The notes beneath the pieces are model-generated. The model did not search any database. It saw nothing but the letters and a program-made list of their open reading frames with translations, and was not told the DNA's origin. The position numbers and the translations under genes are program-made. A DNA stretch of 64,000 nt, taken from Candidatus Kapaibacterium sp. (GTDB lineage Bacteria; Bacteroidota; Ignavibacteria; Palsa-1295). Of the stretch, positions 1 to 64,000 are shown piece by piece. Positions within the stretch are counted from its first letter, which is position 1. Each line of letters opens with the position of its first letter. The stretch spans positions 5,930 through 69,929 of the forward strand of contig JBBQWV010000014.1 of NCBI GenBank assembly GCA_038210275.1. Reading direction: 5' to 3'.

Positions 1-735
1 ATCCCAAAACTTACCAGTCCGGTTTATGATGAGACAGGTACGCTCACCAGTGAGCAAGCCGATGCTTTGCGCCGTAAACTTCGTGCTAATGAAGATTCAA
101 CTTCAACGCAGATCGCAGTTGTCCTTATCTCCACATTGAATGATTACCCGGTAAATGATTTTGCAATCGAGGTAGGTCAGGAAAATAAAATCGGTCAAGG
201 GAAGAAAAATAATGGTGCGCTCATTTTGCTTTCGATCAAAGATCATAAAGGTTTTATTGCTACAGGTTATGGGCTTGAACCCACACTTACGGATGCAACG
301 TGTAATTATATTTATCAGAACATTCTTCGTCCTGCTCTTAAGAATGGTGATTTTTATGGAGGACTTGATAAAGCAACCGATGCCATCATCAAAGCCACTG
401 CTGGTGAATTTAAAGCCGAATCAAAACCAAGTGGAAGAGGGGGTAGTAGTTCATCCGGCGGCGGCGCTCTGCTTATTGTTATCATCTTTTTTGTAATTCT
501 TGTTATCGCACGCGGATTTTTTGGCTCAGGGGCACATCGAACTATCGTTGGCTCAGGTGGCGGAATGTCCGGATGTTTTGGTGGAATATTGCAGGGCTTA
601 TTCTGGTCATCGATCTTTAGTGGCGGCAGAGGGGGCGGGGGAGGATGGGGCGGCTCATCTGGTGGCGGAGGTGGTGGCGGATGGTCAGGCGGCGGTGGTT
701 CATTCGGCGGCGGCGGAGCGGGCGGAGATTGGTAA
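1..735 (+). CDS. TPM-domain protein (TLP18.3/Psb32/MOLO-1 family), 5'-partial, with Gly-rich C-terminal tail
   Basis: The reading frame is open from base 1 (IPKLTSPVYDETGTLTSEQADALRRKL...), so the start lies upstream of the window. It has the TPM-like core (TQIAVVLISTLNDYPV...GLEPTLTDA), a TM segment (LLIVIIFFVILVIA), and a long GGGW/GGS glycine tail. Confidence 0.7.
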   Translation: MPKLTSPVYDETGTLTSEQADALRRKLRANEDSTSTQIAVVLISTLNDYPVNDFAIEVGQENKIGQGKKNNGALILLSIKDHKGFIATGYGLEPTLTDATCNYIYQNILRPALKNGDFYGGLDKATDAIIKATAGEFKAESKPSGRGGSSSSGGGALLIVIIFFVILVIARGFFGSGAHRTIVGSGGGMSGCFGGILQGLFWSSIFSGGRGGGGGWGGSSGGGGGGGWSGGGGSFGGGGAGGDW

Positions 736-742
736 TGAGATT

Positions 743-1462
743 TTATTGAGTTGGCATAGGCACTGAATCTATTACTGCTGCCATTGAAAATAAATCCAAC
801 TTTTTTGGTTTTGCATTCATTAATGCACTTGCGGCACTTGCAAGTGTTGAACCTGTTGTCATAACATCGTCAATGACGAGGAGTCTTTTTCCGCATAGCT
901 CTTTTTCCCCAACTTTCGAAAGTTTAAATGCTCCTCGTACATTTGTCTCTCGTTGCTCATTTGTAAATCCAGTCTGAGAAGGAGTTTGGCGGATACGCTT
1001 TAGCCATTTGCGCTTTGCGACTGCAATTTCTGAAATTCTTGAGATCCCACATGCAAGCATCTCCGATTGATTATATCCTCTTTCTGAATATCTTGTTCTG
1101 TGAAGTGGAACAGGGATTATGTAATCGTATTGCTTCGCTATTTCTAAATTCCTTTCACTCCACATAGAGCCGAGAATTGCAGCAAGCTTAGGCATATCCT
1201 GATATTTGAAATGATGAATAAGCGATTGGATGATGCCGCCATTTTGGAATGCGAATGCCGAACTTATATTTGTTTCCCGTGGTAATTCTCGAAACAACGA
1301 AGAGTTCGGAATGAGATCTGCCTGCTTAGGCGGTTCGAATAATTCGAATTGGCGGAGACAGATGGTACAAAGATATCTGGATAAAGGAATAGGTCTTGCA
1401 TCGGAGCTTTCACTCCTTGCGCCACAATGAATGCATATCTGCGGAAGAAAAAGCTGAAACAT
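743..1462 (-). CDS. comF: ComF-family phosphoribosyltransferase-domain protein (competence protein ComFC/GntX-like)
   Basis: N-terminal double Cys pairs (CIHCGAR...CTICLRQ) and a C-terminal PRTase motif LLVIDDVMTTGSTL. It lies 4 nt downstream of uvrB on the same strand. Confidence 0.7.
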   Translation of the reverse strand: MFQLFLPQICIHCGARSESSDARPIPLSRYLCTICLRQFELFEPPKQADLIPNSSLFRELPRETNISSAFAFQNGGIIQSLIHHFKYQDMPKLAAILGSMWSERNLEIAKQYDYIIPVPLHRTRYSERGYNQSEMLACGISRISEIAVAKRKWLKRIRQTPSQTGFTNEQRETNVRGAFKLSKVGEKELCGKRLLVIDDVMTTGSTLASAASALMNAKPKKLDLFSMAAVIDSVPMPTQ

Positions 1463-1466
1463 TATC

Positions 1467-3518
1467 TTACTTCGCTAAAACTGATTTCTTTAAGAAATCA
1501 TCTTCGATTCGTTTGATCTCATCGCGGAGTACAACTGCGCGTTCGAATTCCAAATTTGTCGCTGCTTGTTTTAGCTCCGCAGCAAGTTGCTCGATAAGTC
1601 CTTCAAGTTCTCCTTCATTCATATTCTTTAATACGAACATTGGCGTAAGTTCTTTTCCGGCTTTTTCATCTCGCGCAGCCTGTCTTTTTTCTTCACGTTT
1701 TGAAGAGACATCTGCAACAGTAGTGGAAAGCATGATGTCTTCATATGATTTCAAAATTGTCGTCGGAGTGATGCCGTGCTTCACATTATACTCTGTCTGT
1801 AATTTGCGTCGTCTCTCGGTTTCATCAATGACGGCTTTCATGGAACGTGTGATCCTGTCGGCATACATAATGACAAGCCCTTGAGAATTACGCGCAGTGC
1901 GACCTGAGGTTTGCATCAGCGCTTTCTCGCTTCGCAAAAATCCTTCTTTGTCTGCATCAAGAATAGCGACGAGCGAAACTTCCGGAAGGTCAAGACCTTC
2001 GCGCAAAAGATTTACCCCCACAAGAACATCAAAGACACCTAAGCGGAGATCGCGCAAAATTTCAACTCGTTCAAGCGCCTCTATCTCTGAATGCAGATAG
2101 CGCACTTTCACACCGACCTTCACATAATAATCGGTAAGATCTTCGGACATTCGTTTTGTAAGAGTAGTAATAAGAACTCGTTCTTTTTTTACGACACGCT
2201 TACGAATTTCTTCCAAAAGATCATCAATCTGATTCTTGATTGGTCTCACTTCAATTGTCGGATCAAGCAATCCGGTAGGGCGAATGATCTGCTCTACAAC
2301 AACACCTTTTGAATGCTGGACTTCATAATCATCAGGAGTTGCGCTGACATAAATAATTTGATCGGTCTGCTGCTCGAACTCCTGAAAATTAAGCGGACGA
2401 TTGTCGAGTGCGCTAGGAAGTCGGAATCCATGCTCTACAAGTGTCGTCTTTCTCGCTCTATCTCCGGCGAACATTCCGCGAATTTGCGGAAGTGTCTGAT
2501 GTGATTCATCAATGACCAGTAAAAATTCTTCGGGAAAATAATCGAGCAAAACACTTGGTCGTTCTCCTTCTTTTCTTCCTGCAAGATGACGGGAGTAATT
2601 TTCGATGCCGGAGCAATACCCAAGTTCTCGCATCATCTCAATATCGAATCTGGTTCTCTGCTCAAGGCGCTGTGCTTCAAGGAGTTTTCCGTTCAGGCGA
2701 AAATACTGAAGTTGTTTTTCAAGCTCTTGCTCAATAGAGGTGATTGCTAATTCAAGTTGCGGACCGGACGTCACAAAATGTTTTGCCGGATAAATATATG
2801 CTCTATCGGTTTCCTCGAGCACTCTACCAGTGAGGCGGTCTATATAAGAAATGCGCTCGACTTGATCGCCAAAAAATTGTACGCGAAAACCTTTGTCGTC
2901 TTCATACGCAGGGATAACTTCTACGACATCACCGCGCACCCGAAAAGCGCCGCGTTGAAATTCGACATCATTGCGCGAGTAATGAATCTCATGCAATGCG
3001 CGCATAAACTGATTTCGCTCAATCGTATCGCCGTTATGAATGCGTAGCATCTGCCTTGCATATTCATCTGGCGCTCCGATGCCGTAGATGCAGGATACGG
3101 ATGCAATAATAATTACGTCGTTACGCCCGTCAAGTAACGCGCTCGTCGCTTTCAGGCGCAACCTATCGATCTCTTCATTGATCGACATATCTTTTTCGAT
3201 ATAGGTATCAGTCGCCGGAAGGTACGCTTCGGGTTGATAGTAATCGTAATACGAAATAAAAAACTCTACTGCATTATTCGGAAAGAATTGTTTGAACTCA
3301 CCATAAAGCTGCGCTGCAAGCGTCTTGTTGTGGCTAATGACAAGCGTGGGTTTGTTGTATGTCGCAATAACATTCGAGATGGAAAATGTTTTTCCCGAAC
3401 CGGTAACTCCGAGCAAGACTTGTGCTTGATCTCCACGCAAAAGTGCTTCGGTAAGCTGCCTGATCGCCTCTGGCTGATCACCTGCCGGTTTATAATCCGA
3501 TACTAATTTATAATCCAC
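1467..3518 (-). CDS. uvrB: Excinuclease ABC subunit B
   Basis: 683 aa with Walker A GVTGSGKT, the UvrB beta-hairpin and helicase motifs, and the C-terminal UVR coiled coil ([14 protein letters not shown]). Confidence 0.97.
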
Positions 3519-3558
3519 GTATTATTTTTTGACTTTAAAATTTAGAATTTTGACTTTC

Positions 3559-4191
3559 TCATCCGTGCATCACCAGTTCCGATGGCAATGCTGAAACAAG
3601 CTTCGCCTCGAATATCTCGAATTCTTCAAGACGCTTAGAAACTACTTCCGGCTTGAAGTATAGACGTGCAAGACTTAAGAATGTATTTCGGTGGCGTGCT
3701 TCACTTGCAAGAAGTGAATGGTAAAACTCACGAAGGTCTTCATCTATTGCGCACTCTGTTAGAAGCTGAAACCGTTCGCAAGAACGTGCTTCAATAAGTG
3801 ATGCGACTATGAGCTTGTCTAAAAACTTTTTTGGTTCTTGTTTATTGATCTGACTATGAAGTTCTTGCGCATAGCTATCGCCGGGATCATAGGAAAGTGA
3901 AATACTGCGTTCATCCATTTTCTTTATCACCATCCGAAAATGGCTCATCTCTTCAATGGCAATTTCGCTCATTTCATCAACCAGTTCTTTGCACTCGGGA
4001 TAGCGATTTAAAAGCGAGATAGCCATGAGTGCAGCCTTTTTCTCGCAATGAGCATGGTCACAGAGGAGCAGCGAGGTATTGCCTGCAACCCGCTCTACCC
4101 ATCCCTTATTTGTTTCGCATCCTAATCCAAGCATAATTTTTTGGTGAGATAAAACAGTATATTGAGAGAAAACATTATCAAATTGAGCCAT
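3559..4191 (-). CDS. miaE: tRNA-(ms2io6A)-hydroxylase MiaE-like ferritin-fold protein
   Basis: The segment LLLCDHAHCEKKAALMAISLLNRYPE plus the paired E/H di-iron ligand pattern typify the MiaE family. I matched it from memory, not by search. Confidence 0.5.
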   Translation of the reverse strand: MAQFDNVFSQYTVLSHQKIMLGLGCETNKGWVERVAGNTSLLLCDHAHCEKKAALMAISLLNRYPECKELVDEMSEIAIEEMSHFRMVIKKMDERSISLSYDPGDSYAQELHSQINKQEPKKFLDKLIVASLIEARSCERFQLLTECAIDEDLREFYHSLLASEARHRNTFLSLARLYFKPEVVSKRLEEFEIFEAKLVSALPSELVMHG

Positions 4192-4344
4192 TACTGAATT
4201 CGGCAGAAAAATATTTCATGATGTCGAAGAGAACTATTCTCACGGAAATCTCTTTACAATTAGGTACTATGAGCGCATTACTATGGAAGGATGGAGATTT
4301 ATCCCCAAATTCATAGTTTTTTTATTTTTATTTACAAATTGTTG

Positions 4345-4352
4345 TAACTTTG
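4345..4352 (+). promoter_or_regulatory. Bacteroidetes-type -7 promoter element TAnnTTTG (TAACTTTG) about 100 nt upstream of the 1503-aa T9SS gene
   Basis: The AT-rich 260-bp intergenic region contains TAACTTTG in the correct orientation. I found no clear -33 TTTG partner. Confidence 0.25.
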
Positions 4353-4452
4353 CATAGTCGAAATAGTTTTACATAAAGGATGAGTACTGTTGTGGGCATC
4401 CAAAATCATCGTTTTCATTTCTTCTTTCTTCTGATAACTATCGTTTAAACCT

Positions 4453-7400
4453 ATGAAACATATAGTATTATCGTTATTCCTTGTATTGATGTCTCTTTCA
4501 TTGCTGCCGGATATAGTCGCAGCTCAGGGACTTCCCGTTGACGGAAAAGATTTTTATATCGGATACGTCTATCCGAGTTTTAATAAAGCCGGTAATAGTA
4601 GTTCCGGTAGAAATACTGCCGGTTTTTTCGCTGTTTATGCTCTGATTTCGAGCTACGAGGCTGATAACAAAGTTACCATTGCCTATTTTGATCCTCAATC
4701 CGGTCAGGAAACTACAACCTCAACGGTAACTGTAGGTGCTCGAAATGCAGTGCAGGTTCAGTTAAATCAGATCATGATGAAGATGGATGAGCCTGGTGAT
4801 ATTCCTCAATGGCGAGCCTGTCATATCACCGCAAAAAAACCTGTTAATGTTCAATATTTTAGCACAGGAGCTTGCTCCGGTGGTAGTTACCTTGCAATCC
4901 CGACGCCAGCACTCGGAAAAAATTATGTAATACCGAGTTATTTTGATAACCCCGGTCAGGGTGCTGCGACAAACAGCGGTTCTACCGGCGAAAATGCCGG
5001 CGGATTCTTTTTAATCGTTTCCGCTTTCGATGGCACTAATGTATCAATTACTCCAAATGAAACTACAGCTGGTGGTCATACCGGAAAGAATTCAGGTAAA
5101 GGAGCCGACAATAGTGAACATCCCTATACTGTAACTCTTGCCCGCGGTCAATGTTATTGGGTCAAAGGCGATGGAAAAGAAGAATCGAATGATATCTCCG
5201 GCTCATTAGTTGTTGCTGATAAGCCGATTGCCGTTCTTGCAGGGCATGAAGATGCGTTTCTTGGTGATGTGGGCGCTCGTTACGTTGATGCCCGAGATTT
5301 TATGATCGAGCAAGTTATCCCTGCTGAATACTGGGATTCTACCGGATATGTTGGTATTCCTCTTGTTGATGCTTCACCGTTAGATGAGACTCAGCCCGGA
5401 TACGGTGAAAACTATCGTGTTTATACCGATAACCCTAAGGGGGCAGCTGTTGAGCTTAATAATTGTTTTGGCAATTCCACATTCCCGACAGGGAGATTGG
5501 CTTTCCCTACGCCTGAAAAAATTAATATTGGTTGCCCAGTCGAGATGCATTCTACCGATGGGCATAAATTCGGAGTTATGCTCTATGATCTGCGTGGACA
5601 GGGAACAACAGCCCCTTATCCTGCCGAGAGCATGATGAGCATTGTGCCGATGTCGCGGTGGAGAACATCATATTTATTTTATGTTGCTGCTAATACGTTC
5701 GAAGTCCTCCAAAATTATTACATTAATATAATCGGTTTGAGGAAAGACATAGATGGAGGCAATATTCAGTATGCTTTCAATGGAACAAAAGCGCTTACAA
5801 AAGTAAATCAAGGTCTAACCCTCAAGGGGTCGTTCCCAAATATTCCAAATCACCCTGAGTTGAAAGGTGAACGTCGCGTTGTGCATCCCGGAGCATACTA
5901 TCTGACCAACGTTCGTGATGCTATATTGCATCCGCTCACGGATGCAGGAGGTATCTATCATGGAACACCTGAGGAAGTGAATGCTGATACGACTTACCTT
6001 CACGGAGCATTTATGGTCTATCACTATGGAATGCGCGCTCTTGATCCTGATCGCGATCTGGGTGATTTCTGCGGAGACGATTTCTTCTTCTCGTATGCGC
6101 TTCCGATCGGTATGACGGTAAGCAGCGGCAAGGGAAATCCTACTGTTAAGGTTGATACTTTCTGTTCTTCTTGGCAAGTATGCGTTCATGATTCTGTCCC
6201 TATCAAGAGCATTACTCTTATTGACGATCAGGATGGCAATGTCTATCGCCCCGGCAAAAAGTCTTTTAATACCCATTTCGATGAGCTTCTTGATCCTGAG
6301 AATAAAGGAGAAATCGTTTTTGATGGCGTTGATACTTCTGTTTGTGTCACCGTTACTGTTTCAAACCCTTTTGATTCAGCCTATGCTCCTCTTGTCATCA
6401 ACGATGCCAAAGGAACTCCTCTCTTTATAGATTTGCGATACAAAGCCCCTCACTTTACGCTTAGGGAAGTTTCAAAGACCCTTTCTATGGCTGATACGCT
6501 TGTAGCAGTTGATACCATTCTTTATCCTCCGATGAGAGTTGGCAGTCAGGCTTGCTCGACAATTGTGTATGTGAACACCGGAGCAAAAGGGGATAAGGCA
6601 TTCACTGTGACCGATGTTTCTCTGAAAATAAAAAGCGACAAATTCTATACTATCGCTTCTGTCGTACCTGCATTGCCTGCAATTCTTAAAGGTGGGGATA
6701 CTTTGAAGGTGCAGATTTGCTTTAGTCCGACAGATACGACAAAGTATGAAGATTCATTGATCGTCACCACTGATTGCTTCATTGCTCCTCTTCCACTCTT
6801 GGGAAAGGGAGGAACGCCGCTCATTATTGCCACAGATATAGATTTCGGCAGTGTGGTGTTAGGATCGTCAAAATGTGCAGATTTAACTGTTACGAATGTA
6901 GGAAGTCTGCCATTCAACCTAACCCCAGACTGGTTATTGCATAATAAAACAGTGTTCTCTATGGATGCTGCCAGTGTAGGAAAACTGCCGGTTGTTTTGA
7001 ATCCAGGAAAATCTATTGTGTTGACATTCTGCTATAAGCCGGATGCACTTCGCGCTCAGGATTCGACGACAGTGGATTGGATCACCGATATTGACAAGCC
7101 TTTCACGGATCAGATCAAATCGTGGTCATATCTCGTTGGCAAGCCTATTAAGCCGGGCGTTAATTGGGATCGTCCGACTCAGCTTGATTCGGTTATCTGT
7201 GATGACTCTGTAGTTACAAGGGTGAACCTTTTGAATACAAGCAACGCGCAGGCTCATGTTACGAATATGTTTTTTGATGGTATTGATGCTGCTCAGTATC
7301 ACATTCTTACTACGCAACGTGGTACCAATCCGGGGGCATTTGATATGAATCCCGGTGATATTATATGGGTTGATGTAGTCTTTAAGGCAAATCTTGCAAA

Positions 7401-8964
7401 TGGATATGCAGATCGCAAGAGCAGATTGGTTGCAACCTATTATAATAATGAGACGAAGTCAGATGATTCGACCACTATTGACTTCACAGGCAAGGTTCAG
7501 CATGCAATCTTGACGATCGATCCGCCGATTCTTAATCTCGGTTTTGTGACTCGCGGTGTACCTGTTTCGGGCTTCGTTACGGCAATTAATAGTGGTGATG
7601 CGCCATTTATTGTCAATACCGTCAACTTCCCGAATCCGCCGATCACAGCGATCAAGAAGTCGGATGGCACACCATTATCACTTGGCGATACTATCGGAAG
7701 AGGAGATACGGTTACGTTCGAGATTGATAACCAATTGGATGTCTTTACTGATACAACAGTTGATTACACTATCAGCAGTATGAAAGTCTGTAGCGATGCT
7801 CATGGCTCTGTCCAGATTGCGTCAAGCAGCCTCAAGGTGGCGACGACTGATTTCCCTGCTCCACAAACATTTGTAGGATGTAGAGAAAGTGATAGCACCA
7901 TCAAATTTACCAATTTGGGATCGGTGAAGATCACGCTTGAGAGTGTTGATATTATCTCGACTCCGGGTACGCCGAATGTCGGCGAATTCGATCTCAAGGA
8001 TAATACCGGAAAGCTTGTTAAATCCGTTTTCCCGGCTAAGTTACTTGATCGCTCGGAATTTGTCACTATTCCGATCGTCTATCATCCGTCTATCGCAGGA
8101 CCTGTATCGGCAACGATCAGCTATACCTATGATAGTGCTGGTACGAAGTTCACGATCACCAGACTGGCAAGCGGTAATGGTTTGCAGTTGAAGACGACAC
8201 TTTCAGCTGCTCAGGCAAGCGGTCAGCCATATACAGATCTGACAGGCGCGATATTTAATGTTCCGATTTCACTTGCAACAACTGCGTTGCCTGCGAATGC
8301 GGATGCAAGGAGAGTAACGTTTACGCTTACTTATCGTCAGGATGTCGTTGATCTGAATCGGACAAATGGAGTACAACCTGCTGCCGGTTACTCGGTGGCT
8401 AATGCAAATCCCACACAGAATCATCCTATAGCCGGCGATGAGTCTATTGACATTGACGTAAGTAGCACTACACCAGCGCCGATCTCGAGTCTGACGGATT
8501 TGGTTACGGTAAATTATCAGGTGATGGTAGCTCAAAAGCTTTCGACACCATTCATCGTTTCGAATGTCACATTCTATGACTCGAAGGGTGTTGCGATTTG
8601 CTACATTGCGGCAGATACCATTCCGGGATTATTTGTTCCGGGATACCAGTGCGGCGACAGTACGCTGAATAAATTCTTGCAGGGTGTAATTCCGACTCGA
8701 ATTGTTCAGGTCACCCCGAACGTCATTACTGAAAGTGAAACCCCTGTTCTAGTTTATAGCGTGAATCGTTCAGACCTTCCGGTACGAGTTGAAATATTTA
8801 ACGTTCTCGGCGAAAAGGTCAGAACGGTAAAGAATACTCTTTCGCAGCCGAAGGGTGATTACAAACTTCCTGTAGGAATTATGGGATTGCCAAGTGGTAC
8901 TTATACTCTTCGCTTGACGACACCTGTCTCTTCTGAAACAGCAAACTTCATAATTCAGAAGTAA
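4453..8964 (+). CDS. Giant secreted cell-surface protein (1503 aa) with type IX secretion system C-terminal sorting domain
   Basis: N-terminal signal peptide (MKHIVLSLFLVLMSLSLLPDIVAA). The body is long and Thr/Val/Asp-rich with repeated Ig/CARDB-like segments. The last ~80 aa match the T9SS CTD pattern (VRVEIFNVLGEKVRTV...LPSGTYTLRLTT...). Confidence 0.85.
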   Translation: MKHIVLSLFLVLMSLSLLPDIVAAQGLPVDGKDFYIGYVYPSFNKAGNSSSGRNTAGFFAVYALISSYEADNKVTIAYFDPQSGQETTTSTVTVGARNAVQVQLNQIMMKMDEPGDIPQWRACHITAKKPVNVQYFSTGACSGGSYLAIPTPALGKNYVIPSYFDNPGQGAATNSGSTGENAGGFFLIVSAFDGTNVSITPNETTAGGHTGKNSGKGADNSEHPYTVTLARGQCYWVKGDGKEESNDISGSLVVADKPIAVLAGHEDAFLGDVGARYVDARDFMIEQVIPAEYWDSTGYVGIPLVDASPLDETQPGYGENYRVYTDNPKGAAVELNNCFGNSTFPTGRLAFPTPEKINIGCPVEMHSTDGHKFGVMLYDLRGQGTTAPYPAESMMSIVPMSRWRTSYLFYVAANTFEVLQNYYINIIGLRKDIDGGNIQYAFNGTKALTKVNQGLTLKGSFPNIPNHPELKGERRVVHPGAYYLTNVRDAILHPLTDAGGIYHGTPEEVNADTTYLHGAFMVYHYGMRALDPDRDLGDFCGDDFFFSYALPIGMTVSSGKGNPTVKVDTFCSSWQVCVHDSVPIKSITLIDDQDGNVYRPGKKSFNTHFDELLDPENKGEIVFDGVDTSVCVTVTVSNPFDSAYAPLVINDAKGTPLFIDLRYKAPHFTLREVSKTLSMADTLVAVDTILYPPMRVGSQACSTIVYVNTGAKGDKAFTVTDVSLKIKSDKFYTIASVVPALPAILKGGDTLKVQICFSPTDTTKYEDSLIVTTDCFIAPLPLLGKGGTPLIIATDIDFGSVVLGSSKCADLTVTNVGSLPFNLTPDWLLHNKTVFSMDAASVGKLPVVLNPGKSIVLTFCYKPDALRAQDSTTVDWITDIDKPFTDQIKSWSYLVGKPIKPGVNWDRPTQLDSVICDDSVVTRVNLLNTSNAQAHVTNMFFDGIDAAQYHILTTQRGTNPGAFDMNPGDIIWVDVVFKANLANGYADRKSRLVATYYNNETKSDDSTTIDFTGKVQHAILTIDPPILNLGFVTRGVPVSGFVTAINSGDAPFIVNTVNFPNPPITAIKKSDGTPLSLGDTIGRGDTVTFEIDNQLDVFTDTTVDYTISSMKVCSDAHGSVQIASSSLKVATTDFPAPQTFVGCRESDSTIKFTNLGSVKITLESVDIISTPGTPNVGEFDLKDNTGKLVKSVFPAKLLDRSEFVTIPIVYHPSIAGPVSATISYTYDSAGTKFTITRLASGNGLQLKTTLSAAQASGQPYTDLTGAIFNVPISLATTALPANADARRVTFTLTYRQDVVDLNRTNGVQPAAGYSVANANPTQNHPIAGDESIDIDVSSTTPAPISSLTDLVTVNYQVMVAQKLSTPFIVSNVTFYDSKGVAICYIAADTIPGLFVPGYQCGDSTLNKFLQGVIPTRIVQVTPNVITESETPVLVYSVNRSDLPVRVEIFNVLGEKVRTVKNTLSQPKGDYKLPVGIMGLPSGTYTLRLTTPVSSETANFIIQK

Positions 8965-8992
8965 GAGGGAAGTTAGGTTTTTCTAAACGGAG

Positions 8993-9040
8993 CGGGTATT
9001 CTAATGATCGAAAGATCTGAAGAATACCCGTTTTGTATTT
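8993..9040 (+). terminator. Rho-independent terminator downstream of the 1503-aa gene
   Basis: A 9-bp stem CGGGTATTC...GAATACCCG is followed by TTTTGTATTT. Confidence 0.55.
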
Positions 9041-9080
9041 AAGGAGCGTCTCAGCAAATTTTTATAAATTCTGAAATATC

Positions 9081-11339
9081 ATGAAAAAGATTATTTTGAT
9101 CGCCTTGTTTTCTCTCCTCGTATTCAGTGCAAATAGTCGGGCACAGATTCCGTTTTGGCATCAGACGAATGGACCTAAAGGTGGCACTGTCCGAAACATG
9201 GCGATCGACTCCATGGGGAGAATCATTATCTTCACATCGGGCAGCGGCGTATATCGCAGTATAGATAACGGGATGTCGTGGGAATTACTTAATCGCGGTC
9301 TGCCGACTCTGAATATGTATAATGGCGCAGCTGGTCCCACAGGCTACGTCTATGCTTATGACCAACCGGGGGCATCAGCTGCAGCAGGTCACCTGTTCCG
9401 TTTAGATGAGAATGCAGCGAACCCGGCATGGGAGGATATTACTCCGAACCTTGCACCGGTGCTCAATTACAACGATATTGTAGCGGATGCAGATGGAACG
9501 GTGTATCTCGGAACGGCTGAGAGAGGTGTTTTGCGTTCGGATGATAATGGGATGACCTGGAACAGAAAAAATTTAGGATTATCTGATACCAATAAATTAG
9601 GAAAGGTTGATTCCAATGTCGTGATCTTTTTGCTTGCTGTTGATGGAAGAGGTGGGTTATATACTGCCACTGATTTTGGGTCAATTGCAAAGTCCACAGA
9701 TAAAGGAAATACATGGGTTAAATATCCTACAAAGCATCCCAAAGGACATAATCTTTCCACACTCGGTATTGCAGCAAACGGAAATATCGTTACCGGAAAT
9801 TTTGGGACATATGACGTTGGCGGTAATATTTATGTATCACAAGATGCCGGAGTAACCTGGAATTCCGTCTATACACGTCCGGGTGTTGATCTAAGAAATA
9901 ATGTCGAGAAGATTATTCTTATTCCCGGATCTACAGATATTTATGCCAATGCTCACGGACCGACTCTTCGCTCACAAGATTTTGGAGTAACGTGGCAAGT
10001 AATGAACGACGAAAAACGCGGAGATGAGACATTTACCATGGCTGTAAGACGCGGTAATCTTTACCAAATGTGCGAACCCGATGGAATATTCCTTTCCACG
10101 GATAATGGAGTTAATTGGACGCCGAAGAATGATGGCTTGTTGGCGACATTCATGCGGGGAATGGCAATCAATTCTAAACAAAAACTTTTTGGAATAACCG
10201 AATACGGTTTATGGCGTTCAAGCGATGATGGCGCTAATTGGGATCAAGCTCCAGAATATGGAGAAGATTATTTTCCAAGTATTTTTATCAATAAAAAAGA
10301 TTATATCTATATCGGTACTTCAAGGGGTTTATTCCGTTCTAAAAACGATGGTGACATCGTAGAAAGGGTACTCATAAATCTTGCACCGAAGGATACGATC
10401 AATATTATTAATCAAGTGGGTGATAACGGTCAGGGCAAACTTTTCTGTGCTGCGAACGATTCGATAGGATTTATTTATTCGACTGATGATGGAGATCACT
10501 GGACGAGAATTCATAATCTTCAGGATTCAAATATAAAATCATTTGCCTTCGGTATAAAAGATACGATCCTTGCCGTCGGTTTCAGAACAAATCTTCTCTA
10601 TCGCTCTCTTGATCAAGGTAACTCGTGGCAAACCCTTCCGGATAATCAAAATGTGCATGGAACCGGACAAGTCCTTATTCATCCTGATGGTTCATTCCTT
10701 GCTTTAGTGATCGGCAGGGAAGGCGGGATATTTCGCTCAGTAGATGCCGGGCAAAGTTGGTCAAAAATATTTCCACCCGAGGAAATAAAAAACAATTTTA
10801 AAGGCTTTTTTTCGATGATGATCGATCTTGTAGGATCTATTATTGTCTGTGCTGATAGCGGCGGCATCTATCGTTCGGTGCCCGGCAGCTCTCAATTCAG
10901 CCAATGGATTTCAGTGAGCAGCGGATTGACGGCAAACGATTTTCCAAATCATTTTATTAATTGTTCGGCAGTAGTAGAGAATCCTGTCAGTCACATCTAT
11001 TTTGCGGCATCGCGTGGACTTGGAGTTTTCAAGAGTATTCCGAATCTCGGAGTCTCCTCAGGTCATCCTTCACCAGCTTCTGCGATCAGTATGACGACGA
11101 ATCCAAACCCATTCACTACTGCGACGAATATCTCCTTCAAATTAAAAACCGGTGGCGATGTGAGTATTGATGTATTCGATCTGCTCGAAAGAAAAGTCGC
11201 GACAATCTTTAGTGGAAGAATGGAGCAAGGCGAACAAAGTCTGGTCTTTGACGCTTCCACTCTTCCAAGTGGAAGTTATGCGATCATCCTTCACGAAGGA
11301 GGAGCAACATATTCAACGTGGGTTTCACTTACGAAATAA
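9081..11339 (+). CDS. BNR/Asp-box repeat (sortilin/Ycf48-like beta-propeller) protein with T9SS C-terminal sorting domain
   Basis: It has a signal peptide and at least 10 S-x-D-x-G-x-T/S-W motifs (SIDNGMSWELL, SDDNGMTWNRK, STDKGNTWVKY, SQDAGVTWNSV, STDNGVNWTPK, SSDDGANWDQA and others). The C-terminus has the T9SS CTD pattern (VSIDVFDLLERKVATIF...LPSGSYAIIL). Confidence 0.85.
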   Translation: MKKIILIALFSLLVFSANSRAQIPFWHQTNGPKGGTVRNMAIDSMGRIIIFTSGSGVYRSIDNGMSWELLNRGLPTLNMYNGAAGPTGYVYAYDQPGASAAAGHLFRLDENAANPAWEDITPNLAPVLNYNDIVADADGTVYLGTAERGVLRSDDNGMTWNRKNLGLSDTNKLGKVDSNVVIFLLAVDGRGGLYTATDFGSIAKSTDKGNTWVKYPTKHPKGHNLSTLGIAANGNIVTGNFGTYDVGGNIYVSQDAGVTWNSVYTRPGVDLRNNVEKIILIPGSTDIYANAHGPTLRSQDFGVTWQVMNDEKRGDETFTMAVRRGNLYQMCEPDGIFLSTDNGVNWTPKNDGLLATFMRGMAINSKQKLFGITEYGLWRSSDDGANWDQAPEYGEDYFPSIFINKKDYIYIGTSRGLFRSKNDGDIVERVLINLAPKDTINIINQVGDNGQGKLFCAANDSIGFIYSTDDGDHWTRIHNLQDSNIKSFAFGIKDTILAVGFRTNLLYRSLDQGNSWQTLPDNQNVHGTGQVLIHPDGSFLALVIGREGGIFRSVDAGQSWSKIFPPEEIKNNFKGFFSMMIDLVGSIIVCADSGGIYRSVPGSSQFSQWISVSSGLTANDFPNHFINCSAVVENPVSHIYFAASRGLGVFKSIPNLGVSSGHPSPASAISMTTNPNPFTTATNISFKLKTGGDVSIDVFDLLERKVATIFSGRMEQGEQSLVFDASTLPSGSYAIILHEGGATYSTWVSLTK

Positions 11340-11364
11340 ATTTAAAAATGCTTATTTGGAATAT

Positions 11365-11478
11365 GTCATTCTGAGTGAAGCGTAGCGTAACGAAGAATCC
11401 CGTAATCGTTGGCAGACACATGGTGTTGCAAACTATTACGAGATTCTTCGCTTCACTCAGAATGACAGTATTTTTTTT
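11365..11478. repeat. Long inverted repeat (GTCATTCTGAGTGAAGCG...CGCTTCACTCAGAATGAC) followed by T8; a palindromic element that probably acts as a bidirectional terminator between convergent genes
   Basis: Arms of about 25 bp are separated by a 42-nt loop and followed by a T-run at 11471-11478. A half-copy CGCTCAGAATGAC lies at 12489-12501. Translating the repeat gives the peptide VILSEAKNL seen in shadow ORFs. Confidence 0.6.
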
Positions 11479-12421
11479 ATAATCCATTAATTCTGTTCTT
11501 TGCCGTTTCGTACTCAGCAATTAATCGTTTAACCACTTCTTCTGCAGAAATAATATCTTTAATGAGTCCCGAGGATTGCCCCATTTCCAACTCACCCTCA
11601 TCTATATCTCCTTCAAAAATACCTCGCATCTCGCGTTTTTTCCCGAGCAATTCAATTTCCTCTTCTTTTGTCGCGCCTCGAGTTTGAGCGTTCAACGCTT
11701 CAAATGCAAAAGCATTCTTTTTCAATCGTACAGGTGCGACTTTTTTTAGCGTTATGATAGTAGAATCGTCCTCAGCTTCGACAACTGCTTGTTTATAATT
11801 CGGATCTGAACTTGATTCTATCGTTGCGGCAAATCGTGTTCCGATCTGCACTGCCTGCGCTCCGAGAGATAGGGCAGCAAGCATCTGTCTTCCGTCAGCA
11901 ATTCCCCCTGCAGCAATGACAGGAATCTTCACTGCATCGACAACTTGCGGCACAAGGCAAAGCGTAGTGATCTCATCTATTCCGTTATGTCCGCCTGCTT
12001 CGAAACCTTCAGCAACAACAGCATCACATCCTCCATCCTCTGCTTTTTGTGCGTGTTTAACGCTTGCAACCACATGGACAAGAAAGCATCCTGCATCTTT
12101 GAACTTCTGCGCATGAATTTTTGGATTCCCTGCACTGGTAAAAATAATTTTTATTCCTTCTTCGAGCGTGACTTTAATAAGTTGATCAATATCTCCGCGA
12201 ATAAGCGGAATATTTACGCCGATCGTACCAGCTACTTCAGTTGCCTTTGCTTTGCGAATATGTTCGCGGAGCAGATCAGGCTTCATCGAGCCTGCGCCAA
12301 TAAGCCCCAAAGCACCCGCGCGGGCTGATGCAACGGCAAGTTTCCAGCCGCTTGTCCAGACCATTCCTGCCTGAATAATAGGGTAGCGGATACCAAGACG
12401 CTCGGAGAGTGGTGTTTTCAT
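11477..12421 (-). CDS. Nitronate monooxygenase / 2-nitropropane dioxygenase family (FMN-dependent, FabK-like) oxidoreductase
   Basis: MKTPLSERLGIRYPIIQAGMVWTSG...ASARAGALGLIGAGS is the NMO/NPD family N-terminus. I trimmed the start to the internal ATG at 12421, because the upstream 22 codons have no support. Confidence 0.85.
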   Translation of the reverse strand: MKTPLSERLGIRYPIIQAGMVWTSGWKLAVASARAGALGLIGAGSMKPDLLREHIRKAKATEVAGTIGVNIPLIRGDIDQLIKVTLEEGIKIIFTSAGNPKIHAQKFKDAGCFLVHVVASVKHAQKAEDGGCDAVVAEGFEAGGHNGIDEITTLCLVPQVVDAVKIPVIAAGGIADGRQMLAALSLGAQAVQIGTRFAATIESSSDPNYKQAVVEAEDDSTIITLKKVAPVRLKKNAFAFEALNAQTRGATKEEEIELLGKKREMRGIFEGDIDEGELEMGQSSGLIKDIISAEEVVKRLIAEYETAKNRINGL

Positions 12422-12522
12422 ATCGTCAAAAATACGGGGAAATGGGAATTGAAAATTGAAAATTAAGAATTGAGAATAATTTACCATTACGCTCAGAATG
12501 ACTTGGACAGACTCTTTTTAGC

Positions 12523-13464
12523 ATGAACAAATGTTACCTAATCGTGAAATATTTATTCATACTTCTTTTCCTTTTTTCATTTCAAAGAATCTCAATTGCG
12601 CAGGGCAAGTGGGTGACGCAATTACCGCCAACCTTGCGGCATCTTTATTCAGTTCACTTTGCCAACGCTAATACCGGAACGGCTTGCGGGCTTGCAGGCG
12701 CAATTTTTCATACCACCGATGGCGGCGCGAATTGGAGCGAGCAATCAAGTGGAGTAAATAACCAGCTTAAAGGAGTATTTTTTACTTCCACTTTAAATGG
12801 TACGATCGTCGGGCGTGATGGGCTAATACTCCATACGACTAATGGAGGAAATTCATGGGAAACGCAAACAAGTCCCGGAAATATCATGCCACTGCTCTCA
12901 ACGTTCTTTCTCGATTCGCTCGATGGCTACATCGTTGGATGGTATGGAAAGATCATCCATACAACAGATGCGGGAAAGCATTGGGTGTCTCAGAAATCCG
13001 AAGTCACTACTTTCTTGCGAAGCATCGTCTTTTCAAAAAAAGACGTTGGGATAATTGTCGGTGAAAATGGCAGTCTCTTACGAACGCAGAACGATGGAAA
13101 AGACTGGGAGTTGATCCCAAGTGAGACGACTGAAAATCTTACCGGAGTTACTTTTATTAATCCCACGACGATTATCGCTGTTGGCGATAAAGGTACTATT
13201 ATCAGATCCGTAAATGGCGGAAATCGCTGGCAATGTATTGAGAGCGGAGTAAAATATAATTTGCGAGGAGTTTCTTTTTCAGGAAAGATCGGGGATGCAG
13301 TCGGAGAGAATGGTGTGATTCTTAGTTCTATTGACGGCGGTTTGACTTGGCAGGATGAATCGTTGAAAAGCGGCACACATCTGCTTGCCGTTCACAGATT
13401 CGACGCAAAACACGTAACAGCAGTTGGTGTAGATGGAATGATATTGCGGAAAGTAGACAAATAG
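12523..13464 (+). CDS. Ycf48-like / BNR-repeat beta-propeller protein, secreted
   Basis: It has a signal peptide and repeated HTTDGGANW, HTTNGGNSWE, HTTDAGKHW, TQNDGKDWE, SVNGGNRWQ and SIDGGLTWQ motifs. Confidence 0.75.
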   Translation: MNKCYLIVKYLFILLFLFSFQRISIAQGKWVTQLPPTLRHLYSVHFANANTGTACGLAGAIFHTTDGGANWSEQSSGVNNQLKGVFFTSTLNGTIVGRDGLILHTTNGGNSWETQTSPGNIMPLLSTFFLDSLDGYIVGWYGKIIHTTDAGKHWVSQKSEVTTFLRSIVFSKKDVGIIVGENGSLLRTQNDGKDWELIPSETTENLTGVTFINPTTIIAVGDKGTIIRSVNGGNRWQCIESGVKYNLRGVSFSGKIGDAVGENGVILSSIDGGLTWQDESLKSGTHLLAVHRFDAKHVTAVGVDGMILRKVDK

Positions 13465-13534
13465 AAAAATTGCGGACGTTTTTAGTCCTTTTGATGTTTA
13501 ACCAAACTGTATCCCAAATGTTATATAGTACTTA

Positions 13535-15199
13535 ATGATTGACGAAACAAACACATCGCCTGAACAGGCAGAGGCTGAGCCAAATATCAATGCTTCTGAT
13601 GCTGCGACGGCTCCTCCCCCTCGGGACATTATCGCAGAGCGATTAGCTCAGCGCATGAAGGAGCGCGGAGAGCAGAAAGCAGCCGAACCCGCAACTGCGG
13701 ATGAGCCTGTTTCCGAGGCGCCTAAATTAGAGCGTAAAATTCTGAGTTTTGATCCGCCTGCTGCCGAAATAATTGTTGAAAAAGAGAGTCCGGAGCCAAC
13801 GCCAATTTCTGAATCCATTGCAGAGGTTACAGAATCTATTGAATCTTCAACGCCGATAGCATCTACAGATGCTCCACTGGTACTTAGTCCTCGCGAAGAT
13901 CGTCCAAAACCTGAGAGAGATCGCGGCAGAAATCGCGACCGCAATGATCGCCGTCCGCCTCGTGAACCACGAGCTGAGAGAACAGGCGATTCTGCTAATG
14001 CTGAAGTAGTGCGACAGCAAGCACCTCGCCAACCTCGTCCCGAACGCCCTGAAAGAGTTGAACGACCTGCAAGAACTGAAAGACCTGATCGGACTCCGAG
14101 AGAGGCAAAATCTACAGTTCCAAAAACATCTGATAATGCATTCGTCCGCGCAAGATCTCTTGCATCGAAGCTCGGAGTATCCGTTGTTATCCCGCTTTAT
14201 AATGAGCAGGATTCATTGCGCGAATTGACGGCTGCGCTCCGCGAAGAATTATTTAATCTTTGTGAAAAAAATTACGAGATCATCTATATCAATGATGGCT
14301 CAACTGATCGCTCACCGGAGATACTAAAAGATATTGTTGCAGGAACATCGAAAGTCGTTTCTCTGAGTTTCAGAAGTAACCAAGGAAAATCCGCAGGACT
14401 ATCTGTCGGATTTAAAGAAGCGAAATACGGAATCGTCATTACGATGGATGCGGACTTGCAGGATGATCCGAAAGAGCTTGTGAATCTTATTGCAAAGCTC
14501 GATGAAGGTTACGATCTAGTTTCAGGTTGGAAGAAAAAGCGTCATGACCCGATCTCAAAAACGCTTCCGTCAAAGTTTTTTAATAATGTAACGAGTTTCT
14601 TTAGCGGAATCAAGCTCCATGATTTTAATTGCGGCTTAAAGGCTTACCGCAAGCAAGTCATTGATCAGCTTGATGTCTATGGCGAAATGCATCGCTATCT
14701 GCCTGCGCTTGCGCATTGGCAGGGCTTTCGTGTTACGGAGATTCCTGTTACCCACCATCCACGCCGATTTGGAAAATCCAAATTCGGATCAAGCCGTTTT
14801 TTCAAAGGATTCTTAGACTTAATATCAATCGTGTTTACAAATCGCTTCGGCAAACGCCCACTTCATCTCTTTGGCTCGATCGGCACAGTTTTTTCGCTCA
14901 TCGGCTTAGGCATAAATATATATGTTACCATCGAATGGACGCATGGAATTGCGCTTTCCAATCGTCCGATCTTGCTTCTTGGCATCTTGCTCATGATGCT
15001 CGGAGTCCAGCTTATCTCCATTGGATTACTTGGCGAGATGATCGTCAAGAATACTGCAAGGGGACATGACTTGGCAGTGATCAAAGATAAACGCCCGCCG
15101 CGTCAAGGACCAAGACCGGGTGAAGCAGCTCGTCCGCCAAGACCACAAGGTGGAAGGCCTGATGATCGTCGCAGAGGACCTGCTCCGAACCGTCCGTAA
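13535..15199 (+). CDS. Family-2 glycosyltransferase (polyprenyl-phosphate sugar transferase, DPM1/ArnC-like) with ~200-aa disordered N-terminal extension and Arg/Pro-rich C-terminal tail
   Basis: The GT2 core runs VSVVIPLYNEQDSL...YEIIYINDGSTDRS...ITMDADLQDDP and is followed by two C-terminal TM helices. The N-terminal 200 aa are low-complexity P/E/R/A with RPERPERVERPARTERPDRTPRE-type repeats. Confidence 0.85.
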   Translation: MIDETNTSPEQAEAEPNINASDAATAPPPRDIIAERLAQRMKERGEQKAAEPATADEPVSEAPKLERKILSFDPPAAEIIVEKESPEPTPISESIAEVTESIESSTPIASTDAPLVLSPREDRPKPERDRGRNRDRNDRRPPREPRAERTGDSANAEVVRQQAPRQPRPERPERVERPARTERPDRTPREAKSTVPKTSDNAFVRARSLASKLGVSVVIPLYNEQDSLRELTAALREELFNLCEKNYEIIYINDGSTDRSPEILKDIVAGTSKVVSLSFRSNQGKSAGLSVGFKEAKYGIVITMDADLQDDPKELVNLIAKLDEGYDLVSGWKKKRHDPISKTLPSKFFNNVTSFFSGIKLHDFNCGLKAYRKQVIDQLDVYGEMHRYLPALAHWQGFRVTEIPVTHHPRRFGKSKFGSSRFFKGFLDLISIVFTNRFGKRPLHLFGSIGTVFSLIGLGINIYVTIEWTHGIALSNRPILLLGILLMMLGVQLISIGLLGEMIVKNTARGHDLAVIKDKRPPRQGPRPGEAARPPRPQGGRPDDRRRGPAPNRP

Positions 15200-15202
15200 T
15201 TC

Positions 15203-16285
15203 ATGCCGGCAACTGATCTGGTTATCCATGCCGATTGCCGCCACTTTCGCGGCGATATTCCGTGCAAGCCGCATAAAGATTTCGGTGTGCATTGTGATGG
15301 CTGCGAGTATTACGATCAGATCACGGAGAATATTCTCATTATCAAACTCGGCGCTGCTGGTGATGTTCTGCGCACGACTCCGATCCTTCATAAATTAAAA
15401 GCCGATCATCCGCATGCTCGCATTTGGTGGCTTACACTTTCTCCTGAATTAGTCCCAACTACTCACGTTGATAAAATCCTGAAATGGAGTACGGAAAGCC
15501 TCGAAATTATTTCTGCATTGGAATTTTCCATTCTCATCAATCTCGATAAAGATCACCATGCCTGTGCATTAGCCAATCGCATGATGGCAAAAAAGAAGAT
15601 CGGATTCTTGCTTAGTCCACTGGGCGTTTCCATTCCGGCTGATGCGAATGCGCAGGAGAAATATGAGACTGGTATCTTCGATGATATAAGCCTTGCAAAT
15701 AGGAAATCATATCCCGAAGAATTATTCGAAGTTTGCGGCTATAAATTTTCAGGTGAGAAATATATTATTGATAAACCTGAGGAAATAGATTTTCCAGGTT
15801 TAGATACTTCACGTCCGCTTGTTGGTATGAATACCGGCGCCGGAATCCGCTGGACATCACGCCTCTGGGCAACGGAGCATTGGGCTGATCTTGCAAAAAA
15901 ACTTCACGCAAGCGGATATAACGTCGTTCTCCTCGGCGGTCATGATGAAGATGGACGGAATAAAGAAATTCAGAATCTTTCAGGAGGCGCGGCGCAATAT
16001 CTTGGATATTTTCCTCTGAAAACTTTTGTCTCGCTTGTCAATAAATGCGAGACAATTATTTCCGGAGTTACAATGGCATTTCATATTGCCGTCGCTCTAG
16101 AAAAGAAGATCGTGCTCATCAATAACATCTTCAATAAATATGAATTCGGCGATCTTTACGATCTTGGCGAGATCATCGAACCCAATAAACCCTGCATCTG
16201 CTACTTCCGCGGAACCTGCATAAACCCTGATTATTTCTGTTTAGATCATCTGCCAGTGGAGAAAGTACTAGCGGCGGTGAAGTAG
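15203..16285 (+). CDS. Family-9 glycosyltransferase (ADP-heptose:LPS heptosyltransferase-like) with N-terminal Cys4 motif
   Basis: ILIIKLGAAGDVLRTTPILHKLK is a typical GT9 N-terminus. The gene starts 4 nt after the GT2 stop. The N-terminus reads HADCRHFRGDIPCKPHKDFGVHCDGCEYYD, which is a C-x10-C-x9-C-x2-C pattern. Confidence 0.75.
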   Translation: MPATDLVIHADCRHFRGDIPCKPHKDFGVHCDGCEYYDQITENILIIKLGAAGDVLRTTPILHKLKADHPHARIWWLTLSPELVPTTHVDKILKWSTESLEIISALEFSILINLDKDHHACALANRMMAKKKIGFLLSPLGVSIPADANAQEKYETGIFDDISLANRKSYPEELFEVCGYKFSGEKYIIDKPEEIDFPGLDTSRPLVGMNTGAGIRWTSRLWATEHWADLAKKLHASGYNVVLLGGHDEDGRNKEIQNLSGGAAQYLGYFPLKTFVSLVNKCETIISGVTMAFHIAVALEKKIVLINNIFNKYEFGDLYDLGEIIEPNKPCICYFRGTCINPDYFCLDHLPVEKVLAAVK

Positions 16286-16287
16286 AA

Positions 16288-16328
16288 TAAAAAAAAGACA
16301 TCAACCTCATGGTTGATGTCTTAATCTT
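16288..16328. terminator. Bidirectional rho-independent terminator (perfect 12-bp stem AAGACATCAACC/GGTTGATGTCTT) between convergent genes
   Basis: The hairpin is preceded by an A-run and followed by a T-containing tract. It lies between the GT9 stop (16285) and the lipoprotein stop (16344). Confidence 0.65.
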
Positions 16329-16343
16329 GATAACCTTTCGTTT

Positions 16344-16778
16344 TTATTTCTTTTTGCTCGGCGAAACAATATTTGCAACACCTGTTGCAAGTGTATCGAG
16401 TCCACCGACGATAGCATCTCTCATTCTGCCAAAACTTCCGACTGCTTCATCTTTTTCTTCGCTCATTTGAGTTTTAAGCGCCGTCGCACGTGCTTTGATA
16501 GCTTGGCGTAGTTTCATATCAGCTTTATAATGCGGGTTCGCTTTCATCATCCTAGCATCATACGCATCAACAGAATCCTGAAGCGCCTGGATCTTCATAT
16601 TTGCATCAGCCTTAAAAGCCTTCCATTGCTCGATCTGAGCTTTGAGAGAATCTTTTGGTGAAGGAGTTGACATGGCAACAGTATCCTTCATTTCACCGGA
16701 TTGATCAGTTTTTTTCGCACATCCAGCGACAAACACAGATGCGGTAAATAGAACGAGAAACAAATGAGTGAATTTCAT
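16344..16778 (-). CDS. Small helical lipoprotein, function unknown
   Basis: It has a signal peptide with lipobox (VFVAGC), and the body is rich in charged and Ala residues. Confidence 0.6.
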   Translation of the reverse strand: MKFTHLFLVLFTASVFVAGCAKKTDQSGEMKDTVAMSTPSPKDSLKAQIEQWKAFKADANMKIQALQDSVDAYDARMMKANPHYKADMKLRQAIKARATALKTQMSEEKDEAVGSFGRMRDAIVGGLDTLATGVANIVSPSKKK

Positions 16779-16910
16779 AATTGTGAGTTAAATGGTTTTA
16801 AGATATACAAAACAACTCCGAGATACGTAAATATAAAGAATATCGGAGTTGGGGAGATATTCGAAATATTACAAAGGAAAAAACTCGTAATTTGATTCCG
16901 GAAAAGTAAT

Positions 16911-19193
16911 CTACAGCACCCGCAAATTCGCGAACTTCAACATCAGATTCTTTCTACCGTGCTTGGAGAAATCTACTACAGCTTTTGCTTTATCGCCACG
17001 ACCGGAGACTTCGATTATCCTACCTTCGCCGAAAATTTCGTGAGTGACTCTTGCACCTCTGCGCAAGCCGCCGGAAGTTGGTTCGATCTGCGAATAGGCT
17101 TCGGGTGCCTCCTCTTGTGCAAAGGGATTATAGTTGCGCGGCTCTTTTCTTGCAGCAAATGTTCTCCCGTTGATCGTGCTTGAGCCGCTGAACATACTCG
17201 TCGAAAAAATATCCTCTCTTGCCTGAGTATCTTCAGAAGGGCTGCGAAGTTTTGTGCCGTAGCTTGTCGTATGCTCGGTCACGCCTGATTGTGAAATTTC
17301 ACTGATAAATCGCGAAGCCATCGCCGATGTATATTCGCCATACTTCAATCTGTTCTTCGCATACAAAATGTAACACTTCTTCATTGCTCGGGTGATGCCA
17401 ACATACATCAGGCGGCGTTCTTCTTCGATTGAGAAATCATCAAACGAAGTATTCGGATTCGGAAAAAGTCCTTCTTCAAGTCCGGTAAGAAAGACGACGG
17501 GAAATTCCAAGCCCTTCGCAGCATGAAGCGTCATGAGCGTGACGACATTCTTTGTGCCATCTATCTTATCCACATCGCTCATCAGTGAAATTTCTTCTAA
17601 GAATGATTCAACCGTTGCATCTTCATTCTCCTGAAAATATTCGGTGATCGCTGAAAGAAATTCCCGGACGTTCTCGTAGCGCACAAGTGATTCAGGAGTA
17701 TTCTCCGATTTTAATTCCACGAGAATTCCCGTATCATCAATAAGTGAGCGAAGTAATTCGCTTGGCGAAAGCTCACTTCTTAACCGCGAATATTTTGCGA
17801 TGAGCTGCGAAAATTCTTTCAGCTTTGTGGTAGCGCGCTGTTGCAGATTCGGAATGAATTCGGGAGTTGCCATGACATCGAGCATCGTCGCTCCGCGTTC
17901 GCGGGCGAATTGCGCAAGCTTGGTGATCGTCACATCGCCGATGCCGCGGGCAGGGAAGTTGATGACGCGCATTAAAGATTCGCTATCCGACGGATTAACG
18001 ATCAACCGAATATAGGCAAGTGAATCCTTAATTTCTTTTCGCTTATAAAATGCAGTGCCACCGACAATGGTATAGGGAATGCCTTGCCGCCTGAACGCAT
18101 CTTCTATTGCGCGGCTTTGCGCATTAGTACGATAGAGAATTGCGAACTGCGACAGCGTATATTTTTCTTTGCGAATTTCATCTTCGATCGTGCGGACAAC
18201 TGTTGCGCCTTCTTCGCGCTCATCCGAGCATTCCATGATGCGGACAACTTCGCCTTTCGGATTTTTCGTGAACAGCGTTTTCGGGATCTGTCCCGAATTA
18301 TTTTTTATCAGCGCATCGGCAGTTGCAAGGATATTTCCTGTAGAGCGATAATTTTGTTCGAGGCGGAAAAGTTTTGGATTCGGGAAGTCGCGCTCGAAAT
18401 CCAAAATATTTTTTATGTCGGCGCCGCGGAAAGCATAGATCGACTGCGCATCGTCGCCGACGACCGTAAGATTATTATGAAAGCCCGAAAGCATCTTCAC
18501 GATCATATACTGTGCGCGGTTCGTATCCTGATACTCATCGACAAGCACGTAACGGAATTTGCGCTGATAACTTTCGAGCACTTCTTTATGATGCGCCAGA
18601 AGTTCGATCGTCTTGATAAGCAAGTCGTCGAAATCCATTGCATTCGCGGCTTTGAGCTGCTTTATATATTCGGGATACACTTCTGAAACCTTCTCTGCGA
18701 AATAATCGCGTGCAAGATTTGCATACTCATCGGGCGAAATAAGCTGATTTTTTGCGCTTGATATACGGCTGCGGACGGCATTGGGATTGACCTGATCGCG
18801 TGGAATGCGAAGCTGCTCCATGATGCGCTTAATCAGCGAAAGAGAATCGTCGCTATCATAAATGCTGAAGCTTGACGTATAACCAAGCTGCACGGCATGA
18901 CGCCGCAGCATCCTCGCAAAGACGGAATGGAACGTGCCCATCCAAAGTTCGCGGATATATTCATCGCCAAGCATTGCGCCGATACGCTCCTTCATTTCGC
19001 CGGCAGCTTTATTGGTAAAGGTCAGCGCAAGGATCTCCCACGGACGGTTGCCTTGCTCGAGCAAGTAGGCGATGCGCGTCGTCAAAACCCGCGTCTTGCC
19101 CGAACCCGCACCGGCAATGATCATTGTCGGTCCATCGGAGCCGGTAACGGCTTCAAGCTGCGCAGGATTAAGTCCTGTTAAAAGTTTTGACAT
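16911..19193 (-). CDS. pcrA: ATP-dependent DNA helicase PcrA/UvrD/Rep family
   Basis: The N-terminus reads LNPAQLEAVTGSDGPTMIIAGAGSGKTRVLT. UvrD helicase motifs I-VI are present, and the protein is 760 aa. Confidence 0.93.
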   Translation of the reverse strand: MSKLLTGLNPAQLEAVTGSDGPTMIIAGAGSGKTRVLTTRIAYLLEQGNRPWEILALTFTNKAAGEMKERIGAMLGDEYIRELWMGTFHSVFARMLRRHAVQLGYTSSFSIYDSDDSLSLIKRIMEQLRIPRDQVNPNAVRSRISSAKNQLISPDEYANLARDYFAEKVSEVYPEYIKQLKAANAMDFDDLLIKTIELLAHHKEVLESYQRKFRYVLVDEYQDTNRAQYMIVKMLSGFHNNLTVVGDDAQSIYAFRGADIKNILDFERDFPNPKLFRLEQNYRSTGNILATADALIKNNSGQIPKTLFTKNPKGEVVRIMECSDEREEGATVVRTIEDEIRKEKYTLSQFAILYRTNAQSRAIEDAFRRQGIPYTIVGGTAFYKRKEIKDSLAYIRLIVNPSDSESLMRVINFPARGIGDVTITKLAQFARERGATMLDVMATPEFIPNLQQRATTKLKEFSQLIAKYSRLRSELSPSELLRSLIDDTGILVELKSENTPESLVRYENVREFLSAITEYFQENEDATVESFLEEISLMSDVDKIDGTKNVVTLMTLHAAKGLEFPVVFLTGLEEGLFPNPNTSFDDFSIEEERRLMYVGITRAMKKCYILYAKNRLKYGEYTSAMASRFISEISQSGVTEHTTSYGTKLRSPSEDTQAREDIFSTSMFSGSSTINGRTFAARKEPRNYNPFAQEEAPEAYSQIEPTSGGLRRGARVTHEIFGEGRIIEVSGRGDKAKAVVDFSKHGRKNLMLKFANLRVL

Positions 19194-19340
19194 CAGTAAT
19201 TATTGGCACACACATCGAAAATTGAGATTCCCTAACAAACATTGAGATGCGAAAATAACAGAATTATTTTCGGAAGCGGGGAATTCTTAATTATTATGGG
19301 GTAGGGGTATTATTGTAAAGAGACTGCTTTCCAAAAAAAT

Positions 19341-19385
19341 GTCATTGCGAGGAGTCCGCTTGCGGATGACGTGGCAATCTAAAAA
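19341..19385 (+). repeat. Family-1 palindromic repeat unit (GTCATTGCGAGG-hairpin-GGCAATCTAAAAA), left boundary of the 19.3-20.2 kb island
   Basis: It matches the units at 20150-20195 (inverted), 21213-21324, 24014-24126, 29289-29331 and 42597-42639. Confidence 0.7.
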
Positions 19386-19473
19386 TTTTAAGTGTTTAAC
19401 AAATCCAACATTTTAGTTAGCCTCGCCTGCGGAAGTCGCATATTTGCAACAACAAATCACTAAGGAAAACAAG

Positions 19474-19602
19474 ATGAAATGTAGGTATAATTACGGAACA
19501 GTCATTAGGGTATCGCCGGATATTGATAGCTATGGTGTGCAACGACTTATTGACTATGGGAAGTATCTCGAAGAGACTGCCAAAAGCAAAGCAATCTGAT
19601 GT
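19474..19602 (+). CDS. Candidate 42-aa small ORF (MKCRYNYGTVIRVSPDIDSYGVQRLIDYGKYLEETAKSKAI)
   Basis: An AAGGA sits 9 nt upstream of the ATG. It is the only non-overlapping small ORF inside the gene-free island, and no homology is recognisable. Confidence 0.15.
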
Positions 19603-19847
19603 AGATAAACTTGCTAATAAGATCAACGTCACTAATTTTTGTCGGAAGCAAAATACCAAAGCTTAAATTTGGCTGGGTATATTTCCTGAACCTCCTTTTT
19701 ACTAAAATATATATATTTTCTGTGGAGTTTTGTGGTAAAAATCCCTAAGGATTCTAAGAATTACAAATATTTCCAAAATCATCAAAAAAATCTTTGGCAC
19801 TTCCAGCTCAATTTCGCCGATTTTGAAAATAGTTTGGTTTGGGCACC

Positions 19848-19878
19848 TTGACAAAAGCACATTTCGTTCGTATATTTG
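19848..19878 (+). promoter_or_regulatory. Canonical promoter TTGACA-N17-TATATT (also matches Bacteroidetes TAtaTTTG -7 element) facing rightwards with no ORF downstream
   Basis: TTGACA lies at 19848-19853, a 17-nt spacer follows, TATATT lies at 19871-19876, and TATATTTG at 19871-19878. The predicted TSS is near 19884. Confidence 0.35.
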
Positions 19879-20149
19879 CATTACAAACTTCGACAAAGTA
19901 TATTTTTGTATGAGTTTTTGGCATCATGCGTCCTGTATTGATGCTTCTGAAAAGCCCACAACCTAGCCTTCTATTCCTTTTGATATTTTGCTTCGATGGC
20001 ACTTGGAGCGTAATCCTCGCCGATAAATGGAAAAATAATGAAAGAGAGATATGAGGAAACGAGCAATCGTGGGAGGTGTGCTTTTCTAAACTACGATACT
20101 ACGATAAAATCAATGAATCTCAAACCCTGAGATTTACTACTACGATAAC

Positions 20150-20195
20150 TATTTGAGATTGCCACGTCGTCCGCAAGCGGACTCCTCGCAATGAC
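20150..20195 (-). repeat. Family-1 repeat unit in inverted orientation, right boundary of the island; followed by T8
   Basis: The sequence GATTGCCACGTCGTCCGCAAGCGGACTCCTCGCAATGAC is the exact reverse complement of the hairpin variant at 19341-19385. Confidence 0.7.
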
Positions 20196-20204
20196 ACTTT
20201 TTTT

Positions 20205-20236
20205 TACTAACTACTAAACTACTAAACTACTAAACT
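20205..20236. repeat. Tandem 8-bp repeat (CTAAACTA) x4
   Basis: The sequence is ctaactactaaactactaaactactaaactacc. Confidence 0.6.
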
Positions 20237-20351
20237 ACCACCTAATAAACAAATTCGTATCCAGTTTTTCATGATCGGAGAGTGATCCTCAGAAGGGATA
20301 TCGCTGTGATCTGTTCATTGACAATTTAATAAATAAATCAAAAGTCAAAAC

Positions 20352-20396
20352 TTTAAAGTCAAAAAAGGGGTCGCAACCCTTTTGACTTTTTACTTT
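20352..20396. terminator. Long palindromic hairpin (AAAGTCAAAAAAGGGGTCGCAACCCTTTTGACTTTTT) flanked by A- and T-runs; likely bidirectional terminator for the kds-lptC operon
   Basis: A stem of about 14 bp carries a GC core and is flanked by AAAGTCAAAA direct repeats. It lies 190 bp downstream of the lptC-like stop on the minus strand. Confidence 0.5.
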
Positions 20397-20521
20397 TGAG
20401 TTTTGACTTTGTATTGGCAGGCTAAAGCCATGCGGCTACGGGGAAAGCGCACGCAATGTGCCCCTACGAATCTCAGGAATCCTATTAATCTCATAAATCC
20501 CAGTTCAGACAATGTGTATTG

Positions 20522-20545
20522 ACGGACGGACTGAGAGTCCGTCCC
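20522..20545. repeat. Family-2 perfect palindrome GGACGGACTgagAGTCCGTCC
   Basis: It matches the palindromes at 51154-51200 and 52099-52115. The adjacent CTAAAGAC...AACTAACGACTG (20571-20598) matches the repeats in the atp intergenic regions. Confidence 0.6.
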
Positions 20546-20584
20546 ACTGGAGATTATTCTCTTCGTTCTGCTAAAGACCAACAA

Positions 20585-21217
20585 CTAACGACTGCCCGTA
20601 TCCTTCCGTACTACGATCGGAGCTTGCGGCGGCATACTTAGTTGACTATTCGGTGTGGAGAATGTCGGGGCGTTGCTGGAATTTTCGAAGGTGTTTGTGG
20701 GTGCGTCAATGATCGGAAGAAGAATTCTGTAGTTGACGAGATCCTGATCGCTTTCGAAGCCATGCCCGCGAGTGATGCGTCCGGATTTTTCGGAAATTTT
20801 GACAAATGCATCGGAGTGAAGTTTGTGTGTGCCGTTATTCCATAGCAAAGAATCGGTTTGCACAAGCGTCCCCGAATCGCTGAGGACTTTGACACTGTCA
20901 TACGCCGTCATGTTCTTCGTGTTGTCGTCAATATAGGCGCGACGTGAAGTCAGGACGGATGAATGATTACTTTCGCGATCAAAAAAATCCACGCGCACAC
21001 TGGAATCCAACATCGTATAACGCTTCTGCTCAAAAACGCGAACGCCAATAGCATTCATCACGGCACGAATTTTTCCTTCGCTGGAAAATGCCATGCGCGT
21101 ATGAGCGCTTGTCTGCGACGGCATTTCTTCCGTTGATACAAGAGGTGCAGTGCTTGGCTTGACTTCGTTGGTTGCACAGGAAGCGAGGAGGAAGAGGGGT
21201 GTGATAAAAAATGTCAT
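20585..21217 (-). CDS. lptC: LptC-like periplasmic protein (LPS export), lipoprotein-type signal
   Basis: After start correction to MTFFITPLFLLASC, the length (about 210 aa) and position immediately downstream of kdsD match the kdsD-lptC arrangement. The sequence similarity to LptC is weak. The track ORF start at 21346 reads through a family-1 repeat. Confidence 0.5.
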   Translation of the reverse strand: MTFFITPLFLLASCATNEVKPSTAPLVSTEEMPSQTSAHTRMAFSSEGKIRAVMNAIGVRVFEQKRYTMLDSSVRVDFFDRESNHSSVLTSRRAYIDDNTKNMTAYDSVKVLSDSGTLVQTDSLLWNNGTHKLHSDAFVKISEKSGRITRGHGFESDQDLVNYRILLPIIDAPTNTFENSSNAPTFSTPNSQLSMPPQAPIVVRKDTGSR

Positions 21218-21324
21218 TGCGAGAAATCGCGAAGCGACACCGAAGCAATCTAAAAATCCAAAGTTTACCAATACTTTTAAGATTTTAGATTGCCAAGTCG
21301 GGTTAAAGCCCTCCTCGCAATGAC
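21213..21324. repeat. Family-1 composite element: two units in head-to-head inverted orientation (~112 bp, MITE-like) between kdsD and lptC
   Basis: The element reads GTCATTGCGAGAAATCGCGAAGCGACACCGAAGCAATCTAAAAA...TTTTAGATTGCCAAGTCGGGTTAAAGCCCTCCTCGCAATGAC. Confidence 0.75.
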
Positions 21325-21342
21325 ATGTTAATGAATTGTTCT

Positions 21343-22338
21343 TCAATTTATCCCTGCTTTCACGATATCATGCAAATGTATCATTCCGATAACGATGCCG
21401 GCTCCATCCACGACCGGAAGCTGCATGACTTTCGGATTGGTATCTTCCATGAGGTGTAGCGCATCGAAGGCAAGAATATCGGCAGTCGTCGTCTTTGGAG
21501 ATGCTGCCATGAGTTCGGCAGCAGTGACTTTGCGGGTATCTAACTGCTCATGCGATTGAAAAAATCGTCGGAGATCACCATCGGTTACGATGCCCAGAAG
21601 TTCCCCGCTTTCGCCGATCACACATGCTGCACCAAACCGTTTGCCGGAGATTTCCTGCATAATGGAATTCAGTGATGAGTCTTTTTTGATACGCGGAATA
21701 TTGTCGCCGCTTACCATCAGATCGCGAACGTGCATCGTCAACTTTCTTCCAAGCGCTCCGCCGGGATGAAGTTTTGCAAAATCTTCACTGGTAAAATTCC
21801 GTGCTTCCAAGAGCGCAATAGCAAGCGCATCGCCTATAACAAGCTGTGCCGTCGTCGAAGAAGTCGGCGCGAGATCATGGGGGCACGCTTCTTCTTTTAT
21901 GATCGGATAAAGCACTACGCCATTAGATTTCTTCGCAGCATTAGCAAGCCGCGAAGTTGAAGACGAAGTGATCGCAATAATTGGAACGATGGAATTCAAG
22001 AGAGAAGTCAGTTCGTCGGATTCTCCACTTTTCGAAAGTATTATCATCACATCATCTGACGATACTAATCCAATATCGCCATGTGCGGCTTCACTCGGGT
22101 GAAGAAAAATTGCAGGAGTGCCGGTGGAAGTCAACGTGGATGCGGTCTTGCGGGCTATATGTCCGGATTTCCCCATACCGCTGACGATGACTCTACCTTT
22201 GCACGAAAGCAAAATATCACAAGCTTTTGCGAAATCAAGTTCATCGAGTGAGTCAATAGTTTGCTGTAAGGCAAGCGTTTCGACAGCGAAGGTTCGCTTT
22301 GCGGACTTGAGATATGATTCTGAGTTCTTGCTATGCAC
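21343..22338 (-). CDS. kdsD: Arabinose-5-phosphate isomerase (KpsF/GutQ/KdsD; SIS + tandem CBS domains)
   Basis: The SIS motif reads GRVIVSGMGKSGHIARKTASTLTSTGTPAIFLHPSEAAHGDIG. The C-terminus carries a CBS pair (IPRIKKDSSLNSIMQEI...GIVTDGDLRR). Confidence 0.9.
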   Translation of the reverse strand: MHSKNSESYLKSAKRTFAVETLALQQTIDSLDELDFAKACDILLSCKGRVIVSGMGKSGHIARKTASTLTSTGTPAIFLHPSEAAHGDIGLVSSDDVMIILSKSGESDELTSLLNSIVPIIAITSSSTSRLANAAKKSNGVVLYPIIKEEACPHDLAPTSSTTAQLVIGDALAIALLEARNFTSEDFAKLHPGGALGRKLTMHVRDLMVSGDNIPRIKKDSSLNSIMQEISGKRFGAACVIGESGELLGIVTDGDLRRFFQSHEQLDTRKVTAAELMAASPKTTTADILAFDALHLMEDTNPKVMQLPVVDGAGIVIGMIHLHDIVKAGIN

Positions 22339-22340
22339 TG

Positions 22341-23081
22341 TTATTTTCCGAATAGTTTTTGGAATATACTCTTCTTCGGTTTCACGGTTTCAATGATGAT
22401 TCCTGTTGTATCGAATTTGCGATGTGCTTTTTTATCGTATTCAAGCAGCGCTTTGATATATTCGGTATCGGTGAAATCATCAACCATCTCGAAGAACGAA
22501 GCTGGATGACTGATTAGTTTGGCATCGCGAATATGCTTTGTCCTCAAAAGCTCGTCATAAAAGTTGGTAAGCGGAAGAAGTTGGTTGAATCCTGAACTCT
22601 CATGATGCAGCCAAAGCACTTTTTTTGCAACACTAATTGCAAGAATATATTTTAGTGAGCCATTCGTATCTTTGATCGCAATTTCACGAACTTTCTGCGA
22701 TGTTGCGGGGCAAGGATCACCGCTTTTCCAATAGGAATAACACCACAGATTCGTGATCTGCGGCGAATCAGGGATTGGGAAAACTCCGGAAAACTGAACT
22801 TCAAGCTGTCCATCAATATTGTGATCATGAATGCTGATGGCAAGCGGCAAATTATTGATCAAGCATTCTCCATACCCTACAACAGGCGGCATACCGAGTG
22901 TGAGATCGATCGGTGAAATTATTTTATCAATGAGCAGATTTCCTTCGCCCCATCTTCCATCACCGATGACTTGCGAGGTTTTAATAAAATCATGATATGG
23001 TTTGTACGCCGGAATATTTTCCGGAAGAAGCCGAAAAAGTAAATCTAGTTCTTGTGAAGAAAGTGATCGAGGATAGATCAT
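22341..23081 (-). CDS. Uncharacterised 246-aa protein embedded in the KDO operon
   Basis: Its stop is 2 nt from the kdsD start and its start overlaps the kdsA stop, so it is translationally coupled. I recognise no motif; it has no HAD DxDGT signature and so is not KdsC. Confidence 0.7.
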   Translation of the reverse strand: MIYPRSLSSQELDLLFRLLPENIPAYKPYHDFIKTSQVIGDGRWGEGNLLIDKIISPIDLTLGMPPVVGYGECLINNLPLAISIHDHNIDGQLEVQFSGVFPIPDSPQITNLWCYSYWKSGDPCPATSQKVREIAIKDTNGSLKYILAISVAKKVLWLHHESSGFNQLLPLTNFYDELLRTKHIRDAKLISHPASFFEMVDDFTDTEYIKALLEYDKKAHRKFDTTGIIIETVKPKKSIFQKLFGK

Positions 23082-23087
23082 CGAAAA

Positions 23088-23918
23088 TTACTGTTCAGTA
23101 AATCTGAATTGCAAAAGCGAACGGAGCAAAGCTTCAAGTTCACCAAGCGGAAGTTGGGACTGGGCATCGCTCTTAGCTTTCGCCGGATCGGGATGCGTTT
23201 CGATGAAAAGTCCGTCAATGCCGACAGCCATTGCAGCGCGGGCAAGCGGTGCGATGAATTGGCGATTGCCGCCGCTGATTCCATTTTGTGATGGTCGCTG
23301 AACGGAATGCGTAGCATCATAAATGATGGGCGAACCAAATTCCTTCATGATCTCAAGTGAACGAAAATCAACAATAAGATCGCCATAACCAAACGACGTT
23401 CCGCGTTCAGTAAGCAAAATATTATTGTTGTCTTTGCTTGTGACTTTTTCTTTTGCAAATTTCATATCAAATGGCGACATAAACTGTGCTTTCTTGATAT
23501 TGATCACTTTTCCTGTCTCGGCAGCCGCTTCAAGAAGATCGGTTTGCCTGGCAAGAAAAGCAGGTATCTGCAAAACATCACAAACTTCCGCAGCTAATGC
23601 CGCTTCACCTGGAAGATGAATATCTGTTAGGATAGGAAGAGAGAATTCTTTTTTAATATCGGCAAGATACGAAAGAGCTTTTTCGTCGCCGATACTTGAA
23701 ATGCTTGTGCCGCTTGTCCGATTGGCTTTGCGATAGGAAGATTTAAATATAAAATTCACCGGCAATACGCTTTGAATTCTACAAAGTTCAGTTGCAACTT
23801 GCTGAAGCAATTCTTTCGATTCGACCAAGCATGGTCCCGCAATAACAGGAAATGGAACGGCTCCAAAAAAAGAGATGCTTCGGTTGTCCGGCGATATAAT
23901 GGTGACGTTTTCTTTCAT
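23088..23918 (-). CDS. kdsA: 2-dehydro-3-deoxyphosphooctonate aldolase (KDO-8-phosphate synthase)
   Basis: PVIAGPCLVESKELLQQVATEL...ANRTSGTSISSIGDEKAL...TDIH is the KdsA/DAHP-synthase-family core, and the protein is 276 aa. Confidence 0.92.
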   Translation of the reverse strand: MKENVTIISPDNRSISFFGAVPFPVIAGPCLVESKELLQQVATELCRIQSVLPVNFIFKSSYRKANRTSGTSISSIGDEKALSYLADIKKEFSLPILTDIHLPGEAALAAEVCDVLQIPAFLARQTDLLEAAAETGKVINIKKAQFMSPFDMKFAKEKVTSKDNNNILLTERGTSFGYGDLIVDFRSLEIMKEFGSPIIYDATHSVQRPSQNGISGGNRQFIAPLARAAMAVGIDGLFIETHPDPAKAKSDAQSQLPLGELEALLRSLLQFRFTEQ

Positions 23919-24013
23919 TCACTATTGATGGAAAGCCATAGAACAAGTGGTGGGTAGTAAAGATTTGCACAGGGAAAAGAATCCAAATACTCTCATTGTA
24001 AGTATAAAAGAAT

Positions 24014-24126
24014 GTCATCGCGTGTTGGGGCTTTAGCCCGACGTGTAATCTAAAAACTTGAAGATTGGATCATTATTAAAGATTTTAGATCGCCACGTCG
24101 TCCGCAAGCGGACTCCTCGCGATGAC
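24014..24126. repeat. Family-1 composite element (two inverted units, ~113 bp) between kdsA and plsC
   Basis: The element reads GTCATCGCGTGTTGGGGCTTTAGCCCGACGTGTAATCTAAAAACTTGAAGATTGG...TTTTAGATCGCCACGTCGTCCGCAAGCGGACTCCTCGCGATGAC. Confidence 0.75.
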
Positions 24127-24157
24127 ACTATAATAATATCACATTAAATAGAAAAAT

Positions 24158-24868
24158 TCACACGAGCATTTCGCGCACGGCTTCTTCTGTTCTTTGCATC
24201 AGATCAATCTCGCGTTCACGATCATTCTCATATTTATAAGAAGTTTCTAACGGAGCGCCAATCGAAACCGAAATAATTTTATTCGAAGAGGGAAGTTTCG
24301 AAGTTCTTGGCATTAATTCGAATGAGCCTTTGATCGCAATGGGTATAACCTTCGCGCCGCTTTCATACGCCATGTGAAATGCACCGCGTTTGAATGACTG
24401 TAGCTCTCCTGAATCTGTTCGTGTACCTTCAGGAAAGAGAAGAACCGATGCACCGCTTTGAATGATTTCTGTAGCTTTTGCTAAAGTGATTTTCGTTTTA
24501 GATACTTTTGAACGATCAATAATAATCATTGGACTTAGTAGTAGCGCCCAACCCCAGATGGGAATTCGGGTGAGTGTATGTCGCAGAATCAAGCGAACAT
24601 CAGCAGGAATTGCAGCGAAAAGAATTGGAATATCAGTATAGCTTGAGTGATTAGCAACGAAAACGTAATGCTCTTTTTTCAGAATATTTGACGCTCCCTG
24701 CACTTGAAGTTTCACTCCGAAAAGCAGAAGAAAAGATTTGGACCAGATTCGGGCAAGCCATAAATAAGCACTGCCGCTCCTATCAAGAAGAGCGGCAGGG
24801 ATTGAGATAACTGAAAGAACGATCGTTACTATAATAAAGACGATCGTTGCAACAATACTGCGAGTCAC
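24158..24868 (-). CDS. plsC: 1-acyl-sn-glycerol-3-phosphate acyltransferase
   Basis: It has an N-terminal TM helix, the HX4D motif (ANHSSYTD) and FPEGTR. Confidence 0.85.
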   Translation of the reverse strand: MTRSIVATIVFIIVTIVLSVISIPAALLDRSGSAYLWLARIWSKSFLLLFGVKLQVQGASNILKKEHYVFVANHSSYTDIPILFAAIPADVRLILRHTLTRIPIWGWALLLSPMIIIDRSKVSKTKITLAKATEIIQSGASVLLFPEGTRTDSGELQSFKRGAFHMAYESGAKVIPIAIKGSFELMPRTSKLPSSNKIISVSIGAPLETSYKYENDREREIDLMQRTEEAVREMLV

Positions 24869-25477
24869 TTATTTAGCCGCTGAAGCGATTCCCGAATAAT
24901 TAATGCTATTAGCGACAGATTTCGCTTCATCAAGAGTAGCGCCATTTTCCGCTTCGGTGATGACGAAGATACGATCATTCACTACCACGCCGATCGTACC
25001 TTGATTGGAGTTCTTCTTCCAATCAATCCAACCCGGATTGCCATTAAATTTTTCCGAGTGCAATGACTGGTCATTCGTTTCAAGGTTCATGGTCAATAGT
25101 GCTGAATACTTTCCGGATAAACCCGCAATGTTGTTGTAATCAAGTATGGATACCTTGATTTGCTTTTCACCATTTTGGTAGGTTTGATTGGCATGAGAAT
25201 ATTTTGATCCAGCCATTTCCATTTCCATTGTTTCAGGTTCACCTTTCGCGGTATAGCCTGATACGGAAGGAAGAAAACCTGCAAGAGTTTTTGCGGGGAC
25301 TGCAACGCCGGGAGTTTTATTTGCGCCACCACCTGCAGCATTCTGAGCCATTTGCTGCATACTCTTTGACATTTGCTCTGCAGCTTTCTGAGCATCATCT
25401 TCTTTCTTTGAGCAGCCTGAAATAAAGATTATTGCTGCAATTGCAACTGCGAAAATACTGAACTTGGATGTTTTCAT
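24869..25477 (-). CDS. Lipoprotein of unknown function (202 aa)
   Basis: It has a signal peptide and lipobox (IFISGC), and its start is adjacent to the plsC stop. Confidence 0.6.
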   Translation of the reverse strand: MKTSKFSIFAVAIAAIIFISGCSKKEDDAQKAAEQMSKSMQQMAQNAAGGGANKTPGVAVPAKTLAGFLPSVSGYTAKGEPETMEMEMAGSKYSHANQTYQNGEKQIKVSILDYNNIAGLSGKYSALLTMNLETNDQSLHSEKFNGNPGWIDWKKNSNQGTIGVVVNDRIFVITEAENGATLDEAKSVANSINYSGIASAAK

Positions 25478-25561
25478 TGTCGTGATAGATAGTAGTGAAA
25501 ATTGTCGTACGTTTTGATCCTCAAAAATACGATGGAAAATCTTTTGATTCGAGAAAATCGC

Positions 25562-26314
25562 TTACTTCAATCCAACTTGATCGAGCGCTAATTTCCCAAG
25601 ATAAAAAAGCATCATACCGAGAAAAACAAGAATCGGAGCTTTGCGTCCGCGAGTTTTATTTATTTCCGGAATGAGGTCACACGCACCGACATACAGTGCA
25701 GCTCCTGCGCTGAAAGCGAAAAGAAATCCGATCAATTCTTCATTGAATGTGACAAAGAAAAAGACAAGAAGCGCGCCGAGAATTGTGGAAATGCCAAGGG
25801 TAAACCCAGCATTCATCGTTTCTTTCTTTGAATGATTTCCGAGCATCATCACACTTGCAACCGTCAATCCCTCCGGAATTTTATGAAGAAGTACGGCAAC
25901 ACAAATGAGAATTCCCATTGTCGGCTTTGCGCTTGTTACTGCTGCGATTGCCATACCATCAAAGAATGCGTGAAGTGTGAGTCCGCCAACAGCACCTAAT
26001 GCTGAGGAATGCGAAACTCCGGCATGCTGATGAGTTTCTTCGCCAAAATGAAAATGCTGAACGAGTGTATGCTCGAAAAAATGCAAGACGCTAAAACCGA
26101 GCAGCATTGCAATGACCGCATGATCGGGATTATTTGTCAGACGAAAACTTTCCGGAATGAGATCAACGAAGACAAGAGCCAGAAGAAATCCTGCGCCGAG
26201 AGCCAGCAACGTCCTTTCCCAGCTATGGGGAAAACGTTTTGCTCGGAGTGCAAGCATTCCGCCGCCGATCTGCGCGCCTGCTGCAATAATGCTGAGTATG
26301 ATACCGAGATACAC
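25562..26314 (-). CDS. ZIP-family divalent metal (zinc) transporter, ZupT-like
   Basis: It has multiple TM helices, a His-rich loop (HHFHFGEETHQHAG), and the HKIPEG-like motif LLHKIPEGL. Confidence 0.85.
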   Translation of the reverse strand: MYLGIILSIIAAGAQIGGGMLALRAKRFPHSWERTLLALGAGFLLALVFVDLIPESFRLTNNPDHAVIAMLLGFSVLHFFEHTLVQHFHFGEETHQHAGVSHSSALGAVGGLTLHAFFDGMAIAAVTSAKPTMGILICVAVLLHKIPEGLTVASVMMLGNHSKKETMNAGFTLGISTILGALLVFFFVTFNEELIGFLFAFSAGAALYVGACDLIPEINKTRGRKAPILVFLGMMLFYLGKLALDQVGLK

Positions 26315-26427
26315 TTCTGCTAATTAAAATTAAAAATGTCGAATACTCGCTGTGGCGAGAAAATTAAAAATGGTAACGTGTAAATCCAGAATGAGGCAAA
26401 ATAATCTCAGAAATCGGTTGAATCCCT

Positions 26428-27750
26428 TTAATCACGGTTCAGACGTTTTTTTTCTTTCAGAAAATTCTTTCCGTCTTCAATGCCGCGAAGGAACATCGCA
26501 GATAATGAGAGTGGAACTTCACGGATCATGATGCGATAGGATAGGATTGCTTGTAATAGCATGGAAATGCAGAATGCAATTGCCGCTCCAACAGTATGGA
26601 GAAGTGGCAGTAAGGTCACGGCGAGAATCACATTAACGATAAGCGAAGCAAGAATAGTCTGAAAAACTTCTTTCACTTTTCCCATTCCAACAAGCGCAGA
26701 CATACCAACCATCGTGATGGGCAGAATAAAACCGCTTGCAATTAGTACACGGAAGACATTAACGGAATCATCAAACTTTCCTTTATAAAGTATCTGAAAA
26801 ATAAGGGGAGCAAAAATAATAAGAAGTATTGAGAGTGGGATCATCAAGATATAGAGAAAGCTTGTTGTCTTCTCAATAATTTTTTTCAGTGTTGCGAAAT
26901 CACCTGCAGCATAATATTTACTTGAAGCAGGGAAAACAAAAATGCCTTGAGTATCACGAAGCACATCAAAGCCCTTAAAAAAGAATTTTGCAACTTGGTA
27001 ATTGGCGAGCGCTTCAACCCCAAGAAAAGCCGGAACAAGCAAACTGTCAAGATTTTGCTGAAAGACATGGACTGAACCGGTTGCAGTTTGGTAACGAGTA
27101 AAATGAAAAATCTTTTTCAACATTGTGCGAGAGAAACGTATCCGCCAACTCAGATCCTTTCGTGCAAGAAAAAGTGAGAGCAATGAACTGCATGCGCCGG
27201 TTATGATCGTGATGAAGATTACATCACTTGCTGTATGCAATTTATCCATGAACGCGTAGATCGTCACGACGATACTTGATCCACCAAAATTAATAAGATC
27301 GGCAAAGAATAAATTCTTTGTATGAAATCGCATTTGAAAAATCTTGCTGGTGATGACTCGCGGAATGGTAACGATGACAAGAATAATCAGGCTGGGGATG
27401 AGGTCAGGAAGTTCGGGGCTATTAAGCAGATAAGAAAATGTACCCGGAAAAACAATAAGGAGCGACAATGAAATCAGAAGAAAAGCAAAAAAGAGAAGTG
27501 AGGTTGCCGTCAGAAGTTCTTGAAGATCATTTGCTGTATCCACTCCGAATTTAACGATTGCCTGCAATGCGAAACTATCAGCAAAAGTGAAGATCATTCC
27601 GAAGATCACTTGAAAGAGCGCAAGTTCACCGCTTTCACTTTTTGGAAGAATCTTGAAAACAAGGATCGTCATCACCACACCATAGACGGCTGGCAGAAGC
27701 TTCGTTGCAAAACCCCATGCACCTTTTTCTAAGTGCGCACTGAATTTCAT
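26428..27750 (-). CDS. MOP-superfamily polysaccharide/oligosaccharide flippase (Wzx-like)
   Basis: It is 440 aa with about 12-14 predicted TM helices, and it lies immediately upstream of the GT4 gene. Confidence 0.7.
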   Translation of the reverse strand: MKFSAHLEKGAWGFATKLLPAVYGVVMTILVFKILPKSESGELALFQVIFGMIFTFADSFALQAIVKFGVDTANDLQELLTATSLLFFAFLLISLSLLIVFPGTFSYLLNSPELPDLIPSLIILVIVTIPRVITSKIFQMRFHTKNLFFADLINFGGSSIVVTIYAFMDKLHTASDVIFITIITGACSSLLSLFLARKDLSWRIRFSRTMLKKIFHFTRYQTATGSVHVFQQNLDSLLVPAFLGVEALANYQVAKFFFKGFDVLRDTQGIFVFPASSKYYAAGDFATLKKIIEKTTSFLYILMIPLSILLIIFAPLIFQILYKGKFDDSVNVFRVLIASGFILPITMVGMSALVGMGKVKEVFQTILASLIVNVILAVTLLPLLHTVGAAIAFCISMLLQAILSYRIMIREVPLSLSAMFLRGIEDGKNFLKEKKRLNRD

Positions 27751-27753
27751 TAA

Positions 27754-28755
27754 TTATTTAACAAGTTCTAAAAGTTTTTTTGCGCGATTCTCAATATCGA
27801 ATAATTTTACATGTTCACTGCATTGCTTTCGCTTTGCAATATCGGCAGTAAAACTTTTTCTTATCGCTTCGGCAACGCTTTGGATATTTTTACGATCAAT
27901 GATAAATTCCGTCCCGCCGGTTACTTCTTCAAGAGAAGGGACATTCGATACAACAGGAATGCAGCCGCAACTCATTGATTCAGCAGTTGCAACGCCGAAT
28001 GTTTCATCAATAGAAAGCTGGCAGTATGCAGAAGCGGTATGATAATAATTAAGAAGCTCCTCGTACTTGATCGGTCCCTCGACAATGGTTACATTCTTCA
28101 GATCTTTTGCTTCATTGCGTGCATGTTCCAAAGCAGGACCTCGAATACCGATGAGATCGAACTCAACATCCGGCATCACTTTGGCTGTCTCAAGAAATAC
28201 ATCGATCCCTTTTAAGATGTAATCGAGATACGTCACTAACTGCGTGACGGTCAGCGCGCGCTTTGCTCTTGGATCATCCGAAAATGGAAAGCGTTTTATA
28301 TCAACAGCGTTGTAGATTACGGTGCTTGGTGCATGGTGTTTCGAATTCGTATCAAGCAGATGCTGTGCGTAATTGCTAACAGGAAATACGTGCGTTGCAA
28401 AGCGATGAGTATTGCGAACAAGAAACCACCGGAAGGGGCGAACCCGCGCACCGCTTTTTACTTCAGGAGTATAGGTGACGTCGAAGCCGCCTGCGACAAC
28501 ATACACTTTTTTGCGAAGCAGACGGGCGATGATCGTTGGAACAAGGGTGTAATAATCGGCGAACCAGAAAAAAAGTACATCGGAGCCGAAGAGCGAAAAG
28601 AGAATTTGAAATTCTAACTTAATAAGACTTGTCGCTGTACTAAAACCACGTTTAACATTGGCATCAACGATCTTGAGTTTATGCTTTCGGCGCAGAATTT
28701 CAATGTCATTCTGCACAAAACTCGATTGCGCTGGTCCGACGAAGGTGATAGTCAT
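27754..28755 (-). CDS. Family-4 glycosyltransferase (GT-B, retaining)
   Basis: The C-terminus has the GT4 E-x7-E region (SIDETFGVATAESMSCGCIPVVSNVPSLEEV). Confidence 0.85.
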   Translation of the reverse strand: MTITFVGPAQSSFVQNDIEILRRKHKLKIVDANVKRGFSTATSLIKLEFQILFSLFGSDVLFFWFADYYTLVPTIIARLLRKKVYVVAGGFDVTYTPEVKSGARVRPFRWFLVRNTHRFATHVFPVSNYAQHLLDTNSKHHAPSTVIYNAVDIKRFPFSDDPRAKRALTVTQLVTYLDYILKGIDVFLETAKVMPDVEFDLIGIRGPALEHARNEAKDLKNVTIVEGPIKYEELLNYYHTASAYCQLSIDETFGVATAESMSCGCIPVVSNVPSLEEVTGGTEFIIDRKNIQSVAEAIRKSFTADIAKRKQCSEHVKLFDIENRAKKLLELVK

Positions 28756-28777
28756 TCTATTTAATCAGCAGGCGAGA

Positions 28778-29269
28778 TTAATTAACGTCACCAAAGAGAA
28801 GCTTATCACCGATCGGATAATAATGAAAACTTGCCATTTTTTTCTTGTTGCCTTTAATGAGATTGATCTGGTAATGCATCAATTGTCCCAAAGGAGTATC
28901 CTTGCTTTTAAAAACGGCAAAATATTCTTGATGCATTTCCGGATAATCAGTTAGCATCTTCTTAATTTTCTCCACAACATCATGGACGTGTTTTGCATCA
29001 TCGGGATTAGTAAGTGAAGCGGCATGATTCCAATTCACAACTTTTCCGGTATCGCGGCAGGCAATTTCGGCAGCCGCGCTATCAAGATTTCCTGCAAGCG
29101 CGTATTTTTTCAAATTAGTAATATGCGCAAACATCTCATCCGAAATAGAATCGCGCACCATTTGAGAGAGCATGACGACATCTTCGCGTGGCATTTTTCC
29201 CATTCCGCCTTGTGCGTAAAGAGTTGACGAAAGAAAAATTGCAGAGACAATAATAAATAAGTATTTCAT
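28778..29269 (-). CDS. Secreted protein of unknown function (~163 aa)
   Basis: I trimmed the start to MKYLFIIVSAIFLSSTLYAQ, which is a signal peptide. The longer ORF start reads through a family-1 repeat. Confidence 0.5.
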   Translation of the reverse strand: MKYLFIIVSAIFLSSTLYAQGGMGKMPREDVVMLSQMVRDSISDEMFAHITNLKKYALAGNLDSAAAEIACRDTGKVVNWNHAASLTNPDDAKHVHDVVEKIKKMLTDYPEMHQEYFAVFKSKDTPLGQLMHYQINLIKGNKKKMASFHYYPIGDKLLFGDVN

Positions 29270-29288
29270 AATTGTGTTCAAGTAAAGT

Positions 29289-29331
29289 GTCATTGCGAGC
29301 TGGGCTTTAGCCCTGCGTGGCAATCTAAAAA
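29289..29331 (+). repeat. Family-1 repeat unit (single) between divergent genes
   Basis: The unit reads GTCATTGCGAGCTGGGCTTTAGCCCTGCGTGGCAATCTAAAAA. Confidence 0.7.
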
Positions 29332-29464
29332 CTTGATCATTGGCAGTACGCTCAGGTTTAATAGATACCAAGCCAGTAATGATACGAATAATTGTAAATT
29401 TGATACGGCGACCTTTTCATATTTAATGAATGTTTCATCGCCTCAGAATAAGATAATGTTTTTT

Positions 29465-30949
29465 ATGACGCAAAAATTTCAAAATTATATAGATGGCGTT
29501 TGGTGTGACTCATCAAACGGACAAATTTTCGAGAATCGGAACCCTGCAAATTGGGACGATCTGATCGGTTCTTTTCCGCTTTCAACGACGGCAGATGTTG
29601 ATAGAGCGGCGATTTCGGCGGCAGAAGCCTATAAGACATGGCGGCTTGTTCCTGCACCAACCCGCGGTGATATTTGCCGCCGCGCTGGAGATATCATGCT
29701 TCGCCGCAAAGATGAGATTGCCGCCATCATGACAAGGGAAATGGGAAAGACGCTAACCGAGACTCGTGGCGATGTGCAAGAGGGAATTGATACAGCATTT
29801 TATTGTGCGACTGAAGGCAGAAGACTTTTTGGAATCAATACACCGAGTGAACTTCCGAATAAATTGAATCTTTCATTTCGCGTTCCAATAGGAGTATGTG
29901 GACTTATTACTCCATGGAATTTTCCTATGGCAATTCCGACATGGAATATTTTCCCCGGACTTGTTGCAGGAAATACGTTTATCTTTAAACCAGCCGAAGA
30001 CACTCCGCATACGGCAAATATTCTAGTCGAGATCTTGATGGAAGCAGGTTTGCCAAAAGGAGTTCTTAATATTGTGCATGGTGCTGGAGAAGTTGTAGGA
30101 GTAGCGATCACACAGCACCCACTGGTTCGCGCACTGAGTTTTACCGGTTCGACAAAAACCGGAGAGATCGTCGCACAAACTTGTGGCAAGAACACCAAAC
30201 ACGTCTGTCTCGAAATGGGTGGGAAGAATGCACAGATCGTGATGCCGGATGCCGATATGGAACTTGCAATTCATGGGGTGCTGTGGGGTGCATTTGGAAC
30301 GACAGGTCAGCGCTGCACGGCAACGTCGCGCTTAATTTTGCATGAAGATATTCATGATACATTTATTGAGCAGCTTATTATTCGTGCGAAGGCATTAAAA
30401 CTTGGTGATGGTTCTGTTGATGGAATAGAAGTAGGACCTATTATCAATAAAAAACAACACGAGAATATTGAACGCTACGTTGCTATCGGTAAAAAAGAAG
30501 GAGCGATTTGCGTGCTTGGTGGTGAGAGAGCTGAAGAAGGTACATTGAAAAACGGCTGGTTCTATAAGCCAACGATTTTTACTAATGTCCTTCCAAACTC
30601 AACGATTGCGCAGGAAGAAATTTTTGGTCCGGTGTTGTCGGTGATCAAATGTACTTCACTGGAAAATGCAATTGAGATTTCCAATAGTGTGATCTACGGA
30701 CTTTCTTCAAGTATTTATACTCGCGATATTAATGCTGCACTTGTTGCAGTCAGAGACATCGAAACGGGCATTGCATATATCAACGCTCCGACTATCGGAG
30801 CTGAAGCGCACATGCCGTTCGGTGGCGTCAAAGCTACCGGCAACGGACACCGCGAAGGCGGCTGGACAGTCTTTGACTTCTATACAGAATGGAAGGCCGT
30901 ATATATTGATTATTCAGGGCATTTGCAGCGGGCGCAGATAGATAATTAG
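29465..30949 (+). CDS. NAD(P)+-dependent aldehyde dehydrogenase
   Basis: It has the catalytic Cys region (GQRCTATSRL), the FTGSTKTGEIV and EEIFGPVLSV motifs, and the ELGGKN-like loop (LEMGGKNAQIV). I set the start at MTQKFQNYIDGVW (29465), because the upstream 44 codons overlap the repeat. Confidence 0.9.
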   Translation: MTQKFQNYIDGVWCDSSNGQIFENRNPANWDDLIGSFPLSTTADVDRAAISAAEAYKTWRLVPAPTRGDICRRAGDIMLRRKDEIAAIMTREMGKTLTETRGDVQEGIDTAFYCATEGRRLFGINTPSELPNKLNLSFRVPIGVCGLITPWNFPMAIPTWNIFPGLVAGNTFIFKPAEDTPHTANILVEILMEAGLPKGVLNIVHGAGEVVGVAITQHPLVRALSFTGSTKTGEIVAQTCGKNTKHVCLEMGGKNAQIVMPDADMELAIHGVLWGAFGTTGQRCTATSRLILHEDIHDTFIEQLIIRAKALKLGDGSVDGIEVGPIINKKQHENIERYVAIGKKEGAICVLGGERAEEGTLKNGWFYKPTIFTNVLPNSTIAQEEIFGPVLSVIKCTSLENAIEISNSVIYGLSSSIYTRDINAALVAVRDIETGIAYINAPTIGAEAHMPFGGVKATGNGHREGGWTVFDFYTEWKAVYIDYSGHLQRAQIDN

Positions 30950-31102
30950 TGGTTTCTAACCTCATTCCGCATTCTGACCGACCGCGCCCCACTCCAAAAA
31001 TAGTACCTAATCTACGTACTTCCTACGTAACGGAGGGAGTGCCTGATCTGGTATTTTTGTATCTGAATTAATTGTATTTCTCATAAACTTAACTCAGTTA
31101 CA

Positions 31103-32122
31103 ATGACTAAAAAACTCATTCCCCTCTCCGCTTTGCTACTCGCAGGCGGAATGTTTCTGAACTCCTGCTCGAAGGACATGGATTCCCCGACAGCAATTAT
31201 GCCGATGAAAACGACAATAAGTGCTGATGCACATCCTGCTATCACTTTCGTCGGAACCACGACAAGTCACAGCACGACATATAACACGATTGCCGTTATG
31301 GATTCTGACGGAACAGATCAGGCAAATGTTTACACTGCTGCCTCATCATCGACGATTCTCAATTGGCCAACGTGGTCGGGCGATGGTAGCAATATCGCAT
31401 TCAAAGATGGGAGCTACACATTAAAGAAAGTTGCAGTATCGGTTGTAAGCGGCAAAGCCGTTGGCGGTACCGTAACGACTCTCGTAACAACAAACACCGG
31501 ATCACCGATTCTCTGTGCTGCCTACTCTCCATCAACTACAAGCTCAAGTATCGCTTATGGAACATATACGTCTTCATCATTGACATCTACAGTCTATACA
31601 ATCCCTTCGTCCGGCGGAAGTGCAACACAGATCTATTCACTCACTGGATGCGGGATTTATGGAGTAACATGGAACCCGGATGCTTCAAAGATCGCAGTCT
31701 ATTGTCGGTATTGGAAGCCCCGCAACGGGGGGACGCAAGATACTGTTGATTACACTTGTATCAAAATTCTTAATACAAGCGGTACATTGCTTGATAGCAT
31801 CGGCATTGATAAAGCCAAAGGATTATTTGGCAGCTTTGAATGGTCGCGTACCGGTGCCGACAACTTCGCATATACAGCGATGAATGTCAGTTCCAACGGA
31901 CTGGAATTCGTATCCGGGTCTGACAGTATCTATACTCAGGGCGCATCGGCATCATCCACTCCTACGTTTGTTACTACAGGCACATATCCCACTTGGTCAC
32001 CTTCGAACTGGAAGTTGGCGTATCTGCCACATTCAGGCGGCGGCACGAAGTCGATCATCATCGCTTCGGGGACGACAGCGACGATCTCAACTTCCGGCGG
32101 ACACATGAACTGGAAAAGGTGA
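31103..32122 (+). CDS. Ser/Thr-rich lipoprotein with PD40/TolB-like beta-propeller repeats
   Basis: Lipobox LNSC. The repeats WPTWSGDGSNIAF, VTWNPDASKIAVY and YPTWSPSNWKLAY resemble PD40 W-x-P-DG motifs. Confidence 0.55.
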   Translation: MTKKLIPLSALLLAGGMFLNSCSKDMDSPTAIMPMKTTISADAHPAITFVGTTTSHSTTYNTIAVMDSDGTDQANVYTAASSSTILNWPTWSGDGSNIAFKDGSYTLKKVAVSVVSGKAVGGTVTTLVTTNTGSPILCAAYSPSTTSSSIAYGTYTSSSLTSTVYTIPSSGGSATQIYSLTGCGIYGVTWNPDASKIAVYCRYWKPRNGGTQDTVDYTCIKILNTSGTLLDSIGIDKAKGLFGSFEWSRTGADNFAYTAMNVSSNGLEFVSGSDSIYTQGASASSTPTFVTTGTYPTWSPSNWKLAYLPHSGGGTKSIIIASGTTATISTSGGHMNWKR

Positions 32123-32227
32123 GTATCTTGTTCAAATTTCGTCAAGAGGAGCAGCCTTTGGCTGCTCCTTTAGTATTTTCTGTATTTTACTTTCATGAGA
32201 CAGTGAGTTGTTTCTCATTTCCCCATC

Positions 32228-33934
32228 ATGCAACTTAGATCTTATCTCCTTTTACTTTTAAGTTCGTCTTTCGCGCTGACATGCCGCCGCGCTGACCATG
32301 ATACTTTCTCAACGAAAAACGAAGTTGTTGTTATGGGCGAAATGCTCATCGCAAATCCGAACATAGCAGACGATATTAGTTCATATAATATTCATACTGA
32401 AGTTTGGCAAGGGCTGAACATGAAGCATCCAAAAACCGCCAATCTCATCCCTGTTCTGGCATCTCTACCTTCTCTAAGTGAAGATAAACTTACGTACACA
32501 TATTTTTTGGATTTGAGAGCTAAGTGGTCCGACGATACTCCTGTAACAATTGAAGATGTGATATTTACTTTTAAATCGGTCACCAACCCATACGGACATT
32601 CCTTTATTCCTCTAGGTCGGTTTCTAGATCTCGATAGTGTTTGGTCTGAAAAACCCGGAGCAGTGTCATTTCATTTCACTAAGTTTAAATTCAATAGGTC
32701 GTATGACATTGCAGACGTTTTCATTCTCCCAAAACGTTATTTCGATTCTGCTGCAAACACGGATCATCTAAGCTGGCAGGAATTGCATGCGTCAAAGTCG
32801 AATCCTAAAGTCCGTAAAGCGGGAGAATTATTTTCACAGACCGACAAATCGAGAGAAACGAGCCTTCTTATTGGTTCAGGTCCATATATTTTTACAAAGT
32901 TAGAATCTGAAAAAATAATCTTAACAAAAAATCCGCACTATTGGGCAGAGGGTATTCCGTGGCTCGAAGCATACCCCGATCGCTTGGTTTTTCTTACATA
33001 CTGGAATAGCTTTGCATCGATCACAGCCTTGAAGGGGCAGCAAATTGATCTTGTTCAAATTTCATCCGATGAATACCTAAGCCTATTAGACTCCGTTGGT
33101 AGCTTTGGTTCAAACATTTGCAAAGATATTATCTATGATGCGAATATTCATTGTATTGCCTGGAATACCGATGGTCCGATTCTCTCATCTGTAAAAGTAC
33201 GCAAAGCACTGACAATGTTACTCAATCGTGACATCATTATTTCGAAGATACTTCATGGAATGGCAAGAAAGATAGAAGGTCCAGTTTCATTTGTTCAACC
33301 GGGATGGAATCCTAATTTGCATCAACCGGCTTTCGATCCTCATGCAGCAAAGGAATTGCTCAAGGAAGATGGCTGGACCGATTCTGATGGAGATGGAATA
33401 CTTGATAAAGAGATAAATGGTGTAGTTCAACCGTTAACATTTTTATTTCTGGTAAATGGAAAATCGGAAGAGCTTCTTATTTTTATTGAAGAGTTAAGAA
33501 AAGCGGGTATCGAAGCACGACTTTCTCTCATGGAAACTTCGGTGATGTATCAAAATCTACGAAGGCGTAATTTTGATGCTTGTCTGAATCGTTTAGATTT
33601 TGACCCGACCGAGCCCGATCTTTTTGAAGATTATCATTCTTCTCAAAGGTATTCAGGCGGTAGCAATATCTGTTGTTATACCAATTCCAAAGTAGATAGT
33701 TTAATAATCTCTGCTCGTATAGAGTTTGATCGTGATAAACGTCTTGCCCTGACGATGGAAATACAACGACTTATCGTCGAAGATCAACCGATGACTTATC
33801 TTTTTAGCACACCAAAAAAATTTGCTTGGGTAGATCGCTTTGATAATGTTCAGCGTTCTGCTTCGGCACCCTGGATCGATCCAAGATATTTTATCGTCCG
33901 AGGGTCTGGAATAATTCCTCTAAGTCATCTATAG
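32228..33934 (+). CDS. ABC transporter substrate-binding protein, family 5 (peptide/nickel/oligosaccharide-type), orphan
   Basis: It has a signal peptide, is 568 aa, and has SBP_bac_5-like conserved blocks (DGILDKEINGVVQPLTFLFLV...). No permease or ATPase genes are adjacent. Confidence 0.75.
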   Translation: MQLRSYLLLLLSSSFALTCRRADHDTFSTKNEVVVMGEMLIANPNIADDISSYNIHTEVWQGLNMKHPKTANLIPVLASLPSLSEDKLTYTYFLDLRAKWSDDTPVTIEDVIFTFKSVTNPYGHSFIPLGRFLDLDSVWSEKPGAVSFHFTKFKFNRSYDIADVFILPKRYFDSAANTDHLSWQELHASKSNPKVRKAGELFSQTDKSRETSLLIGSGPYIFTKLESEKIILTKNPHYWAEGIPWLEAYPDRLVFLTYWNSFASITALKGQQIDLVQISSDEYLSLLDSVGSFGSNICKDIIYDANIHCIAWNTDGPILSSVKVRKALTMLLNRDIIISKILHGMARKIEGPVSFVQPGWNPNLHQPAFDPHAAKELLKEDGWTDSDGDGILDKEINGVVQPLTFLFLVNGKSEELLIFIEELRKAGIEARLSLMETSVMYQNLRRRNFDACLNRLDFDPTEPDLFEDYHSSQRYSGGSNICCYTNSKVDSLIISARIEFDRDKRLALTMEIQRLIVEDQPMTYLFSTPKKFAWVDRFDNVQRSASAPWIDPRYFIVRGSGIIPLSHL

Positions 33935-33952
33935 AATTCGATAAGATACCGT

Positions 33953-35596
33953 ATGCCCAACCTGGCTCATTTAGAAAAAAGAGCACTACAAGCTTTGAAA
34001 CTGATCGGTACAAATCCCGATGATTCCCGGCAGATACTTAATGAAGTTATACAGGTCTTGGACAAATCTATTGAGGATAACGCAAAAAAATCACCAATTT
34101 TTAAGATACTATCCTCTGGTTACAGAAGTCTTCTGATAATTCCTGATTTTTCTCCGTTTATTACTTTTGCCAATACCACAATTTCTATAGAAAATTCACC
34201 TGCGATAATCAACGATAGTCTCGAAATGTTATACGACTTATACTGTCTTGCAGACGATACAGGTAAAATCCCGCAGGCTTTGGAAATACTTGAGATTTTT
34301 GAAAAAATTCTTCTGATGCATTCTCAGTATAAGAGTTGGTGGCCTGATCTGTATCGTTTTTTTAGCAAAAGTTGGATACATCTTGGCCAGGAGAGTCGGG
34401 GGTATGAATATCTTATCAAAGCTTCATACGCTGCTGAGGAACTCAAGGATTATAATGCTTTGGCATCAATAAATGCGTCACTTTCTAATTATCACATTGG
34501 GAGAAATCAACTTGAGAAAGCCAAGGAATATGGTGAACGCTCAATGTCTTATTATCGAGCGAACCAAGGCATTGTCGCATATGGGGAAACAGTATCAAAC
34601 ATGTATGGAACGCTAAATTCATTAGGGATAATCTACGCTAAGATCGGAATGAAGGATGAAGCAATTAAAATATTCGCAGAAGTTATTTCCTTCGGCGGAT
34701 CTAAGTGGGGATCTTTGGCTCACATTAATATGGTAGAGTTATGGCCAAATGAAGCAGATTTTCTCATTGCTCTTAATCATTTGGAAAAAGCAGAAGCGCT
34801 GGCAGAAGAAATTAATTATTTTCTTGGAAAATATTCTGCAAAATTTGAGATGGCAAAGCTGTTTCACGCTCAAAAGCACTTACCGGAAGCGCGAAAAATT
34901 TTGATTGATTTATTTGCTACGGTACGTGATTTGATATATCCGGAATTAGAAGGAGAAATACTGGAGTTACTCTATCAGGTATATAAGTCAGAAAATGATT
35001 TTGAGAATGCCTTGAAGGCATACGAAGAATATTTTAGTCTTCAAAACAAAGCATACGAAGCAAAATCCAAAAAGCAAATTGAAGAGTTGGAAATTCGTTT
35101 CCAAGTATCACAAAAGGAAGCTGAATCAAAACTATTTCAATCGAGAACCGAGCATCTCCAAAAAGAACTAAAAGCAAATGAATCTCTGCTTATTAATCAA
35201 GCTACTCAACTCATCCACCAAACCGAACTCCTCGCAAAATTTCGCGATGAGATGCGCGAGATCGTTCGGCAAACATCCAGTCAGGACCCAACGATCAAAG
35301 CAATTAAAGAAAAGCTAAAAGAGCTTCCGTGCAAACAAATAGATTGGGAAAAATTTGAGACGGAATTCAAAGCGGTTCATCCGGAATTTGCGAAAAAACT
35401 CTATGAAAAATTTCCTGATCTTACGCCTACCGAAAATAAAATGTGTACTCTTCTTCGCCTCAATCTCAAATCGCATGAGATCGCTCGGCTCTTTTGCCTT
35501 TCGGAGCGGAGCGTAGAAACACATCGGTTCAATATAAGGAAGAAAGTTGGTATTTCGCGTGAAGAGAATTTAGGTGGTTTTTTGAATGCGCTCTAG
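33953..35596 (+). CDS. LuxR-family HTH transcriptional regulator with N-terminal TPR-like helical repeats
   Basis: The C-terminal LuxR/GerE HTH reads ENKMCTLLRLNLKSHEIARLFCLSERSVETHRFNIRKKVGI. The N-terminal 400 aa are helical repeats. Confidence 0.6.
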   Translation: MPNLAHLEKRALQALKLIGTNPDDSRQILNEVIQVLDKSIEDNAKKSPIFKILSSGYRSLLIIPDFSPFITFANTTISIENSPAIINDSLEMLYDLYCLADDTGKIPQALEILEIFEKILLMHSQYKSWWPDLYRFFSKSWIHLGQESRGYEYLIKASYAAEELKDYNALASINASLSNYHIGRNQLEKAKEYGERSMSYYRANQGIVAYGETVSNMYGTLNSLGIIYAKIGMKDEAIKIFAEVISFGGSKWGSLAHINMVELWPNEADFLIALNHLEKAEALAEEINYFLGKYSAKFEMAKLFHAQKHLPEARKILIDLFATVRDLIYPELEGEILELLYQVYKSENDFENALKAYEEYFSLQNKAYEAKSKKQIEELEIRFQVSQKEAESKLFQSRTEHLQKELKANESLLINQATQLIHQTELLAKFRDEMREIVRQTSSQDPTIKAIKEKLKELPCKQIDWEKFETEFKAVHPEFAKKLYEKFPDLTPTENKMCTLLRLNLKSHEIARLFCLSERSVETHRFNIRKKVGISREENLGGFLNAL

Positions 35597-35814
35597 TTCG
35601 GGTAGTTTGTAGCCCCTAAGTCTCTTCCACGACGAGAGGGGATTCCTTACATCGTTTTTCTCACTTCGTTCGAAAAATCTCCGTTCGGAATGATAATCAA
35701 ACTGTGCCACTACCAAAGTTTATACGTACGAACGCTCCGACGCCCATTCGTGTTGCCGTATTTCTATAATAATTTCAATAGTACCCCAACGAGACGAAAT
35801 ATAAAAAATACTCA

Positions 35815-36972
35815 ATGAATTTTCAACTTTCCGAAGATCATATTGCCATCCGCGATGCTGCCCGCGATTTTGCTCAGAATGAAATTGCCTCGTCGGCTGT
35901 GGAGCGCGACCTGACAGGTGAATTCCCTTATGAGATTATAAAAAAGCTCGGTGAACTTGGCTTTATGGGAATGATGGTTGACCCCAAATGGGGCGGCTCA
36001 GGGCTTGATGCTGTGAGTTATGTGCTTGCAATGGAAGAAATTTCGAAGGTTGATGCAAGCTGTTCGGTCGTGATGTCAGTGAATAATTCACTGGTCTGTT
36101 GGGGGCTTGAAACTTACGGCACCGATGAACAGAAAGAGCGAATTCTAAAACCCCTTGCATCCGGACAGAAACTTGGAGCATACTGCCTTTCAGAACCCGG
36201 AGTTGGAAGCGATGCAACTCAGCAAGCTACTACTGCCAAGCGCGACGGAAATGATTGGATCGTTGACGGAGCAAAGAATTGGATCACCAATGGGACAACT
36301 GCCGACTACTATATCGTCTTCGCGCAAAGTGATGCGACAAAAAAACATAAAGGCATCAGCGCTTTTATCTTAGAAAAAGGTATGCCCGGTTTTGAGTTCG
36401 GTTTAAAAGAAGATAAATTGGGTATCAGATCAAGCGATACGTGCTCTCTTTCATTCACCGGAGTTCGAGTACCGGATGCAAATCGTCTGGGTGATGAAGG
36501 CACAGGTTTTAAGATCGCTATGGAATCGCTTAATGGGGGGAGAATTGGTATTGCTGCCCAAGCTCTCGGCATTGCCAGCGGTGCTTATGAGAGGGCGGTA
36601 AAATATTCATTCGAGCGCCATGCGTTCGGGAAGCCGATCAATCAATTGCAGGCAATTCAGTTCAAGCTTGCTGATATGTGTGTCAAAATTGATGCGGCAA
36701 GACTGCTCATTCTTCGTGCTGCACGTTTGAAAGATAGCCACGAATCATATATCAAAGAAGCGGCAATGGCAAAGCTTTATGCTTCGACGATTGCCATGGA
36801 AGTTGCGAATCAGGCTATTCAAATTCACGGTGGGTATGGGTATGTCAGGGAGTATATTGTTGAAAGATCCTTGCGAGATGCGAAGATCACGGAGATCTAT
36901 GAAGGCACTTCGGAGATACAACATATAGTCATCGCCAGACAGCTTTTGAAGGAATATGAACTCGTCTCTTAG
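35815..36972 (+). CDS. Acyl-CoA dehydrogenase (short/branched-chain type)
   Basis: It has the ACAD signature (YCLSEPGVGSDA), the catalytic Glu region (IYEGTSEIQ), and is 385 aa. Confidence 0.93.
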   Translation: MNFQLSEDHIAIRDAARDFAQNEIASSAVERDLTGEFPYEIIKKLGELGFMGMMVDPKWGGSGLDAVSYVLAMEEISKVDASCSVVMSVNNSLVCWGLETYGTDEQKERILKPLASGQKLGAYCLSEPGVGSDATQQATTAKRDGNDWIVDGAKNWITNGTTADYYIVFAQSDATKKHKGISAFILEKGMPGFEFGLKEDKLGIRSSDTCSLSFTGVRVPDANRLGDEGTGFKIAMESLNGGRIGIAAQALGIASGAYERAVKYSFERHAFGKPINQLQAIQFKLADMCVKIDAARLLILRAARLKDSHESYIKEAAMAKLYASTIAMEVANQAIQIHGGYGYVREYIVERSLRDAKITEIYEGTSEIQHIVIARQLLKEYELVS

Positions 36973-37025
36973 ATTATGGACGTATATTTGCTATAAGTTT
37001 ATTCATCTTTTTATTACGTTTACCC

Positions 37026-37568
37026 ATGAAAACACGACACTTCGCATCATTTCTCTTGATTCTATTGGTTTCCGGTACGATCTTTTTTGCACGAACAGGT
37101 TACGCTCAACGTGCGACGGCAAAAAATAACGACATATCCGTTGACTTTATTGATTACCTTGTTAATAATACATTTCACTTGCAATATGAATGGAAATTGA
37201 CTTCCACTTCAAGTTTCCTTGTAAGATTAGCGTATGTGACGAAGAGTGAGAATCCAGGTCCGACTACTGCTCTTGGAGCCGGCGCTGCATGGCGTTTGTA
37301 CATTATTGATAGCCGTGCGCTGCAAGGTTTTAGTGTAGCTCCGGCTGTTGATCTCTTTTTCTTTAAAAATACACCGCTTGGTAAAAGCAATATTTTGTTC
37401 TCTGTTGGCGCAGACGGAGGGTACAAGTTTTTCTTCGATCAGATCACTCTCGAACCGACACTCGGTGTGAGGATCGGTTTTGCTCCTGGAAATAACCTTC
37501 CGCCGGGCGAGAGTAATTTTACCGGTTTATATGTGGTGCCATCGATCTATCTTGGCTACGCTTGGTAG
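37026..37568 (+). CDS. Small outer-membrane beta-barrel protein (paralogue 1 of 3)
   Basis: It has a signal peptide and an alternating hydrophobic pattern, and it ends in the aromatic tail ...IYLGYAW. Confidence 0.5.
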   Translation: MKTRHFASFLLILLVSGTIFFARTGYAQRATAKNNDISVDFIDYLVNNTFHLQYEWKLTSTSSFLVRLAYVTKSENPGPTTALGAGAAWRLYIIDSRALQGFSVAPAVDLFFFKNTPLGKSNILFSVGADGGYKFFFDQITLEPTLGVRIGFAPGNNLPPGESNFTGLYVVPSIYLGYAW

Positions 37569-38164
37569 TTACGGGCGGCGAGAAGTTTAGCATCATTGAA
37601 ATGATGAATCGAATAACTCTTTGGCGTTCGAAGCATAAGATTCTGATATTGGTGCTTTTGGTGATTTCCATTTTTTCTCAAAGTGGAGAATGTCAAACGC
37701 CGGCTGATTCAGTGCAACTTGATAGCAGCCGTCAATTTCATGAACGGCGTGGGGCAGGTGGTTTTGAAGCCGGGAATTCATGGCGCAGCGATGGCTTTCA
37801 CGGTATATTCTTTCACCTTTTTTACGAGGCTGAAATTGGTAAGGCGTTCTTGAATGCCGGAGCGTTTTCCTATCAGAAGATAAATGATGGCTTTGGCTTT
37901 GATTTTCGCTTGAGGATGCCGTACCTGTTTTATCCCAGCGGAAGTCATACGAATTTTTCACCGCTTGTCGGAGTTAGTTTTACCGTCTGGCCGGTTTACA
38001 AGCCGACAGTTTCAGTCGGGATTCCGTTCGGCTTGGAATATGAATTCCTGATTGATAATTTTCCGAATATTTCTGTGAGCGCGAACGCATCTCCACTCAT
38101 CAATTTGAGTAGTGAAAAGAACACTGTCATCTTTGATCTTCGATTAGGAATACGATTCGACTGA
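37562..38164 (+). CDS. Small outer-membrane beta-barrel-like protein (paralogue 2 of 3)
   Basis: It has a signal peptide and Gly/aromatic-rich beta-strand motifs (GFGFDFRLRMPYLFY, GIPFGLEYEF). It overlaps the previous gene by 7 nt. Confidence 0.45.
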   Translation: MVVTGGEKFSIIEMMNRITLWRSKHKILILVLLVISIFSQSGECQTPADSVQLDSSRQFHERRGAGGFEAGNSWRSDGFHGIFFHLFYEAEIGKAFLNAGAFSYQKINDGFGFDFRLRMPYLFYPSGSHTNFSPLVGVSFTVWPVYKPTVSVGIPFGLEYEFLIDNFPNISVSANASPLINLSSEKNTVIFDLRLGIRFD

Positions 38165-38166
38165 TT

Positions 38167-38916
38167 ATGATACACACTATTTTACATCGCCATTTTTTTC
38201 GTGCCTGTGTACTGGTTTTGATATGCGCCGGATCAGTTCTCGCGCAAAAATCCGATACGACTCGCAAGCGAATTCCGCGCGAGGAGATCGGTATTGTAAA
38301 AAAGCTGACGGTCATGCCGTATGCAACGATCAGCTATAATATCCAGTCTGGTCAGGCATTTCCGAAAAGCGCACAGGGAATAGGTTACGGTTTCGGACTT
38401 GCATTCGATCTCACCGAAGATAAGCAGCCGGTCGGAGCGTATTTTGATTTCGCCTATCAAGATATGCGAGCACATGCCGCTGACGGCGCTTGCAAGGTTG
38501 TCGGACCTGATACGATCGGAGCTGTTGCAGTCTCTGTTCCGGTGACACATTATTTTTCTTATGCGGTGTTCGAAGGATTTGTAAAACTTCAAACTCTTAA
38601 AAGCAACGGATATTTTCTCATTGGCGGAAGTTTAGGCGTTGCAACTACGGGCTTAACTGTTTCAGAAGGTCCGGGTACGGCAAGTTATTCGGAATGGAAA
38701 ACAGTAGATACCTACCATGAATTGCGTCTTGATATTCGAGCGGGTCTCGGTATTAAGCTGGGGTACATTTCCGGGCATCAACTCGTCTTTGAAGCAAGAT
38801 TCGGATACCCTGTGACAACTGTGCTCGGAGATTATCACGACTTCTGCAATGGCTCGGATGCGCACGGATCGTGGCGGGTAGTGACTCTGCAAGCTAATAT
38901 TGGCTTGCGATTATAA
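38167..38916 (+). CDS. Small outer-membrane beta-barrel-like protein (paralogue 3 of 3)
   Basis: It has a signal peptide and the motifs IGYGFGLAFDL, AYFDFAYQD and LRLDIRAGLGIKLGY. Its start is 3 nt after the previous stop. Confidence 0.5.
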   Translation: MIHTILHRHFFRACVLVLICAGSVLAQKSDTTRKRIPREEIGIVKKLTVMPYATISYNIQSGQAFPKSAQGIGYGFGLAFDLTEDKQPVGAYFDFAYQDMRAHAADGACKVVGPDTIGAVAVSVPVTHYFSYAVFEGFVKLQTLKSNGYFLIGGSLGVATTGLTVSEGPGTASYSEWKTVDTYHELRLDIRAGLGIKLGYISGHQLVFEARFGYPVTTVLGDYHDFCNGSDAHGSWRVVTLQANIGLRL

Positions 38917-38981
38917 GGTGTTACTTTCGTAACCGGGCTTCGTAAACGAAGCCGTACATTTTTTGATAGTATTTATTTTTT

Positions 38982-39659
38982 ATGAAAAAATCCTGGTTAA
39001 TTATTGGCGGTATTGTTTTCTTTTTGCTGATCCTCTTTTTCTGGTGGCGCACTACGTATAACGGACTGATTCAAAAGGAAGAAAATATTAAACTTCAGTT
39101 GGGGCAGTTGAATAATGTGTATCAGCAGCGACTTGACCTGATCCCGAATCTTGTTGCAACCGTGCAAGGATCTGCCGTAGCAGAACGTCAGACGCTTGAC
39201 GAAGTCATCGGCGCACGTGCGAAAGCGACAGGGGTTACCTTGACTCCCGAAGCTTTGAAAGACCCGCAGGCTTTTGCGAATTTCCAAAAACTTCAGGATA
39301 ATGTTTCGAGCGCAATTTCGAGATTACTCGTCACTGTAGAAAAATATCCCGATCTGAAATCGCAGGCAAATTTCTCAACGCTGATGTCGCAGATCGAAGG
39401 ACAGGAAAGCCGCGTCCGCCTTGAACGTAATCGTTACAATGAAAACGTGAATGACTACAACCGCAGCATCCGTGTATTTCCATCCAGCATAATCGCAGGG
39501 ATGTCCGGCTTCACAAAATATGAATATTTCCAAGCTGCTCCCGGAGCCGAGAATGCTCCGAAAGTAAATTTCCCCGGAAGCACAACGCCCGAAGCTCCTA
39601 CAACCGCGCCTGCCAATACTCCGGCGCAACGAGGACCCGAGAGACCGTCGGGAAAATAA
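38982..39659 (+). CDS. lemA: LemA family protein
   Basis: It has an N-terminal TM helix and LemA-characteristic segments (YNGLIQKEENIKLQLGQLNNVYQQRLDLIPNLV...ERNRYNENVNDYNRSIRVFPSSIIAGMSGF), plus a Pro/Ala-rich tail. Confidence 0.85.
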   Translation: MKKSWLIIGGIVFFLLILFFWWRTTYNGLIQKEENIKLQLGQLNNVYQQRLDLIPNLVATVQGSAVAERQTLDEVIGARAKATGVTLTPEALKDPQAFANFQKLQDNVSSAISRLLVTVEKYPDLKSQANFSTLMSQIEGQESRVRLERNRYNENVNDYNRSIRVFPSSIIAGMSGFTKYEYFQAAPGAENAPKVNFPGSTTPEAPTTAPANTPAQRGPERPSGK

Positions 39660-39708
39660 ATTACGGAGTAGAAGTTATGAATTGGGATTTCTAATTCCTA
39701 ATTGAGCA

Positions 39709-42588
39709 TTACCATACCCATTCAGGAATATGCACTACCGAACCGATGGCACTGCGAATCGGACGCCATATTGCCCAGAAGAGACTGACGTTGGGATCAA
39801 TATCAGCATTGATTTCTCCAGTATGGAGTGGGCGATCAAGTTCGGGTGTATTATGCGAACGCATAAAAAGTGCATTTGCCAAAAATGAGAATAATCCCGG
39901 CGGAAATTTATCCCATCTGAAAAATTTGACGCGAAGACTATCATATTGCGGCACGAGCGTTCCGGTCATTAAAGTATTTTTCAGCTCAATATTGAATTGA
40001 GCTGACCTTACAACTCCGCTTAGGGTGAAAGGCTCTGTAAGTGCAAGATAATTATTTAAGAGCGATGCGTCCATACTTCCGGCAGTCCCCTTTATTTTCA
40101 GATCAAGAACCGGATTCATAAGTTGATACTCCAAATTAAAATTAACTAAACCTTCATTCATGAGCTTCAGATCGCCTTCAATTGGTGTTACAAAATGCTG
40201 CCCATGAGTACTTGAATCATTGGATATCTCACCAATGTGGGCATTGACATTAGTCATTATGATCGTACCGGGTTCCGTCGTATCTGGCCAGCTTTCGCGA
40301 AATGAGATAATTCCATTTTGGGCAGCAACAGATTTTATGCCCAGAGGCACTCGTATTTTTTGAAATATTTCCTGCGGATATATTTCCTTGGATGTATGAG
40401 GCGCTTCGGGTTTGCGCCTATCGCCATAGACATGAAGCGCCCAGTTGGCTAATTGAATGCTATCGGCAAATATGCCTTTACCCAAAAGTAATCGTTGATA
40501 ATCAAGACCTTCAATGGAAATATGCGGCGCAAAAAGCTTGATGCGTTCAGTCCGAAATTGAAATGCGTTTCCAAAAGAATCTTCGGGGATAAGTGGATAT
40601 ACGATTACTGAATCAATCGAAAGTGTACGTTTACGAAAATCACCTTTTATTCCACTTTCGGAATATCTATTTACCGCACCCGGCGTTTGCTGCGTCAATG
40701 CTCCGATCTGAAAAGTCCCGGCATCGCTGAAAAGCATTCCGCGTTTGGTGATCCATGAGTTTTTATCGAGCTTAAAATTTTTCAGTGATACTTGAAAATT
40801 CATAATTGAATCTCCGCGTCCGGGCGGATTTTTCGGATCATCAAGAAAGTGAATGCCATAAAGACTTCCACCTGACACGCTTACAGAACCAAAGGATGCG
40901 ATGGGCAATAGTAAGGGCAGCGGATATTCTTTAAATTGACGGATCCTCTCAAGAGGGTCGCTCGAAATTATCGAATCAAAACTTGTGATAGGAGTCGTTG
41001 CGCTTTCAGCAAGATATATTTTTGGGTCGCGCAGGGTAAGGCTTGAAGAAAATAATCCTTCGCGCATCAGAAGTTTCCAAATATTTACTCCACTCACTTC
41101 TGCAGATTTTAAACGAACAAGCTTTAAGCCTTTTACCGAAGGCTCTAAATTGATGTTCGATATTTTCAAAGATTTTTCAGTGCCATCCATCCGACCGAAT
41201 TTCAGATTTCCAAGCGATGTATTCACACTGCTTTCGCCTTTTATTCCGTAGTTTGCATTCTTGCTGAAAAAATTAGAGATATTTGCAAATGGCGTTGTTT
41301 TATCAACTTTGAATTGCCGAAGGGACAATGTAATTCTTTTTAGTGCACTGACGGAATGAGCTTGCGGAAGCAGCGCATAAACTTCAGCATTTGTTACATT
41401 GACCGATTGCAACTCAATGCTCGGAAGTAAACTCGGAAGCGGAATGAGATCAGATGCTGAGAGATGATCAGCATAACTTGGATGCGGGCGAATCTGTGAC
41501 ACATCCTGCAATTCAATGCGAGGATTATTTATTGTCGCATTTCTGGCATGAAATCCAAGACCTGCAAGTGCAGCAGACCAATCAAGTCCGGAGAATTCTA
41601 TTTGCTTAATAGAAGTTTTTCTGATCTCTTCGATCGGTTTTCTTGCAATGATATTTGAGATCATCATTGATGAATCAATGAGATCACCATCCACTGATGC
41701 AACATCAATATCCGTTACGCCAAGCGAATCGACATGAGAAATATCTTCTGCGTGGAACGTTGCACTCTTGCAGAAGAAAGTGGAGAGAGCTGTTTTATAT
41801 GTAGGCTCATCAAGATAAAAATCACGGAATTCAAGCGAGGCATTTTTGACAAGTAAACCACCCCCATTTAGCGGCAACGCACTTTTACCATCATTAGATA
41901 TCGCGGCAGGGGACGTAGGGGTACCTTCAGAGAAATACAATTGGGCATTTTCTATCTTAATAGTTTTTGATGACACCGCCGGAAGAAAACTTGGAAGCAA
42001 TCCGGTATTTGCTGCAAATTTAGGAAGCGTACCGGGACGTAAATAAATTTTTGGAGAACGAATATTTATAGAGCCGGCAAAAAGACCTTTTTGTAAAATT
42101 AATTTCCAGTAATCAAGACCGGCAATGACCACGGTATCTGTCGAGAACCTGTCAAGCGGAGTTGCGACACCGAAATCGGCAGAGCTTGTATCCGTCTTCC
42201 CGTCTTCTGATCTTCCATTATCAATGATCCTCACGCCGGTAAGGATAAGACTATCTTTATTTGGGGATAGGGTGATGCTATTCATTTGCAATGAATAGCG
42301 GCGTCCAAGACGGTCAACGACGAACTGCTTCAGTTTCGGCTCGACAGCATAATGAACGATCGTGTTTGGAAAAAAAGTTACAATAATACCGCCTATGATC
42401 GCAACAAGGAGAATTGCTCCTGCGACAGAATAAATGATCTTTCGTCTTCGTGAATGTGGTTTTCGCGTTTTGACGCCTTCGGTCTTACGAACGTCTTCTC
42501 TTTCTGGCATAATAGTGGTTTTAATACTTATTGGGGAAGTACTCATATCAAACGAAATTGGGCTTGTATCGGTTCGAAAGAGAGTCAA
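39709..42588 (-). CDS. Large membrane-anchored protein, AsmA/TamB-like (DUF748-type) (959 aa)
   Basis: A single N-terminal TM helix (IIYSVAGAILLVAIIGGIIVTFF) is followed by a long beta-rich periplasmic region. I made the family call from architecture only. Confidence 0.45.
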   Translation of the reverse strand: MTLFRTDTSPISFDMSTSPISIKTTIMPEREDVRKTEGVKTRKPHSRRRKIIYSVAGAILLVAIIGGIIVTFFPNTIVHYAVEPKLKQFVVDRLGRRYSLQMNSITLSPNKDSLILTGVRIIDNGRSEDGKTDTSSADFGVATPLDRFSTDTVVIAGLDYWKLILQKGLFAGSINIRSPKIYLRPGTLPKFAANTGLLPSFLPAVSSKTIKIENAQLYFSEGTPTSPAAISNDGKSALPLNGGGLLVKNASLEFRDFYLDEPTYKTALSTFFCKSATFHAEDISHVDSLGVTDIDVASVDGDLIDSSMMISNIIARKPIEEIRKTSIKQIEFSGLDWSAALAGLGFHARNATINNPRIELQDVSQIRPHPSYADHLSASDLIPLPSLLPSIELQSVNVTNAEVYALLPQAHSVSALKRITLSLRQFKVDKTTPFANISNFFSKNANYGIKGESSVNTSLGNLKFGRMDGTEKSLKISNINLEPSVKGLKLVRLKSAEVSGVNIWKLLMREGLFSSSLTLRDPKIYLAESATTPITSFDSIISSDPLERIRQFKEYPLPLLLPIASFGSVSVSGGSLYGIHFLDDPKNPPGRGDSIMNFQVSLKNFKLDKNSWITKRGMLFSDAGTFQIGALTQQTPGAVNRYSESGIKGDFRKRTLSIDSVIVYPLIPEDSFGNAFQFRTERIKLFAPHISIEGLDYQRLLLGKGIFADSIQLANWALHVYGDRRKPEAPHTSKEIYPQEIFQKIRVPLGIKSVAAQNGIISFRESWPDTTEPGTIIMTNVNAHIGEISNDSSTHGQHFVTPIEGDLKLMNEGLVNFNLEYQLMNPVLDLKIKGTAGSMDASLLNNYLALTEPFTLSGVVRSAQFNIELKNTLMTGTLVPQYDSLRVKFFRWDKFPPGLFSFLANALFMRSHNTPELDRPLHTGEINADIDPNVSLFWAIWRPIRSAIGSVVHIPEWVW

Positions 42589-42596
42589 CGGATAAT

Positions 42597-42639
42597 GTCA
42601 TTGCGAGGAGTGCTTTAGCACGACGCGGCAATCTAAAAA
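42597..42639 (+). repeat. Family-1 repeat unit (single)
   Basis: The unit reads GTCATTGCGAGGAGTGCTTTAGCACGACGCGGCAATCTAAAAA. Confidence 0.7.
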
Positions 42640-42725
42640 CTTTAACATTTTGAAGTTGAACATCCTTCATGAATCTTTTCCCATCCCCTAATCGTATAGT
42701 GGTAACTTAATTATTCAAGCTATTT

Positions 42726-43391
42726 ATGAAATACTTCTCAATTCTATTTTTCCTATTCGCTGCCGTTGGATGTTCTGCAAAAGAGGAAAAAATCCCGGCA
42801 AATTCTGTAAAGGAAGTTTCTTCCAAGGAAGTGAGTGATAATAATGCCGATAAAAACATGGAGCACGCGACGTTTGCTATGGGTTGCTTCTGGCATTCTG
42901 AAGAAATTTTTCTTGAGATCAAGGGCGTGAAAAATGCTCTGCCCGGATATTCCGGCGGCACGGAGAGCAATCCGTCGTATGAAATGGTCGGAAGTGGTAA
43001 TACGACTTATGCTGAAGCCGTGGATATTACTTACGATCCGTCAGTCCTTTCTTATCAAAAACTTCTCGAAGTTTTTTTTACAGAGCACGATCCGACAACT
43101 CCGAATTATGCTGCGCCCGATGAAGGTCCGCAATACCGCTCAGTAATTTTTTACAGAAATGCCGAGCAGAAAAAGGAAGCGGAGGAATTTATTGCAAAGT
43201 TAGGGGCGTCGCATAAATTCTCGAATCCGATCATCACACAGGTAACTTCCTTTACGAAATTTTATAAGGCAGAGGATTATCACATCCGTTACTTCCGCAA
43301 TCATCCTTCTGGTCAGTCGTATATTGATAATGTTACGAAGCCGGAAGTCGAGAGATTCCGAAAGCATTTTCCGGAGTTAGTACAGAAGTAA
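42726..43391 (+). CDS. msrA: Peptide methionine sulfoxide reductase MsrA, exported (lipoprotein signal)
   Basis: It has the MsrA active site GCFWH and GYSGG, preceded by a signal peptide with Cys (FAAVGCSAKE). Confidence 0.9.
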   Translation: MKYFSILFFLFAAVGCSAKEEKIPANSVKEVSSKEVSDNNADKNMEHATFAMGCFWHSEEIFLEIKGVKNALPGYSGGTESNPSYEMVGSGNTTYAEAVDITYDPSVLSYQKLLEVFFTEHDPTTPNYAAPDEGPQYRSVIFYRNAEQKKEAEEFIAKLGASHKFSNPIITQVTSFTKFYKAEDYHIRYFRNHPSGQSYIDNVTKPEVERFRKHFPELVQK

Positions 43392-44756
43392 TTATCGCTT
43401 GATGATCAGGACAAAGAATTGAGTCCCTAATGACATCTGTTCTGTTTGAATATTAACGATAAGCCATCTTTGGGTGGAAGTATCATATACAACACCTGAT
43501 GAGACCGCAACGTGTAAACCACCTGCTTGATTGGCTACACCCTGATAATTTGTAATGAGCACAATAGCGTTCGGATCGCCATTGCATAGAGGATTATCAA
43601 TCTCCGTTCCGTCGTAACCCCAGGTGTTGGGATTCGGTACCATTCGAAGATTTGCAGTTGTGGCTGTGTGAACGAAAGCTGCCTGATTTGTACCGGCAAG
43701 TTTTATTGCGCCGTTCGTAATTTGCAATGCAGTTCCAATTCCTGAACCTGAATACTGTGCCTCAACTCCTGAAGCAGTTGGGGAGGATGTCTCGCCATGA
43801 ACTCCTATGCTTCCTGTTGAAATTGCTCTGACTGCCATCCCATTGCCGGTATTGATCGCTTCAAGGGTATTTACTCCGGCTGAACTTGCACTCTGAAAAA
43901 AACCTGCATGTCCACTTGAGCTACTGGCATTTACTGCGTCTCCACTGAGGGCGACAGCAGTAATTCCATTTGCATTCCCAGCTCCACGAGCAAGCATTCC
44001 GCTAAATGAATTTGATCCGCCGTTAGAAAACCCAACGACTCCATTATACCCAAATCCACCGTCGCCCCATATTGCGGCAGAGGACATAGTCAGAATTTGA
44101 GAGCCTTTATTTGCAATACCAGATATAGTAGTGCCGGTTGCTCCATTATTAAAAATATTGAATATTGACTTTATTCCATTTACTGCACTATCCGAGTATG
44201 GAAGTTTGAAACTTGTACCATTACCACTGACTACAGAAGATATCGTAATATTTCTTCCTGTATTATTAACGGTTGTGCCTCCTGCTCCGATGATTCGCAA
44301 TGGTCCATCAACTTCATTAATAGTAGTCACAACTCCTTTTGCATCTGAAGACACATTCTCTGCAACGGTAGCTCTTTCTGCTCTCAGTGCATAAGGTACG
44401 GATGTTAGTGCAGTTCGGGGAATGAGTTCAGTACCATTTGCAATAGTAACTCCAAGAAAATATGCTCGATTAAAATCAAGTGCGTTGGGCAAAAGAGTGA
44501 CTGAACCGATGATAACATTAAAAATGCCCTTTACAACAACGGCACTCTGAACTTCGGTAAAAATCGAAGTTCCGCCTGTGGCACTCAGGTAGAGGTTGAG
44601 CGTCAAAGAATAGTTGCCGTCTGCTACGAAGTTGCCATCAGGATGTGTCAGAACTCCCTGATAGCTAATTGTTCTCGGGATCTGTGCTGAACTTGTGGCG
44701 GTGAGGAAGAATAACCCAAAAAATAGTACTGCAAATATGGCGGAAATTGTCTTCAT
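43392..44756 (-). CDS. Secreted Gly/Ser/Ala/Thr-rich surface protein of unknown function (454 aa)
   Basis: It has a signal peptide, an N-terminal IPRTISYQGVLTHPDGNFV...LNLYLSATGG motif like that of large Bacteroidetes surface proteins, and a long low-complexity G/S/A/N body. Confidence 0.6.
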   Translation of the reverse strand: MKTISAIFAVLFFGLFFLTATSSAQIPRTISYQGVLTHPDGNFVADGNYSLTLNLYLSATGGTSIFTEVQSAVVVKGIFNVIIGSVTLLPNALDFNRAYFLGVTIANGTELIPRTALTSVPYALRAERATVAENVSSDAKGVVTTINEVDGPLRIIGAGGTTVNNTGRNITISSVVSGNGTSFKLPYSDSAVNGIKSIFNIFNNGATGTTISGIANKGSQILTMSSAAIWGDGGFGYNGVVGFSNGGSNSFSGMLARGAGNANGITAVALSGDAVNASSSSGHAGFFQSASSAGVNTLEAINTGNGMAVRAISTGSIGVHGETSSPTASGVEAQYSGSGIGTALQITNGAIKLAGTNQAAFVHTATTANLRMVPNPNTWGYDGTEIDNPLCNGDPNAIVLITNYQGVANQAGGLHVAVSSGVVYDTSTQRWLIVNIQTEQMSLGTQFFVLIIKR

Positions 44757-44867
44757 AGTAATGACCTCTGTCTAAAAATTTGAAAAAGTAGGTATTCAGT
44801 TATGCAACATACAACAATCCCACGGACTCAGAGAGGAAATCCAACTTTTTTCTGTTAGTATCCTCCG

Positions 44868-46802
44868 ATGAATAATATAAAAATTACTTTCCCTGACGGC
44901 AACGTCAAAGAATTTGCTTCCGGCATTACCGGAATGCAGATCGCCGAATCTATTTCTCCGCGCCTGGCTGCGGTATCGCTTGGCATTTATGTCAATGAAA
45001 AGCCTTACGATCTTGCAACGCCGATCACCGGAGATGCGGCAGTTCGCATCGTAAAATGGGAATCCGATGAAGGTCATTCGATCTTCTGGCATTCAAGCGC
45101 ACATTTAATGGCAGAAGCTGTCGAATCAATTTATCCCGGAACACGATTCGGAATTGGACCGCCAATTGAGAACGGTTGGTATTATGATATGCAGCTTCCC
45201 GAAGGCGTGAAGCTTGTACCGGATGATCTTGCTGCTATCGAAGAGAAGATGGCAAAACTTGCCGAGCGCGACGTCCCATATAATCGCATTCCCAAAGAAT
45301 ATGATGAAGCCGTTGCATACTTCAAAGAAAAAGGCGATTGGCTAAAGTTGGAACTGCTGGATGGTTTGAAAGGGCAGCAGATCACTTTTTATGAGCAAGG
45401 GGATTTTGTTGATCTTTGCCGAGGTACTCATGTGCCTTCGACAGGGAAAATAAAATTTGCAAAGCTTCTTTCCATTGCAGGCGCATATTGGCGCGGCGAT
45501 GAAAAGCGTCCGATGCTAACTCGTTTGTATGGAATCAGCTTTCCAACAAAGAAAGAACTTGATGAGTATCTCAAGAATCGCGAAGAAGCAGAAAAGCGCG
45601 ATCATCGCAAACTCGGCAAAGAGCTTGAGCTTTTCATGATCACTCCGAAAGTAGGCGGCGGACTTCCTATCTGGCTTCCCAATGGAGCAGTCGTTCGCAA
45701 CCAACTCGAAACATTTCTGCGACGTGCTCAGCAGAAGATGGGATATTTTCAAGTTGTGACTCCGCATATCGGAAATCTTGACCTCTATAAAACAAGCGGA
45801 CACTATCCGTATTATAAAGATAGTCAGTTCACTCCGATCACTGTGGATGATGAGCAGTATTTGCTGAAGCCGATGAACTGCCCGCATCATCACATGATCT
45901 ATGCATCGAAGCCGCGAAGCTATCGCGACCTTCCGGTGCGATTGGCGGAGTTCGGAACAGTCTATCGCTATGAGCAGTCAGGCGAATTGAATGGTTTGTC
46001 ACGAGTCAGATCCTTTACTCAGGACGATGCGCATCTTTACATGATGCCGGAACAGCTTCTTGAAGAGCTAAAGAGCGTGATCGGACTTACGCAACACGTC
46101 TCAAAAACTCTTGGCTTCAGTGATTTCAAAATTCGTTTATCTTTCCGCGATCCCGCTAATAAGGATAAGTACGGCGGCAATGATGAGCAGTGGATCCAAG
46201 CTGAAAAAGATGTGAAAGAAGCTGCCGATGCAATGGGTTTGGAATATACTATTGCTATTGGCGAAGCTGCATTTTACGGACCTAAAATTGATTTCATGCT
46301 CAGAGATGCACTTGGGAGAAGCTGGCAGCTTGGAACTGTGCAAGTTGATTATGTAATGCCGGAGCGTTTTAATCTGGAGTATATCGGCGCTGATGGCGGC
46401 AAGCACCGCCCGGTTATTATTCACAGAGCGCCGTTCGGTTCGTTCGAAAGATTTATCAGTTTATTAATAGAGCACTATGCCGGAAATTTCCCGACATGGC
46501 TTGCACCGACTCAGGTTGCCGTGCTTCCGATCACTGATGCGCAGTCTGAATATGCTAAAGAGATCACCGATAAGCTCAATGGAATGGGAATACGTGTGAT
46601 CTTAGATGCATCGAATGAGAAGGTCAATGCCCGCATCCGTGATCAGGAGATGATGAAAGTACCGATCATGCTGATAGTCGGAGCGAAGGAACAGGAAGCC
46701 GGGACCGTCTCACTTCGTCGTCACGGAAAAGGGAATATCGGAACGATTACGCTCGAAGAGGCATTTAGTACCGTTCAGGTGGAAAGTGCCATTCCCAGCT
46801 AA
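44868..46802 (+). CDS. thrS: Threonyl-tRNA synthetase
   Basis: It has the TGS domain, class II aaRS motifs (PMNCPHHHMIYASKPRSYRDLP, FTQDDAH), the anticodon-binding domain, and is 644 aa. Confidence 0.97.
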   Translation: MNNIKITFPDGNVKEFASGITGMQIAESISPRLAAVSLGIYVNEKPYDLATPITGDAAVRIVKWESDEGHSIFWHSSAHLMAEAVESIYPGTRFGIGPPIENGWYYDMQLPEGVKLVPDDLAAIEEKMAKLAERDVPYNRIPKEYDEAVAYFKEKGDWLKLELLDGLKGQQITFYEQGDFVDLCRGTHVPSTGKIKFAKLLSIAGAYWRGDEKRPMLTRLYGISFPTKKELDEYLKNREEAEKRDHRKLGKELELFMITPKVGGGLPIWLPNGAVVRNQLETFLRRAQQKMGYFQVVTPHIGNLDLYKTSGHYPYYKDSQFTPITVDDEQYLLKPMNCPHHHMIYASKPRSYRDLPVRLAEFGTVYRYEQSGELNGLSRVRSFTQDDAHLYMMPEQLLEELKSVIGLTQHVSKTLGFSDFKIRLSFRDPANKDKYGGNDEQWIQAEKDVKEAADAMGLEYTIAIGEAAFYGPKIDFMLRDALGRSWQLGTVQVDYVMPERFNLEYIGADGGKHRPVIIHRAPFGSFERFISLLIEHYAGNFPTWLAPTQVAVLPITDAQSEYAKEITDKLNGMGIRVILDASNEKVNARIRDQEMMKVPIMLIVGAKEQEAGTVSLRRHGKGNIGTITLEEAFSTVQVESAIPS

Positions 46803-46989
46803 GAAGGGCATTCGTTTTTCAATAATTTCAAACTGCATTTGAAGATAAAGCATTGTGTTAATTTAAGATCTGTTGCGAATGGGTAAACAGATCATTTTAC
46901 GCCCTACAACTTCGGCTGCTCCGAAACCTCCATCAGGGAGGCAGAACAGATTCAGCCGCGAGATGCCTGTAAAAAATGCAGGCGCCAGG

Positions 46990-47622
46990 ATGAACGAACA
47001 GATACGCGTTCCGGAGATTCGTGTTGTCGATGAAGAAGGTATTGTTGGCGTGATGACGCCACAAGAGGCAATGAAACTTGCGCATGAACGCGGAGTTGAT
47101 CTCATCGAGATCGCACCGAATGCCGAGCCGCCCGTATGCAAACTTATGGAATTTGGAAAGTGGCGGTACGAACATCAGAAGCGTGAGAAGATGGCGAAAG
47201 CCTCTTCGCATAAGCAGCTCATCAAAGAGCTTCGCTTCCATCCGGCAACGGATACGCACGATTTTGATTTTAAGCTGCGTCATGCACGCGGTTGGATCGA
47301 AGAAGGACATAAAGTAAAAGTGTCCGTGCAGTTTAAAGGCAGAGAAATTGCGTACAAAGAATTCGGCGAGCAATTGCTTCGCAAGTTCGAAGAGAAGATT
47401 ACTGACATTGCAAAGGTTGATCAGAATATTTCTTTGATGGGAAAACTCATGACCATGATGGTTTCCCCACGAGGAAAGGGCAAGAAGGAAGATGATTCGG
47501 CTACGAAAGATCCGAATAAGCCAAAGCCGAAATCTGAATTTGCAGAGAAGCTTGAGGCGATGACACTGCAAAAGAAGGTACAGCCACCGCCGACTGCTGA
47601 GGAAGCACCGGCTGCCGAATAA
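46990..47622 (+). CDS. infC: Translation initiation factor IF-3 with K/E/P-rich C-terminal tail
   Basis: The IF3 core runs NEQIRVPEIRVVDEEGIVGVMTPQEAMKLAHERGVDLIEIAPNAEPPVCKLMEFGKWRYE...VKVSVQFKGREI. I chose the start at MNEQIR; the upstream in-frame 39 codons are not IF3-like. The C-terminal ~45 aa are Lys/Pro/Glu-rich. Confidence 0.85.
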   Translation: MNEQIRVPEIRVVDEEGIVGVMTPQEAMKLAHERGVDLIEIAPNAEPPVCKLMEFGKWRYEHQKREKMAKASSHKQLIKELRFHPATDTHDFDFKLRHARGWIEEGHKVKVSVQFKGREIAYKEFGEQLLRKFEEKITDIAKVDQNISLMGKLMTMMVSPRGKGKKEDDSATKDPNKPKPKSEFAEKLEAMTLQKKVQPPPTAEEAPAAE

Positions 47623-47657
47623 AATTTTTTATATATAGTTTTAAATTTTAGAATACC

Positions 47658-47852
47658 ATGCCAAAAACGAAGACGAAATCAGGCGCGAAGAAGCGCTTCA
47701 GCATCACCGGATCAGGTAAAGTAAAACGCGAAAAACCGTATCACGGTCATATGCTCACATCCAAATCTCAGAAGCGCAAACGCAGTCTGCGCCAATCAAC
47801 GCTGGTCGCCGATACTGAATCGAAGACGATCAAAAGATTGCTCGGGCAATAA
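47658..47852 (+). CDS. rpmI: 50S ribosomal protein L35
   Basis: [14 protein letters not shown]...[24 protein letters not shown], 64 aa. Confidence 0.9.
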
Positions 47853-47880
47853 AAGCTAACCGGAAATTTCGATTTCTTTA

Positions 47881-47920
47881 GAAGCGCGGCTGAGTTATCA
47901 GCGGCGCTTCTTTTCATTTT
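47881..47920 (+). terminator. Strong rho-independent terminator immediately after rpmI
   Basis: The stem GAAGCGCGGCTGA-gttat-TCAGCGGCGCTTC is followed by TTTTCATTTT. Confidence 0.6.
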
Positions 47921-47931
47921 GTAACTCTGAA

Positions 47932-48885
47932 TTAGAAATGGAGATTTATTCCGAAGGTCAGGGAAGTCGTGCCGAATTTTCCGATTTCGCCATTAGAGAG
48001 AGGAATACTTGAAAGACCGAATGTATGGCGAAGTTCAAGATAGGAGGTTGTACCTGCGATTCCAATTCCAGCAAATAAGGTTGGTATCCATTTATTGATA
48101 GGTGCAGTCCGAAGATCGTTCTGATAAAAACTACCGGTTGAATCATTAAAGGCATAGCGCTTCATTTCCAGACTGTCGCTGGTAATATTACTAATTCCTC
48201 CGCCCCCGGTTATATAAAAACTTCCTTGCATTTTATAACGGCATTCAAGATTGATATGAGAATATGACGTGTTCGTATAAAATTTTGTATAATGCGGGAG
48301 GATCTCAATTCCATTTCCGCCTTCATAAGCAATCAGAAAAGTGAAATTCGTAATTGCATCATAACCTAAACCGAAGCCATAAGTAAATCCGAAATCACTC
48401 ATAGGAAAAGCAAATCCAAATTTCGCACTTAAGGTTAGCCCCATTTTTGGTACAGGCTCTCCATACATTTCTGGTCTCAACTGCGAGTTAATCGCAAATT
48501 TAGATGTGTCAGAAGGGAAGTTAATGATCAAAGGGTTATCGAATGAATTCCAGTCTCCGGTGATACCGTCAACAATGTAGCTGACGTAATAAGTAAAGAG
48601 ATCTGCTAATATCCAAGCCGGTTCGAACGAACTTGAAAGAAAGGCAACTCTTTCTTGTCCTTTATAAACAAATCTCAGGGTATAGTCCTTCTTTCGTTGC
48701 AGTTTGAGCATCGCAGCGTTGTTGTAATAATACACCCTCAAGGGGTCACTTCCGAAAGCATCGGTAACTCTCGTTCCTTCCGGCATGATAACCGTAACAT
48801 CCTGAGTAGAACCACTGATGATCGTTGCGCAGCCCGCAACAACGGCGCAAAGAATGATGATGTACAAATGTCTGATTCGAATCAT
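47932..48885 (-). CDS. Outer-membrane beta-barrel protein (317 aa), function unknown
   Basis: It has a signal peptide with Cys (VVAGCATI), amphipathic beta-strand periodicity, and the C-terminal aromatic tail ...FGINLHF. Confidence 0.55.
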   Translation of the reverse strand: MIRIRHLYIIILCAVVAGCATIISGSTQDVTVIMPEGTRVTDAFGSDPLRVYYYNNAAMLKLQRKKDYTLRFVYKGQERVAFLSSSFEPAWILADLFTYYVSYIVDGITGDWNSFDNPLIINFPSDTSKFAINSQLRPEMYGEPVPKMGLTLSAKFGFAFPMSDFGFTYGFGLGYDAITNFTFLIAYEGGNGIEILPHYTKFYTNTSYSHINLECRYKMQGSFYITGGGGISNITSDSLEMKRYAFNDSTGSFYQNDLRTAPINKWIPTLFAGIGIAGTTSYLELRHTFGLSSIPLSNGEIGKFGTTSLTFGINLHF

Positions 48886-49001
48886 ATCCCTAAAGACACA
48901 TTTTTAATGCAAAAGGTGGCGTTGCAAATATAAGGGATTAATTCATTCCACTCTAATAAATAGGGAAACCATCTGTTCTTATTATTCTTTACATCTTTTC
49001 T

Positions 49002-49328
49002 ATGGACGACCAACGCGAAAAAGAAATACGTGAATACGCTCATCGGAAGGCATCGCCGCCACTTTTCGGAGGGAGTAATCCGGAAACAGATGACTCCGAA
49101 TACCGTAAAGCTATGCAGGAGAATGCTCCGTACCTCACACTCGGCATTCAAATGGCTCTTACGATCGCTGCCTTCGCAGGGCTTGGGTGGTGGCTTGATA
49201 AACAAAATGGCACTTCTTTTTGGATAGGAATATGCTCCGGATTCGGAGCGGTTGCCGGACTTGGCTATTTTCTTCTTGTTGTTCTCCGATTAGAGAAAAA
49301 GAACGAGATGAAGAAGAAGGCTAAGTGA
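49002..49328 (+). CDS. AtpZ-like small membrane protein (putative F0F1-ATPase-associated protein, 'ATPase gene 1' family)
   Basis: It has two TM helices, including LTLGIQMALTIAAFAGLGWWLDKQ, and it lies directly upstream of the atp operon. Confidence 0.55.
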   Translation: MDDQREKEIREYAHRKASPPLFGGSNPETDDSEYRKAMQENAPYLTLGIQMALTIAAFAGLGWWLDKQNGTSFWIGICSGFGAVAGLGYFLLVVLRLEKKNEMKKKAK

Positions 49329-49473
49329 GAAATCCACAATCTCTGGTAAACCCCTTATATCCCCCAAAATATACTCAAAAAAATGAAACAAAAGAGGGGG
49401 TAAAATACGTTTAATAAGGCTGTAATAGTGATCTATATATTGTTTTCGTATTTAAATATTAAAAGTAATAAAA

Positions 49474-49923
49474 TTGAGCGCAATTATTCAAGCATATCAA
49501 TTGATCCGTCCCCGCGAATCAAGCGTTTCTATCAGCCGCGAGGCTACTCGTTTTTTCGTAATCTGGTTCGGTTTGCTTAGCATCGTTCTTTATGGCGGCG
49601 GTTTGCTTGCCATGAACGCATTCTCAACCGAAACTTTCAGATCAGCTTGTTTCATCGGTATGGCAATGTGTACTTTGACAAGTGTTGCAAGTTTTTTCAT
49701 CACAGAATGGGCGATCGATCAGCCGAATGACCTATTCTTCGGTGTAGCAATTGCTTCGATCTTCGTAAGAATTTTCGGTTTAGTTCTTGCATTTGGAATG
49801 GCACAGTTCCTTTTCAAGATCAACCCTATCGGCTTGGTTACGGGAATGTTCTCATCGTACTTCTCGTATCTCGTAGTCGAGATCATTTACATTCACAAGA
49901 AATCCCTCACACGCGGAGAGTAA
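49474..49923 (+). CDS. ATP synthase protein I (AtpI)-like membrane protein
   Basis: It is a 149-aa protein with four TM helices, and its stop abuts the atpB start. Confidence 0.5.
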   Translation: MSAIIQAYQLIRPRESSVSISREATRFFVIWFGLLSIVLYGGGLLAMNAFSTETFRSACFIGMAMCTLTSVASFFITEWAIDQPNDLFFGVAIASIFVRIFGLVLAFGMAQFLFKINPIGLVTGMFSSYFSYLVVEIIYIHKKSLTRGE

Positions 49924-49924
49924 T

Positions 49925-51145
49925 TTGCGCATGACGCTACGTCGCAGGGTCACAATCTTTTTTCTATTTGTCGTCCTGCTTGCAGGTCCGGCGATAGCGA
50001 GCGAAGAATCTCCGAAAGACTCCTCAGCATCCGGCACTCCTGTAGTGAAGGAGACGAAATCTCCGATGAGCGAAGAAGAGCAGGAAAACGACATTTGGAA
50101 AAATGAGAAGAAAGATACGATTGATGCCGGCAAGCTCTTCGGCAAGATCATCAAGCATTTGGAGGATACCTACGAACTCCATTTCATTAGCGTTAAGATT
50201 CCGCTTCCTATCCTCTTTACTGATGCTTCCGGCTTTCATTTTTTTTCAAGCTTAGAAAAACTTGTTGAATCGGGAGTTTATAAATTAAGAGATCCGGAAA
50301 AATACGAAGAGCAGAAAAAGAAAGCTCTCTTTGGCTTCATCACTCCTTGGGAGCGCGTTGATGGGAAAGAAGCAGGCTTTACGCTTGATCTATCCATGAC
50401 GGCGAACAGATTCTTCCTTCTCGTTGCAATGTTTGTTCTTATTCTTATTACATGGGCAGCAGGTAGAAAAGCGAAAACAAAAGTTATCCCAAAAGGGAAT
50501 CACAATCTTATTGAGTCGCTCGTCGTGTATGTCCGCGATGAGATCGTCTATCCGAATATTGAAAAGAAATGGGCTGATCGCCTGATGCCGTATTTCCTTA
50601 CGACATTCTTTTTCATCTTCATCATCAATATGATCGGGCTTGTGCCTTTGACCAAGACTCCCACCGGCAATCTTGCCGTAACGGTAACTTTGGCGATCTG
50701 CACATTCATCCTTACTCAGATCATGGGTATCAGGACGATGGGGCTTTCAGCTTACTTAAAACATTTTACGGGCGGATTGCATGAGATGGATATTCCACTT
50801 GCTATGAAGATCGTGCTTATCATGATCATGGTGCCGATCGAATTCATCGGACTTTTTACAAAGCCTTTCGCTTTGACGATGCGTTTATTTGCGAATATGA
50901 CGGCAGGTCATATTGTTATTGGAGCACTTATCGGATTGGCACTGTTGTTTCAATCAGTGATCGCAGGGTTTGCAGTTTCGGTGCCGTTCGCTTTGTTTAT
51001 CTATTTGCTCGAATTGCTTGTTGCTGCATTGCAGGCATTTGTGTTTACAATGCTCTCGGCAGTGTTTGTAGGAATGATGGTGCATGAGCATCATGAAGGT
51101 GGGCATGAGACGAAAGAAGAGCGATTGGCTGAAGTGAGTATCTAA
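49925..51145 (+). CDS. atpB: F0F1 ATP synthase subunit a, with ~170-aa N-terminal extension
   Basis: The C-terminal half has the subunit-a TM bundle with the essential Arg in MRLFANMTAGHIV. The N-terminus has a signal-like segment and an acidic hydrophilic region. Confidence 0.9.
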   Translation: MRMTLRRRVTIFFLFVVLLAGPAIASEESPKDSSASGTPVVKETKSPMSEEEQENDIWKNEKKDTIDAGKLFGKIIKHLEDTYELHFISVKIPLPILFTDASGFHFFSSLEKLVESGVYKLRDPEKYEEQKKKALFGFITPWERVDGKEAGFTLDLSMTANRFFLLVAMFVLILITWAAGRKAKTKVIPKGNHNLIESLVVYVRDEIVYPNIEKKWADRLMPYFLTTFFFIFIINMIGLVPLTKTPTGNLAVTVTLAICTFILTQIMGIRTMGLSAYLKHFTGGLHEMDIPLAMKIVLIMIMVPIEFIGLFTKPFALTMRLFANMTAGHIVIGALIGLALLFQSVIAGFAVSVPFALFIYLLELLVAALQAFVFTMLSAVFVGMMVHEHHEGGHETKEERLAEVSI

Positions 51146-51153
51146 AATTTAAT

Positions 51154-51200
51154 GGGACGGACTTTAGTCCGTCAGTCTCAAACGGACTAAAGTCCGTCCC
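51154..51200. repeat. Family-2 nested palindrome GGGACGGACTTTAGTCCGTC...ACGGACTAAAGTCCGTCCC between atpB and atpE
   Basis: The inverted repeat is perfect, and its arms each contain the palindrome ACGGACTTTAGTCCGT. Confidence 0.65.
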
Positions 51201-51263
51201 ACTGTCAAAAAAGTTTTATTTTTGTAATATAGTTTATTCATATTAATATAAAGGAATAGAAAA

Positions 51264-51491
51264 ATGAATCCATCAGCATTCGCATACTTATCAGCAGGGC
51301 TCGGAGCAGCAGTCGCCGTTGTCGGCGCAGGAGTCGGAATCGGCAAACTCGCAACCGGCGCTTTGGAAGCAATGGGACGCCAGCCTGAAATGTCCGGCGG
51401 TATCCGTACGACGATGATCATCGCCGCCGCTCTGATCGAAGGACTTGCGCTGTTCGCGCTCGTTATCTGTATCATTCTTTCAGGTAAATAG
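51264..51491 (+). CDS. atpE: F0F1 ATP synthase subunit c
   Basis: GLGAAVAVVGAGVGIGKLATGALEAMGRQPEMSGGIRTTMIIAAALIEGLALFALVI has the conserved carboxylate E. Confidence 0.95.
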   Translation: MNPSAFAYLSAGLGAAVAVVGAGVGIGKLATGALEAMGRQPEMSGGIRTTMIIAAALIEGLALFALVICIILSGK

Positions 51492-51498
51492 TTTTGGG

Positions 51499-51598
51499 CA
51501 GTCGTTAGTCGTTAGTCATTAGTCATTAGCAAATAATGCTGATGGCTCATGTCTCTCTGCTAACGACTAAAGACTAAAGACTAACGACTAAAGACTGC
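51499..51598. repeat. Family-2 inverted tandem-heptamer repeat (TAGTCGT/TAGTCAT x4 ... ACGACTAAAGACTAA x3) between atpE and atpF, ending 1 nt before the atpF ATG
   Basis: The left arm reads gcagtcgttagtcgttagtcattagtcattagc and the right arm reads gctaacgactaaagactaaagactaacgactaaagactgc. Confidence 0.65.
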
Positions 51599-51599
51599 C

Positions 51600-52091
51600 A
51601 TGTTAGAAATTAATCCTGGACTGTCCATCTGGACGCTCATCATTTTTGGCTTACTGCTGGTCCTCCTTTCGAGGATCGCATGGAAGCCGATTCTTGCATC
51701 TCTTAAACGGCGCGAAGAGGCAATTGCCGATTCGCTTTCGAAAGCAGAGCAAGCACGGGCAGATGCTGAAAAGCTTATTGCCGAAACCGAGCGTCAGCGC
51801 AAGTTGAACGAAGAGCAGCTTCATAAGCAGCTTCGCGAAGGCAAGGAATATGCCGAGCGCATGCGTTCTGAGCTTTCACAAAAAGCGCAGGAAGAAGCAA
51901 AGAAGATGCTCGATCAAGCAAAAGCGCAGATCGAACGTGATACGCAGATCGCAATATCACAGCTTCGCAACGAAGCCGCTGATCTTGCTATCGCCGCCGC
52001 GGGAAAGCTTCTTGATGAATCAATGAATGACGATAAGCATAAGAAGATCGTCGAGAAGTTCATTGCAGAGCTTCCAACGCAATCAAATTAA
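51600..52091 (+). CDS. atpF: F0F1 ATP synthase subunit b
   Basis: It has an N-terminal TM helix and a long charged coiled coil, is 163 aa, and holds the operon position of subunit b. Confidence 0.85.
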   Translation: MLEINPGLSIWTLIIFGLLLVLLSRIAWKPILASLKRREEAIADSLSKAEQARADAEKLIAETERQRKLNEEQLHKQLREGKEYAERMRSELSQKAQEEAKKMLDQAKAQIERDTQIAISQLRNEAADLAIAAAGKLLDESMNDDKHKKIVEKFIAELPTQSN

Positions 52092-52098
52092 AGAATAG

Positions 52099-52146
52099 TG
52101 GAACGGACTTTAGTCCAACCCACCGTAAACTAACGACTAAAGACTG
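52099..52146. repeat. Family-2 repeat (GGAACGGACTTTAGTCC + AACTAACGACTAAAGACTG) between atpF and atpH
   Basis: It is a partial palindrome plus the conserved CTAACGACTAAAGACTG motif, and it lies 5 nt before the atpH ATG. Confidence 0.55.
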
Positions 52147-52151
52147 ATTTC

Positions 52152-52706
52152 ATGGATCAACGCATTGCACTTCGCTACGCACAGGCTCTGATGGATATCG
52201 GCAAGGAGAAAAACTCCGTGGCTGAGATCGCCGGCGATATGAAAGTGGTTCGTGATGCCCTGCATGATGTGCATGAGCTAAAGGCAATGCTCCATACTCC
52301 TGTTATCCGTCCGGATATTAAACGGAAAGTGATCCATCAAGTATTCGAAAAGCATGTCAGTAAAGACGTTATGCTTTTTATGGATCTGCTTTTGAAAAAA
52401 GGCAGAGGCAATGTGTTAGCAGTGACGACGGAAGAATTCTTGCGACTGCTTGATATTGATACCAATACGGTAGCCGCACATATCACCAGTGCCCGCACGT
52501 TGGATGAAAGTGCAAAGCAGCAGATCGTTGCGAAGCTCGAAAAAATTTCGTCAATGAAAGTACGCGCTTCATACTCGCTCGATCCGGCACTGCGCGGGGG
52601 CTTTGTTGCGAAGGTTGGCGATACGCTGATTGATGCAAGCTTGCAGCATCAGCTCGAAAATTTACGCGAAGAATTAAAGGCTTCGGTAGTTGCGAGGGTG
52701 AACTGA
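52152..52706 (+). CDS. atpH: F0F1 ATP synthase subunit delta (OSCP)
   Basis: IALRYAQALMDIGKEKN... is an OSCP-like N-terminus, and the protein is 184 aa. Confidence 0.85.
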   Translation: MDQRIALRYAQALMDIGKEKNSVAEIAGDMKVVRDALHDVHELKAMLHTPVIRPDIKRKVIHQVFEKHVSKDVMLFMDLLLKKGRGNVLAVTTEEFLRLLDIDTNTVAAHITSARTLDESAKQQIVAKLEKISSMKVRASYSLDPALRGGFVAKVGDTLIDASLQHQLENLREELKASVVARVN

Positions 52707-52708
52707 TA

Positions 52709-53467
52709 ATGAAGAACAAAGCAGCATTCACCGCATTGGTATGTGCTCTGCTTGTGGGCTTGGGAGCTATGGTTTTTACTGATCCATCTCTTGCTCAGAT
52801 CAAGAAGAAAAAAAAGAAGAAGCATAAATCTTCGATAACTCTTGCTCCGCCATCAAATTTTTCGCCCACAATGACCGGCGCTCCGGGAACAGTAAAATAT
52901 TACTTCTTTCCCAATGATACCGGCATTACTTGGAAGCTTAGGACTATTCAAGTGCTGATCAATCAGGAAGGCAAGCTTGTAAGAGCCGATACTGTATTTA
53001 GCGAATCTCGCGTTATTGAGAATGACCGATTTTCTCTTCAGCGATTACCGCTGATGGTGACATCCGATACCTCATATAGAATTGGGGGAATCGGCGCCAG
53101 ATCGGAATCGGTATTCTATGTTGATGATTCAGTTGCGATGACCGTATTTAATAATTCCGTAGTCGGCGAAGGAAACAGTATCTTTCTCGTTGCTCCGGTG
53201 AAAATCACAAACGCATGGCATGAGAAATCGGATGATACAACGATAACCGCAGTTGCCGGAATTGTCGATTCAATTGTTACACCGCTCGGAAGATTTGATA
53301 GTGTTTTGGTGACGATCACGCAGCAGGAGTATTCTGATATGCGAAAGTATTATGCTCATGGTCGCGGTATCATCAAGACGGTTTTTCGTTCAGTCGGACC
53401 CGGAGGTAGAGGACTTGTCGTCATTACGATGGAGATGGTTGAGTTCAAAAAGCCGGGTTGGAATTAG
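52709..53467 (+). CDS. Secreted hypothetical protein (252 aa) inserted between atpH and atpA
   Basis: The junction TGAtaATG couples it translationally to atpH. It has a signal peptide (ALVCALLVGLGAMVFT...AQ), an N-terminal K7 run encoded by an A8 tract, and no recognisable domain. Confidence 0.65.
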   Translation: MKNKAAFTALVCALLVGLGAMVFTDPSLAQIKKKKKKKHKSSITLAPPSNFSPTMTGAPGTVKYYFFPNDTGITWKLRTIQVLINQEGKLVRADTVFSESRVIENDRFSLQRLPLMVTSDTSYRIGGIGARSESVFYVDDSVAMTVFNNSVVGEGNSIFLVAPVKITNAWHEKSDDTTITAVAGIVDSIVTPLGRFDSVLVTITQQEYSDMRKYYAHGRGIIKTVFRSVGPGGRGLVVITMEMVEFKKPGWN

Positions 53468-53519
53468 GAAAGTACAAGAAATTTTATCAGTAGTTTTATA
53501 ATAATTAGAGTACAAAATT

Positions 53520-55061
53520 ATGTCAGTCGTACGCCCCGATGAAGTAAGCGCAATTTTGCGCCAGCAGCTAACAGGATTCGAGAAGGAAGTTGATGTCTAT
53601 GATGTCGGTACTGTCCTTCAAGTCGGTGACGGTGTTGCCAGAGTCTATGGCTTATCAAAAGTTATGGCAGGCGAATTGATCGAGTTTCCGAATAAAGTAT
53701 TCGGTATGGCGCTCAACCTTGAAGAGGATAACGTCGGAGCCGTACTCTTCGGTGATGAAACACTTGTAAAAGAAGGCGATATTGTTAAGCGTACCGGTCG
53801 TGTAGCTTCGATGCCTGTTACCGATCTCATGCTTGGCAGAGTAATTAATCCGCTCGGCGTACCAATAGATGGCGGCGCTCCGATCCCAAGTGATAAATAT
53901 TTACCGATCGAACGCAAGGCTCTCGGAGTGATGCAGCGTTCACCTGTTAATCAACCTTTACAAACCGGCATCAAAGCTATTGATGCGATGATTCCCATCG
54001 GCAGAGGTCAGCGCGAACTCATCATTGGTGACCGACAGACAGGCAAGACTGCCGTCGCACTCGATACGATCATCAATCAAAAATCTACACATACCGCAGA
54101 AGCAAAAGCGCAAGGTGTTGAGCCAGTGTATTGCATCTACGTCGCTATCGGACAAAAAGCCTCAACTGTTGCGCTCGTAAAAGCAAAGCTTGAAGAATAT
54201 GGCGCGATGGAATATACTTCCATTATTGCTGCAACTGCATCTGATCCTGCTCCGCTTCAATTTATTGCTCCGTATTGCGGGGCAACACTTGGCGAGCATT
54301 TCCGTGATAGCGGTCGCCATGCGCTGGTGATCTATGATGATCTTTCAAAGCAGGCATCGGCTTATCGCGAACTTTCACTTTTGCTCCGCCGCCCACCGGG
54401 ACGCGAAGCATATCCCGGAGACGTATTTTATTTGCATTCACGTTTGCTCGAGCGCTCTTCGAAACTCAGCGCTGAACTTGGAGGTGGATCACTCACTGCT
54501 CTTCCGATCATCGAAACTCAGGCAGGTGACGTATCGGCATATATTCCTACGAACGTGATCTCGATTACCGACGGGCAGATTTATCTTGAACCGAATCTTT
54601 TTAATTCCGGAGTTCGTCCGGCTATTAACGTTGGTATTTCCGTTTCTCGTGTAGGTGGTAATGCGCAGATCAAGGCAATGAAAAAAGTTGCCGGAACGCT
54701 GCGTCTTGATCTTGCCCAATATCGCGAACTCGAAGCATTCTCGAAGTTCGGTTCTGATCTTGATAAGGCAACACAGCAGCAGCTTACACGCGGTCAGCGT
54801 CTTGTTGAACTTTTGAAGCAGGGACAGTACGTTCCGATGCCGATCGAAGAGCAAGTTGTGATCGTCTATGCCGGTACCCAAGGATATCTTGATAAGGTCG
54901 CGATGCCGCTCATCAGGCGTTTCGAAAAAGAACTCTTGGAGTTTATGCGTCTGCGTCACAAAGATCTTCTTAAGAGTATTGCCGAGAAAAAAGAACTGAC
55001 GGCTGATATCACCACATCGCTGAAAGCGGCGTTGCAGGATTTTAACGAAAGCTTTAAGTAA
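53520..55061 (+). CDS. atpA: F0F1 ATP synthase subunit alpha
   Basis: It has Walker A GDRQTGKT, the alpha signature, and is 513 aa. Confidence 0.97.
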
Positions 55062-55182
55062 TTTTGAGTTTTAGGTTATGAGTTTTGAATATGATTATAC
55101 TCATAGCTCAAGATTCTTAAGCGTCCTCGCAACTTCTTGCAGGATAAGGGGTTCTTTAGTGCATGAGTATTATTCGCTAAAG

Positions 55183-56304
55183 ATGAAAAAATATTTTTCC
55201 ATCCCCGTATTCTTTGGTGTTCTTTGTCAATTTTGCATTTTTGCTAATTCACTGTATTCACAGCAAAAGGATTCGTCAAAGTCAATGGTATTTGTTGATT
55301 CAAAGACTTCTGAAAACTTGACGCCATCCGGACCACGTTTTGGAGGGATTGTAAGCGCCAACTTCGGAGCCTATAGCGGATTTCACGATATTGGACTTTA
55401 TAGCTCGATTCTTCAGCCAAATTTGGGAATAGAGTTTCTTGCAGAGCCCGGAGGACCGTTAGGATTTCTTATTGGAGCGCGGTTCGGGGTTTTGAGTAGC
55501 GTTACAACAGAAGTATCAGTAGGTTTGCGCGATCAGATTGCAACTCCTAACAGAGATATTAGACTCTTTGGTGATCTCAGTATAATTTTTTTCCATGATG
55601 CTGGATTCATCGGACCATACAAATATGGAGCACGTCTTGCATTCGGAGCGCGGACACTGGGAAATTTAGATATAGAATACCGGCTTGCAGGTGAGTGGAG
55701 AGGCAAGGGGTTTGATAGCATTGATGGGTATAGGTCACGAATGCTGTGGTGGGTAGGCGCAGAGGTGGGGATCGGCTTCTCGCTCTTTAGAGTATCAAAA
55801 CCACTGACCCGAAAAGATTCACTTCATGCAGCATTACAATATATTGCAAGCGGTGAAGAAATGGAAGATCTTGATTCGCAATCATCGGATGAGAGATTGG
55901 ATCGTTGGCTTGACAGATTTTGGCGGATCAGAGATCTTACGCCCGATACAAAACTAAATGAAGCGCGGATCGAATATGAGAAAAGAGTCGAAGAGGCAAA
56001 CAGAATATATTCTCATGGAAAGACTCTTGGCATACAGACCGATCCGGGAAGAGTATTAGCAATTTATGGACAGCCTGATCTTATCGATGAAGATCACTCT
56101 GCATATAACGATCAGGAAAAGTATATACTTTGGATATATTACGGAAGACTTAAAACGTTTTCTTTCGCAACATTTTTGTTTGCGAATACATCGTCAACAA
56201 ACAATTGGCAGCAAATATATTCGAATGTAGCCGGAGAACTTGGTGGGTATATTCCTGACGGACTTCCGAAAAGGTTACGAAGCAAGATAGAAAACACCCA
56301 ATAA
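55183..56304 (+). CDS. Secreted GWxTD-like domain protein (374 aa) inserted between atpA and atpG
   Basis: I trimmed the start to MKKYFSIPVFFGVLCQF, a signal peptide. The C-terminal block FWRIRDLTPDTKLNEARIEYEKRVEEANRIYSHGKTLGIQTDPGRVLAIYGQPDLI matches the GWxTD domain pattern (FWxxRDP...EYY.RV..AN..F......GWxTDRG..YI..G.PD), with W replaced by I. Confidence 0.55.
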   Translation: MKKYFSIPVFFGVLCQFCIFANSLYSQQKDSSKSMVFVDSKTSENLTPSGPRFGGIVSANFGAYSGFHDIGLYSSILQPNLGIEFLAEPGGPLGFLIGARFGVLSSVTTEVSVGLRDQIATPNRDIRLFGDLSIIFFHDAGFIGPYKYGARLAFGARTLGNLDIEYRLAGEWRGKGFDSIDGYRSRMLWWVGAEVGIGFSLFRVSKPLTRKDSLHAALQYIASGEEMEDLDSQSSDERLDRWLDRFWRIRDLTPDTKLNEARIEYEKRVEEANRIYSHGKTLGIQTDPGRVLAIYGQPDLIDEDHSAYNDQEKYILWIYYGRLKTFSFATFLFANTSSTNNWQQIYSNVAGELGGYIPDGLPKRLRSKIENTQ

Positions 56305-56337
56305 GAATTTTAGTAGAAGTTCAGAAAAAGCGAGATT

Positions 56338-57249
56338 ATGGCAACACTAAGAGAGATACGCCGACGCATTTCAAGCGTCAAAGCAACATCGAAGATCACG
56401 CAGGCAATGAAGATGGTTGCTGCTGCAAAATTGCGTCGCGCTCAAGATGCGATGATCTCTGCACGTCCGTATTCCCGTTCGCTTGATGCATTACTGAAAG
56501 ATCTTCTCGCAAGTGCCGGTGATGAAATTGCACAGTCCCCAATACTTTTCGGAAGACATCTTGAAGATCCGAAAACTGAAAAAGTCCTTCTTATAATCGT
56601 TTCAAGTGATCGTGGACTTGCCGGGGCGTTCAATGCCAATATCATAAAATTTGCTGAAGCAAGAATTCGCGAAGTATATCCTGAGCATCTTGCATCCAAA
56701 CGCCTCTCTTTAATTACTGTCGGCAGACGATGTACTGATTATTTCTCAAAAAGAGGTTATGATATTTTTGAGAAACATATCGGTATTTTTACAAAGCTTG
56801 ATTTCTCAACTGCTAAAGCAGTAGCCGATAGAGCAACAGAGCTTTTCGGAAATGCAGATTTCGATAAGATTGAGTTGATCTACAACGAATTTAAGTCTGT
56901 TATCACTCAAAAGCAAACTGCCGACAGGCTTCTCCCTGTTCTCGACCGCAGTGCTCTTGGAAAGATGCCAAAAAGAGAGGCAAGTATTGAATATATTTAC
57001 GAACCCGAACCTGCGGAAATCCTCAACGTCCTCGTTCCGCGCCAACTTGAAACTCAGGTTTGGAAATCATTGCTTGAGTCCAACGCTGCCGAACAAGGAG
57101 CAAGAATGACAGCAATGGATTCAGCGACAAAAAATGCGAAAGACCTTATCAGCGCATTGCAGCTATCCTATAACAAAGCCCGCCAAGCCGCGATCACGAA
57201 GGAAATCCTCGAGATCGTCGGAGGAGCAGAAGCCCTCACGAAGGGATAA
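56338..57249 (+). CDS. atpG: F0F1 ATP synthase subunit gamma
   Basis: MATLREIRRRISSVKATSKITQAMKMVAAAKLRRAQ is a typical gamma N-terminus, and the protein is 303 aa. Confidence 0.93.
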   Translation: MATLREIRRRISSVKATSKITQAMKMVAAAKLRRAQDAMISARPYSRSLDALLKDLLASAGDEIAQSPILFGRHLEDPKTEKVLLIIVSSDRGLAGAFNANIIKFAEARIREVYPEHLASKRLSLITVGRRCTDYFSKRGYDIFEKHIGIFTKLDFSTAKAVADRATELFGNADFDKIELIYNEFKSVITQKQTADRLLPVLDRSALGKMPKREASIEYIYEPEPAEILNVLVPRQLETQVWKSLLESNAAEQGARMTAMDSATKNAKDLISALQLSYNKARQAAITKEILEIVGGAEALTKG

Positions 57250-57362
57250 TTACCTGAACAGTGTTCGGGGGATTTGTAGGGATTCCGCAGATTATAGATT
57301 TACGTGTAACAAAACCAAAATCCCTGGGTTCTTTAAGTGAGTTCAATTCTACTTAAACAGTT

Positions 57363-58550
57363 ATGAAACACACATCTATTTTCTTTTTCGTTGTGAGCCT
57401 TCTTTTTTGCTCTAATTCGAATCTTTTCGCTCAGCAAAAACAAGTGCATATTTCTATCCCCAGTACAGGAGTTGATACCATTGATTATGGAGTAATATCA
57501 GCGATGTCCGGTGTGGAAGATTATAGTATTTGGATTCATAATCCAAAAAATGAGTCACTACAATATACGATAGGATTGCCGGATACGAATGGGTTTACGA
57601 CTGCTCCTGTACTTTGGTTTGCTGATAGCGGTTATATCGCAACAATAGCACCTAATGATTCCATTCGAGTCTATGCCATTTTGCTACCTAGTTTTTGGAA
57701 AACTACATTGTCATTGGATGGTACTTCGTTATTATGGGATGGTACTTCGGATCAAACACTCGATATTCACGTGGGAATACTAGCAAAGACATTAACGGAT
57801 TTGCCTCAAAAATGGACAGAAGTAATTCATGATATAGTTTATGTTCACATACCTCTTGACCTTGATAAAGGAATTTCTCTTTATCAAAATCAATTAGTTT
57901 GGAATTCACTCTATGGAGAAGATTCTTTGTTTTATCCGCTCAATAGTATTTTGTATTCCAACGATCAGGACTCTGAAGTGACGATTCAAAAGGTATTCAT
58001 TCCTAAGGGAAGTTGTTTCTCAATCACTGGGTACTCCGATTCAAATTTTCCTGTGACGCTCCATAAGGGTGATGTTTTTAAAGTTTATCTTTCCTTTAGT
58101 GATATTCCTGATACGATTGGATACACCGTTTTTGCAGATGCTAATGATTCAACGGTAATTGATACCGGTTATTATAATCTTATTGTTGTAATAACCGATA
58201 CAACCTATCCTGTTTCAAAAGCTAATTATAAAGGTGCACAGCCTAAAAAAGAATTGAATCAGGCTCTTGTTGATTTGCCTAAACAACATCCTGCAGATAT
58301 TTTTATCAGTAATGATCCTGTTACCGAGGGTACTCGCATTACTCTGCCGCAAGCACGAAGTGCTACAATTAAAATCATTGATCTTTTAGGTGTTACTGTA
58401 GCCCAAGCAAATGCTACAGATTGGCGCTGGAATGGAGAATCGCGTTTGAGTAGTCGCTTGACGAACGGTATCTATACAGTTGAAGCAGATGGAATATCAA
58501 ATCAGGGGAAAGCATTTCAAGCCAGTAAAAATATTATTTTGATGAGATAA
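57363..58550 (+). CDS. Secreted protein with T9SS C-terminal sorting domain (395 aa)
   Basis: It has a signal peptide, and the C-terminal ~80 aa read ATIKIIDLLGVTVAQ...LTNGIYTVEADG, which fits the T9SS CTD pattern. Confidence 0.8.
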   Translation: MKHTSIFFFVVSLLFCSNSNLFAQQKQVHISIPSTGVDTIDYGVISAMSGVEDYSIWIHNPKNESLQYTIGLPDTNGFTTAPVLWFADSGYIATIAPNDSIRVYAILLPSFWKTTLSLDGTSLLWDGTSDQTLDIHVGILAKTLTDLPQKWTEVIHDIVYVHIPLDLDKGISLYQNQLVWNSLYGEDSLFYPLNSILYSNDQDSEVTIQKVFIPKGSCFSITGYSDSNFPVTLHKGDVFKVYLSFSDIPDTIGYTVFADANDSTVIDTGYYNLIVVITDTTYPVSKANYKGAQPKKELNQALVDLPKQHPADIFISNDPVTEGTRITLPQARSATIKIIDLLGVTVAQANATDWRWNGESRLSSRLTNGIYTVEADGISNQGKAFQASKNIILMR

Positions 58551-58610
58551 AAATTCTCTGACAATCAACTATCTACCATAGACCACCAACTTCCTCCGTA
58601 TTTTTGCAGA

Positions 58611-59324
58611 ATGAATCTGCAATCGAATCTTTCTCATTTGGAAAAAAGAATTGTCGCTGCCTGTGAGCGTGTCGGACGTATGCGAGATGAACTCACTCTG
58701 ATCGCCGTTACAAAAACTCATTCGGTTGAAGCGATTCAGGAAGCTTACGATCTCGGTCTCCGTGATTTTGGGGAGAACCGCGTGCAGGAGTTATTGAAGA
58801 AAAAAGAATTCTTCGCAAATCACGAATCACGAACCTCCAACTATGATGATATCCGTTGGCATTTGATCGGTCATCTTCAATCCAACAAAGCAAAGTATAT
58901 CGCTCCATTTATTCATTGCGTCCATTCGATAGATTCGCTTGAAACTGCGAAAGAGCTTTCGAAAAGAGCAGAGCAATCATCACGGAAGATAAATACTTTA
59001 CTCGAAATAAATGTTGCAGGCGAGACGACGAAAGAAGGAATTGCAGTTTCGGAAGTACGTGAACTTTTACGTAGTATTTTTGAAGAAGCAACTTCGCTCA
59101 ATGTTGAAGGGCTTATGACTGTTGCGCCATTTTTAGATGACTCTAAACTTGTTCGCCCATATTTCCGTGAACTTCGAAAATTACGGGATGAACTCGGATT
59201 AAAAGATCTTTCGATGGGAATGACAAATGATTTTGAAGTTGCGATTGAAGAGGGAGCGACTATGATTAGGATTGGTAGCGCGCTATTCGGCGAACGGGAA
59301 TACTTACTAACGGCTAATAACTAA
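58611..59324 (+). CDS. yggS: YggS-family pyridoxal-phosphate homeostasis protein (PLPHP)
   Basis: LIAVTKTHSVEAIQEAYDLGLRDFGENRVQEL...WHLIGHLQSNKAKY. The 3' end runs into a family-2 repeat fragment (CTAACGGCTAATAACTAACGACTG). Confidence 0.88.
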   Translation: MNLQSNLSHLEKRIVAACERVGRMRDELTLIAVTKTHSVEAIQEAYDLGLRDFGENRVQELLKKKEFFANHESRTSNYDDIRWHLIGHLQSNKAKYIAPFIHCVHSIDSLETAKELSKRAEQSSRKINTLLEINVAGETTKEGIAVSEVRELLRSIFEEATSLNVEGLMTVAPFLDDSKLVRPYFRELRKLRDELGLKDLSMGMTNDFEVAIEEGATMIRIGSALFGEREYLLTANN

Positions 59325-59335
59325 CGACTGAACTC

Positions 59336-59788
59336 ATGCTAACTGCACTTGACATTAAGAAAAAAGAATTCGAACAAAAAATGCGCGGCTACGACGTTGA
59401 CGAAGTCCGCAAATTTTTGGATGATGTTTCCAAGGAATTCGAACTGCTCATCCGCGATGAAATTTCGATAGAGGATGAACTCGAAGATACAAAGAAAAAG
59501 CTTGTGCATTACCAAAGTTTGGAGAGCATTCTTGAGAAAACTCTTCTTGCCGCGCAGCAAACTGCCATGAAGATCGAAGAACAAGCAAAAAAAGAAGCAG
59601 AGCTTATCCTTTCTGAAGCTCGGATTGAACGCGATAAAATGCTCCGAGATATTCCCATGGAGATCGAACGAGCCAGAGGCGAGACGATCCGTTTAAAAGC
59701 AGAATACGAATCAACGCTGACAAGAATGAGATCATTAATGGAAGGCTTTAAGAAGTTTGTTGATGTTATGACAGAAGAGGGGAAATAG
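59336..59788 (+). CDS. DivIVA-domain protein
   Basis: MLTALDIKKKEFEQKMRGYDVDEVRKFLDDV is the DivIVA N-terminal domain, and a coiled coil follows. Confidence 0.85.
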   Translation: MLTALDIKKKEFEQKMRGYDVDEVRKFLDDVSKEFELLIRDEISIEDELEDTKKKLVHYQSLESILEKTLLAAQQTAMKIEEQAKKEAELILSEARIERDKMLRDIPMEIERARGETIRLKAEYESTLTRMRSLMEGFKKFVDVMTEEGK

Positions 59789-59791
59789 ATA

Positions 59792-60268
59792 ATGAAAGGT
59801 GGTTTGATTTTTTCAACCATGATGATGCTTCTCGTTGTCGTCGGATGTTCGAAGACAGATACGGTCATCGTTTATAGAGATGTCGATCCTCTGTTGGATT
59901 CATCTGCAACTGTCACTGTCGGAAGAGTAATTGATGGCGATACGTTTGTTGTTGGTTTTGGCAATGATTCTATTTCTGTTCGAATTCTTGGAATAGATGC
60001 CTTTGAAATTAAACATGATGTGCGGCTGGATTCCCAGGCAGTGAAAGCGCATATCTCAATTGATTCAGCTTACGCCCTAGGTCAGGCGGGGAAACGGTTC
60101 GCCGACTCGCTTTTGAATAAACAAAAAGTCTTAATTGTCAGAGATTATAAAGAATCGAACTTCGATTCGTTCAGCCGTTTGCTTCGTCATGTCTATTTTT
60201 ATGATGGCGCCCAATCAATTGATTTCGCTTCACTGATGCTGAAGAAAGGTTTTGCATTTGTTTTATAA
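59792..60268 (+). CDS. Thermonuclease (SNase-like) family lipoprotein
   Basis: It has the SNase core (GRVIDGDTFVV...RILGIDAFE...RLLRHVY) and a lipobox (VVVGC). Confidence 0.8.
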   Translation: MKGGLIFSTMMMLLVVVGCSKTDTVIVYRDVDPLLDSSATVTVGRVIDGDTFVVGFGNDSISVRILGIDAFEIKHDVRLDSQAVKAHISIDSAYALGQAGKRFADSLLNKQKVLIVRDYKESNFDSFSRLLRHVYFYDGAQSIDFASLMLKKGFAFVL

Positions 60269-60282
60269 ATTTAAAGACCATT

Positions 60283-60888
60283 ATGAGAACCATATTATTC
60301 CTGCTCGTATTCTTTTTTTTACCGTTAGGTATTCATGCACAAACAGATGAATCCTCTTCTACCGAAAGCCTTTCTGCAAATAAGAAAGACGGGAAATATG
60401 GATACGTTGACGAGGATGGCAACGTAAAGATACCTTATCAATTTAAATCGGCGGGACGTTTTCACTCCGGATTTGCCGCAGTATCGAATGAAGAGTCGAA
60501 GTACGGATTTATTGATTCAAAAGGCAAGGTAGTCGTTCCGTTCCAATACGAGTATGCATCTTCAATGAATGATGGTTTGCCTGAAACCCCCGGAAAAGGA
60601 GTGGCGATCGTGCGACTTCATGAAAATTTTGGACTTATCAATGAGCAGGGAAAAATACTTTTTCCATTTGAACTTGACGGAAGTAATATCTATCTTATCA
60701 TTGGTTTTACAGAAGGTTTATATCGCTGCAAGAAAGATGGTAAGTGGGGATATATCACTCCTGAAGGTAAAGTGGCAATCCCATTTCAATATTCGGGTTG
60801 TGACAAATTTCATGACGGGAAAGCGATGGTCGAACAAGACGGAAAATATTTCTGGATCGATCATACGGGCGAAGAGGTAAAAAAGTAA
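60283..60888 (+). CDS. WG (KWG) repeat-containing secreted protein
   Basis: It has repeated KYGYVDEDGNVKIPYQF, KYGFIDSKGKVVVPFQYEYA and KWGYITPEGKVAIPFQY motifs. Confidence 0.8.
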   Translation: MRTILFLLVFFFLPLGIHAQTDESSSTESLSANKKDGKYGYVDEDGNVKIPYQFKSAGRFHSGFAAVSNEESKYGFIDSKGKVVVPFQYEYASSMNDGLPETPGKGVAIVRLHENFGLINEQGKILFPFELDGSNIYLIIGFTEGLYRCKKDGKWGYITPEGKVAIPFQYSGCDKFHDGKAMVEQDGKYFWIDHTGEEVKK

Positions 60889-60986
60889 TGATTTCATTCG
60901 TGGAATTGTGAGAGGGGTAATTTTTTTTCGTATATTCGTAGTGCATTATTCATCACTTTTCATCATTCATCAATCATCTTAACCTT

Positions 60987-61640
60987 ATGCACAATACTTC
61001 ACTTACCAAATGGCATAGAACAAGTCTATTCCTATGCACTGTATTTTCTTTAATTGTTATGGTTGCAGCCATAGGCTGTAAGAAAGCGGGCGACGCTACA
61101 AAAACAGACGTATCGAAAGACAGCACTGCAAAAGTAGCACCATCACTTGCCGAGCGTGGAAAATATCTTGTGACAATTGCAAGTTGCAACGATTGCCATA
61201 CCCCTATGAAGATGGGACCAAAGGGACCGGAGCCGGATTTCTCGCGGATGCTTTCCGGACATCCATCAGATATGAAGATGCCTCCTCCGCCAAAGATGGG
61301 AATGCCATGGATGGCAGCAGCTGGTGCAACAATGACAGCATGGGCGGGTCCGTGGGGAATATCATATACAAAAAATCTAACGCCTGACTCTGCAACCGGT
61401 TTGGGTAAATGGGATGAAACAACGTTCTTGCTTTCTATCCGAAACGGAAAACATATCGGTACTGGACGTGATATTTTGCCCCCAATGCCTTGGCAATACA
61501 TTAGTAAAATGACTGATGAAGATCTGAAATCAGTCTATGCTTATCTGCGAACAATTCCAGCCATTCACAATGAAGTGCCGGAACCAGTCATTGCACCTCC
61601 GCCTCCGATGGCAGGTGGTGGTGATATGAAGAAAAAATAA
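60987..61640 (+). CDS. Exported c-type cytochrome (single CxxCH) with Met-rich segment
   Basis: It has a signal peptide with Cys and a heme-binding motif CNDCH. The Met/Pro-rich stretch MKMPPPPKMGMPWMAAAGATMTAW could be a sixth ligand or a Cu/Ag-binding-like motif. Confidence 0.7.
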   Translation: MHNTSLTKWHRTSLFLCTVFSLIVMVAAIGCKKAGDATKTDVSKDSTAKVAPSLAERGKYLVTIASCNDCHTPMKMGPKGPEPDFSRMLSGHPSDMKMPPPPKMGMPWMAAAGATMTAWAGPWGISYTKNLTPDSATGLGKWDETTFLLSIRNGKHIGTGRDILPPMPWQYISKMTDEDLKSVYAYLRTIPAIHNEVPEPVIAPPPPMAGGGDMKKK

Positions 61641-61775
61641 TTTCAGTTTCTCTCATTGGATATAAAGAGTGGCATTACATTTCGAGTGATGCTGCTCTTT
61701 TGTTATATTGGGTTTTGCAACGCAAATAGCTTCCGAAATTGTTAATCCTCTACTCATTTTTTAAGATCAAAAAGT

Positions 61776-62423
61776 ATGAAAGTAGGAATACTCGGAACAG
61801 GGGATGTAGGTAAAGCTCTTGCAAAAGGTTTTGCAGGAATCGGGTATGAAGTGATGATTGGTTCTCGTGATGCCAATGGAGAGAAAGTGCAGGCGATCAT
61901 AAAAGAAGTCGGTGCGAAAACTTCGGCAGGGACATTCGCTGATGCGGCACAGTTCTGTGATCTTGCCGTCATCAGTACGCTTTGGTCAGGAACTGAGAAT
62001 GCAATTAAGCTAGCAGGTGCAGAAAACTTAGCAGGAAAAATTGTTATTGATACAACCAATCCACTTGATTTCAGCAAGGGAATGCCCCCACATTTGGCAA
62101 TCGGGCATACCGATTCAGCCGGCGAGCAAATACAAAGCTGGCTTCCTGATTCAAAAGTTGTGAAAGCATTTAATATTGTTGGCAATACGGATATGGTCAA
62201 TCCCGATTTTCCCGGTGGAGCACCTGATATGTTTATTTGCGGAAATGATGGCGATGCGAAAAAGAAAGTAACAGAAATTCTTGGTGCTTTTGGGTGGAGT
62301 TCCGTAGTTGATATCGGTAGTATGGAAGGTGCAAGATTACTTGAACCACTTTGCATTCTTTGGGTGCTATACGGAGTTCAGTCAGGTGGATGGAGACATG
62401 CATTCAAGATGCTAAAAAAATAA
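61776..62423 (+). CDS. NADP oxidoreductase, coenzyme F420-dependent family (NAD(P)-binding Rossmann protein, Npd-like)
   Basis: MKVGILGTGDVGKALAKGFAGIGYEVMIGSRD is a Rossmann GxGxxG motif, and the protein is 215 aa. Confidence 0.75.
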   Translation: MKVGILGTGDVGKALAKGFAGIGYEVMIGSRDANGEKVQAIIKEVGAKTSAGTFADAAQFCDLAVISTLWSGTENAIKLAGAENLAGKIVIDTTNPLDFSKGMPPHLAIGHTDSAGEQIQSWLPDSKVVKAFNIVGNTDMVNPDFPGGAPDMFICGNDGDAKKKVTEILGAFGWSSVVDIGSMEGARLLEPLCILWVLYGVQSGGWRHAFKMLKK

Positions 62424-62434
62424 ACTATAATTTG

Positions 62435-63445
62435 ATGAGCTACCAAAACGAGATTGTCATTTCCAGCGAATCCCGTACCAGGAGAACTCGCATGACTGAG
62501 CAGATGAGAAATCTTGTCCGCGAGACTTTTTTACATTCATCGAATTTTATACTTCCGCTTTTCGTCTCCGATACTGCGGCGAACTTCAGGAATGAAATTT
62601 CTTCGATGCCAGGAGTCTATCAACTTGGTATTGATCATATTTTACGCGAAAGTGAACGAGCACTTGAAGCAAAGCTCGGCGGCATAATTCTTTTTGGTAT
62701 TACTGAAGATAAAGATGAAACTGGTTCTTCGGCACACTCAGAGAATGGAATCATCCAGCAATCTGTCCGCGAAATAAAAAAACGTTTTCCGGAATTGCTC
62801 GTTGCTACCGATGTCTGTCTTTGTGAATACACCTCGCACGGACATTGCGGAATTGTCCGTGAAGGAGCCGGCGGAGAATTCGAGATCATGAACGACGAGA
62901 CCGTTGAGCAACTTGTCTTGGAGGCTCTCTCCCATGCCGAAGCAGGCAGTGATCTTATTTCACCAAGTGATATGATGGATGGGCGTATCGGCGCGATCCG
63001 CGAAGCGCTTGATGAAAATGGATTTGTGAATCTTCCTATCATGAGTTACGCCGCAAAATATGCTTCAGGATTTTATGGTCCTTTCCGTGAAGCCGCCGGA
63101 AGTACTCCAGCTTTCGGTGACCGCCGTTCTCATCAGATGGATCCAGCGAACAGCGATGAGGCGATGCGAGTTATCGAGCGCGACTTGATTGAAGGTGCGG
63201 ATATTATTATGGTCAAGCCCGCAATGAGCTATCTTGATATTATCCGCCGAGCCAAAGATGAATTCACTGTTCCTATCGCAGCATATCAAGTCAGCGGTGA
63301 GTATTCGATGATAAAAGCCGCAGCTGCCAATGGATGGATCGATGAAGAAAGAGTGATGATGGAATCGCTTATCTCAATTAAACGCGCAGGTGCTTCGATC
63401 ATTCTTACTTATTTCGCATTAGAAGCAGCAAAACGTTTGACTTAA
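62435..63445 (+). CDS. hemB: Porphobilinogen synthase (delta-aminolevulinic acid dehydratase)
   Basis: It has the zinc-site DVCLCEYTSHGHCG and the active-site Lys regions. I trimmed the start to MSYQNEIV...RTRRTRMTE to avoid overlap with the upstream gene. Confidence 0.93.
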   Translation: MSYQNEIVISSESRTRRTRMTEQMRNLVRETFLHSSNFILPLFVSDTAANFRNEISSMPGVYQLGIDHILRESERALEAKLGGIILFGITEDKDETGSSAHSENGIIQQSVREIKKRFPELLVATDVCLCEYTSHGHCGIVREGAGGEFEIMNDETVEQLVLEALSHAEAGSDLISPSDMMDGRIGAIREALDENGFVNLPIMSYAAKYASGFYGPFREAAGSTPAFGDRRSHQMDPANSDEAMRVIERDLIEGADIIMVKPAMSYLDIIRRAKDEFTVPIAAYQVSGEYSMIKAAAANGWIDEERVMMESLISIKRAGASIILTYFALEAAKRLT

Positions 63446-63582
63446 AAAATAAGAAGGTTTATTCTTGCCTCCAAGTTATTCACAGAATTTTGCAAAAAAA
63501 CTGCGCAATGTTTTTTAGATAATGTTGATAAAATATACTATATATTTTTATCAAATCTAAAAAATATGTTGTTGTATTTTTC

Positions 63583-64000
63583 ATGCCGAGGGCAATAAAG
63601 AAGAAAACTGTAGCTCATAAGAAGCCGGCGATAGCAAAAAAAACCGGTATCACAAAAAGATTGGTAGTAGGTAAAAAACCACTACACAAATCCCCACCTC
63701 CTGCTCCGAAAAAAATTAAGAAGCGAAAAACAATTTTATCAACACTACTTGGCGTCGTACTTCTTAGCGGCGCAGGATTTGGAATAAATCAAGTAACTTA
63801 TTATGATCGGCATGTTGATACGGATGATGCACATATTGATGCAGATATAAGTCCTGTGATCGCGCGAATTGGCGGCTATATAGATTCAGTTCGTTTCGTT
63901 GATAATCAGCGCGTGACAAAAGGCGATACGCTTGTCATTCTCGACGGAAGAGATTTCCTTGTAAAGCTTGAACAAGCCGAAGCTGGTTTTGCAACTTCAG
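63583..64000 (+). CDS. HlyD/EmrA-family membrane fusion protein (efflux or secretion adaptor), 3'-truncated by window end
   Basis: It has a Lys-rich cytoplasmic N-terminus, a TM helix (ILSTLLGVVLLSGAGFGI), and then DTDDAHIDADISPVIARIGGYIDSVRFVDNQRVTKGDTLVILDGRDF, which is a typical EmrA/HlyD start. Confidence 0.75.
   Translation, partial: MPRAIKKKTVAHKKPAIAKKTGITKRLVVGKKPLHKSPPPAPKKIKKRKTILSTLLGVVLLSGAGFGINQVTYYDRHVDTDDAHIDADISPVIARIGGYIDSVRFVDNQRVTKGDTLVILDGRDFLVKLEQAEAGFATS

Follow-up and report, generated by a model that had tools for sequence, protein, structure and literature searches.

The eight dispersed hairpin repeats (Family-1 units) found in the window, a 64,000-nt stretch of a contig of Candidatus Kapaibacterium sp., most probably (about 70%) belong to the CGTC/TGTC-tagged REP superfamily (Ssn-related motifs) as a subfamily of long form and are linked to the small nuclease Ssn. 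The family is already known; the window units add a long-form variant to it, not an element of a new kind. The first-pass annotation recognised neither this family (CGTC/TGTC-tagged REPs, SRM) nor its partner, a GIY-YIG single-stranded DNA (ssDNA) nuclease. With this assignment, an uncultured Kapaibacteria-like lineage is placed within the recently described Ssn/SRM system.

Profile search of the 64-kb window using nhmmer (--max) revealed exactly eight units of ~45 nt, all with E-values no higher than 1e-10 and with no further match under 0.5, in agreement with the at least eight copies noticed at first, positions included (Table 1). Searching for GTCATTGCGAGG with at most one mismatch gave eight matches compared to 0.34 expected by chance, and none of 100 shuffles reached eight; the match at 18912, inside pcrA, is due to chance. 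The eighth unit, at 24012 on the plus strand (GTCATCGCGTG), is more diverged. The set includes three singles and two dimers with outward tags, as well as one inverted pair separated by 765 bp. The dimers had been described as head-to-head (HH) and about 112 bp long; they are indeed dimers with outward tags, but measure 116-117 bp with 25-nt spacers. Similarity searches of the spacer between u1 and u2 returned no match, and tblastn and an 80-sequence profile detected no Ssn remnant in it. The related subfamily proposed at 11365-11466 proved to be a sister-family dimer, the GTCATTCTGAG element, with a clamp of the type most common beside Ssn-like genes.

Table 1. Positions of Family-1 units and sister-subfamily elements in the window
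Feature	Coordinates	Strand	Description
u1	19339-19385	+	single; left partner of u2 in inverted pair, 765 bp apart
u1-u2 spacer	19386-20149		765 bp, ORF-poor; tags of enclosing units outward
u2	20150-20197	-	Family-1 unit; inverted-pair partner of u1
u3	21211-21256	+	Family-1 unit; left half of dimer 21211-21326
u4	21282-21326	-	Family-1 unit; right half of dimer 21211-21326
dimer u3(+)/u4(-)	21211-21326	HH	25-nt spacer; kdsD stop to lptC signal/TM segment
u5	24012-24056	+	Family-1 unit; left half of dimer 24012-24128
u6	24082-24128	-	Family-1 unit; right half of dimer 24012-24128
dimer u5(+)/u6(-)	24012-24128	HH	25-nt spacer; acyltransferase stop to kdsA start
u7	29287-29331	+	single; divergent genes either side (164-aa ORF, aldehyde dehydrogenase)
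u8	42595-42639	+	single; divergent genes either side (959-aa ORF, msrA)
GTCATTCTGAG tag-outward dimer	11364-11467		units 11365-11399(+) and 11442-11466(-); clamp ATTCT/AGAAT
GTCATTCTGAG subfamily head-only remnant	12491-12502	-	4 nt upstream of fabK-like start

In each Family-1 unit, an unpaired RTGTC tag is followed by a clamp of 5 bp (ATTGC/GCAAT), which encloses a purine-rich internal loop (GAGG opposite CGWG) and a variable inner hairpin of 4-5 bp; a C and an A-rich tail come after the palindrome. The RTGTC tag and the C after the palindrome are invariant; TGTCAT, GCG, ATCT and AAA are among the invariant columns of the eight window units, in line with the earlier description of the flanks as nearly invariant. 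The inner hairpin often carries a d(GCGAAGC)-type mini-hairpin.

The MAFFT alignment of the units leaves the inner hairpins out of register, and the cores were therefore judged by folding each unit against shuffles rather than by column covariation. The core had been said to fold always as a hairpin, and a hairpin of 3-5 bp is present in every window core, but these fold only modestly better than shuffles (p 0.03-0.18). Single units fold with z of about -1 to -1.9, and the dimers 21211-21326 and 24012-24128 fold as long hairpins with z = -5.5 to -7.9. Across phyla, the cores are 15-26 nt long and hypervariable in sequence, and 28% of 100 fold significantly better than shuffles. The claim of compensatory covariation holds for two clean events in the window, whereas u4 and u5 bear uncompensated changes. 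The first event, a T-A to C-G exchange in the clamp, is the sole difference between the bodies of u2 and u6, with a third difference in the tail; the second, between u7 and u8, exchanges G-C for T-A in the core. Clamp covariation within the window alone is not significant (135/500 shuffles). Across the family, it is base pairing that is conserved: in 325 of 411 units the bases at clamp positions 4-5 are Watson-Crick complementary, with seven pair types.

SsnA of Neisseria is a 94-aa GIY-YIG nuclease that binds the NTS (CGTCATTCCCGCG..GCGGGAATC), an oriented subset of Neisseria dRS3, only as ssDNA of one strand, not as dsDNA or RNA; mutagenesis showed that cleavage needs the 3 nt before the palindrome and that the C following it matters most for binding, and in various phyla homologues of ssnA have SRMs on their flanks (Chenal et al. 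2025, PMC11893778). The window units share this layout, with a (C/T)GTC tag directly before a palindrome ATT...AAT, which is followed by C. In all eight units, GTC stands directly 5' of the palindrome within an invariant TGTC, and C directly 3' within an invariant (A/G)ATC. Like NTS and SRMs, the units are oriented, mostly intergenic, clustered and present in many phyla, and units of the same design flank genes for ~95-aa single-domain GIY-YIG proteins with their tags outward. However, the ~28-nt NTS forms an uninterrupted stem of 8 bp with a loop of 3 nt, whereas the ~45-nt window units pair over a clamp of just 5 bp, inside which lie the purine loop and the variable inner hairpin. Moreover, the window itself has no ssn gene. 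None of the eight units matches the published SRM string HGTCWYN(0-2)YYVSBRHN(0-5)WNVSBRGN(0-2)RNCYNB, which does match the NTS control; its sole match in the window is a chance one inside kdsD. As the string misses a widespread long-form subfamily, SRM censuses underestimate these elements.

The CGTC/TGTC-tagged REPs comprise families CGTC-1 to -4 and include Rickettsia RPE-4/RPE-6; they often have TGTC, their stems start with AT, they mostly form HH dimers, they are reported from Bacteroidetes and Chlorobi, and no transposase was found for them (Di Nocera 2013, PMC3733652). The window units likewise have an unpaired tag at one end, a stem starting A-T, T-A, a short unpaired tail and no dedicated transposase, and the tags lie outside in all three dimers as well as in the u1/u2 pair. 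By contrast, CGTC-1 to -4 have an 8-9-bp stem and a 4-5-nt loop, whereas the stem of the window units is interrupted (5-bp clamp, internal loop, 3-5-bp inner stem) and both the length and the sequence of the core are hypervariable.

The inverted dimers also resemble REPINs and MITEs, and the units could in principle be classical REPs or REPINs spread by a RAYT, a Y1 transposase of the IS200/IS605 type, or else MITEs that arose from a DDE insertion sequence. They resemble REP/REPIN-RAYT systems and E. coli BIMEs as short, intergenic hairpin repeats, often in inverted doublets, tied to a single-copy gene for a nuclease that recognises ssDNA hairpins and varying in copy number between relatives. 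Those systems differ in their GTAG tag and in their HUH Y1 transposase instead of a GIY-YIG protein, and share no sequence similarity with the window units. The tag here is TGTC, no transposase is reported for the CGTC REPs (Di Nocera 2013), and unbiased clustering of ORFs beside 108 loci selected by the motif yielded no recurrent neighbour family and no transposase; the gene that does recur is GIY-YIG. In addition, the dimer ends show no visible target-site duplication, although the intergenic flanks have diverged too much from those of the closest relatives for exact boundaries or duplications to be resolved. Altogether, an origin through a RAYT or a DDE transposase is highly improbable.

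Loci selected from the gene side tie units of this design to small GIY-YIG genes. Of 82 loci whose sole selection criterion was a gene for a single-domain GIY-YIG protein of ~95 aa, 81 bear a unit complete with tag, both complementary clamp halves and C within 400 bp of that gene, ATTGC-type units included, compared to a chance expectation of about 1.2 complete units per 64 kb. In 80 metagenome loci selected solely by the small GIY-YIG protein, the density of the head motif is 2.07/kb up to 250 bp from the gene and about 0.05-0.15/kb at distances above 750 bp. A unit lies within 600 bp of the gene in 51 of 80 loci, on both sides in 29, and an unbiased 6-mer test found TGTCAT enriched 9.7-fold and present in 77 of 80. 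The nearest upstream unit is directed at the gene in 27/34 cases and the nearest downstream unit is inverted in 27/44, so that the tags point outward as in the window dimers. These proteins, putative members of CDD cd10448 like the SRM partner nucleases, match Pfam GIY-YIG, have 95-97 residues, weakly match the UPF0213 structure 1ZG2, and have the Tyr/Tyr/Glu spacing of SsnA Y6/Y17/E64. From the motif side, only two of 108 genome loci encode such a protein (L049 and L075), in both of which the gene sits within unit arrays on both sides.

Over 100 stretches, drawn from many phyla, contain the Family-1 flanks. A local duplication, which had been named as a refutation, is countered by these stretches, by a short-read contig of the same organism that ends inside a unit, and by presence/absence differences among relatives. 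The putative recognition flanks are near-identical in more than 15 phyla. The suggested comparison of relatives showed that syntenic regions differ in unit content: the dimer 21211-21326 is present in L191 and absent in L192 and L193, whereas the dimer 24012-24128 and u7 are both absent in L190-L193, relatives with a KdsA identity of 93-94%. As these syntenic relatives lack the two insertions, copies have been gained and lost in the lineage. Plasmid records with the canonical unit leave it unannotated, with no adjoining Ssn gene in the two records inspected. Phage was considered as a vehicle and rejected, as 2.9 million viral contigs gave only 14 motif matches and, by the patterns used, no Ssn relative.

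These comparisons also bear on whether the units are orphan relics, that is, fossil SRM copies whose Ssn gene was lost or never fixed, now inactive and slowly decaying. tblastn and the 80-sequence profile search detected no Ssn gene or pseudogene in the 64-kb window, and of the genomes in which SRMs number over 200, 19% are reported to lack an SsnA homologue (PMC11893778). Orthologous copies in the window and L191 differ by uncompensated substitutions, which suggests that individual copies may be decaying rather than maintained; such substitutions also occur in u4 and u5. However, recent spread is suggested both by u1, u2 and u6, which are near-identical at three separate loci, and by the absence of two insertions from the 93-94% relatives, and all eight units retain unchanged the GTC and the C that are critical to function. 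We consider the relic reading rather unlikely.

The first-pass annotation had proposed a terminator or mRNA-stabiliser role, and RNA-level cis elements (terminators, attenuators or 3'-end stabilisers) would suit the operon joints: the dimers lie between co-directional genes (kdsD/lptC and plsC-like/kdsA), a T-run follows u1-u3 on the bottom strand, and many REPs are argued to be transcribed (Di Nocera 2013, PMC3733652). Nevertheless, a terminator scan of 19000-30000 picks no unit and instead a separate hairpin at 20364-20383; A-runs flank the hairpin on either side of the top strand, and u7 and u8 lie upstream of both divergently transcribed neighbours. Single-unit folds are weak, Rfam contains no relevant family at gathering or E-value thresholds, and relatives lack the elements at the same joints. 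The unit design also tracks the gene of a DNA nuclease whose Neisseria counterpart binds no RNA, and such an ssDNA nuclease partner points to a hairpin acting in DNA, not in RNA. The RNA role is thus poorly supported and improbable; a dispersed, oriented, REP/BIME-like hairpin family at intergenic joints, as originally described, is supported.

For the Ssn-linked reading, we propose that the top strand, when single-stranded during replication, repair or as incoming DNA, would fold into the hairpin. A ~95-aa single-domain GIY-YIG Ssn, encoded elsewhere in the genome, would bind the folded strand and, by analogy with Neisseria NTS/SsnA, nick it a few nucleotides 5' of the tag. The tag-outward dimers, the form that most copies take, would reproduce an SRM-ssn-SRM cassette minus the gene and behave as non-autonomous REPIN-like elements. 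We infer a cognate Ssn gene in this genome, cleavage of the units by its product, and the way in which copies spread. No Ssn is known to have transposition-like activity. More tentatively, Family-1 might be a distinct long-form SRM class with the tag-outward dimers as non-autonomous mobile derivatives of SRM-ssn-SRM, a possibility that we hold to be doubtful. In that case, hairpins would spread genome-wide in the manner of REPINs, driven by GIY-YIG nucleases of the Ssn type; the REP-RAYT arrangement would have been invented a second time, independently, and genes such as lptC could receive insertions at their 5' ends. Comparative evidence for the hypothesis of REPIN-like spread comes from gene-less tag-outward dimers and from syntenic sites that are filled in one genome and empty in another, and the variable-core design could serve the engineering of Ssn/ssDNA tools. 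A literature search with the literal repeat sequence returned primer coincidences only.

The units also affect assembly and gene calling: they break short-read contigs and create false N-terminal extensions (lptC, and the 164-aa ORF upstream of the aldehyde dehydrogenase). Such extensions had been ascribed to an ATG within the unit; instead, the three long ORFs begin at TTG codons outside the units. ORFs 20585-21346 and 28778-29371 read through units, and ORF 29333 starts just downstream of u7. These extensions, and possibly a new lptC start, would be side effects of the units on their neighbours. Palindromic elements of the Rickettsia type (RPE-like) lie in frame within an ORF and are translated. 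In both the window and L191, the frame through the dimer 21211-21326 is open throughout, from the TTGA overlap with kdsD, and an in-unit ATG could be the real start there; the peptides encoded through this dimer differ at many positions between the two.

The repeat family reported for this stretch proved real and well observed. The sequence GTCATTGCGAGG, allowing at most one mismatch, has eight matches in the window against 0.34 expected, and the 3' box GGCAATCTAAAAA is likewise over-represented. A profile search based on an alignment of the units recovered exactly eight copies in the window (u1-u8, E ≤1e-10) and no further one. As the first-pass annotation had described, both single units and dimers occur. 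The inverted dimers u3/u4 and u5/u6 measure 116-117 bp, with 25-nt spacers and the TGTC ends outward in both. The units u1 and u2 have the same relative orientation as in the dimers, but are separated by 765 bp without a convincing ORF. Maximal ORFs leave ~9% of the window uncovered, and every unit locus falls either there or in the outermost 5' extension of one of these ORFs.

Repeat features of the window and their state in the syntenic relatives L190-L193
Feature	Position	Strand	Description or state in relatives
u1	19339-19385	+	
u2	20150-20197	-	
u3	21211-21256	+	
u4	21282-21326	-	
u3/u4 dimer	21211-21326		present in L191, absent in L192 and L193; L190 contig ends first
u5	24012-24056	+	
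u6	24082-24128	-	
u5/u6 dimer	24012-24128		absent in L190, L191, L192 and L193
u7	29287-29331	+	absent in L190, L191, L192 and L193
u8	42595-42639	+	
GTCATTCTGAG element	11364-11467		tag-outward dimer of two units with another clamp type (ATTCT/AGAAT)
GTCATTCTGAG-type remnant	12491-12502		head only

Each unit consists of an R-TGTC tag, the clamp arm ATTGC, GAGG-like purines, an inner hairpin (stem of 3-5 bp, loop of 3-6 nt), CG(W/Y)G, the arm GCAAT, a C and the tail TAAAA(A/T). In the window units, 97.5% of the clamp cells are paired. The proposed compensatory hairpin substitutions are borne out in part: the bodies of u2 and u6 differ at one clamp pair only, where both bases are exchanged (T-A to C-G), with a third difference in the tail, and u7 and u8 differ by a core double change from G-C to T-A. 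However, u4 and u5 carry uncompensated changes, and single cores fold only modestly better than shuffles (p 0.03-0.18). Whole dimers fold as long hairpins, with z of -5.5 to -7.9.

The units resemble two known systems. The first comprises the NTS of Neisseria (CGTCATTCCCGCGMAVGCGGGAATCYRG) and the Ssn-related motifs (SRMs) on the flanks of ssnA, which encodes a 94-aa single-domain GIY-YIG protein (cd10448) (Chenal et al. 2025, PMC11893778). SsnA binds the hairpin as ssDNA only, and one strand only, and cuts a few nucleotides upstream; binding depends most strongly on the C after the palindrome, whereas cleavage requires the three nucleotides before it (PMC11893778). In N. meningitidis, SsnA restricts transformation by NTS-bearing DNA, and the authors likened NTS-ssnA-NTS to an insertion sequence (PMC11893778). 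The second system is the superfamily of REPs tagged with CGTC, often TGTC, defined by Di Nocera et al. 2013 (PMC3733652), in which stems begin with AT, tails are short and head-to-head (HH) dimers with tags outside prevail. It includes dRS3 and Rickettsia RPE-4 and RPE-6 and ranges over Proteobacteria, Chlorobi, Bacteroidetes, Spirochaetes and Thermotogae, and no dedicated transposase was found for it (PMC3733652). Features of these systems that recur in the window units are the tag, a clamp with ATT...AAT ends, the C after it and dimers in HH arrangement, but the geometry differs. None of the eight units matches the published SRM search string, which spans at most ~35 nt and requires pyrimidines where the window units have GCGAGG. 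The window repeats are a long-form variant of a known element class, missed by published search patterns. In addition, the u1-u2 interval (19386-20149), with outward tags at both ends, resembles an SRM-gene-SRM cassette; it contains no Ssn remnant or Rfam match, and has no similarity to the relatives or any compared locus. In a Rickettsia endosymbiont (L071 5430-5600; L061 6750-6930), an NTS-like head GTCATTCCCGCGAAGGC adjoins Family-1 units with the canonical CGTC tag, in a cluster of four units with mixed clamp types, which connects the family in the window with classical repeats of the CGTC/RPE type.

The same flanks are found far beyond one region, which argues against a local duplication: GTCATTGCGAG-N15-26-GCAATCTAAAA matched at least 108 stretches in species-representative genomes. 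The matches listed come from Planctomycetota, Omnitrophota, Patescibacteria, Dehalococcoidia, Clostridia, Nitrospira, Helicobacteraceae, Sulfurimonas, Rickettsia/Tisiphia, Melainabacteria-like cyanobacteria, Kapaibacterium, Chloroherpeton and others. Among these, the cores vary widely (100 different sequences, 15-26 nt long) with their edges kept, G being first in 59% and CGAA, CGTG or CGCG last in 89%; only 28% of the cores have a fold significantly better than that of shuffles. In the most frequent core, GAGCGAAGCGACGAA, tandem G.A pairs can be placed around GCGAAGC, a sequence reportedly described by Hirao and colleagues as a very stable DNA mini-hairpin. Some plasmids carry the canonical unit, unannotated, and no phages were obvious carriers.

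Unbiased clustering of the neighbouring ORFs revealed no recurrent family among the 108 loci listed, and only two of them (L049 and L075) have a small GIY-YIG ORF (95-97 aa, Pfam GIY-YIG), with arrays of ATTGC-type and ATTCC-type units on both sides of the gene. We collected 80 metagenome loci solely for encoding relatives of this protein. In these, the head-motif density is 2.07/kb up to 250 bp from the gene versus ~0.05-0.15/kb beyond 750 bp, and in the 300-bp flanks TGTCAT is the most enriched 6-mer (9.7-fold, 77/80 loci), with GCGAAG enriched 5.6-fold. A complete unit lies within 400 bp of the GIY-YIG gene in 81 of 82 loci. Of the closest units upstream, 27/34 are in gene orientation, and of the closest downstream, 27/44 are inverted, so that the tags face outward from the gene. 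At the Ssn-like loci, the two clamp arms pair in full at positions 4-5 in 325 of 411 units versus ~26 expected, in seven Watson-Crick types (CT/AG, TC/GA, CC/GG, GC/GC, AC/GT, AT/AT and TT/AA), and half of these loci mix several types, as does the window. The Ssn-like proteins (L110-L189) share 67% identity when the dominant clamp type of their flanking units is the same versus 61% when it differs (permutation p<0.0005), which could reflect co-evolving specificity or just common ancestry.

The best reading of our analysis is that an Ssn-type nuclease would act on the units as hairpins in ssDNA, and that the units may spread and decay in the manner of REPINs. The mRNA stabiliser or terminator role suggested in the first-pass annotation is a weak alternative: no unit scored as terminator-like in a scan of 19000-30000, two single units lie between divergent genes, and RNA is ignored by SsnA. 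No Ssn gene lies within the 64-kb window, as would be expected of orphan relics in a genome without one, an alternative we consider unlikely. RAYT and DDE-MITE models do not agree with the tag, the neighbouring genes or the lack of visible target duplications.

Four syntenic relatives (KdsA identity to the window of 93% in L190, 94% in L191, and 86% in L192 and L193) differ in their complement of units. The u3/u4 dimer of L191 occupies the same place as in the window with many uncompensated differences, and many residues of the dimer-encoded peptide are not the same in the two. Between lptC and uvrD, L192 has a spacer of 95 bp versus 1.39 kb in the window; sequences flanking the insertions have diverged between the window and the relatives.

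The genes neighbouring the units are pcrA/uvrD, lptC, kdsD, an unknown 246-aa gene, kdsA, and those for a PlsC-like acyltransferase, a ZupT-like protein, a flippase, a glycosyltransferase and an aldehyde dehydrogenase, and msrA; proteins with T9SS tails are encoded there as well. The best named relatives of KdsA come from Candidatus Kapaibacterium or Bacteroidota MAGs. The u3/u4 dimer lies inside the former 5' end of lptC (20585-21346; L191 8501-9265). In L192 and L193, which lack it, kdsD and lptC share an ATGA at which lptC begins; this site is TTGA in the window and L191, where the frame is open across the dimer (43 codons in both), and GCAATGACA within the unit contains an ATG in frame, directly ahead of the hydrophobic segment MTFFITPLFLLASC. 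Either the insertion is translated, as in RPEs, or the start codon has moved. Beside u7, the maximal ORFs 28778-29371 and 29333-30949 overcall both genes. The former has 197 aa versus 163-164 aa in L190, L192 and L193 and 175 aa in L191, its extension reading through u7 (..AKAQLAMT..), and the latter has 538 versus 494 aa. Spurious N-terminal extensions are found at u7, but their attribution to a unit-borne ATG fails for 29333, which starts at a TTG directly after the unit.

The only public contig with an identical KdsA (L001; SRR19962015, short-read, 3.6 kb) is 100% identical to window 20526-24111, and both its ends lie inside repeat hairpins. One is in u6, as expected of a multi-copy repeat, and the other is in a copy of a second hairpin family, showing that repeats fragment assemblies of this organism. 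This second family, GGGACGGACT-loop-AGTCCGTCCC, occurs at window 20524-20544 and 51153-51201 and at L191 9300-9560, where several copies lie downstream of lptC. It is flanked by 7-8-nt tandem arrays: TACTAAAC at 20205-20250, AGTCATT/CTAAAGA at 51500-51596, and GTTTGGTAG in L191. Moreover, an 80-nt palindrome of AAAGTCAAAA-like repeats (20335-20415) surrounds a G+C hairpin (20364-20383) with a terminator score on either strand, which probably terminates lptC.

Follow-up and report, generated by a model that had tools for sequence, protein, structure and literature searches.

The spacers around atpE raise the question of whether the palindromic and tandem repeats found there act on the atp mRNA, serve ribosomes at the start codons that follow, or are inserted elements of no consequence. 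An earlier note had described them as a single family, a palindrome with a conserved tail, at five sites: beside lptC, in the atpB-atpE, atpE-atpF and atpF-atpH spacers, and at the yggS-divIVA junction. All five sites are present in the window (the whole 64-kb stretch of DNA analysed), and gene identities were checked with NCBIfam and Pfam, but the family is a composite of two separable repeat types, a REP/REPIN-like palindrome and tandem heptanucleotide arrays. The interpretation we put forward, with slightly more confidence than doubt, is that among these composite repeats the atpE-atpF hairpin functions as an intercistronic stem-loop, and that the other copies are lineage-specific insertions.

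The palindrome has the consensus GGACGGACT-N2-3-AGTCCGTCC with a CCACTG flank. Its full layout is CAGTGG-GACGGACT-loop-AGTCCGTC-CCACTG, and it occurs as single units and inverted doublets, at three sites in the window. The exact 9-mer GGACGGACT was found four times (20524+, 20536-, 51155+ and 51191-), against about 0.5 expected from length alone. The heptamer arrays, (ACTAAMG)n, are built of ACTAACG and ACTAAAG units as determined with TRF, and contain stop codons in all frames on both strands. What had been taken for a conserved tail is, by TRF, the end of such an array of 7-nt units and not a fixed motif; allowing up to three mismatches, ACGACTAAAGACTG had 14 matches against 3.99 expected, a count reached by 0 of 100 shuffles. 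Period-7 repeats were called at 51500-51529 and 51560-51596, with further arrays at 20571-20597, 52130-52146 and 59301-59330. Three of the five arrays are forward and lie 2-5 nt from an ATG; the other two are in reverse orientation and overlap or follow a stop codon. At two sites, atpF-atpH and the 3′ end of lptC, palindrome and array lie together, and each of the remaining three sites has only one of the two. Both are found in the Kapabacteria/Ignavibacteria-like lineage to which the window belongs.

Table 1. Positions of the repeat elements and of atpE in the window.
Feature	Position	Strand	Context
Single palindrome unit GGACGGACTGAGAGTCCGTCC with CACTG flank	20524..20549	.	3′ region downstream of lptC
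Heptamer array, CAGTCGTTAGTTGTTGGTCTTTAG on the lptC coding strand	20571..20597	-	Contains lptC stop TAG (20585-20587)
REP/REPIN-like inverted doublet	51153..51201	.	Spacer between atpB (stop 51145) and atpE; CACTG flank
atpE, F0 subunit c gene, 75 aa	51264..51491	+	Hairpins on both sides
Hairpin left arm, reverse-orientation heptamer array GGCAGTCGTTAGTCGTTAGTCATTAGTCATTAG	51497..51529	+	Kept in L121, L122 and L123
Hairpin loop/central region	51530..51566	+	Poorly conserved, pairwise identity 52%
Hairpin right arm, forward heptamer array CTAAAGACTAAAGACTAACGACTAAAGACTGCC	51567..51599	+	Directly abuts atpF ATG (51600)
Degenerate palindrome GTGGAACGGACTTTAGTCCAACCCAC	52098..52123	.	atpF-atpH spacer
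Forward heptamer array CTAACGACTAAAGACTG	52130..52146	+	5 nt 5′ of atpH ATG (52152)
Forward heptamer-like array TACTTACTAACGGCTAATAACTAACGACTG	59301..59330	+	Ends 5 nt 5′ of DivIVA-domain gene ATG (59336)

The atpE-atpF spacer is filled by a heptamer hairpin. Its left arm begins 5 nt past the atpE stop codon (51489-51491), and the inverted arrays at 51497-51529 and 51567-51599 are predicted to pair through 33-nt arms (-49.1 kcal/mol, z -9.0). As no U-tract follows it on the + strand, it is not a canonical intrinsic terminator. No T-run of the kind that marks a Rho-independent terminator lies within 2 nt of either atp hairpin on the + strand, and the sole flag raised in a terminator scan was the minus-strand reading of the 51153-51201 doublet. 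Rfam gave no match at gathering thresholds in the whole window, and below threshold only generic matches to microRNA precursor hairpins.

The spacer was compared among ten related Kapabacteria/Ignavibacteria-like genomes, with AtpF 62-100% identical. It was far more structured than shuffled sequence in all ten (z -3.0 to -8.7). Among the other operon spacers long enough to fold, z reached -2.8 or lower in only 3 of 36, namely the doublet in the atpB-atpE spacer of the window (-9.0) and the atpA-GWxTD spacers of L124 (-4.1) and L123 (-2.8). The sequence of the atpE-atpF spacer has turned over repeatedly: the window, L121, L122 and L123 have heptamer arms, L117 has AGTCGAT-type arms, L116, L120, L124 and L125 have unrelated palindromes, and L246 has a REP-like doublet. 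In most relatives the spacer's ends also pair with one another. In the four genomes with heptamer arms, the arms are 90-93% identical and the loop 52%, against 43-49% identity at fourfold sites of atpF and atpH in the same genome pairs; fourfold-site identity to relatives was 65-85% in atpE compared with 31-49% in atpF and atpH. Of 26 predicted pairs in the hairpin, 23 were unchanged across the four genomes and none showed a compensatory base change. A structured spacer in ten of ten genomes, together with arms 90-93% identical against about 45% at fourfold sites, supports the view that a selected intercistronic hairpin lies 3′ of atpE. Conservation of the arms at the sequence level is not needed for a purely structural role; recognition by a protein, or homogenisation of the tandem units, could account for it instead.

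The doublet on the other side of atpE is made of GGGACGGACTTTAGTCCGTC (unit 1) and ACGGACTAAAGTCCGTCCC (unit 2). A perfect stem of 19 bp had been claimed here, at 51154-51200; the stem is indeed perfect but is 20 bp long, pairing 51153-51172 with 51182-51201 around a 9-nt loop. With its flanking spacer the doublet folds at -41.7 kcal/mol (z -8.1). No hairpin of comparable stability was found at this site in relatives, where L121 and L122 have diverged palindromes and L120 and L125 no structure. The proposal that hairpins around atpE determine mRNA processing or stability is supported for the atpE-atpF hairpin by structure in 10/10 genomes, arm identity of 90-93% and the precedent of C. cellulolyticum described below, and is only weakly supported for the doublet, which may add a barrier on the 5′ side though it is not conserved.

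The remaining copies have a different history. The gene lptC occupies 20585-21346 on the minus strand, with its TAG stop within CAGTCGTTAG, and the copy at 20522-20598 therefore lies 3′ of lptC, after its stop codon. Beside this array, GATTATTCT...GCTAA is similar to the inner right half of the element between atpE and atpF in L122 and L123. At atpF-atpH the copy is an insertion, since the spacer is only 6-15 nt long in L116, L120, L121, L123 and L124. The ancestral ATTTC is kept in the window between the 52130..52146 array and the atpH ATG, and atpH of L117/L118 is preceded by a similar array, AACGACTAACGACTG. Comparison of the empty site in L123 (TAA-TATTTC-ATG) with the filled site in the window (TAA-AGAATA...GACTG-ATTTC-ATG) revealed no duplication. 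By this comparison the elements do not fit a MITE, which would have terminal inverted repeats and a target-site duplication. At the yggS-divIVA junction the 30-nt array at 59301-59330 encodes the last yggS residues and the stop codon (TAA, 59322-59324); five relatives lack the array here, L121 having a short AATAACGACTAC remnant. We take the copies at atpB-atpE, atpF-atpH, the lptC 3′ end and yggS-divIVA to be lineage-specific, the same repeat material having been inserted where spacers are very short or at the 3′ ends of genes.

The palindrome is like REP/REPIN sequences (BIME; GTAG-/CGTC-tagged; PMC3733652, PMC3116915) in being short and G+C-rich, with a stem of 9-10 bp and a loop of 2-3 nt, in lying between genes at gene ends, in occurring across many phyla, and in forming single units as well as inverted doublets able to fold into a single long hairpin. 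Short (20-40 bp) imperfect intergenic palindromes of the REP kind are repeated at three window sites, and the inverted doublet typical of REPINs is found at 51153-51201 and also in L005, L007, L010, L035 and L052. The palindrome core is multi-copy in the related MAGs ELA103 and bin140, with CAGTGG...CCACTG doublets there, and occasional in-frame intragenic copies (L029) occur as in REP/REPIN. In place of the GTAG/CGTC tag, which is unpaired and stands at one end (PMC3733652), however, the window and its relatives have CAGTGG/CCACTG(A), a GTA...TAC flank being present only in Planctomycetota copies, and, unlike REP/REPIN, two of the palindrome sites combine it with heptamer arrays. A tblastn search with IS200 TnpA and RAYT queries, a weak test, gave no match in the window or the palindrome loci.

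These properties bear on the most serious competitor of our interpretation, which we nevertheless consider unlikely: that every copy, the atpE-atpF hairpin included, is a neutral or selfish REPIN/MITE-like repeat for which atp spacers are permissive or preferred targets. Presence and absence at atpB-atpE, atpF-atpH and yggS-divIVA are polymorphic among relatives, gene 3′ ends have been cut into or extended by copies, the palindrome core is multi-copy in many phyla, and the hairpin lacks covariation. Hairpins with the same heptamer arms also occur between unrelated gene pairs in other organisms, and the element type is therefore not specific to atp operons. The heptamer hairpin could thus be merely tolerated in the atpE-atpF spacer, and this spacer might attract palindromic repeats preferentially rather than keep them by selection. 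Such an origin does not readily account for strong structure persisting in ten of ten genomes despite sequence turnover, and the contrast between arms and fourfold sites is not easily understood unless selection or ongoing homogenisation is at work. Nor were target-site duplications seen, and tblastn, in the weak test described above, found no transposase.

The position of arrays beside start codons had suggested a role as translation-initiation context. Both observations behind this suggestion were borne out: arrays end 2, 5 and 5 nt 5′ of the atpF, atpH and DivIVA-gene ATGs, and Shine-Dalgarno-like motifs precede 5 of 49 window genes, against a background of 5.0 +/- 2.0. Heptamer repeats adjoining start codons have, moreover, already been described as TAACTGA repeats in Beggiatoaceae, Cyanobacteria and Bacteroidetes (PMC4679880), for which an initiation role was also proposed, and heptamer direct repeats are known in Nostoc (bioRxiv 10.1101/2022.06.06.494920). 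Like those repeats, the window arrays are intergenic tandem 7-nt units, in 2-6 copies with frequent variants, mostly forward and ending a few nucleotides 5′ of a start codon. Some in both sets overlap the end of the upstream ORF (yggS in the window), a reverse set directly after stop codons has been reported, and the genomes or genes concerned are without recognisable ribosome-binding sites, with shorter, repeat-free spacers in relatives. They differ in their unit (ACTAAMG as opposed to TAACTGA or published STRR units), in forming a long hairpin from two inverted arrays where a single inverted case was noted in a Beggiatoa genome, in being few per 64 kb, and in that four genomes share one conserved copy at an orthologous site. 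The reverse form TTAGTCG/TTAGTCA merely resembles the STRR unit TTGGTCA.

An initiation role would also suit the sequence-level conservation of the arms and the orientation of arrays of this type in metagenomes, which are forward in 17 cases and reverse in 6 before starts, and reverse in 37 and forward in 14 after stops. We regard it as improbable all the same. The atpH and DivIVA orthologues of close relatives start without the motif, behind spacers of 6-15 nt and 9-31 nt respectively; the sequence directly 5′ of the atpF ATG varies among relatives; the atpF-proximal array is sequestered in the -49 kcal/mol stem; two of five arrays lie downstream of genes in antisense orientation; and atpH in the window is still preceded by its ancestral ATTTC. 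Since lineage-specific insertion into very short spacers or gene 3′ ends accounts for the atpF-atpH, yggS-divIVA and lptC copies, a role at start codons is not supported, and the position of arrays beside them mostly reflects where insertion was possible in very short gene spacers and not a need of initiation. Least likely of all is action at the DNA level alone, as nucleoid-protein or gyrase sites, a role described for some REP clusters of E. coli, or as hotspots of recombination or replication slippage: the palindromes are strand-symmetric, arrays run in both orientations, and REP clusters are reported to bind IHF, with supercoiling roles also proposed (PMC3479197, PMC3733652), but the data give no pointer to a DNA-binding partner, and conserved placement exactly between stop and start codons inside an operon fits an RNA role better.

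We therefore return to the intercistronic stem-loop, and infer that the atpE-atpF hairpin acts at the RNA level. On a polycistronic atp mRNA it would stand on the 3′ side of atpE and stop 3′-to-5′ exonucleases, possibly following endonucleolytic cleavage, and the atpE-bearing segment would outlast the distal part. The hairpin would also occlude the sequence immediately upstream of the atpF start, lowering expression of atpF and later genes, and the outcome would be an excess of the c subunit. An experimental precedent comes from the F-ATPase operon of Clostridium cellulolyticum, in which the c-subunit gene is bordered on either side by processing sites, is followed by a stem-loop and reaches 3-5 fold the transcript level of neighbouring genes (PMC4423207). 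The atpE-atpF hairpin shares with such stem-loops of selective RNA processing and stabilisation (SRPS) its stability, the missing U-tract, its place directly 3′ of the gene for the subunit needed in the most copies, in a polycistronic operon whose genes continue downstream, and a structure kept across relatives while the sequence changes (PMC4423207). It is much longer and more stable, is built of repeats, and reaches the next start codon. Further examples of the SRPS type are the hairpins of the puf operon and the malE-malF REP. Miniature inverted-repeat elements such as Correia/NEMIS of Neisseria are repeats with inverted ends, inserted near genes and co-transcribed, that fold into RNA hairpins, and a double-strand-specific RNase would find a suitable substrate in such long perfect stems; the window elements differ in lacking a target-site duplication and, apart from the heptamers, any defined terminal inverted repeat.

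A further and highly speculative idea, which we think very unlikely to be correct, is that the stop-hairpin-start layout is a bacterial counterpart of ribosome shunting, with re-initiation from atpE to atpF across the stem. Ribosomes ending on atpE would then unwind no more than the base of the stem, and atpF would be re-initiated at a fixed, sub-stoichiometric rate. A single-strand RNA-binding protein (such as a cold-shock-domain or S1-like protein) would recognise the conserved heptamers, and the c:b subunit ratio would be set at translation in a lineage that does not use Shine-Dalgarno sequences.

The repeats that an earlier note had located in the window were present, and its gene calls (the atp genes and the YggS-like, DivIVA and LptC identities) were confirmed; atpH is followed by an unknown 252-aa gene, atpA, a GWxTD-domain gene and atpG. 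Family 2 consists of two separable components, a palindrome and tandem 7-nt units. The palindrome has the structure GGACGGACT-N2-3-AGTCCGTCC with the flank CCACTG. Exactly four copies of the 9-mer GGACGGACT are present in the window, against about 0.5 expected from length alone, and the array tail ACGACTAAAGACTG gave 14 matches with up to three mismatches against 4.0 expected, a number reached in none of 100 shuffles. The tandem units are ACTAACG or ACTAAAG (TRF, period 7). All frames are closed by three units because a stop codon recurs every 7 nt, TAA in forward arrays and TAG in reverse ones, which fits arrays providing the lptC and yggS stop codons. The end of yggS has been replaced by the array (...YLLTANN*), and the lptC stop TAG sits within the copy at 20522-20598. 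This copy does adjoin lptC as had been described, but the gene is on the minus strand and the copy is hence 3′ of it.

Positions of repeats and atp genes in the window
Feature	Position	Remark
atpB	49925-51145	
atpE	51264-51491	
atpF	51600-52091	
atpH	52152-52706	
Inverted palindrome doublet (atpB-atpE)	51153-51201	20 perfect base pairs between two units
Single palindrome unit	20524-20549	
Degenerate palindrome unit	52098-52123	
GGACGGACT arms	20524/20536	two arms of one palindrome
GGACGGACT arms	51155/51191	outer arms of doublet
Reverse heptamer array	51497-51529	atpE-atpF spacer
Forward heptamer array	51567-51599	atpE-atpF spacer
Family 1 repeat copies	19333-19391, 20146-20203, 21206-21330, 24013-24129, 29265-29343, 42573-42652	
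Third 7-nt repeat family	3525-3557, 20335-20410, 55062-55092, 63435-63465	TTTTGAC/TTTTGAG
Repeats within 19194-20584		two inverted family 1 copies; TTTTGAC hairpin, then family 2 copy
ACTACGAT x2	20090-20106	within 19194-20584
TACTAAAC x4.4	20205-20250	within 19194-20584

The reverse and forward arrays in the atpE-atpF spacer pair in a predicted hairpin of -49.1 kcal/mol (z -9.0). The palindrome doublet between atpB and atpE, together with its flanking spacer, folds at -41.7 kcal/mol (z -8.1 relative to shuffled sequences). An intrinsic terminator on the plus strand was ruled out, as there is no U-run. Rfam searches of the whole window gave no match at gathering thresholds, and generic microRNA-precursor hairpins alone at permissive E-values.

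To compare these spacers we used orthologous atp operons from nine further genomes, with AtpF identities of 93% to 62%; AtpF homologues are named as Ignavibacteriota, Candidatus Kapabacteria/Kapaibacterium or Bacteroidota MAGs. Across the ten genomes the atpE-atpF spacer is 66-288 nt long, with folding z-scores of -8.2, -3.6, -6.5, -5.4, -7.5, -6.3, -3.0, -5.9, -8.7 and -3.9. The remaining operon spacers mostly lie between -2.8 and +1.7, the exceptions being the atpB-atpE doublet of the window (-9.0) and one atpA-GWxTD spacer (-4.1). The atpE-atpF hairpin is heptamer-armed in the window and in three of the relatives' operons (L121, L122, L123), has AGTCGAT-type 7-nt periodic arms in L117/L118, and is represented by small unrelated palindromes in L116, L120, L124 and L125 and by a REP-like doublet in L246. 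Thus structure is kept in this spacer while sequence is replaced, and this is the main argument for a selected hairpin between atpE and atpF.

Where the heptamer hairpin is shared (four genomes), its left arm shows 90% pairwise identity, its right arm 93% and its loop 52%; fourfold sites of atpF and atpH in the same genome pairs are 43-49% identical, near saturation. Among the predicted pairs 23 of 26 are invariant in all four, variation within each heptamer falling at its unpaired position. None of the 26 pairs shows a compensatory change in these genomes, which indicates that sequence is constrained in addition to pairing. Such constraint leaves room for either recognition by a protein or homogenisation of the tandem units.

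We lean towards the reading, close to the mRNA processing or stability role first proposed for hairpins around atpE, that the heptamer arrays would form a selected intercistronic processing-and-stabilisation RNA element between atpE and atpF, the other copies being the same repeat material, inserted. In the F-ATPase operon of C. cellulolyticum the c-subunit gene lies between processing sites and has a 3′ stem-loop, its transcript is 3-5 fold above those of its neighbours, and the transcript ratio correlates with stem-loop stability (PMC4423207).

Judging from the relatives, the family 2 copies outside the atpE-atpF spacer are insertions. The atpF-atpH spacer is short in five relatives (L116, L121 and L123, 6 nt; L124, 9 nt; L120, 15 nt). 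Its length is 60 nt in the window and 73 nt in L117/L118, which has another hairpin ahead of the same AACGACTAACGACTG tail. ATTTC is kept before the atpH ATG in the window (TATTTC in L123), and the 5-nt distance of the tail is therefore a remainder of the original spacer. The yggS-divIVA spacer is 9-31 nt long and without an array in the five relatives examined, with a short remnant, AATAACGACTAC, at the L121 junction. At the site of the atpB-atpE doublet, L121 and L122 carry diverged palindromes, L117 and L123 carry other sequences, and L120 and L125 carry nothing. Neutral or selfish repeats occupying a permissive site are a rather unlikely explanation of the atpE-atpF hairpin, given that its structure persists through replacement of the sequence.

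It is improbable that the heptamer arrays are initiation or regulator sites. TAACTGA heptamer repeats are known from Beggiatoaceae, Cyanobacteria and five Bacteroidetes. Most of them are in forward orientation, ending 1 nt ahead of a start codon; some extend over the end of the upstream ORF, one reversed set lies just past a stop codon, and a role in translation was proposed without test (PMC4679880). Heptamer repeats near start codons in Nostoc affected reporter expression (bioRxiv 10.1101/2022.06.06.494920). The tail had been suggested as an initiation context in an organism without Shine-Dalgarno sequences. The latter point was borne out, SD-like motifs preceding 5 of 49 genes, as in random 17-mers (5.0 ± 2.0). 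A requirement for the tail was not: the atpH spacers of L116, L120, L121, L123 and L124 and the divIVA spacers of the five relatives examined have no array, and the sequence immediately 5′ of the atpF ATG varies among them. A shunt, by termination and reinitiation across the base of the stem, which runs from 5 nt past the atpE stop codon up to the atpF ATG, appears very doubtful, and action of the family 2 elements at the DNA level seems scarcely credible.

A metagenome scan for ACTAANG x3.4 gave at least 120 stretches, with G+C from 0.32 to 0.67; many of those listed resemble, in our reading, cyanobacterial heptamer repeats, and about 17% of the arrays among the matches listed have an inverted partner. 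By crude ORF calls on the listed matches (loci L126-L245), arrays before start codons were forward in 17 cases vs reverse in 6, and those at or after stop codons reverse in 37 vs forward in 14. Heptamer arrays are oriented non-randomly relative to genes across diverse contigs.

Long hairpins with (AGTCGTT)n/(AACGACT)n arms also occur in G+C-rich contigs, often between co-directional, functionally unrelated genes (amidase/CxxCxxCC, GGDEF/dienelactone hydrolase, CHAD/PhoU-like, Wza/Wzc-like). The idea that they mark complexes of unequal stoichiometry elsewhere was rejected on this diversity. One such hairpin immediately follows atpB, within the atpB-atpE spacer of locus L211 (2163-2290; -84 kcal/mol with flanks), from a distant organism with AtpB 40% identical and visibly G+C-rich surroundings. 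It is a second, independent case of a heptamer-armed hairpin adjoining atpE.

The palindrome core GGACGGACT...AGTCCGTCC was found in at least 114 GTDB stretches, against about 17 sites predicted with uniform composition as the sole baseline. By record titles the matches listed comprised about 51 Gammaproteobacteria, 33 Planctomycetota, 10 Acidobacteriota, 9 Bacteroidota or unclassified, 5 Chloroflexota, 4 Actinomycetota, 1 Armatimonadota and 1 Bdellovibrionota. The arm is a multi-copy repeat in MAGs from eight or more phyla, several genomes having many copies. Flanks are lineage-specific, CCGG/GGGG in Gammaproteobacteria and GTA...TAC in Planctomycetota; in ELA103 and bin140, which hold L120 and L117, the palindrome is a CAGTGG...CCACTG doublet. 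Eight phyla are known to have REPs tagged with GTAG or CGTC, as well as REP dimers and copies inside genes (PMC3733652). Like intragenic REPs, one exact and one inexact palindrome copy lie in-frame inside a 1250-aa ORF of a gammaproteobacterial chromosome (L029, 2739-2850), encoding the repeated linker GDGLKSVP/DGLKSVP. In a Bacteroidetes MAG (L019, 5377-5796) three palindromes lie exactly 200 nt apart within a 200-nt tandem repeat. When searched by tblastn with approximate IS200 TnpA and E. coli RAYT queries, neither the window nor the palindrome loci gave a match, and the sole match was in an unrelated heptamer locus (L229); no RAYT was seen between the paired palindromes of L029 and L041, ordinary genes being found there. 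No target-site duplications were seen on comparing filled with empty sites. The three IMG/VR matches of the palindrome are about the chance number by a rough estimate, giving no sign of phage spread. A literature search with the literal family 2 sequences returned primers and probes only, and nothing for heptamer strings.

The heptamer unit GACTAAA is identical to the palindrome apex, ACGGACTAAAGTCCGT. In locus L010 (2304-2440) a CCACTG-ended doublet is followed by CCACTAG/CCACTAA 7-nt repeats, and in L083 (1790-1960) ACCGGGGACA 10-mers ahead of CCAGGGGACGG repeat the sequence of the palindrome's 5′ flank. These similarities suggest that arrays may originate from locally amplified palindrome termini.

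Other repeats are present in the window. Family 1, TGTCATTGCGAGG...(variable palindrome)...GGCAATCTAAAA, is about 55 nt long, with at least seven copies in both orientations; its TGTC and AT-starting stem resemble CGTC/TGTC-tagged REPs of Chlorobi and Bacteroidetes (PMC3733652). Positions 19194-20584 form a repeat-packed 1.4 kb without long ORFs. At 20335-20410 two inverted TTTTGAC/TTTTGAG arrays surround GGGGTCGCAACCC (-27.9 kcal/mol, z -4.9), and at 55062-55077 such units take up the atpA-GWxTD spacer as far as the ATG. In Nostoc, (TTTTGAA)3 repeats have been described upstream of recF.

The atpE leader (51205-51263, AAAAAGTTTTATTTTTGTAA...AAGGAATAGAAAAATG) is conserved in L117, L121, L122 and L123 despite saturated fourfold sites. 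It contains TATTTTTG (51217-51224), matching TAnnTTTG, the Bacteroidetes -7 promoter motif, and, at -14 to -11, an AGGA of a kind seldom seen in this genome; the leader may be an internal promoter or translational enhancer for atpE. A TAnnTTTG-like box, CCGTATTTTTGCAG (58599-58606), ends 4 nt before the yggS ATG, a distance that would leave the mRNA with little or no leader; it is conserved in L116, L121 and L123 and slightly altered in L117. Two extra genes belong to the atp operon across the whole clade, 52709-53467 (unknown, about 250 aa, atpH-atpA) and 55078-56304 (GWxTD-domain, atpA-atpG), and atpD and atpC are absent from that of the window. AtpB has a long N-terminal extension, with a weak DUF8433 match in relatives. 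Identical AtpF was found in one NCBI contig and one Logan contig only (L001, 2154 nt), the latter spanning from inside atpE to just past the unknown gene; this organism's assemblies may be broken close to repeat-rich spacers.

The atpE-atpF spacer would provide a comparative case of supposed junk repeats, drawn from different families, being used repeatedly to build a selected hairpin at one defined place. That place, within an essential operon, immediately follows the gene of the ATP-synthase subunit present in the largest amount. REP-like palindromes and heptamer repeats, both poorly understood, are extended to an uncultured Kapabacteria/Ignavibacteria-like lineage, heptamer repeats being already known from cyanobacteria, Beggiatoaceae and a few Bacteroidetes, and heptamer arrays are seen to be able to pair into long hairpins in organisms of very different G+C. 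The atpE-atpF hairpin offers a concrete, testable site for how bacteria that do not use Shine-Dalgarno sequences set subunit ratios within an operon.

Follow-up and report, generated by a model that had tools for sequence, protein, structure and literature searches.

A conserved non-HAD protein family encoded in the Kdo/Lpt operon of Ignavibacteria- and Kapaibacterium-type Bacteroidota

The window analyzed here, a 64,000-nucleotide stretch of a contig from Candidatus Kapaibacterium sp., carries on its minus strand a compact run of genes for Kdo synthesis and LPS transport. The first of these, kdsA (23088..23918), encodes a 276-amino-acid Kdo-8-P (3-deoxy-8-phosphooctulonate) synthase that matched the NCBIfam models NF003543 (E = 2.1e-109; 364.8 bits, cutoff 242) and TIGR01362 (352.9 bits, cutoff 314) as well as Pfam DAHP_synth_1. 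The second is the minus-strand ORF singled out by the initial annotation (22341..23081), which opens with an ATG and encodes a 246-amino-acid member of an uncharacterized family without a recognizable fold, referred to here as X. It is followed by a gene with a GTG start (21343..22338, minus strand) for a KdsD/KpsF-type arabinose-5-phosphate isomerase of 331 amino acids with a SIS domain and two CBS domains. The isomerase scored 291 bits (E = 6e-87) against the KpsF/GutQ model TIGR00393, above the cutoff of 204, and 317 bits against the strict KdsD equivalog NF008141, under the cutoff of 505. The last gene of the run is lptC-like (20585..21217, minus strand; TIGR04409, E = 8e-15, and Pfam LptC) and yields a protein of 210 amino acids from the ATG at 21217, with the N terminus MTFFITPLFLLASC; the lptC gene call on the identical contig L001 is also 210 amino acids long. 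Between kdsD and lptC lies an unstranded palindromic intergenic repeat of about 115 nt (21212..21325), defined by motif counts and RNA folding. Its terminal motif, TGTCATTGCGAGGAG, occurs in seven copies in the window versus 0.2 expected, those outside the element lying at positions 19340, 20182, 24113, 29288, and 42596, and the element is predicted to fold as a long hairpin (−50.6 kcal/mol, z = −7.5). The repeat looks REP- or MITE-like, and the lptC start codon lies inside its terminal repeat. The order kdsA, X, kdsD, repeat, lptC given by the initial annotation is borne out by the profile matches and the repeat analysis.

The genes on both sides of X are very closely spaced. The kdsA stop codon (TAA, 23090-23088) is separated by a 6-nt spacer, TTTTCG, from the X start codon at 23081, so the overlap with the kdsA stop that had been described does not occur. 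At the other end, the X stop codon (TAA, 22343-22341) lies 2 nt before the kdsD GTG, just as had been reported. No terminator-like site was found beyond background at either the kdsA/X or the X/kdsD junction. Judged from the sequence, X is co-transcribed with kdsD and is probably translationally coupled with it as well. A comparison with the 80% identical homolog at locus L104 gave 39, 22, and 113 nucleotide differences at the first, second, and third codon positions, respectively, and 85 synonymous against 48 nonsynonymous codon changes. This codon-position bias, together with the existence of homolog clusters (42 close and approximately 150 distant) and an AlphaFold2 model with a mean pLDDT of 88.8 (pTM, 0.81), indicates that X is a genuine gene under purifying selection and not a chance ORF.

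The protein itself resembles nothing that we could name. X matched zero families at E ≤ 1 in Pfam-A and NCBIfam, and 32 diverse members of its family gave no consistent Pfam match. There was likewise no match in PHROGs, and the PDB chain sequences matched neither the single sequence (best E value, 0.5) nor the family profile (0.26). The statement that X is without a HAD motif or any other signature thus agrees with the Pfam and NCBIfam scans and with the family alignments. A structure comparison, which had been proposed as a check, found no significant neighbor of the confident AlphaFold2 model in PDB or BFVD, the two fold libraries compared, so a remote structural relative may have escaped notice. 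The X sequence contains no signal peptide and no transmembrane segment, and the protein is predicted to be cytoplasmic.

Several identities were considered for X and set aside. A relation to the WG-containing beta repeat (PF14903) found no Pfam support, and hhalign against the window's own WG-repeat protein returned a probability of 0.4%. Identity with KdsB or another CTP_transf_3 cytidylyltransferase was rejected, as there was no Pfam or NCBIfam match and no fold neighbor of the nucleotidyltransferase alpha/beta type. X also does not belong with the OstA-like beta-jellyroll proteins LptC and LptA, with an LptC/OstA match, a jellyroll fold, and a periplasmic location all lacking. One homolog with 71% identity to X (P0008) carries the JGI label "predicted RecA/RadA family phage recombinase," which neither PHROGs nor Pfam supports; the label is likely an annotation error and could propagate. 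No fusion proteins pointing to a partner of X were found among the homologs. Three long repeat proteins from the profile search (P0161, P0169, and P0189) match only via repeated short beta segments and look spurious.

Conservation within the family is substantial. The most conserved segment, both in alignments A1 and A2 and in an alignment of 206 family sequences, comprises amino acids 157 to 180 (WLHHESSGFNQLLPLTNFYDELLR; 22542..22613, minus strand). Its family consensus reads W-L-H/Y-D/E-x3-G-x-N-x-L-I-P-V-T-N-F-Y-N-E-L-M, and it covers strands beta9 and beta10 and the first C-terminal helix in the AlphaFold2 secondary structure. Within it, W157 is conserved in 97% of the 206 sequences, N166 in 85%, P170 in 96%, T172 in 90%, E177 in 89%, and L178 in 93%. 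Over the whole protein, the 206-sequence alignment, numbered by the window protein, has conserved polar positions at E11, R43, D59, E/D86, S116, R/K132, E133, N166, T/S172, E177, R185, D186, D205, and N216; conserved aromatic residues at Y26, W113, W118 (99%), W157, and Y215; and conserved glycines or prolines at P20, G42, G45, G47, G71, P120, G121, P125, and P170. No His or Cys residue is invariant across the family alignments, and H159/H160 and the Cys residues in the window's clade are clade specific. A CPxC motif at positions 124 to 127 accompanied by a Cys at 150 was seen in 61 of the 206 members (∼30%), and H159 was seen in 116 of them. This Cys3(His) set may be a lineage-specific zinc site, perhaps with H159 included; the window protein has only C124 and H159/H160 of the set (nucleotides 22603-22712, approximately).

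The C terminus of X has a different character. The final residues, 233 to 246 (VKPKKSIFQKLFGK; 22344..22385, minus strand), form a basic, hydrophobic tail, identified by charge and from the AlphaFold2 model. Among the 206 family members, the last 22 amino acids carry a mean net charge of +3.7, versus −4.7 for the body of the protein. A short helix is predicted at residues 239 to 244, with low pLDDT, and the hydrophobic moment of the tail is 0.59 versus 0.53 for shuffled sequences, with 66% of the members exceeding their own shuffle. The tail is a candidate amphipathic helix that could bind a membrane or a partner protein. In having Lys/Arg followed by spaced Phe/Leu/Ile (in X, KPKKSIFQKLFGK), it is reminiscent of C-terminal targeting sequences of the MinD/FtsA type, and the same calculation gave a hydrophobic moment of 0.45 for KPKKSIFQKLFGK of the window protein versus 0.38 for the E. 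coli MinD stretch KKGFLKRLFGG. However, this is a resemblance and not homology, and the moment of the X tail is barely above that of the shuffles.

The family to which X belongs is sizeable and taxonomically confined. A word-indexed search returned 42 homologs. When 1.84 billion cluster representatives were searched exhaustively with a profile, 150 X clusters were returned at E ≤ 1e-3, 123 of them at E ≤ 1e-10, with clusters counted at 50% identity. The homologs from the profile search are mostly 220 to 270 amino acids long. Among the 42 proteins of the word-indexed search, those with names are "Candidatus Kapaibacterium sp." and "Ignavibacteriota bacterium"; further searches, one with profile A2 and one with P0059 as the query, contributed few extra proteins and no additional taxon names. 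Scanning one genome per GTDB species for the motif TN[FY]YNELM yielded 134 confirmed loci. The 80 of these that were listed are all from MAGs, labeled Ignavibacteria, Ignavibacteriae, Ignavibacteriales, Ignavibacterium, Chlorobi type, or unclassified Bacteroidota. NCBI taxonomy places Kapaibacterium within the Bacteroidota, and all labeled family members are from Ignavibacteria- or Kapaibacterium-type Bacteroidota. Literature searches on Kdo and kdsB in Ignavibacteria and on KdsD CBS-domain regulation yielded nothing on X or its family, which is previously undescribed.

To place X in its genomic context, approximately 100 loci were annotated by phmmer and HMM searches with the KdsA, KdsD, and LptC proteins of the window, the X family HMM, and an HMM built from 58 KdsC sequences. 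The kdsD gene adjoins X downstream and on the same strand in 89 of 90 loci. Measured from the X stop codon, the KdsD match begins at a median distance of −1 nt, and in 74 of 83 loci it begins within ±30 nt. Of 92 loci, 65 have a canonical HAD kdsC directly upstream of X, 24 have kdsA there, and 3 have something else; the KdsC proteins encoded beside X show the consensus LLDVDGVxTDG. The majority architecture is thus kdsA-kdsC-X-kdsD-lptC, with an lptA-like gene and lptB coming next at locus L007. The order in the window, kdsA-X-kdsD-lptC, is the minority form, found in all the Kapaibacterium-like relatives (L002-L006 and L096-L104), some Ignavibacteria, and a high-GC clade (L089). The linkage of X to kds genes persists down to 23 to 30% amino acid identity (P0180 and P0040-42). 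Two exceptions were seen. Locus L075 (1-2000) reads kdsC-X-lptC, with no kdsD between X and lptC, and locus L091 (8700-11750) reads DUF4905-YjbQ-X-kdsD-MetH-like, with no kdsA, kdsC, or lptC nearby. Since the X-kdsD pair is retained even there, as it is in 89 of 90 loci, kdsD is the most constant neighbor of X. The association of the X family with kds genes from which the initial annotation started is therefore a conserved one, with same-strand adjacency to kdsA, kdsC, kdsD, or lptC maintained across divergent genomes.

The order of the corresponding E. coli genes is kdsD-kdsC-lptC-lptA-lptB. The X operon is like this E. coli-type locus (yrbG-lptB) in that genes for Kdo synthesis are joined to lptC, lptA, and lptB, as at L007. 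It differs in its order, kdsA-(kdsC)-X-kdsD-lptC, in including kdsA, and in containing X, which is without an E. coli counterpart. Gene content and order indicate a variant of the classical arrangement to which kdsA and one extra conserved gene have been added. In Ignavibacteria- and Kapaibacterium-type Bacteroidota, X is a fixed part of the Kdo/Lpt operon, whose full order is kdsA-[kdsC]-X-kdsD-lptC-lptA-lptB.

As to what X does, the reading that we prefer, at a probability of roughly 40%, is that of a lineage-specific, non-HAD accessory of the Kdo-supply module that acts with KdsD, possibly at the membrane. X would contribute to CMP-Kdo precursor synthesis in partnership with the arabinose-5-P isomerase KdsD; its part could be regulatory or scaffolding, as a subunit, or it could bind an anionic sugar intermediate. 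The Arg, Asp/Glu, and Trp/Tyr positions conserved in the family would fit a binding site for an anionic sugar, with Ru5P, A5P, Kdo-8-P, Kdo, and CMP-Kdo as candidates, or, alternatively, a protein interface. The basic, hydrophobic tail may keep X on the inner side of the cytoplasmic membrane, the place of Kdo consumption. Of these parts, the partnership with KdsD is probable, and the survival of the X-kdsD pair without kdsA and lptC at L091 argues for it; on the other side, L075 keeps X beside kdsC and lptC without kdsD, so the partnership is not absolute. X probably also binds an anionic sugar, to judge by its conserved residues, and it may be located at the membrane by means of its C-terminal tail. 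The fallback suggestion of the initial annotation, another lineage-specific LPS-core function, is compatible with an accessory role of this kind but is unspecific.

The conserved polar residues might just as well belong to a catalytic site. A broader and tentative description makes X an unrecognized component of Kdo or LPS inner-core synthesis with a fold absent from PDB, acting either as a new enzyme or as a membrane tether or regulator, which we hold to be possible but rather improbable. In the former version, X might be a Kdo anomerase that supplies KdsB with beta-Kdo, or it might catalyze a known step as a non-orthologous enzyme; in the latter, it would organize KdsD, KdsA, and KdsC into a metabolon. 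The enzyme version can be put more specifically, and with a similar degree of doubt, as an enzyme for a step not assigned to KdsA through KdsD, for example, the anomerization of Kdo to the beta-pyranose for KdsB, a modification of Kdo or arabinose-5-P, or a non-orthologous CMP-Kdo synthetase. Such an activity is consistent with the roughly one dozen polar residues that are conserved along with Trp/Tyr, a combination found in sites that bind sugar acids or carry out catalysis, and X lies amid three of the four genes for Kdo biosynthesis. No kdsB-like gene was found in the window or in 88 loci, a weak result from a search with an E. coli KdsB query. Moreover, kdsB is commonly unlinked to kdsA and kdsD, so its absence from the flanks of X says little. 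Against an enzyme, no catalytic motif can be recognized in X, its fold is not similar to those of nucleotidyltransferases, mutarotases, or other enzymes, the family has no invariant His or Cys, and X is most tightly associated with kdsD, not with kdsC or kdsB.

Another possible location for the function of X is farther along the pathway. As a cytoplasmic, membrane-peripheral factor for LPS assembly or export, on the Lpt/MsbA/WaaA side, X would act with LptB or with the Kdo transferase. The operon does run on into lptC, an lptA-like gene, and lptB at L007, X directly abuts lptC at L075 with no kdsD in between, and the basic and hydrophobic nature of the tail would suit such a role. However, X keeps kdsD where lptC is absent (L091), and in 89 of 90 loci it is located upstream of kdsD, within the kds block. 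We consider a role on the Lpt side unlikely.

The initial annotation had raised the possibility that X is a non-orthologous Kdo-8-phosphate phosphatase standing in for a missing KdsC, and in a restricted form this could apply to the clades without kdsC. The premise is sound for the locus in hand. The HMM of 58 KdsC sequences detected no kdsC in the 64-kb window at E ≤ 10 among six-frame ORFs of at least 40 amino acids, phmmer with the L007 KdsC detected none either, and Pfam scans of approximately 46 ORFs contained no HAD protein. The same HMM found no kdsC in the flanks of the other kdsC-less loci (up to 8 to 10 kb on each side). X resembles KdsC (TIGR01670/Hydrolase_3) in being a small cytoplasmic protein that holds the slot between kdsA and kdsD/lptC in kdsC-less clusters, and in the window and 23 other loci kdsA abuts X at the point where kdsC sits elsewhere. 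At the level of the family, however, the proposal is unsupported, since a canonical HAD KdsC is encoded directly upstream of X in 65 of 92 loci. With an orthodox KdsC adjacent in about 70% of species, a non-orthologous phosphatase role for X is not expected, and a second gene for one step right beside the first would be superfluous. X is also not a KdsC or HAD protein in its own right: motif I, DxDGV(T), and HAD motifs II to IV are absent from X and the family alignments, there is no Hydrolase_3, HAD_2, or NCBIfam KdsC match, the KdsC HMM misses X, and the model does not have the Rossmannoid alpha/beta core of HAD proteins. No other phosphatase signature or fold was recognized. The kdsC-less clades share no new catalytic residues, and the family has no conserved phosphatase-like motif. 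In addition, E. coli K-12 tolerates transposon insertions in kdsC provided that lptC expression persists (10.1101/237842). An absent kdsC alone therefore demands no replacement enzyme. Family alignments and gene neighborhoods together indicate that X does not replace KdsC, and we regard the phosphatase proposal as very improbable even for the kdsC-less clades. That X is an unrelated passenger hitchhiking in the operon is hardly credible, since its position is kept over approximately 100 loci and at identities as low as 23%, its reading frame overlaps or abuts those of its neighbors, and it is under purifying selection.

The Kdo pathway and the Lpt machinery are antibiotic targets, and to our knowledge the four-enzyme Kdo pathway and its link to Lpt have been regarded as fully enumerated. 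X is a fifth gene fixed in the kds operon of a class-level lineage, and searches of Pfam, NCBIfam, PHROGs, PDB, and BFVD gave it no match. This points to a need, in at least some diderm bacteria, for a further factor in Kdo supply or in the coupling of that supply to LPS assembly. Although few studies have dealt with the lineage, X is a clean candidate for biochemistry, with cultivable hosts such as Ignavibacterium and Melioribacter, and a tempting but wrong annotation as an "alternative KdsC" has been removed.

Other features of the window and of the related loci were noted. Some 30 Ignavibacteria loci have a second gene of the KdsA/DAHP-synthase family about 4 kb downstream of X, beyond the lpt genes, as at L094 (12627-13388) and L099 (12649-13398); it is probably a DAHP synthase paralog. 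Several window ORFs encoding proteins of 144 to 339 amino acids had no Pfam match at E ≤ 1e-3 (16344-16778, 28778-29371, 31103-32122, 37026-38916, 47932-48885, 49474-49923, 52709-53467, and 61754-62356). The ORF at 52709-53467 lies between the ATP synthase delta (52152-52706) and gamma (56338-57249) genes, an interval that also holds two ORFs (53520-56304) left out of the Pfam scan. The kds/lptC block itself sits inside an envelope-glycan cluster of about 15 kb (13535-16285 and 24158-28755) with genes for GT2, a GT9 heptosyltransferase-like protein, a PlsC-type acyltransferase, a predicted lipoprotein, a ZIP transporter, a Polysacc_synt_3 flippase, and GT1. A UvrD gene (16911-19193) lies between lptC and the GT9 gene, and the flanking gene order of the cluster is conserved in L002-L004.
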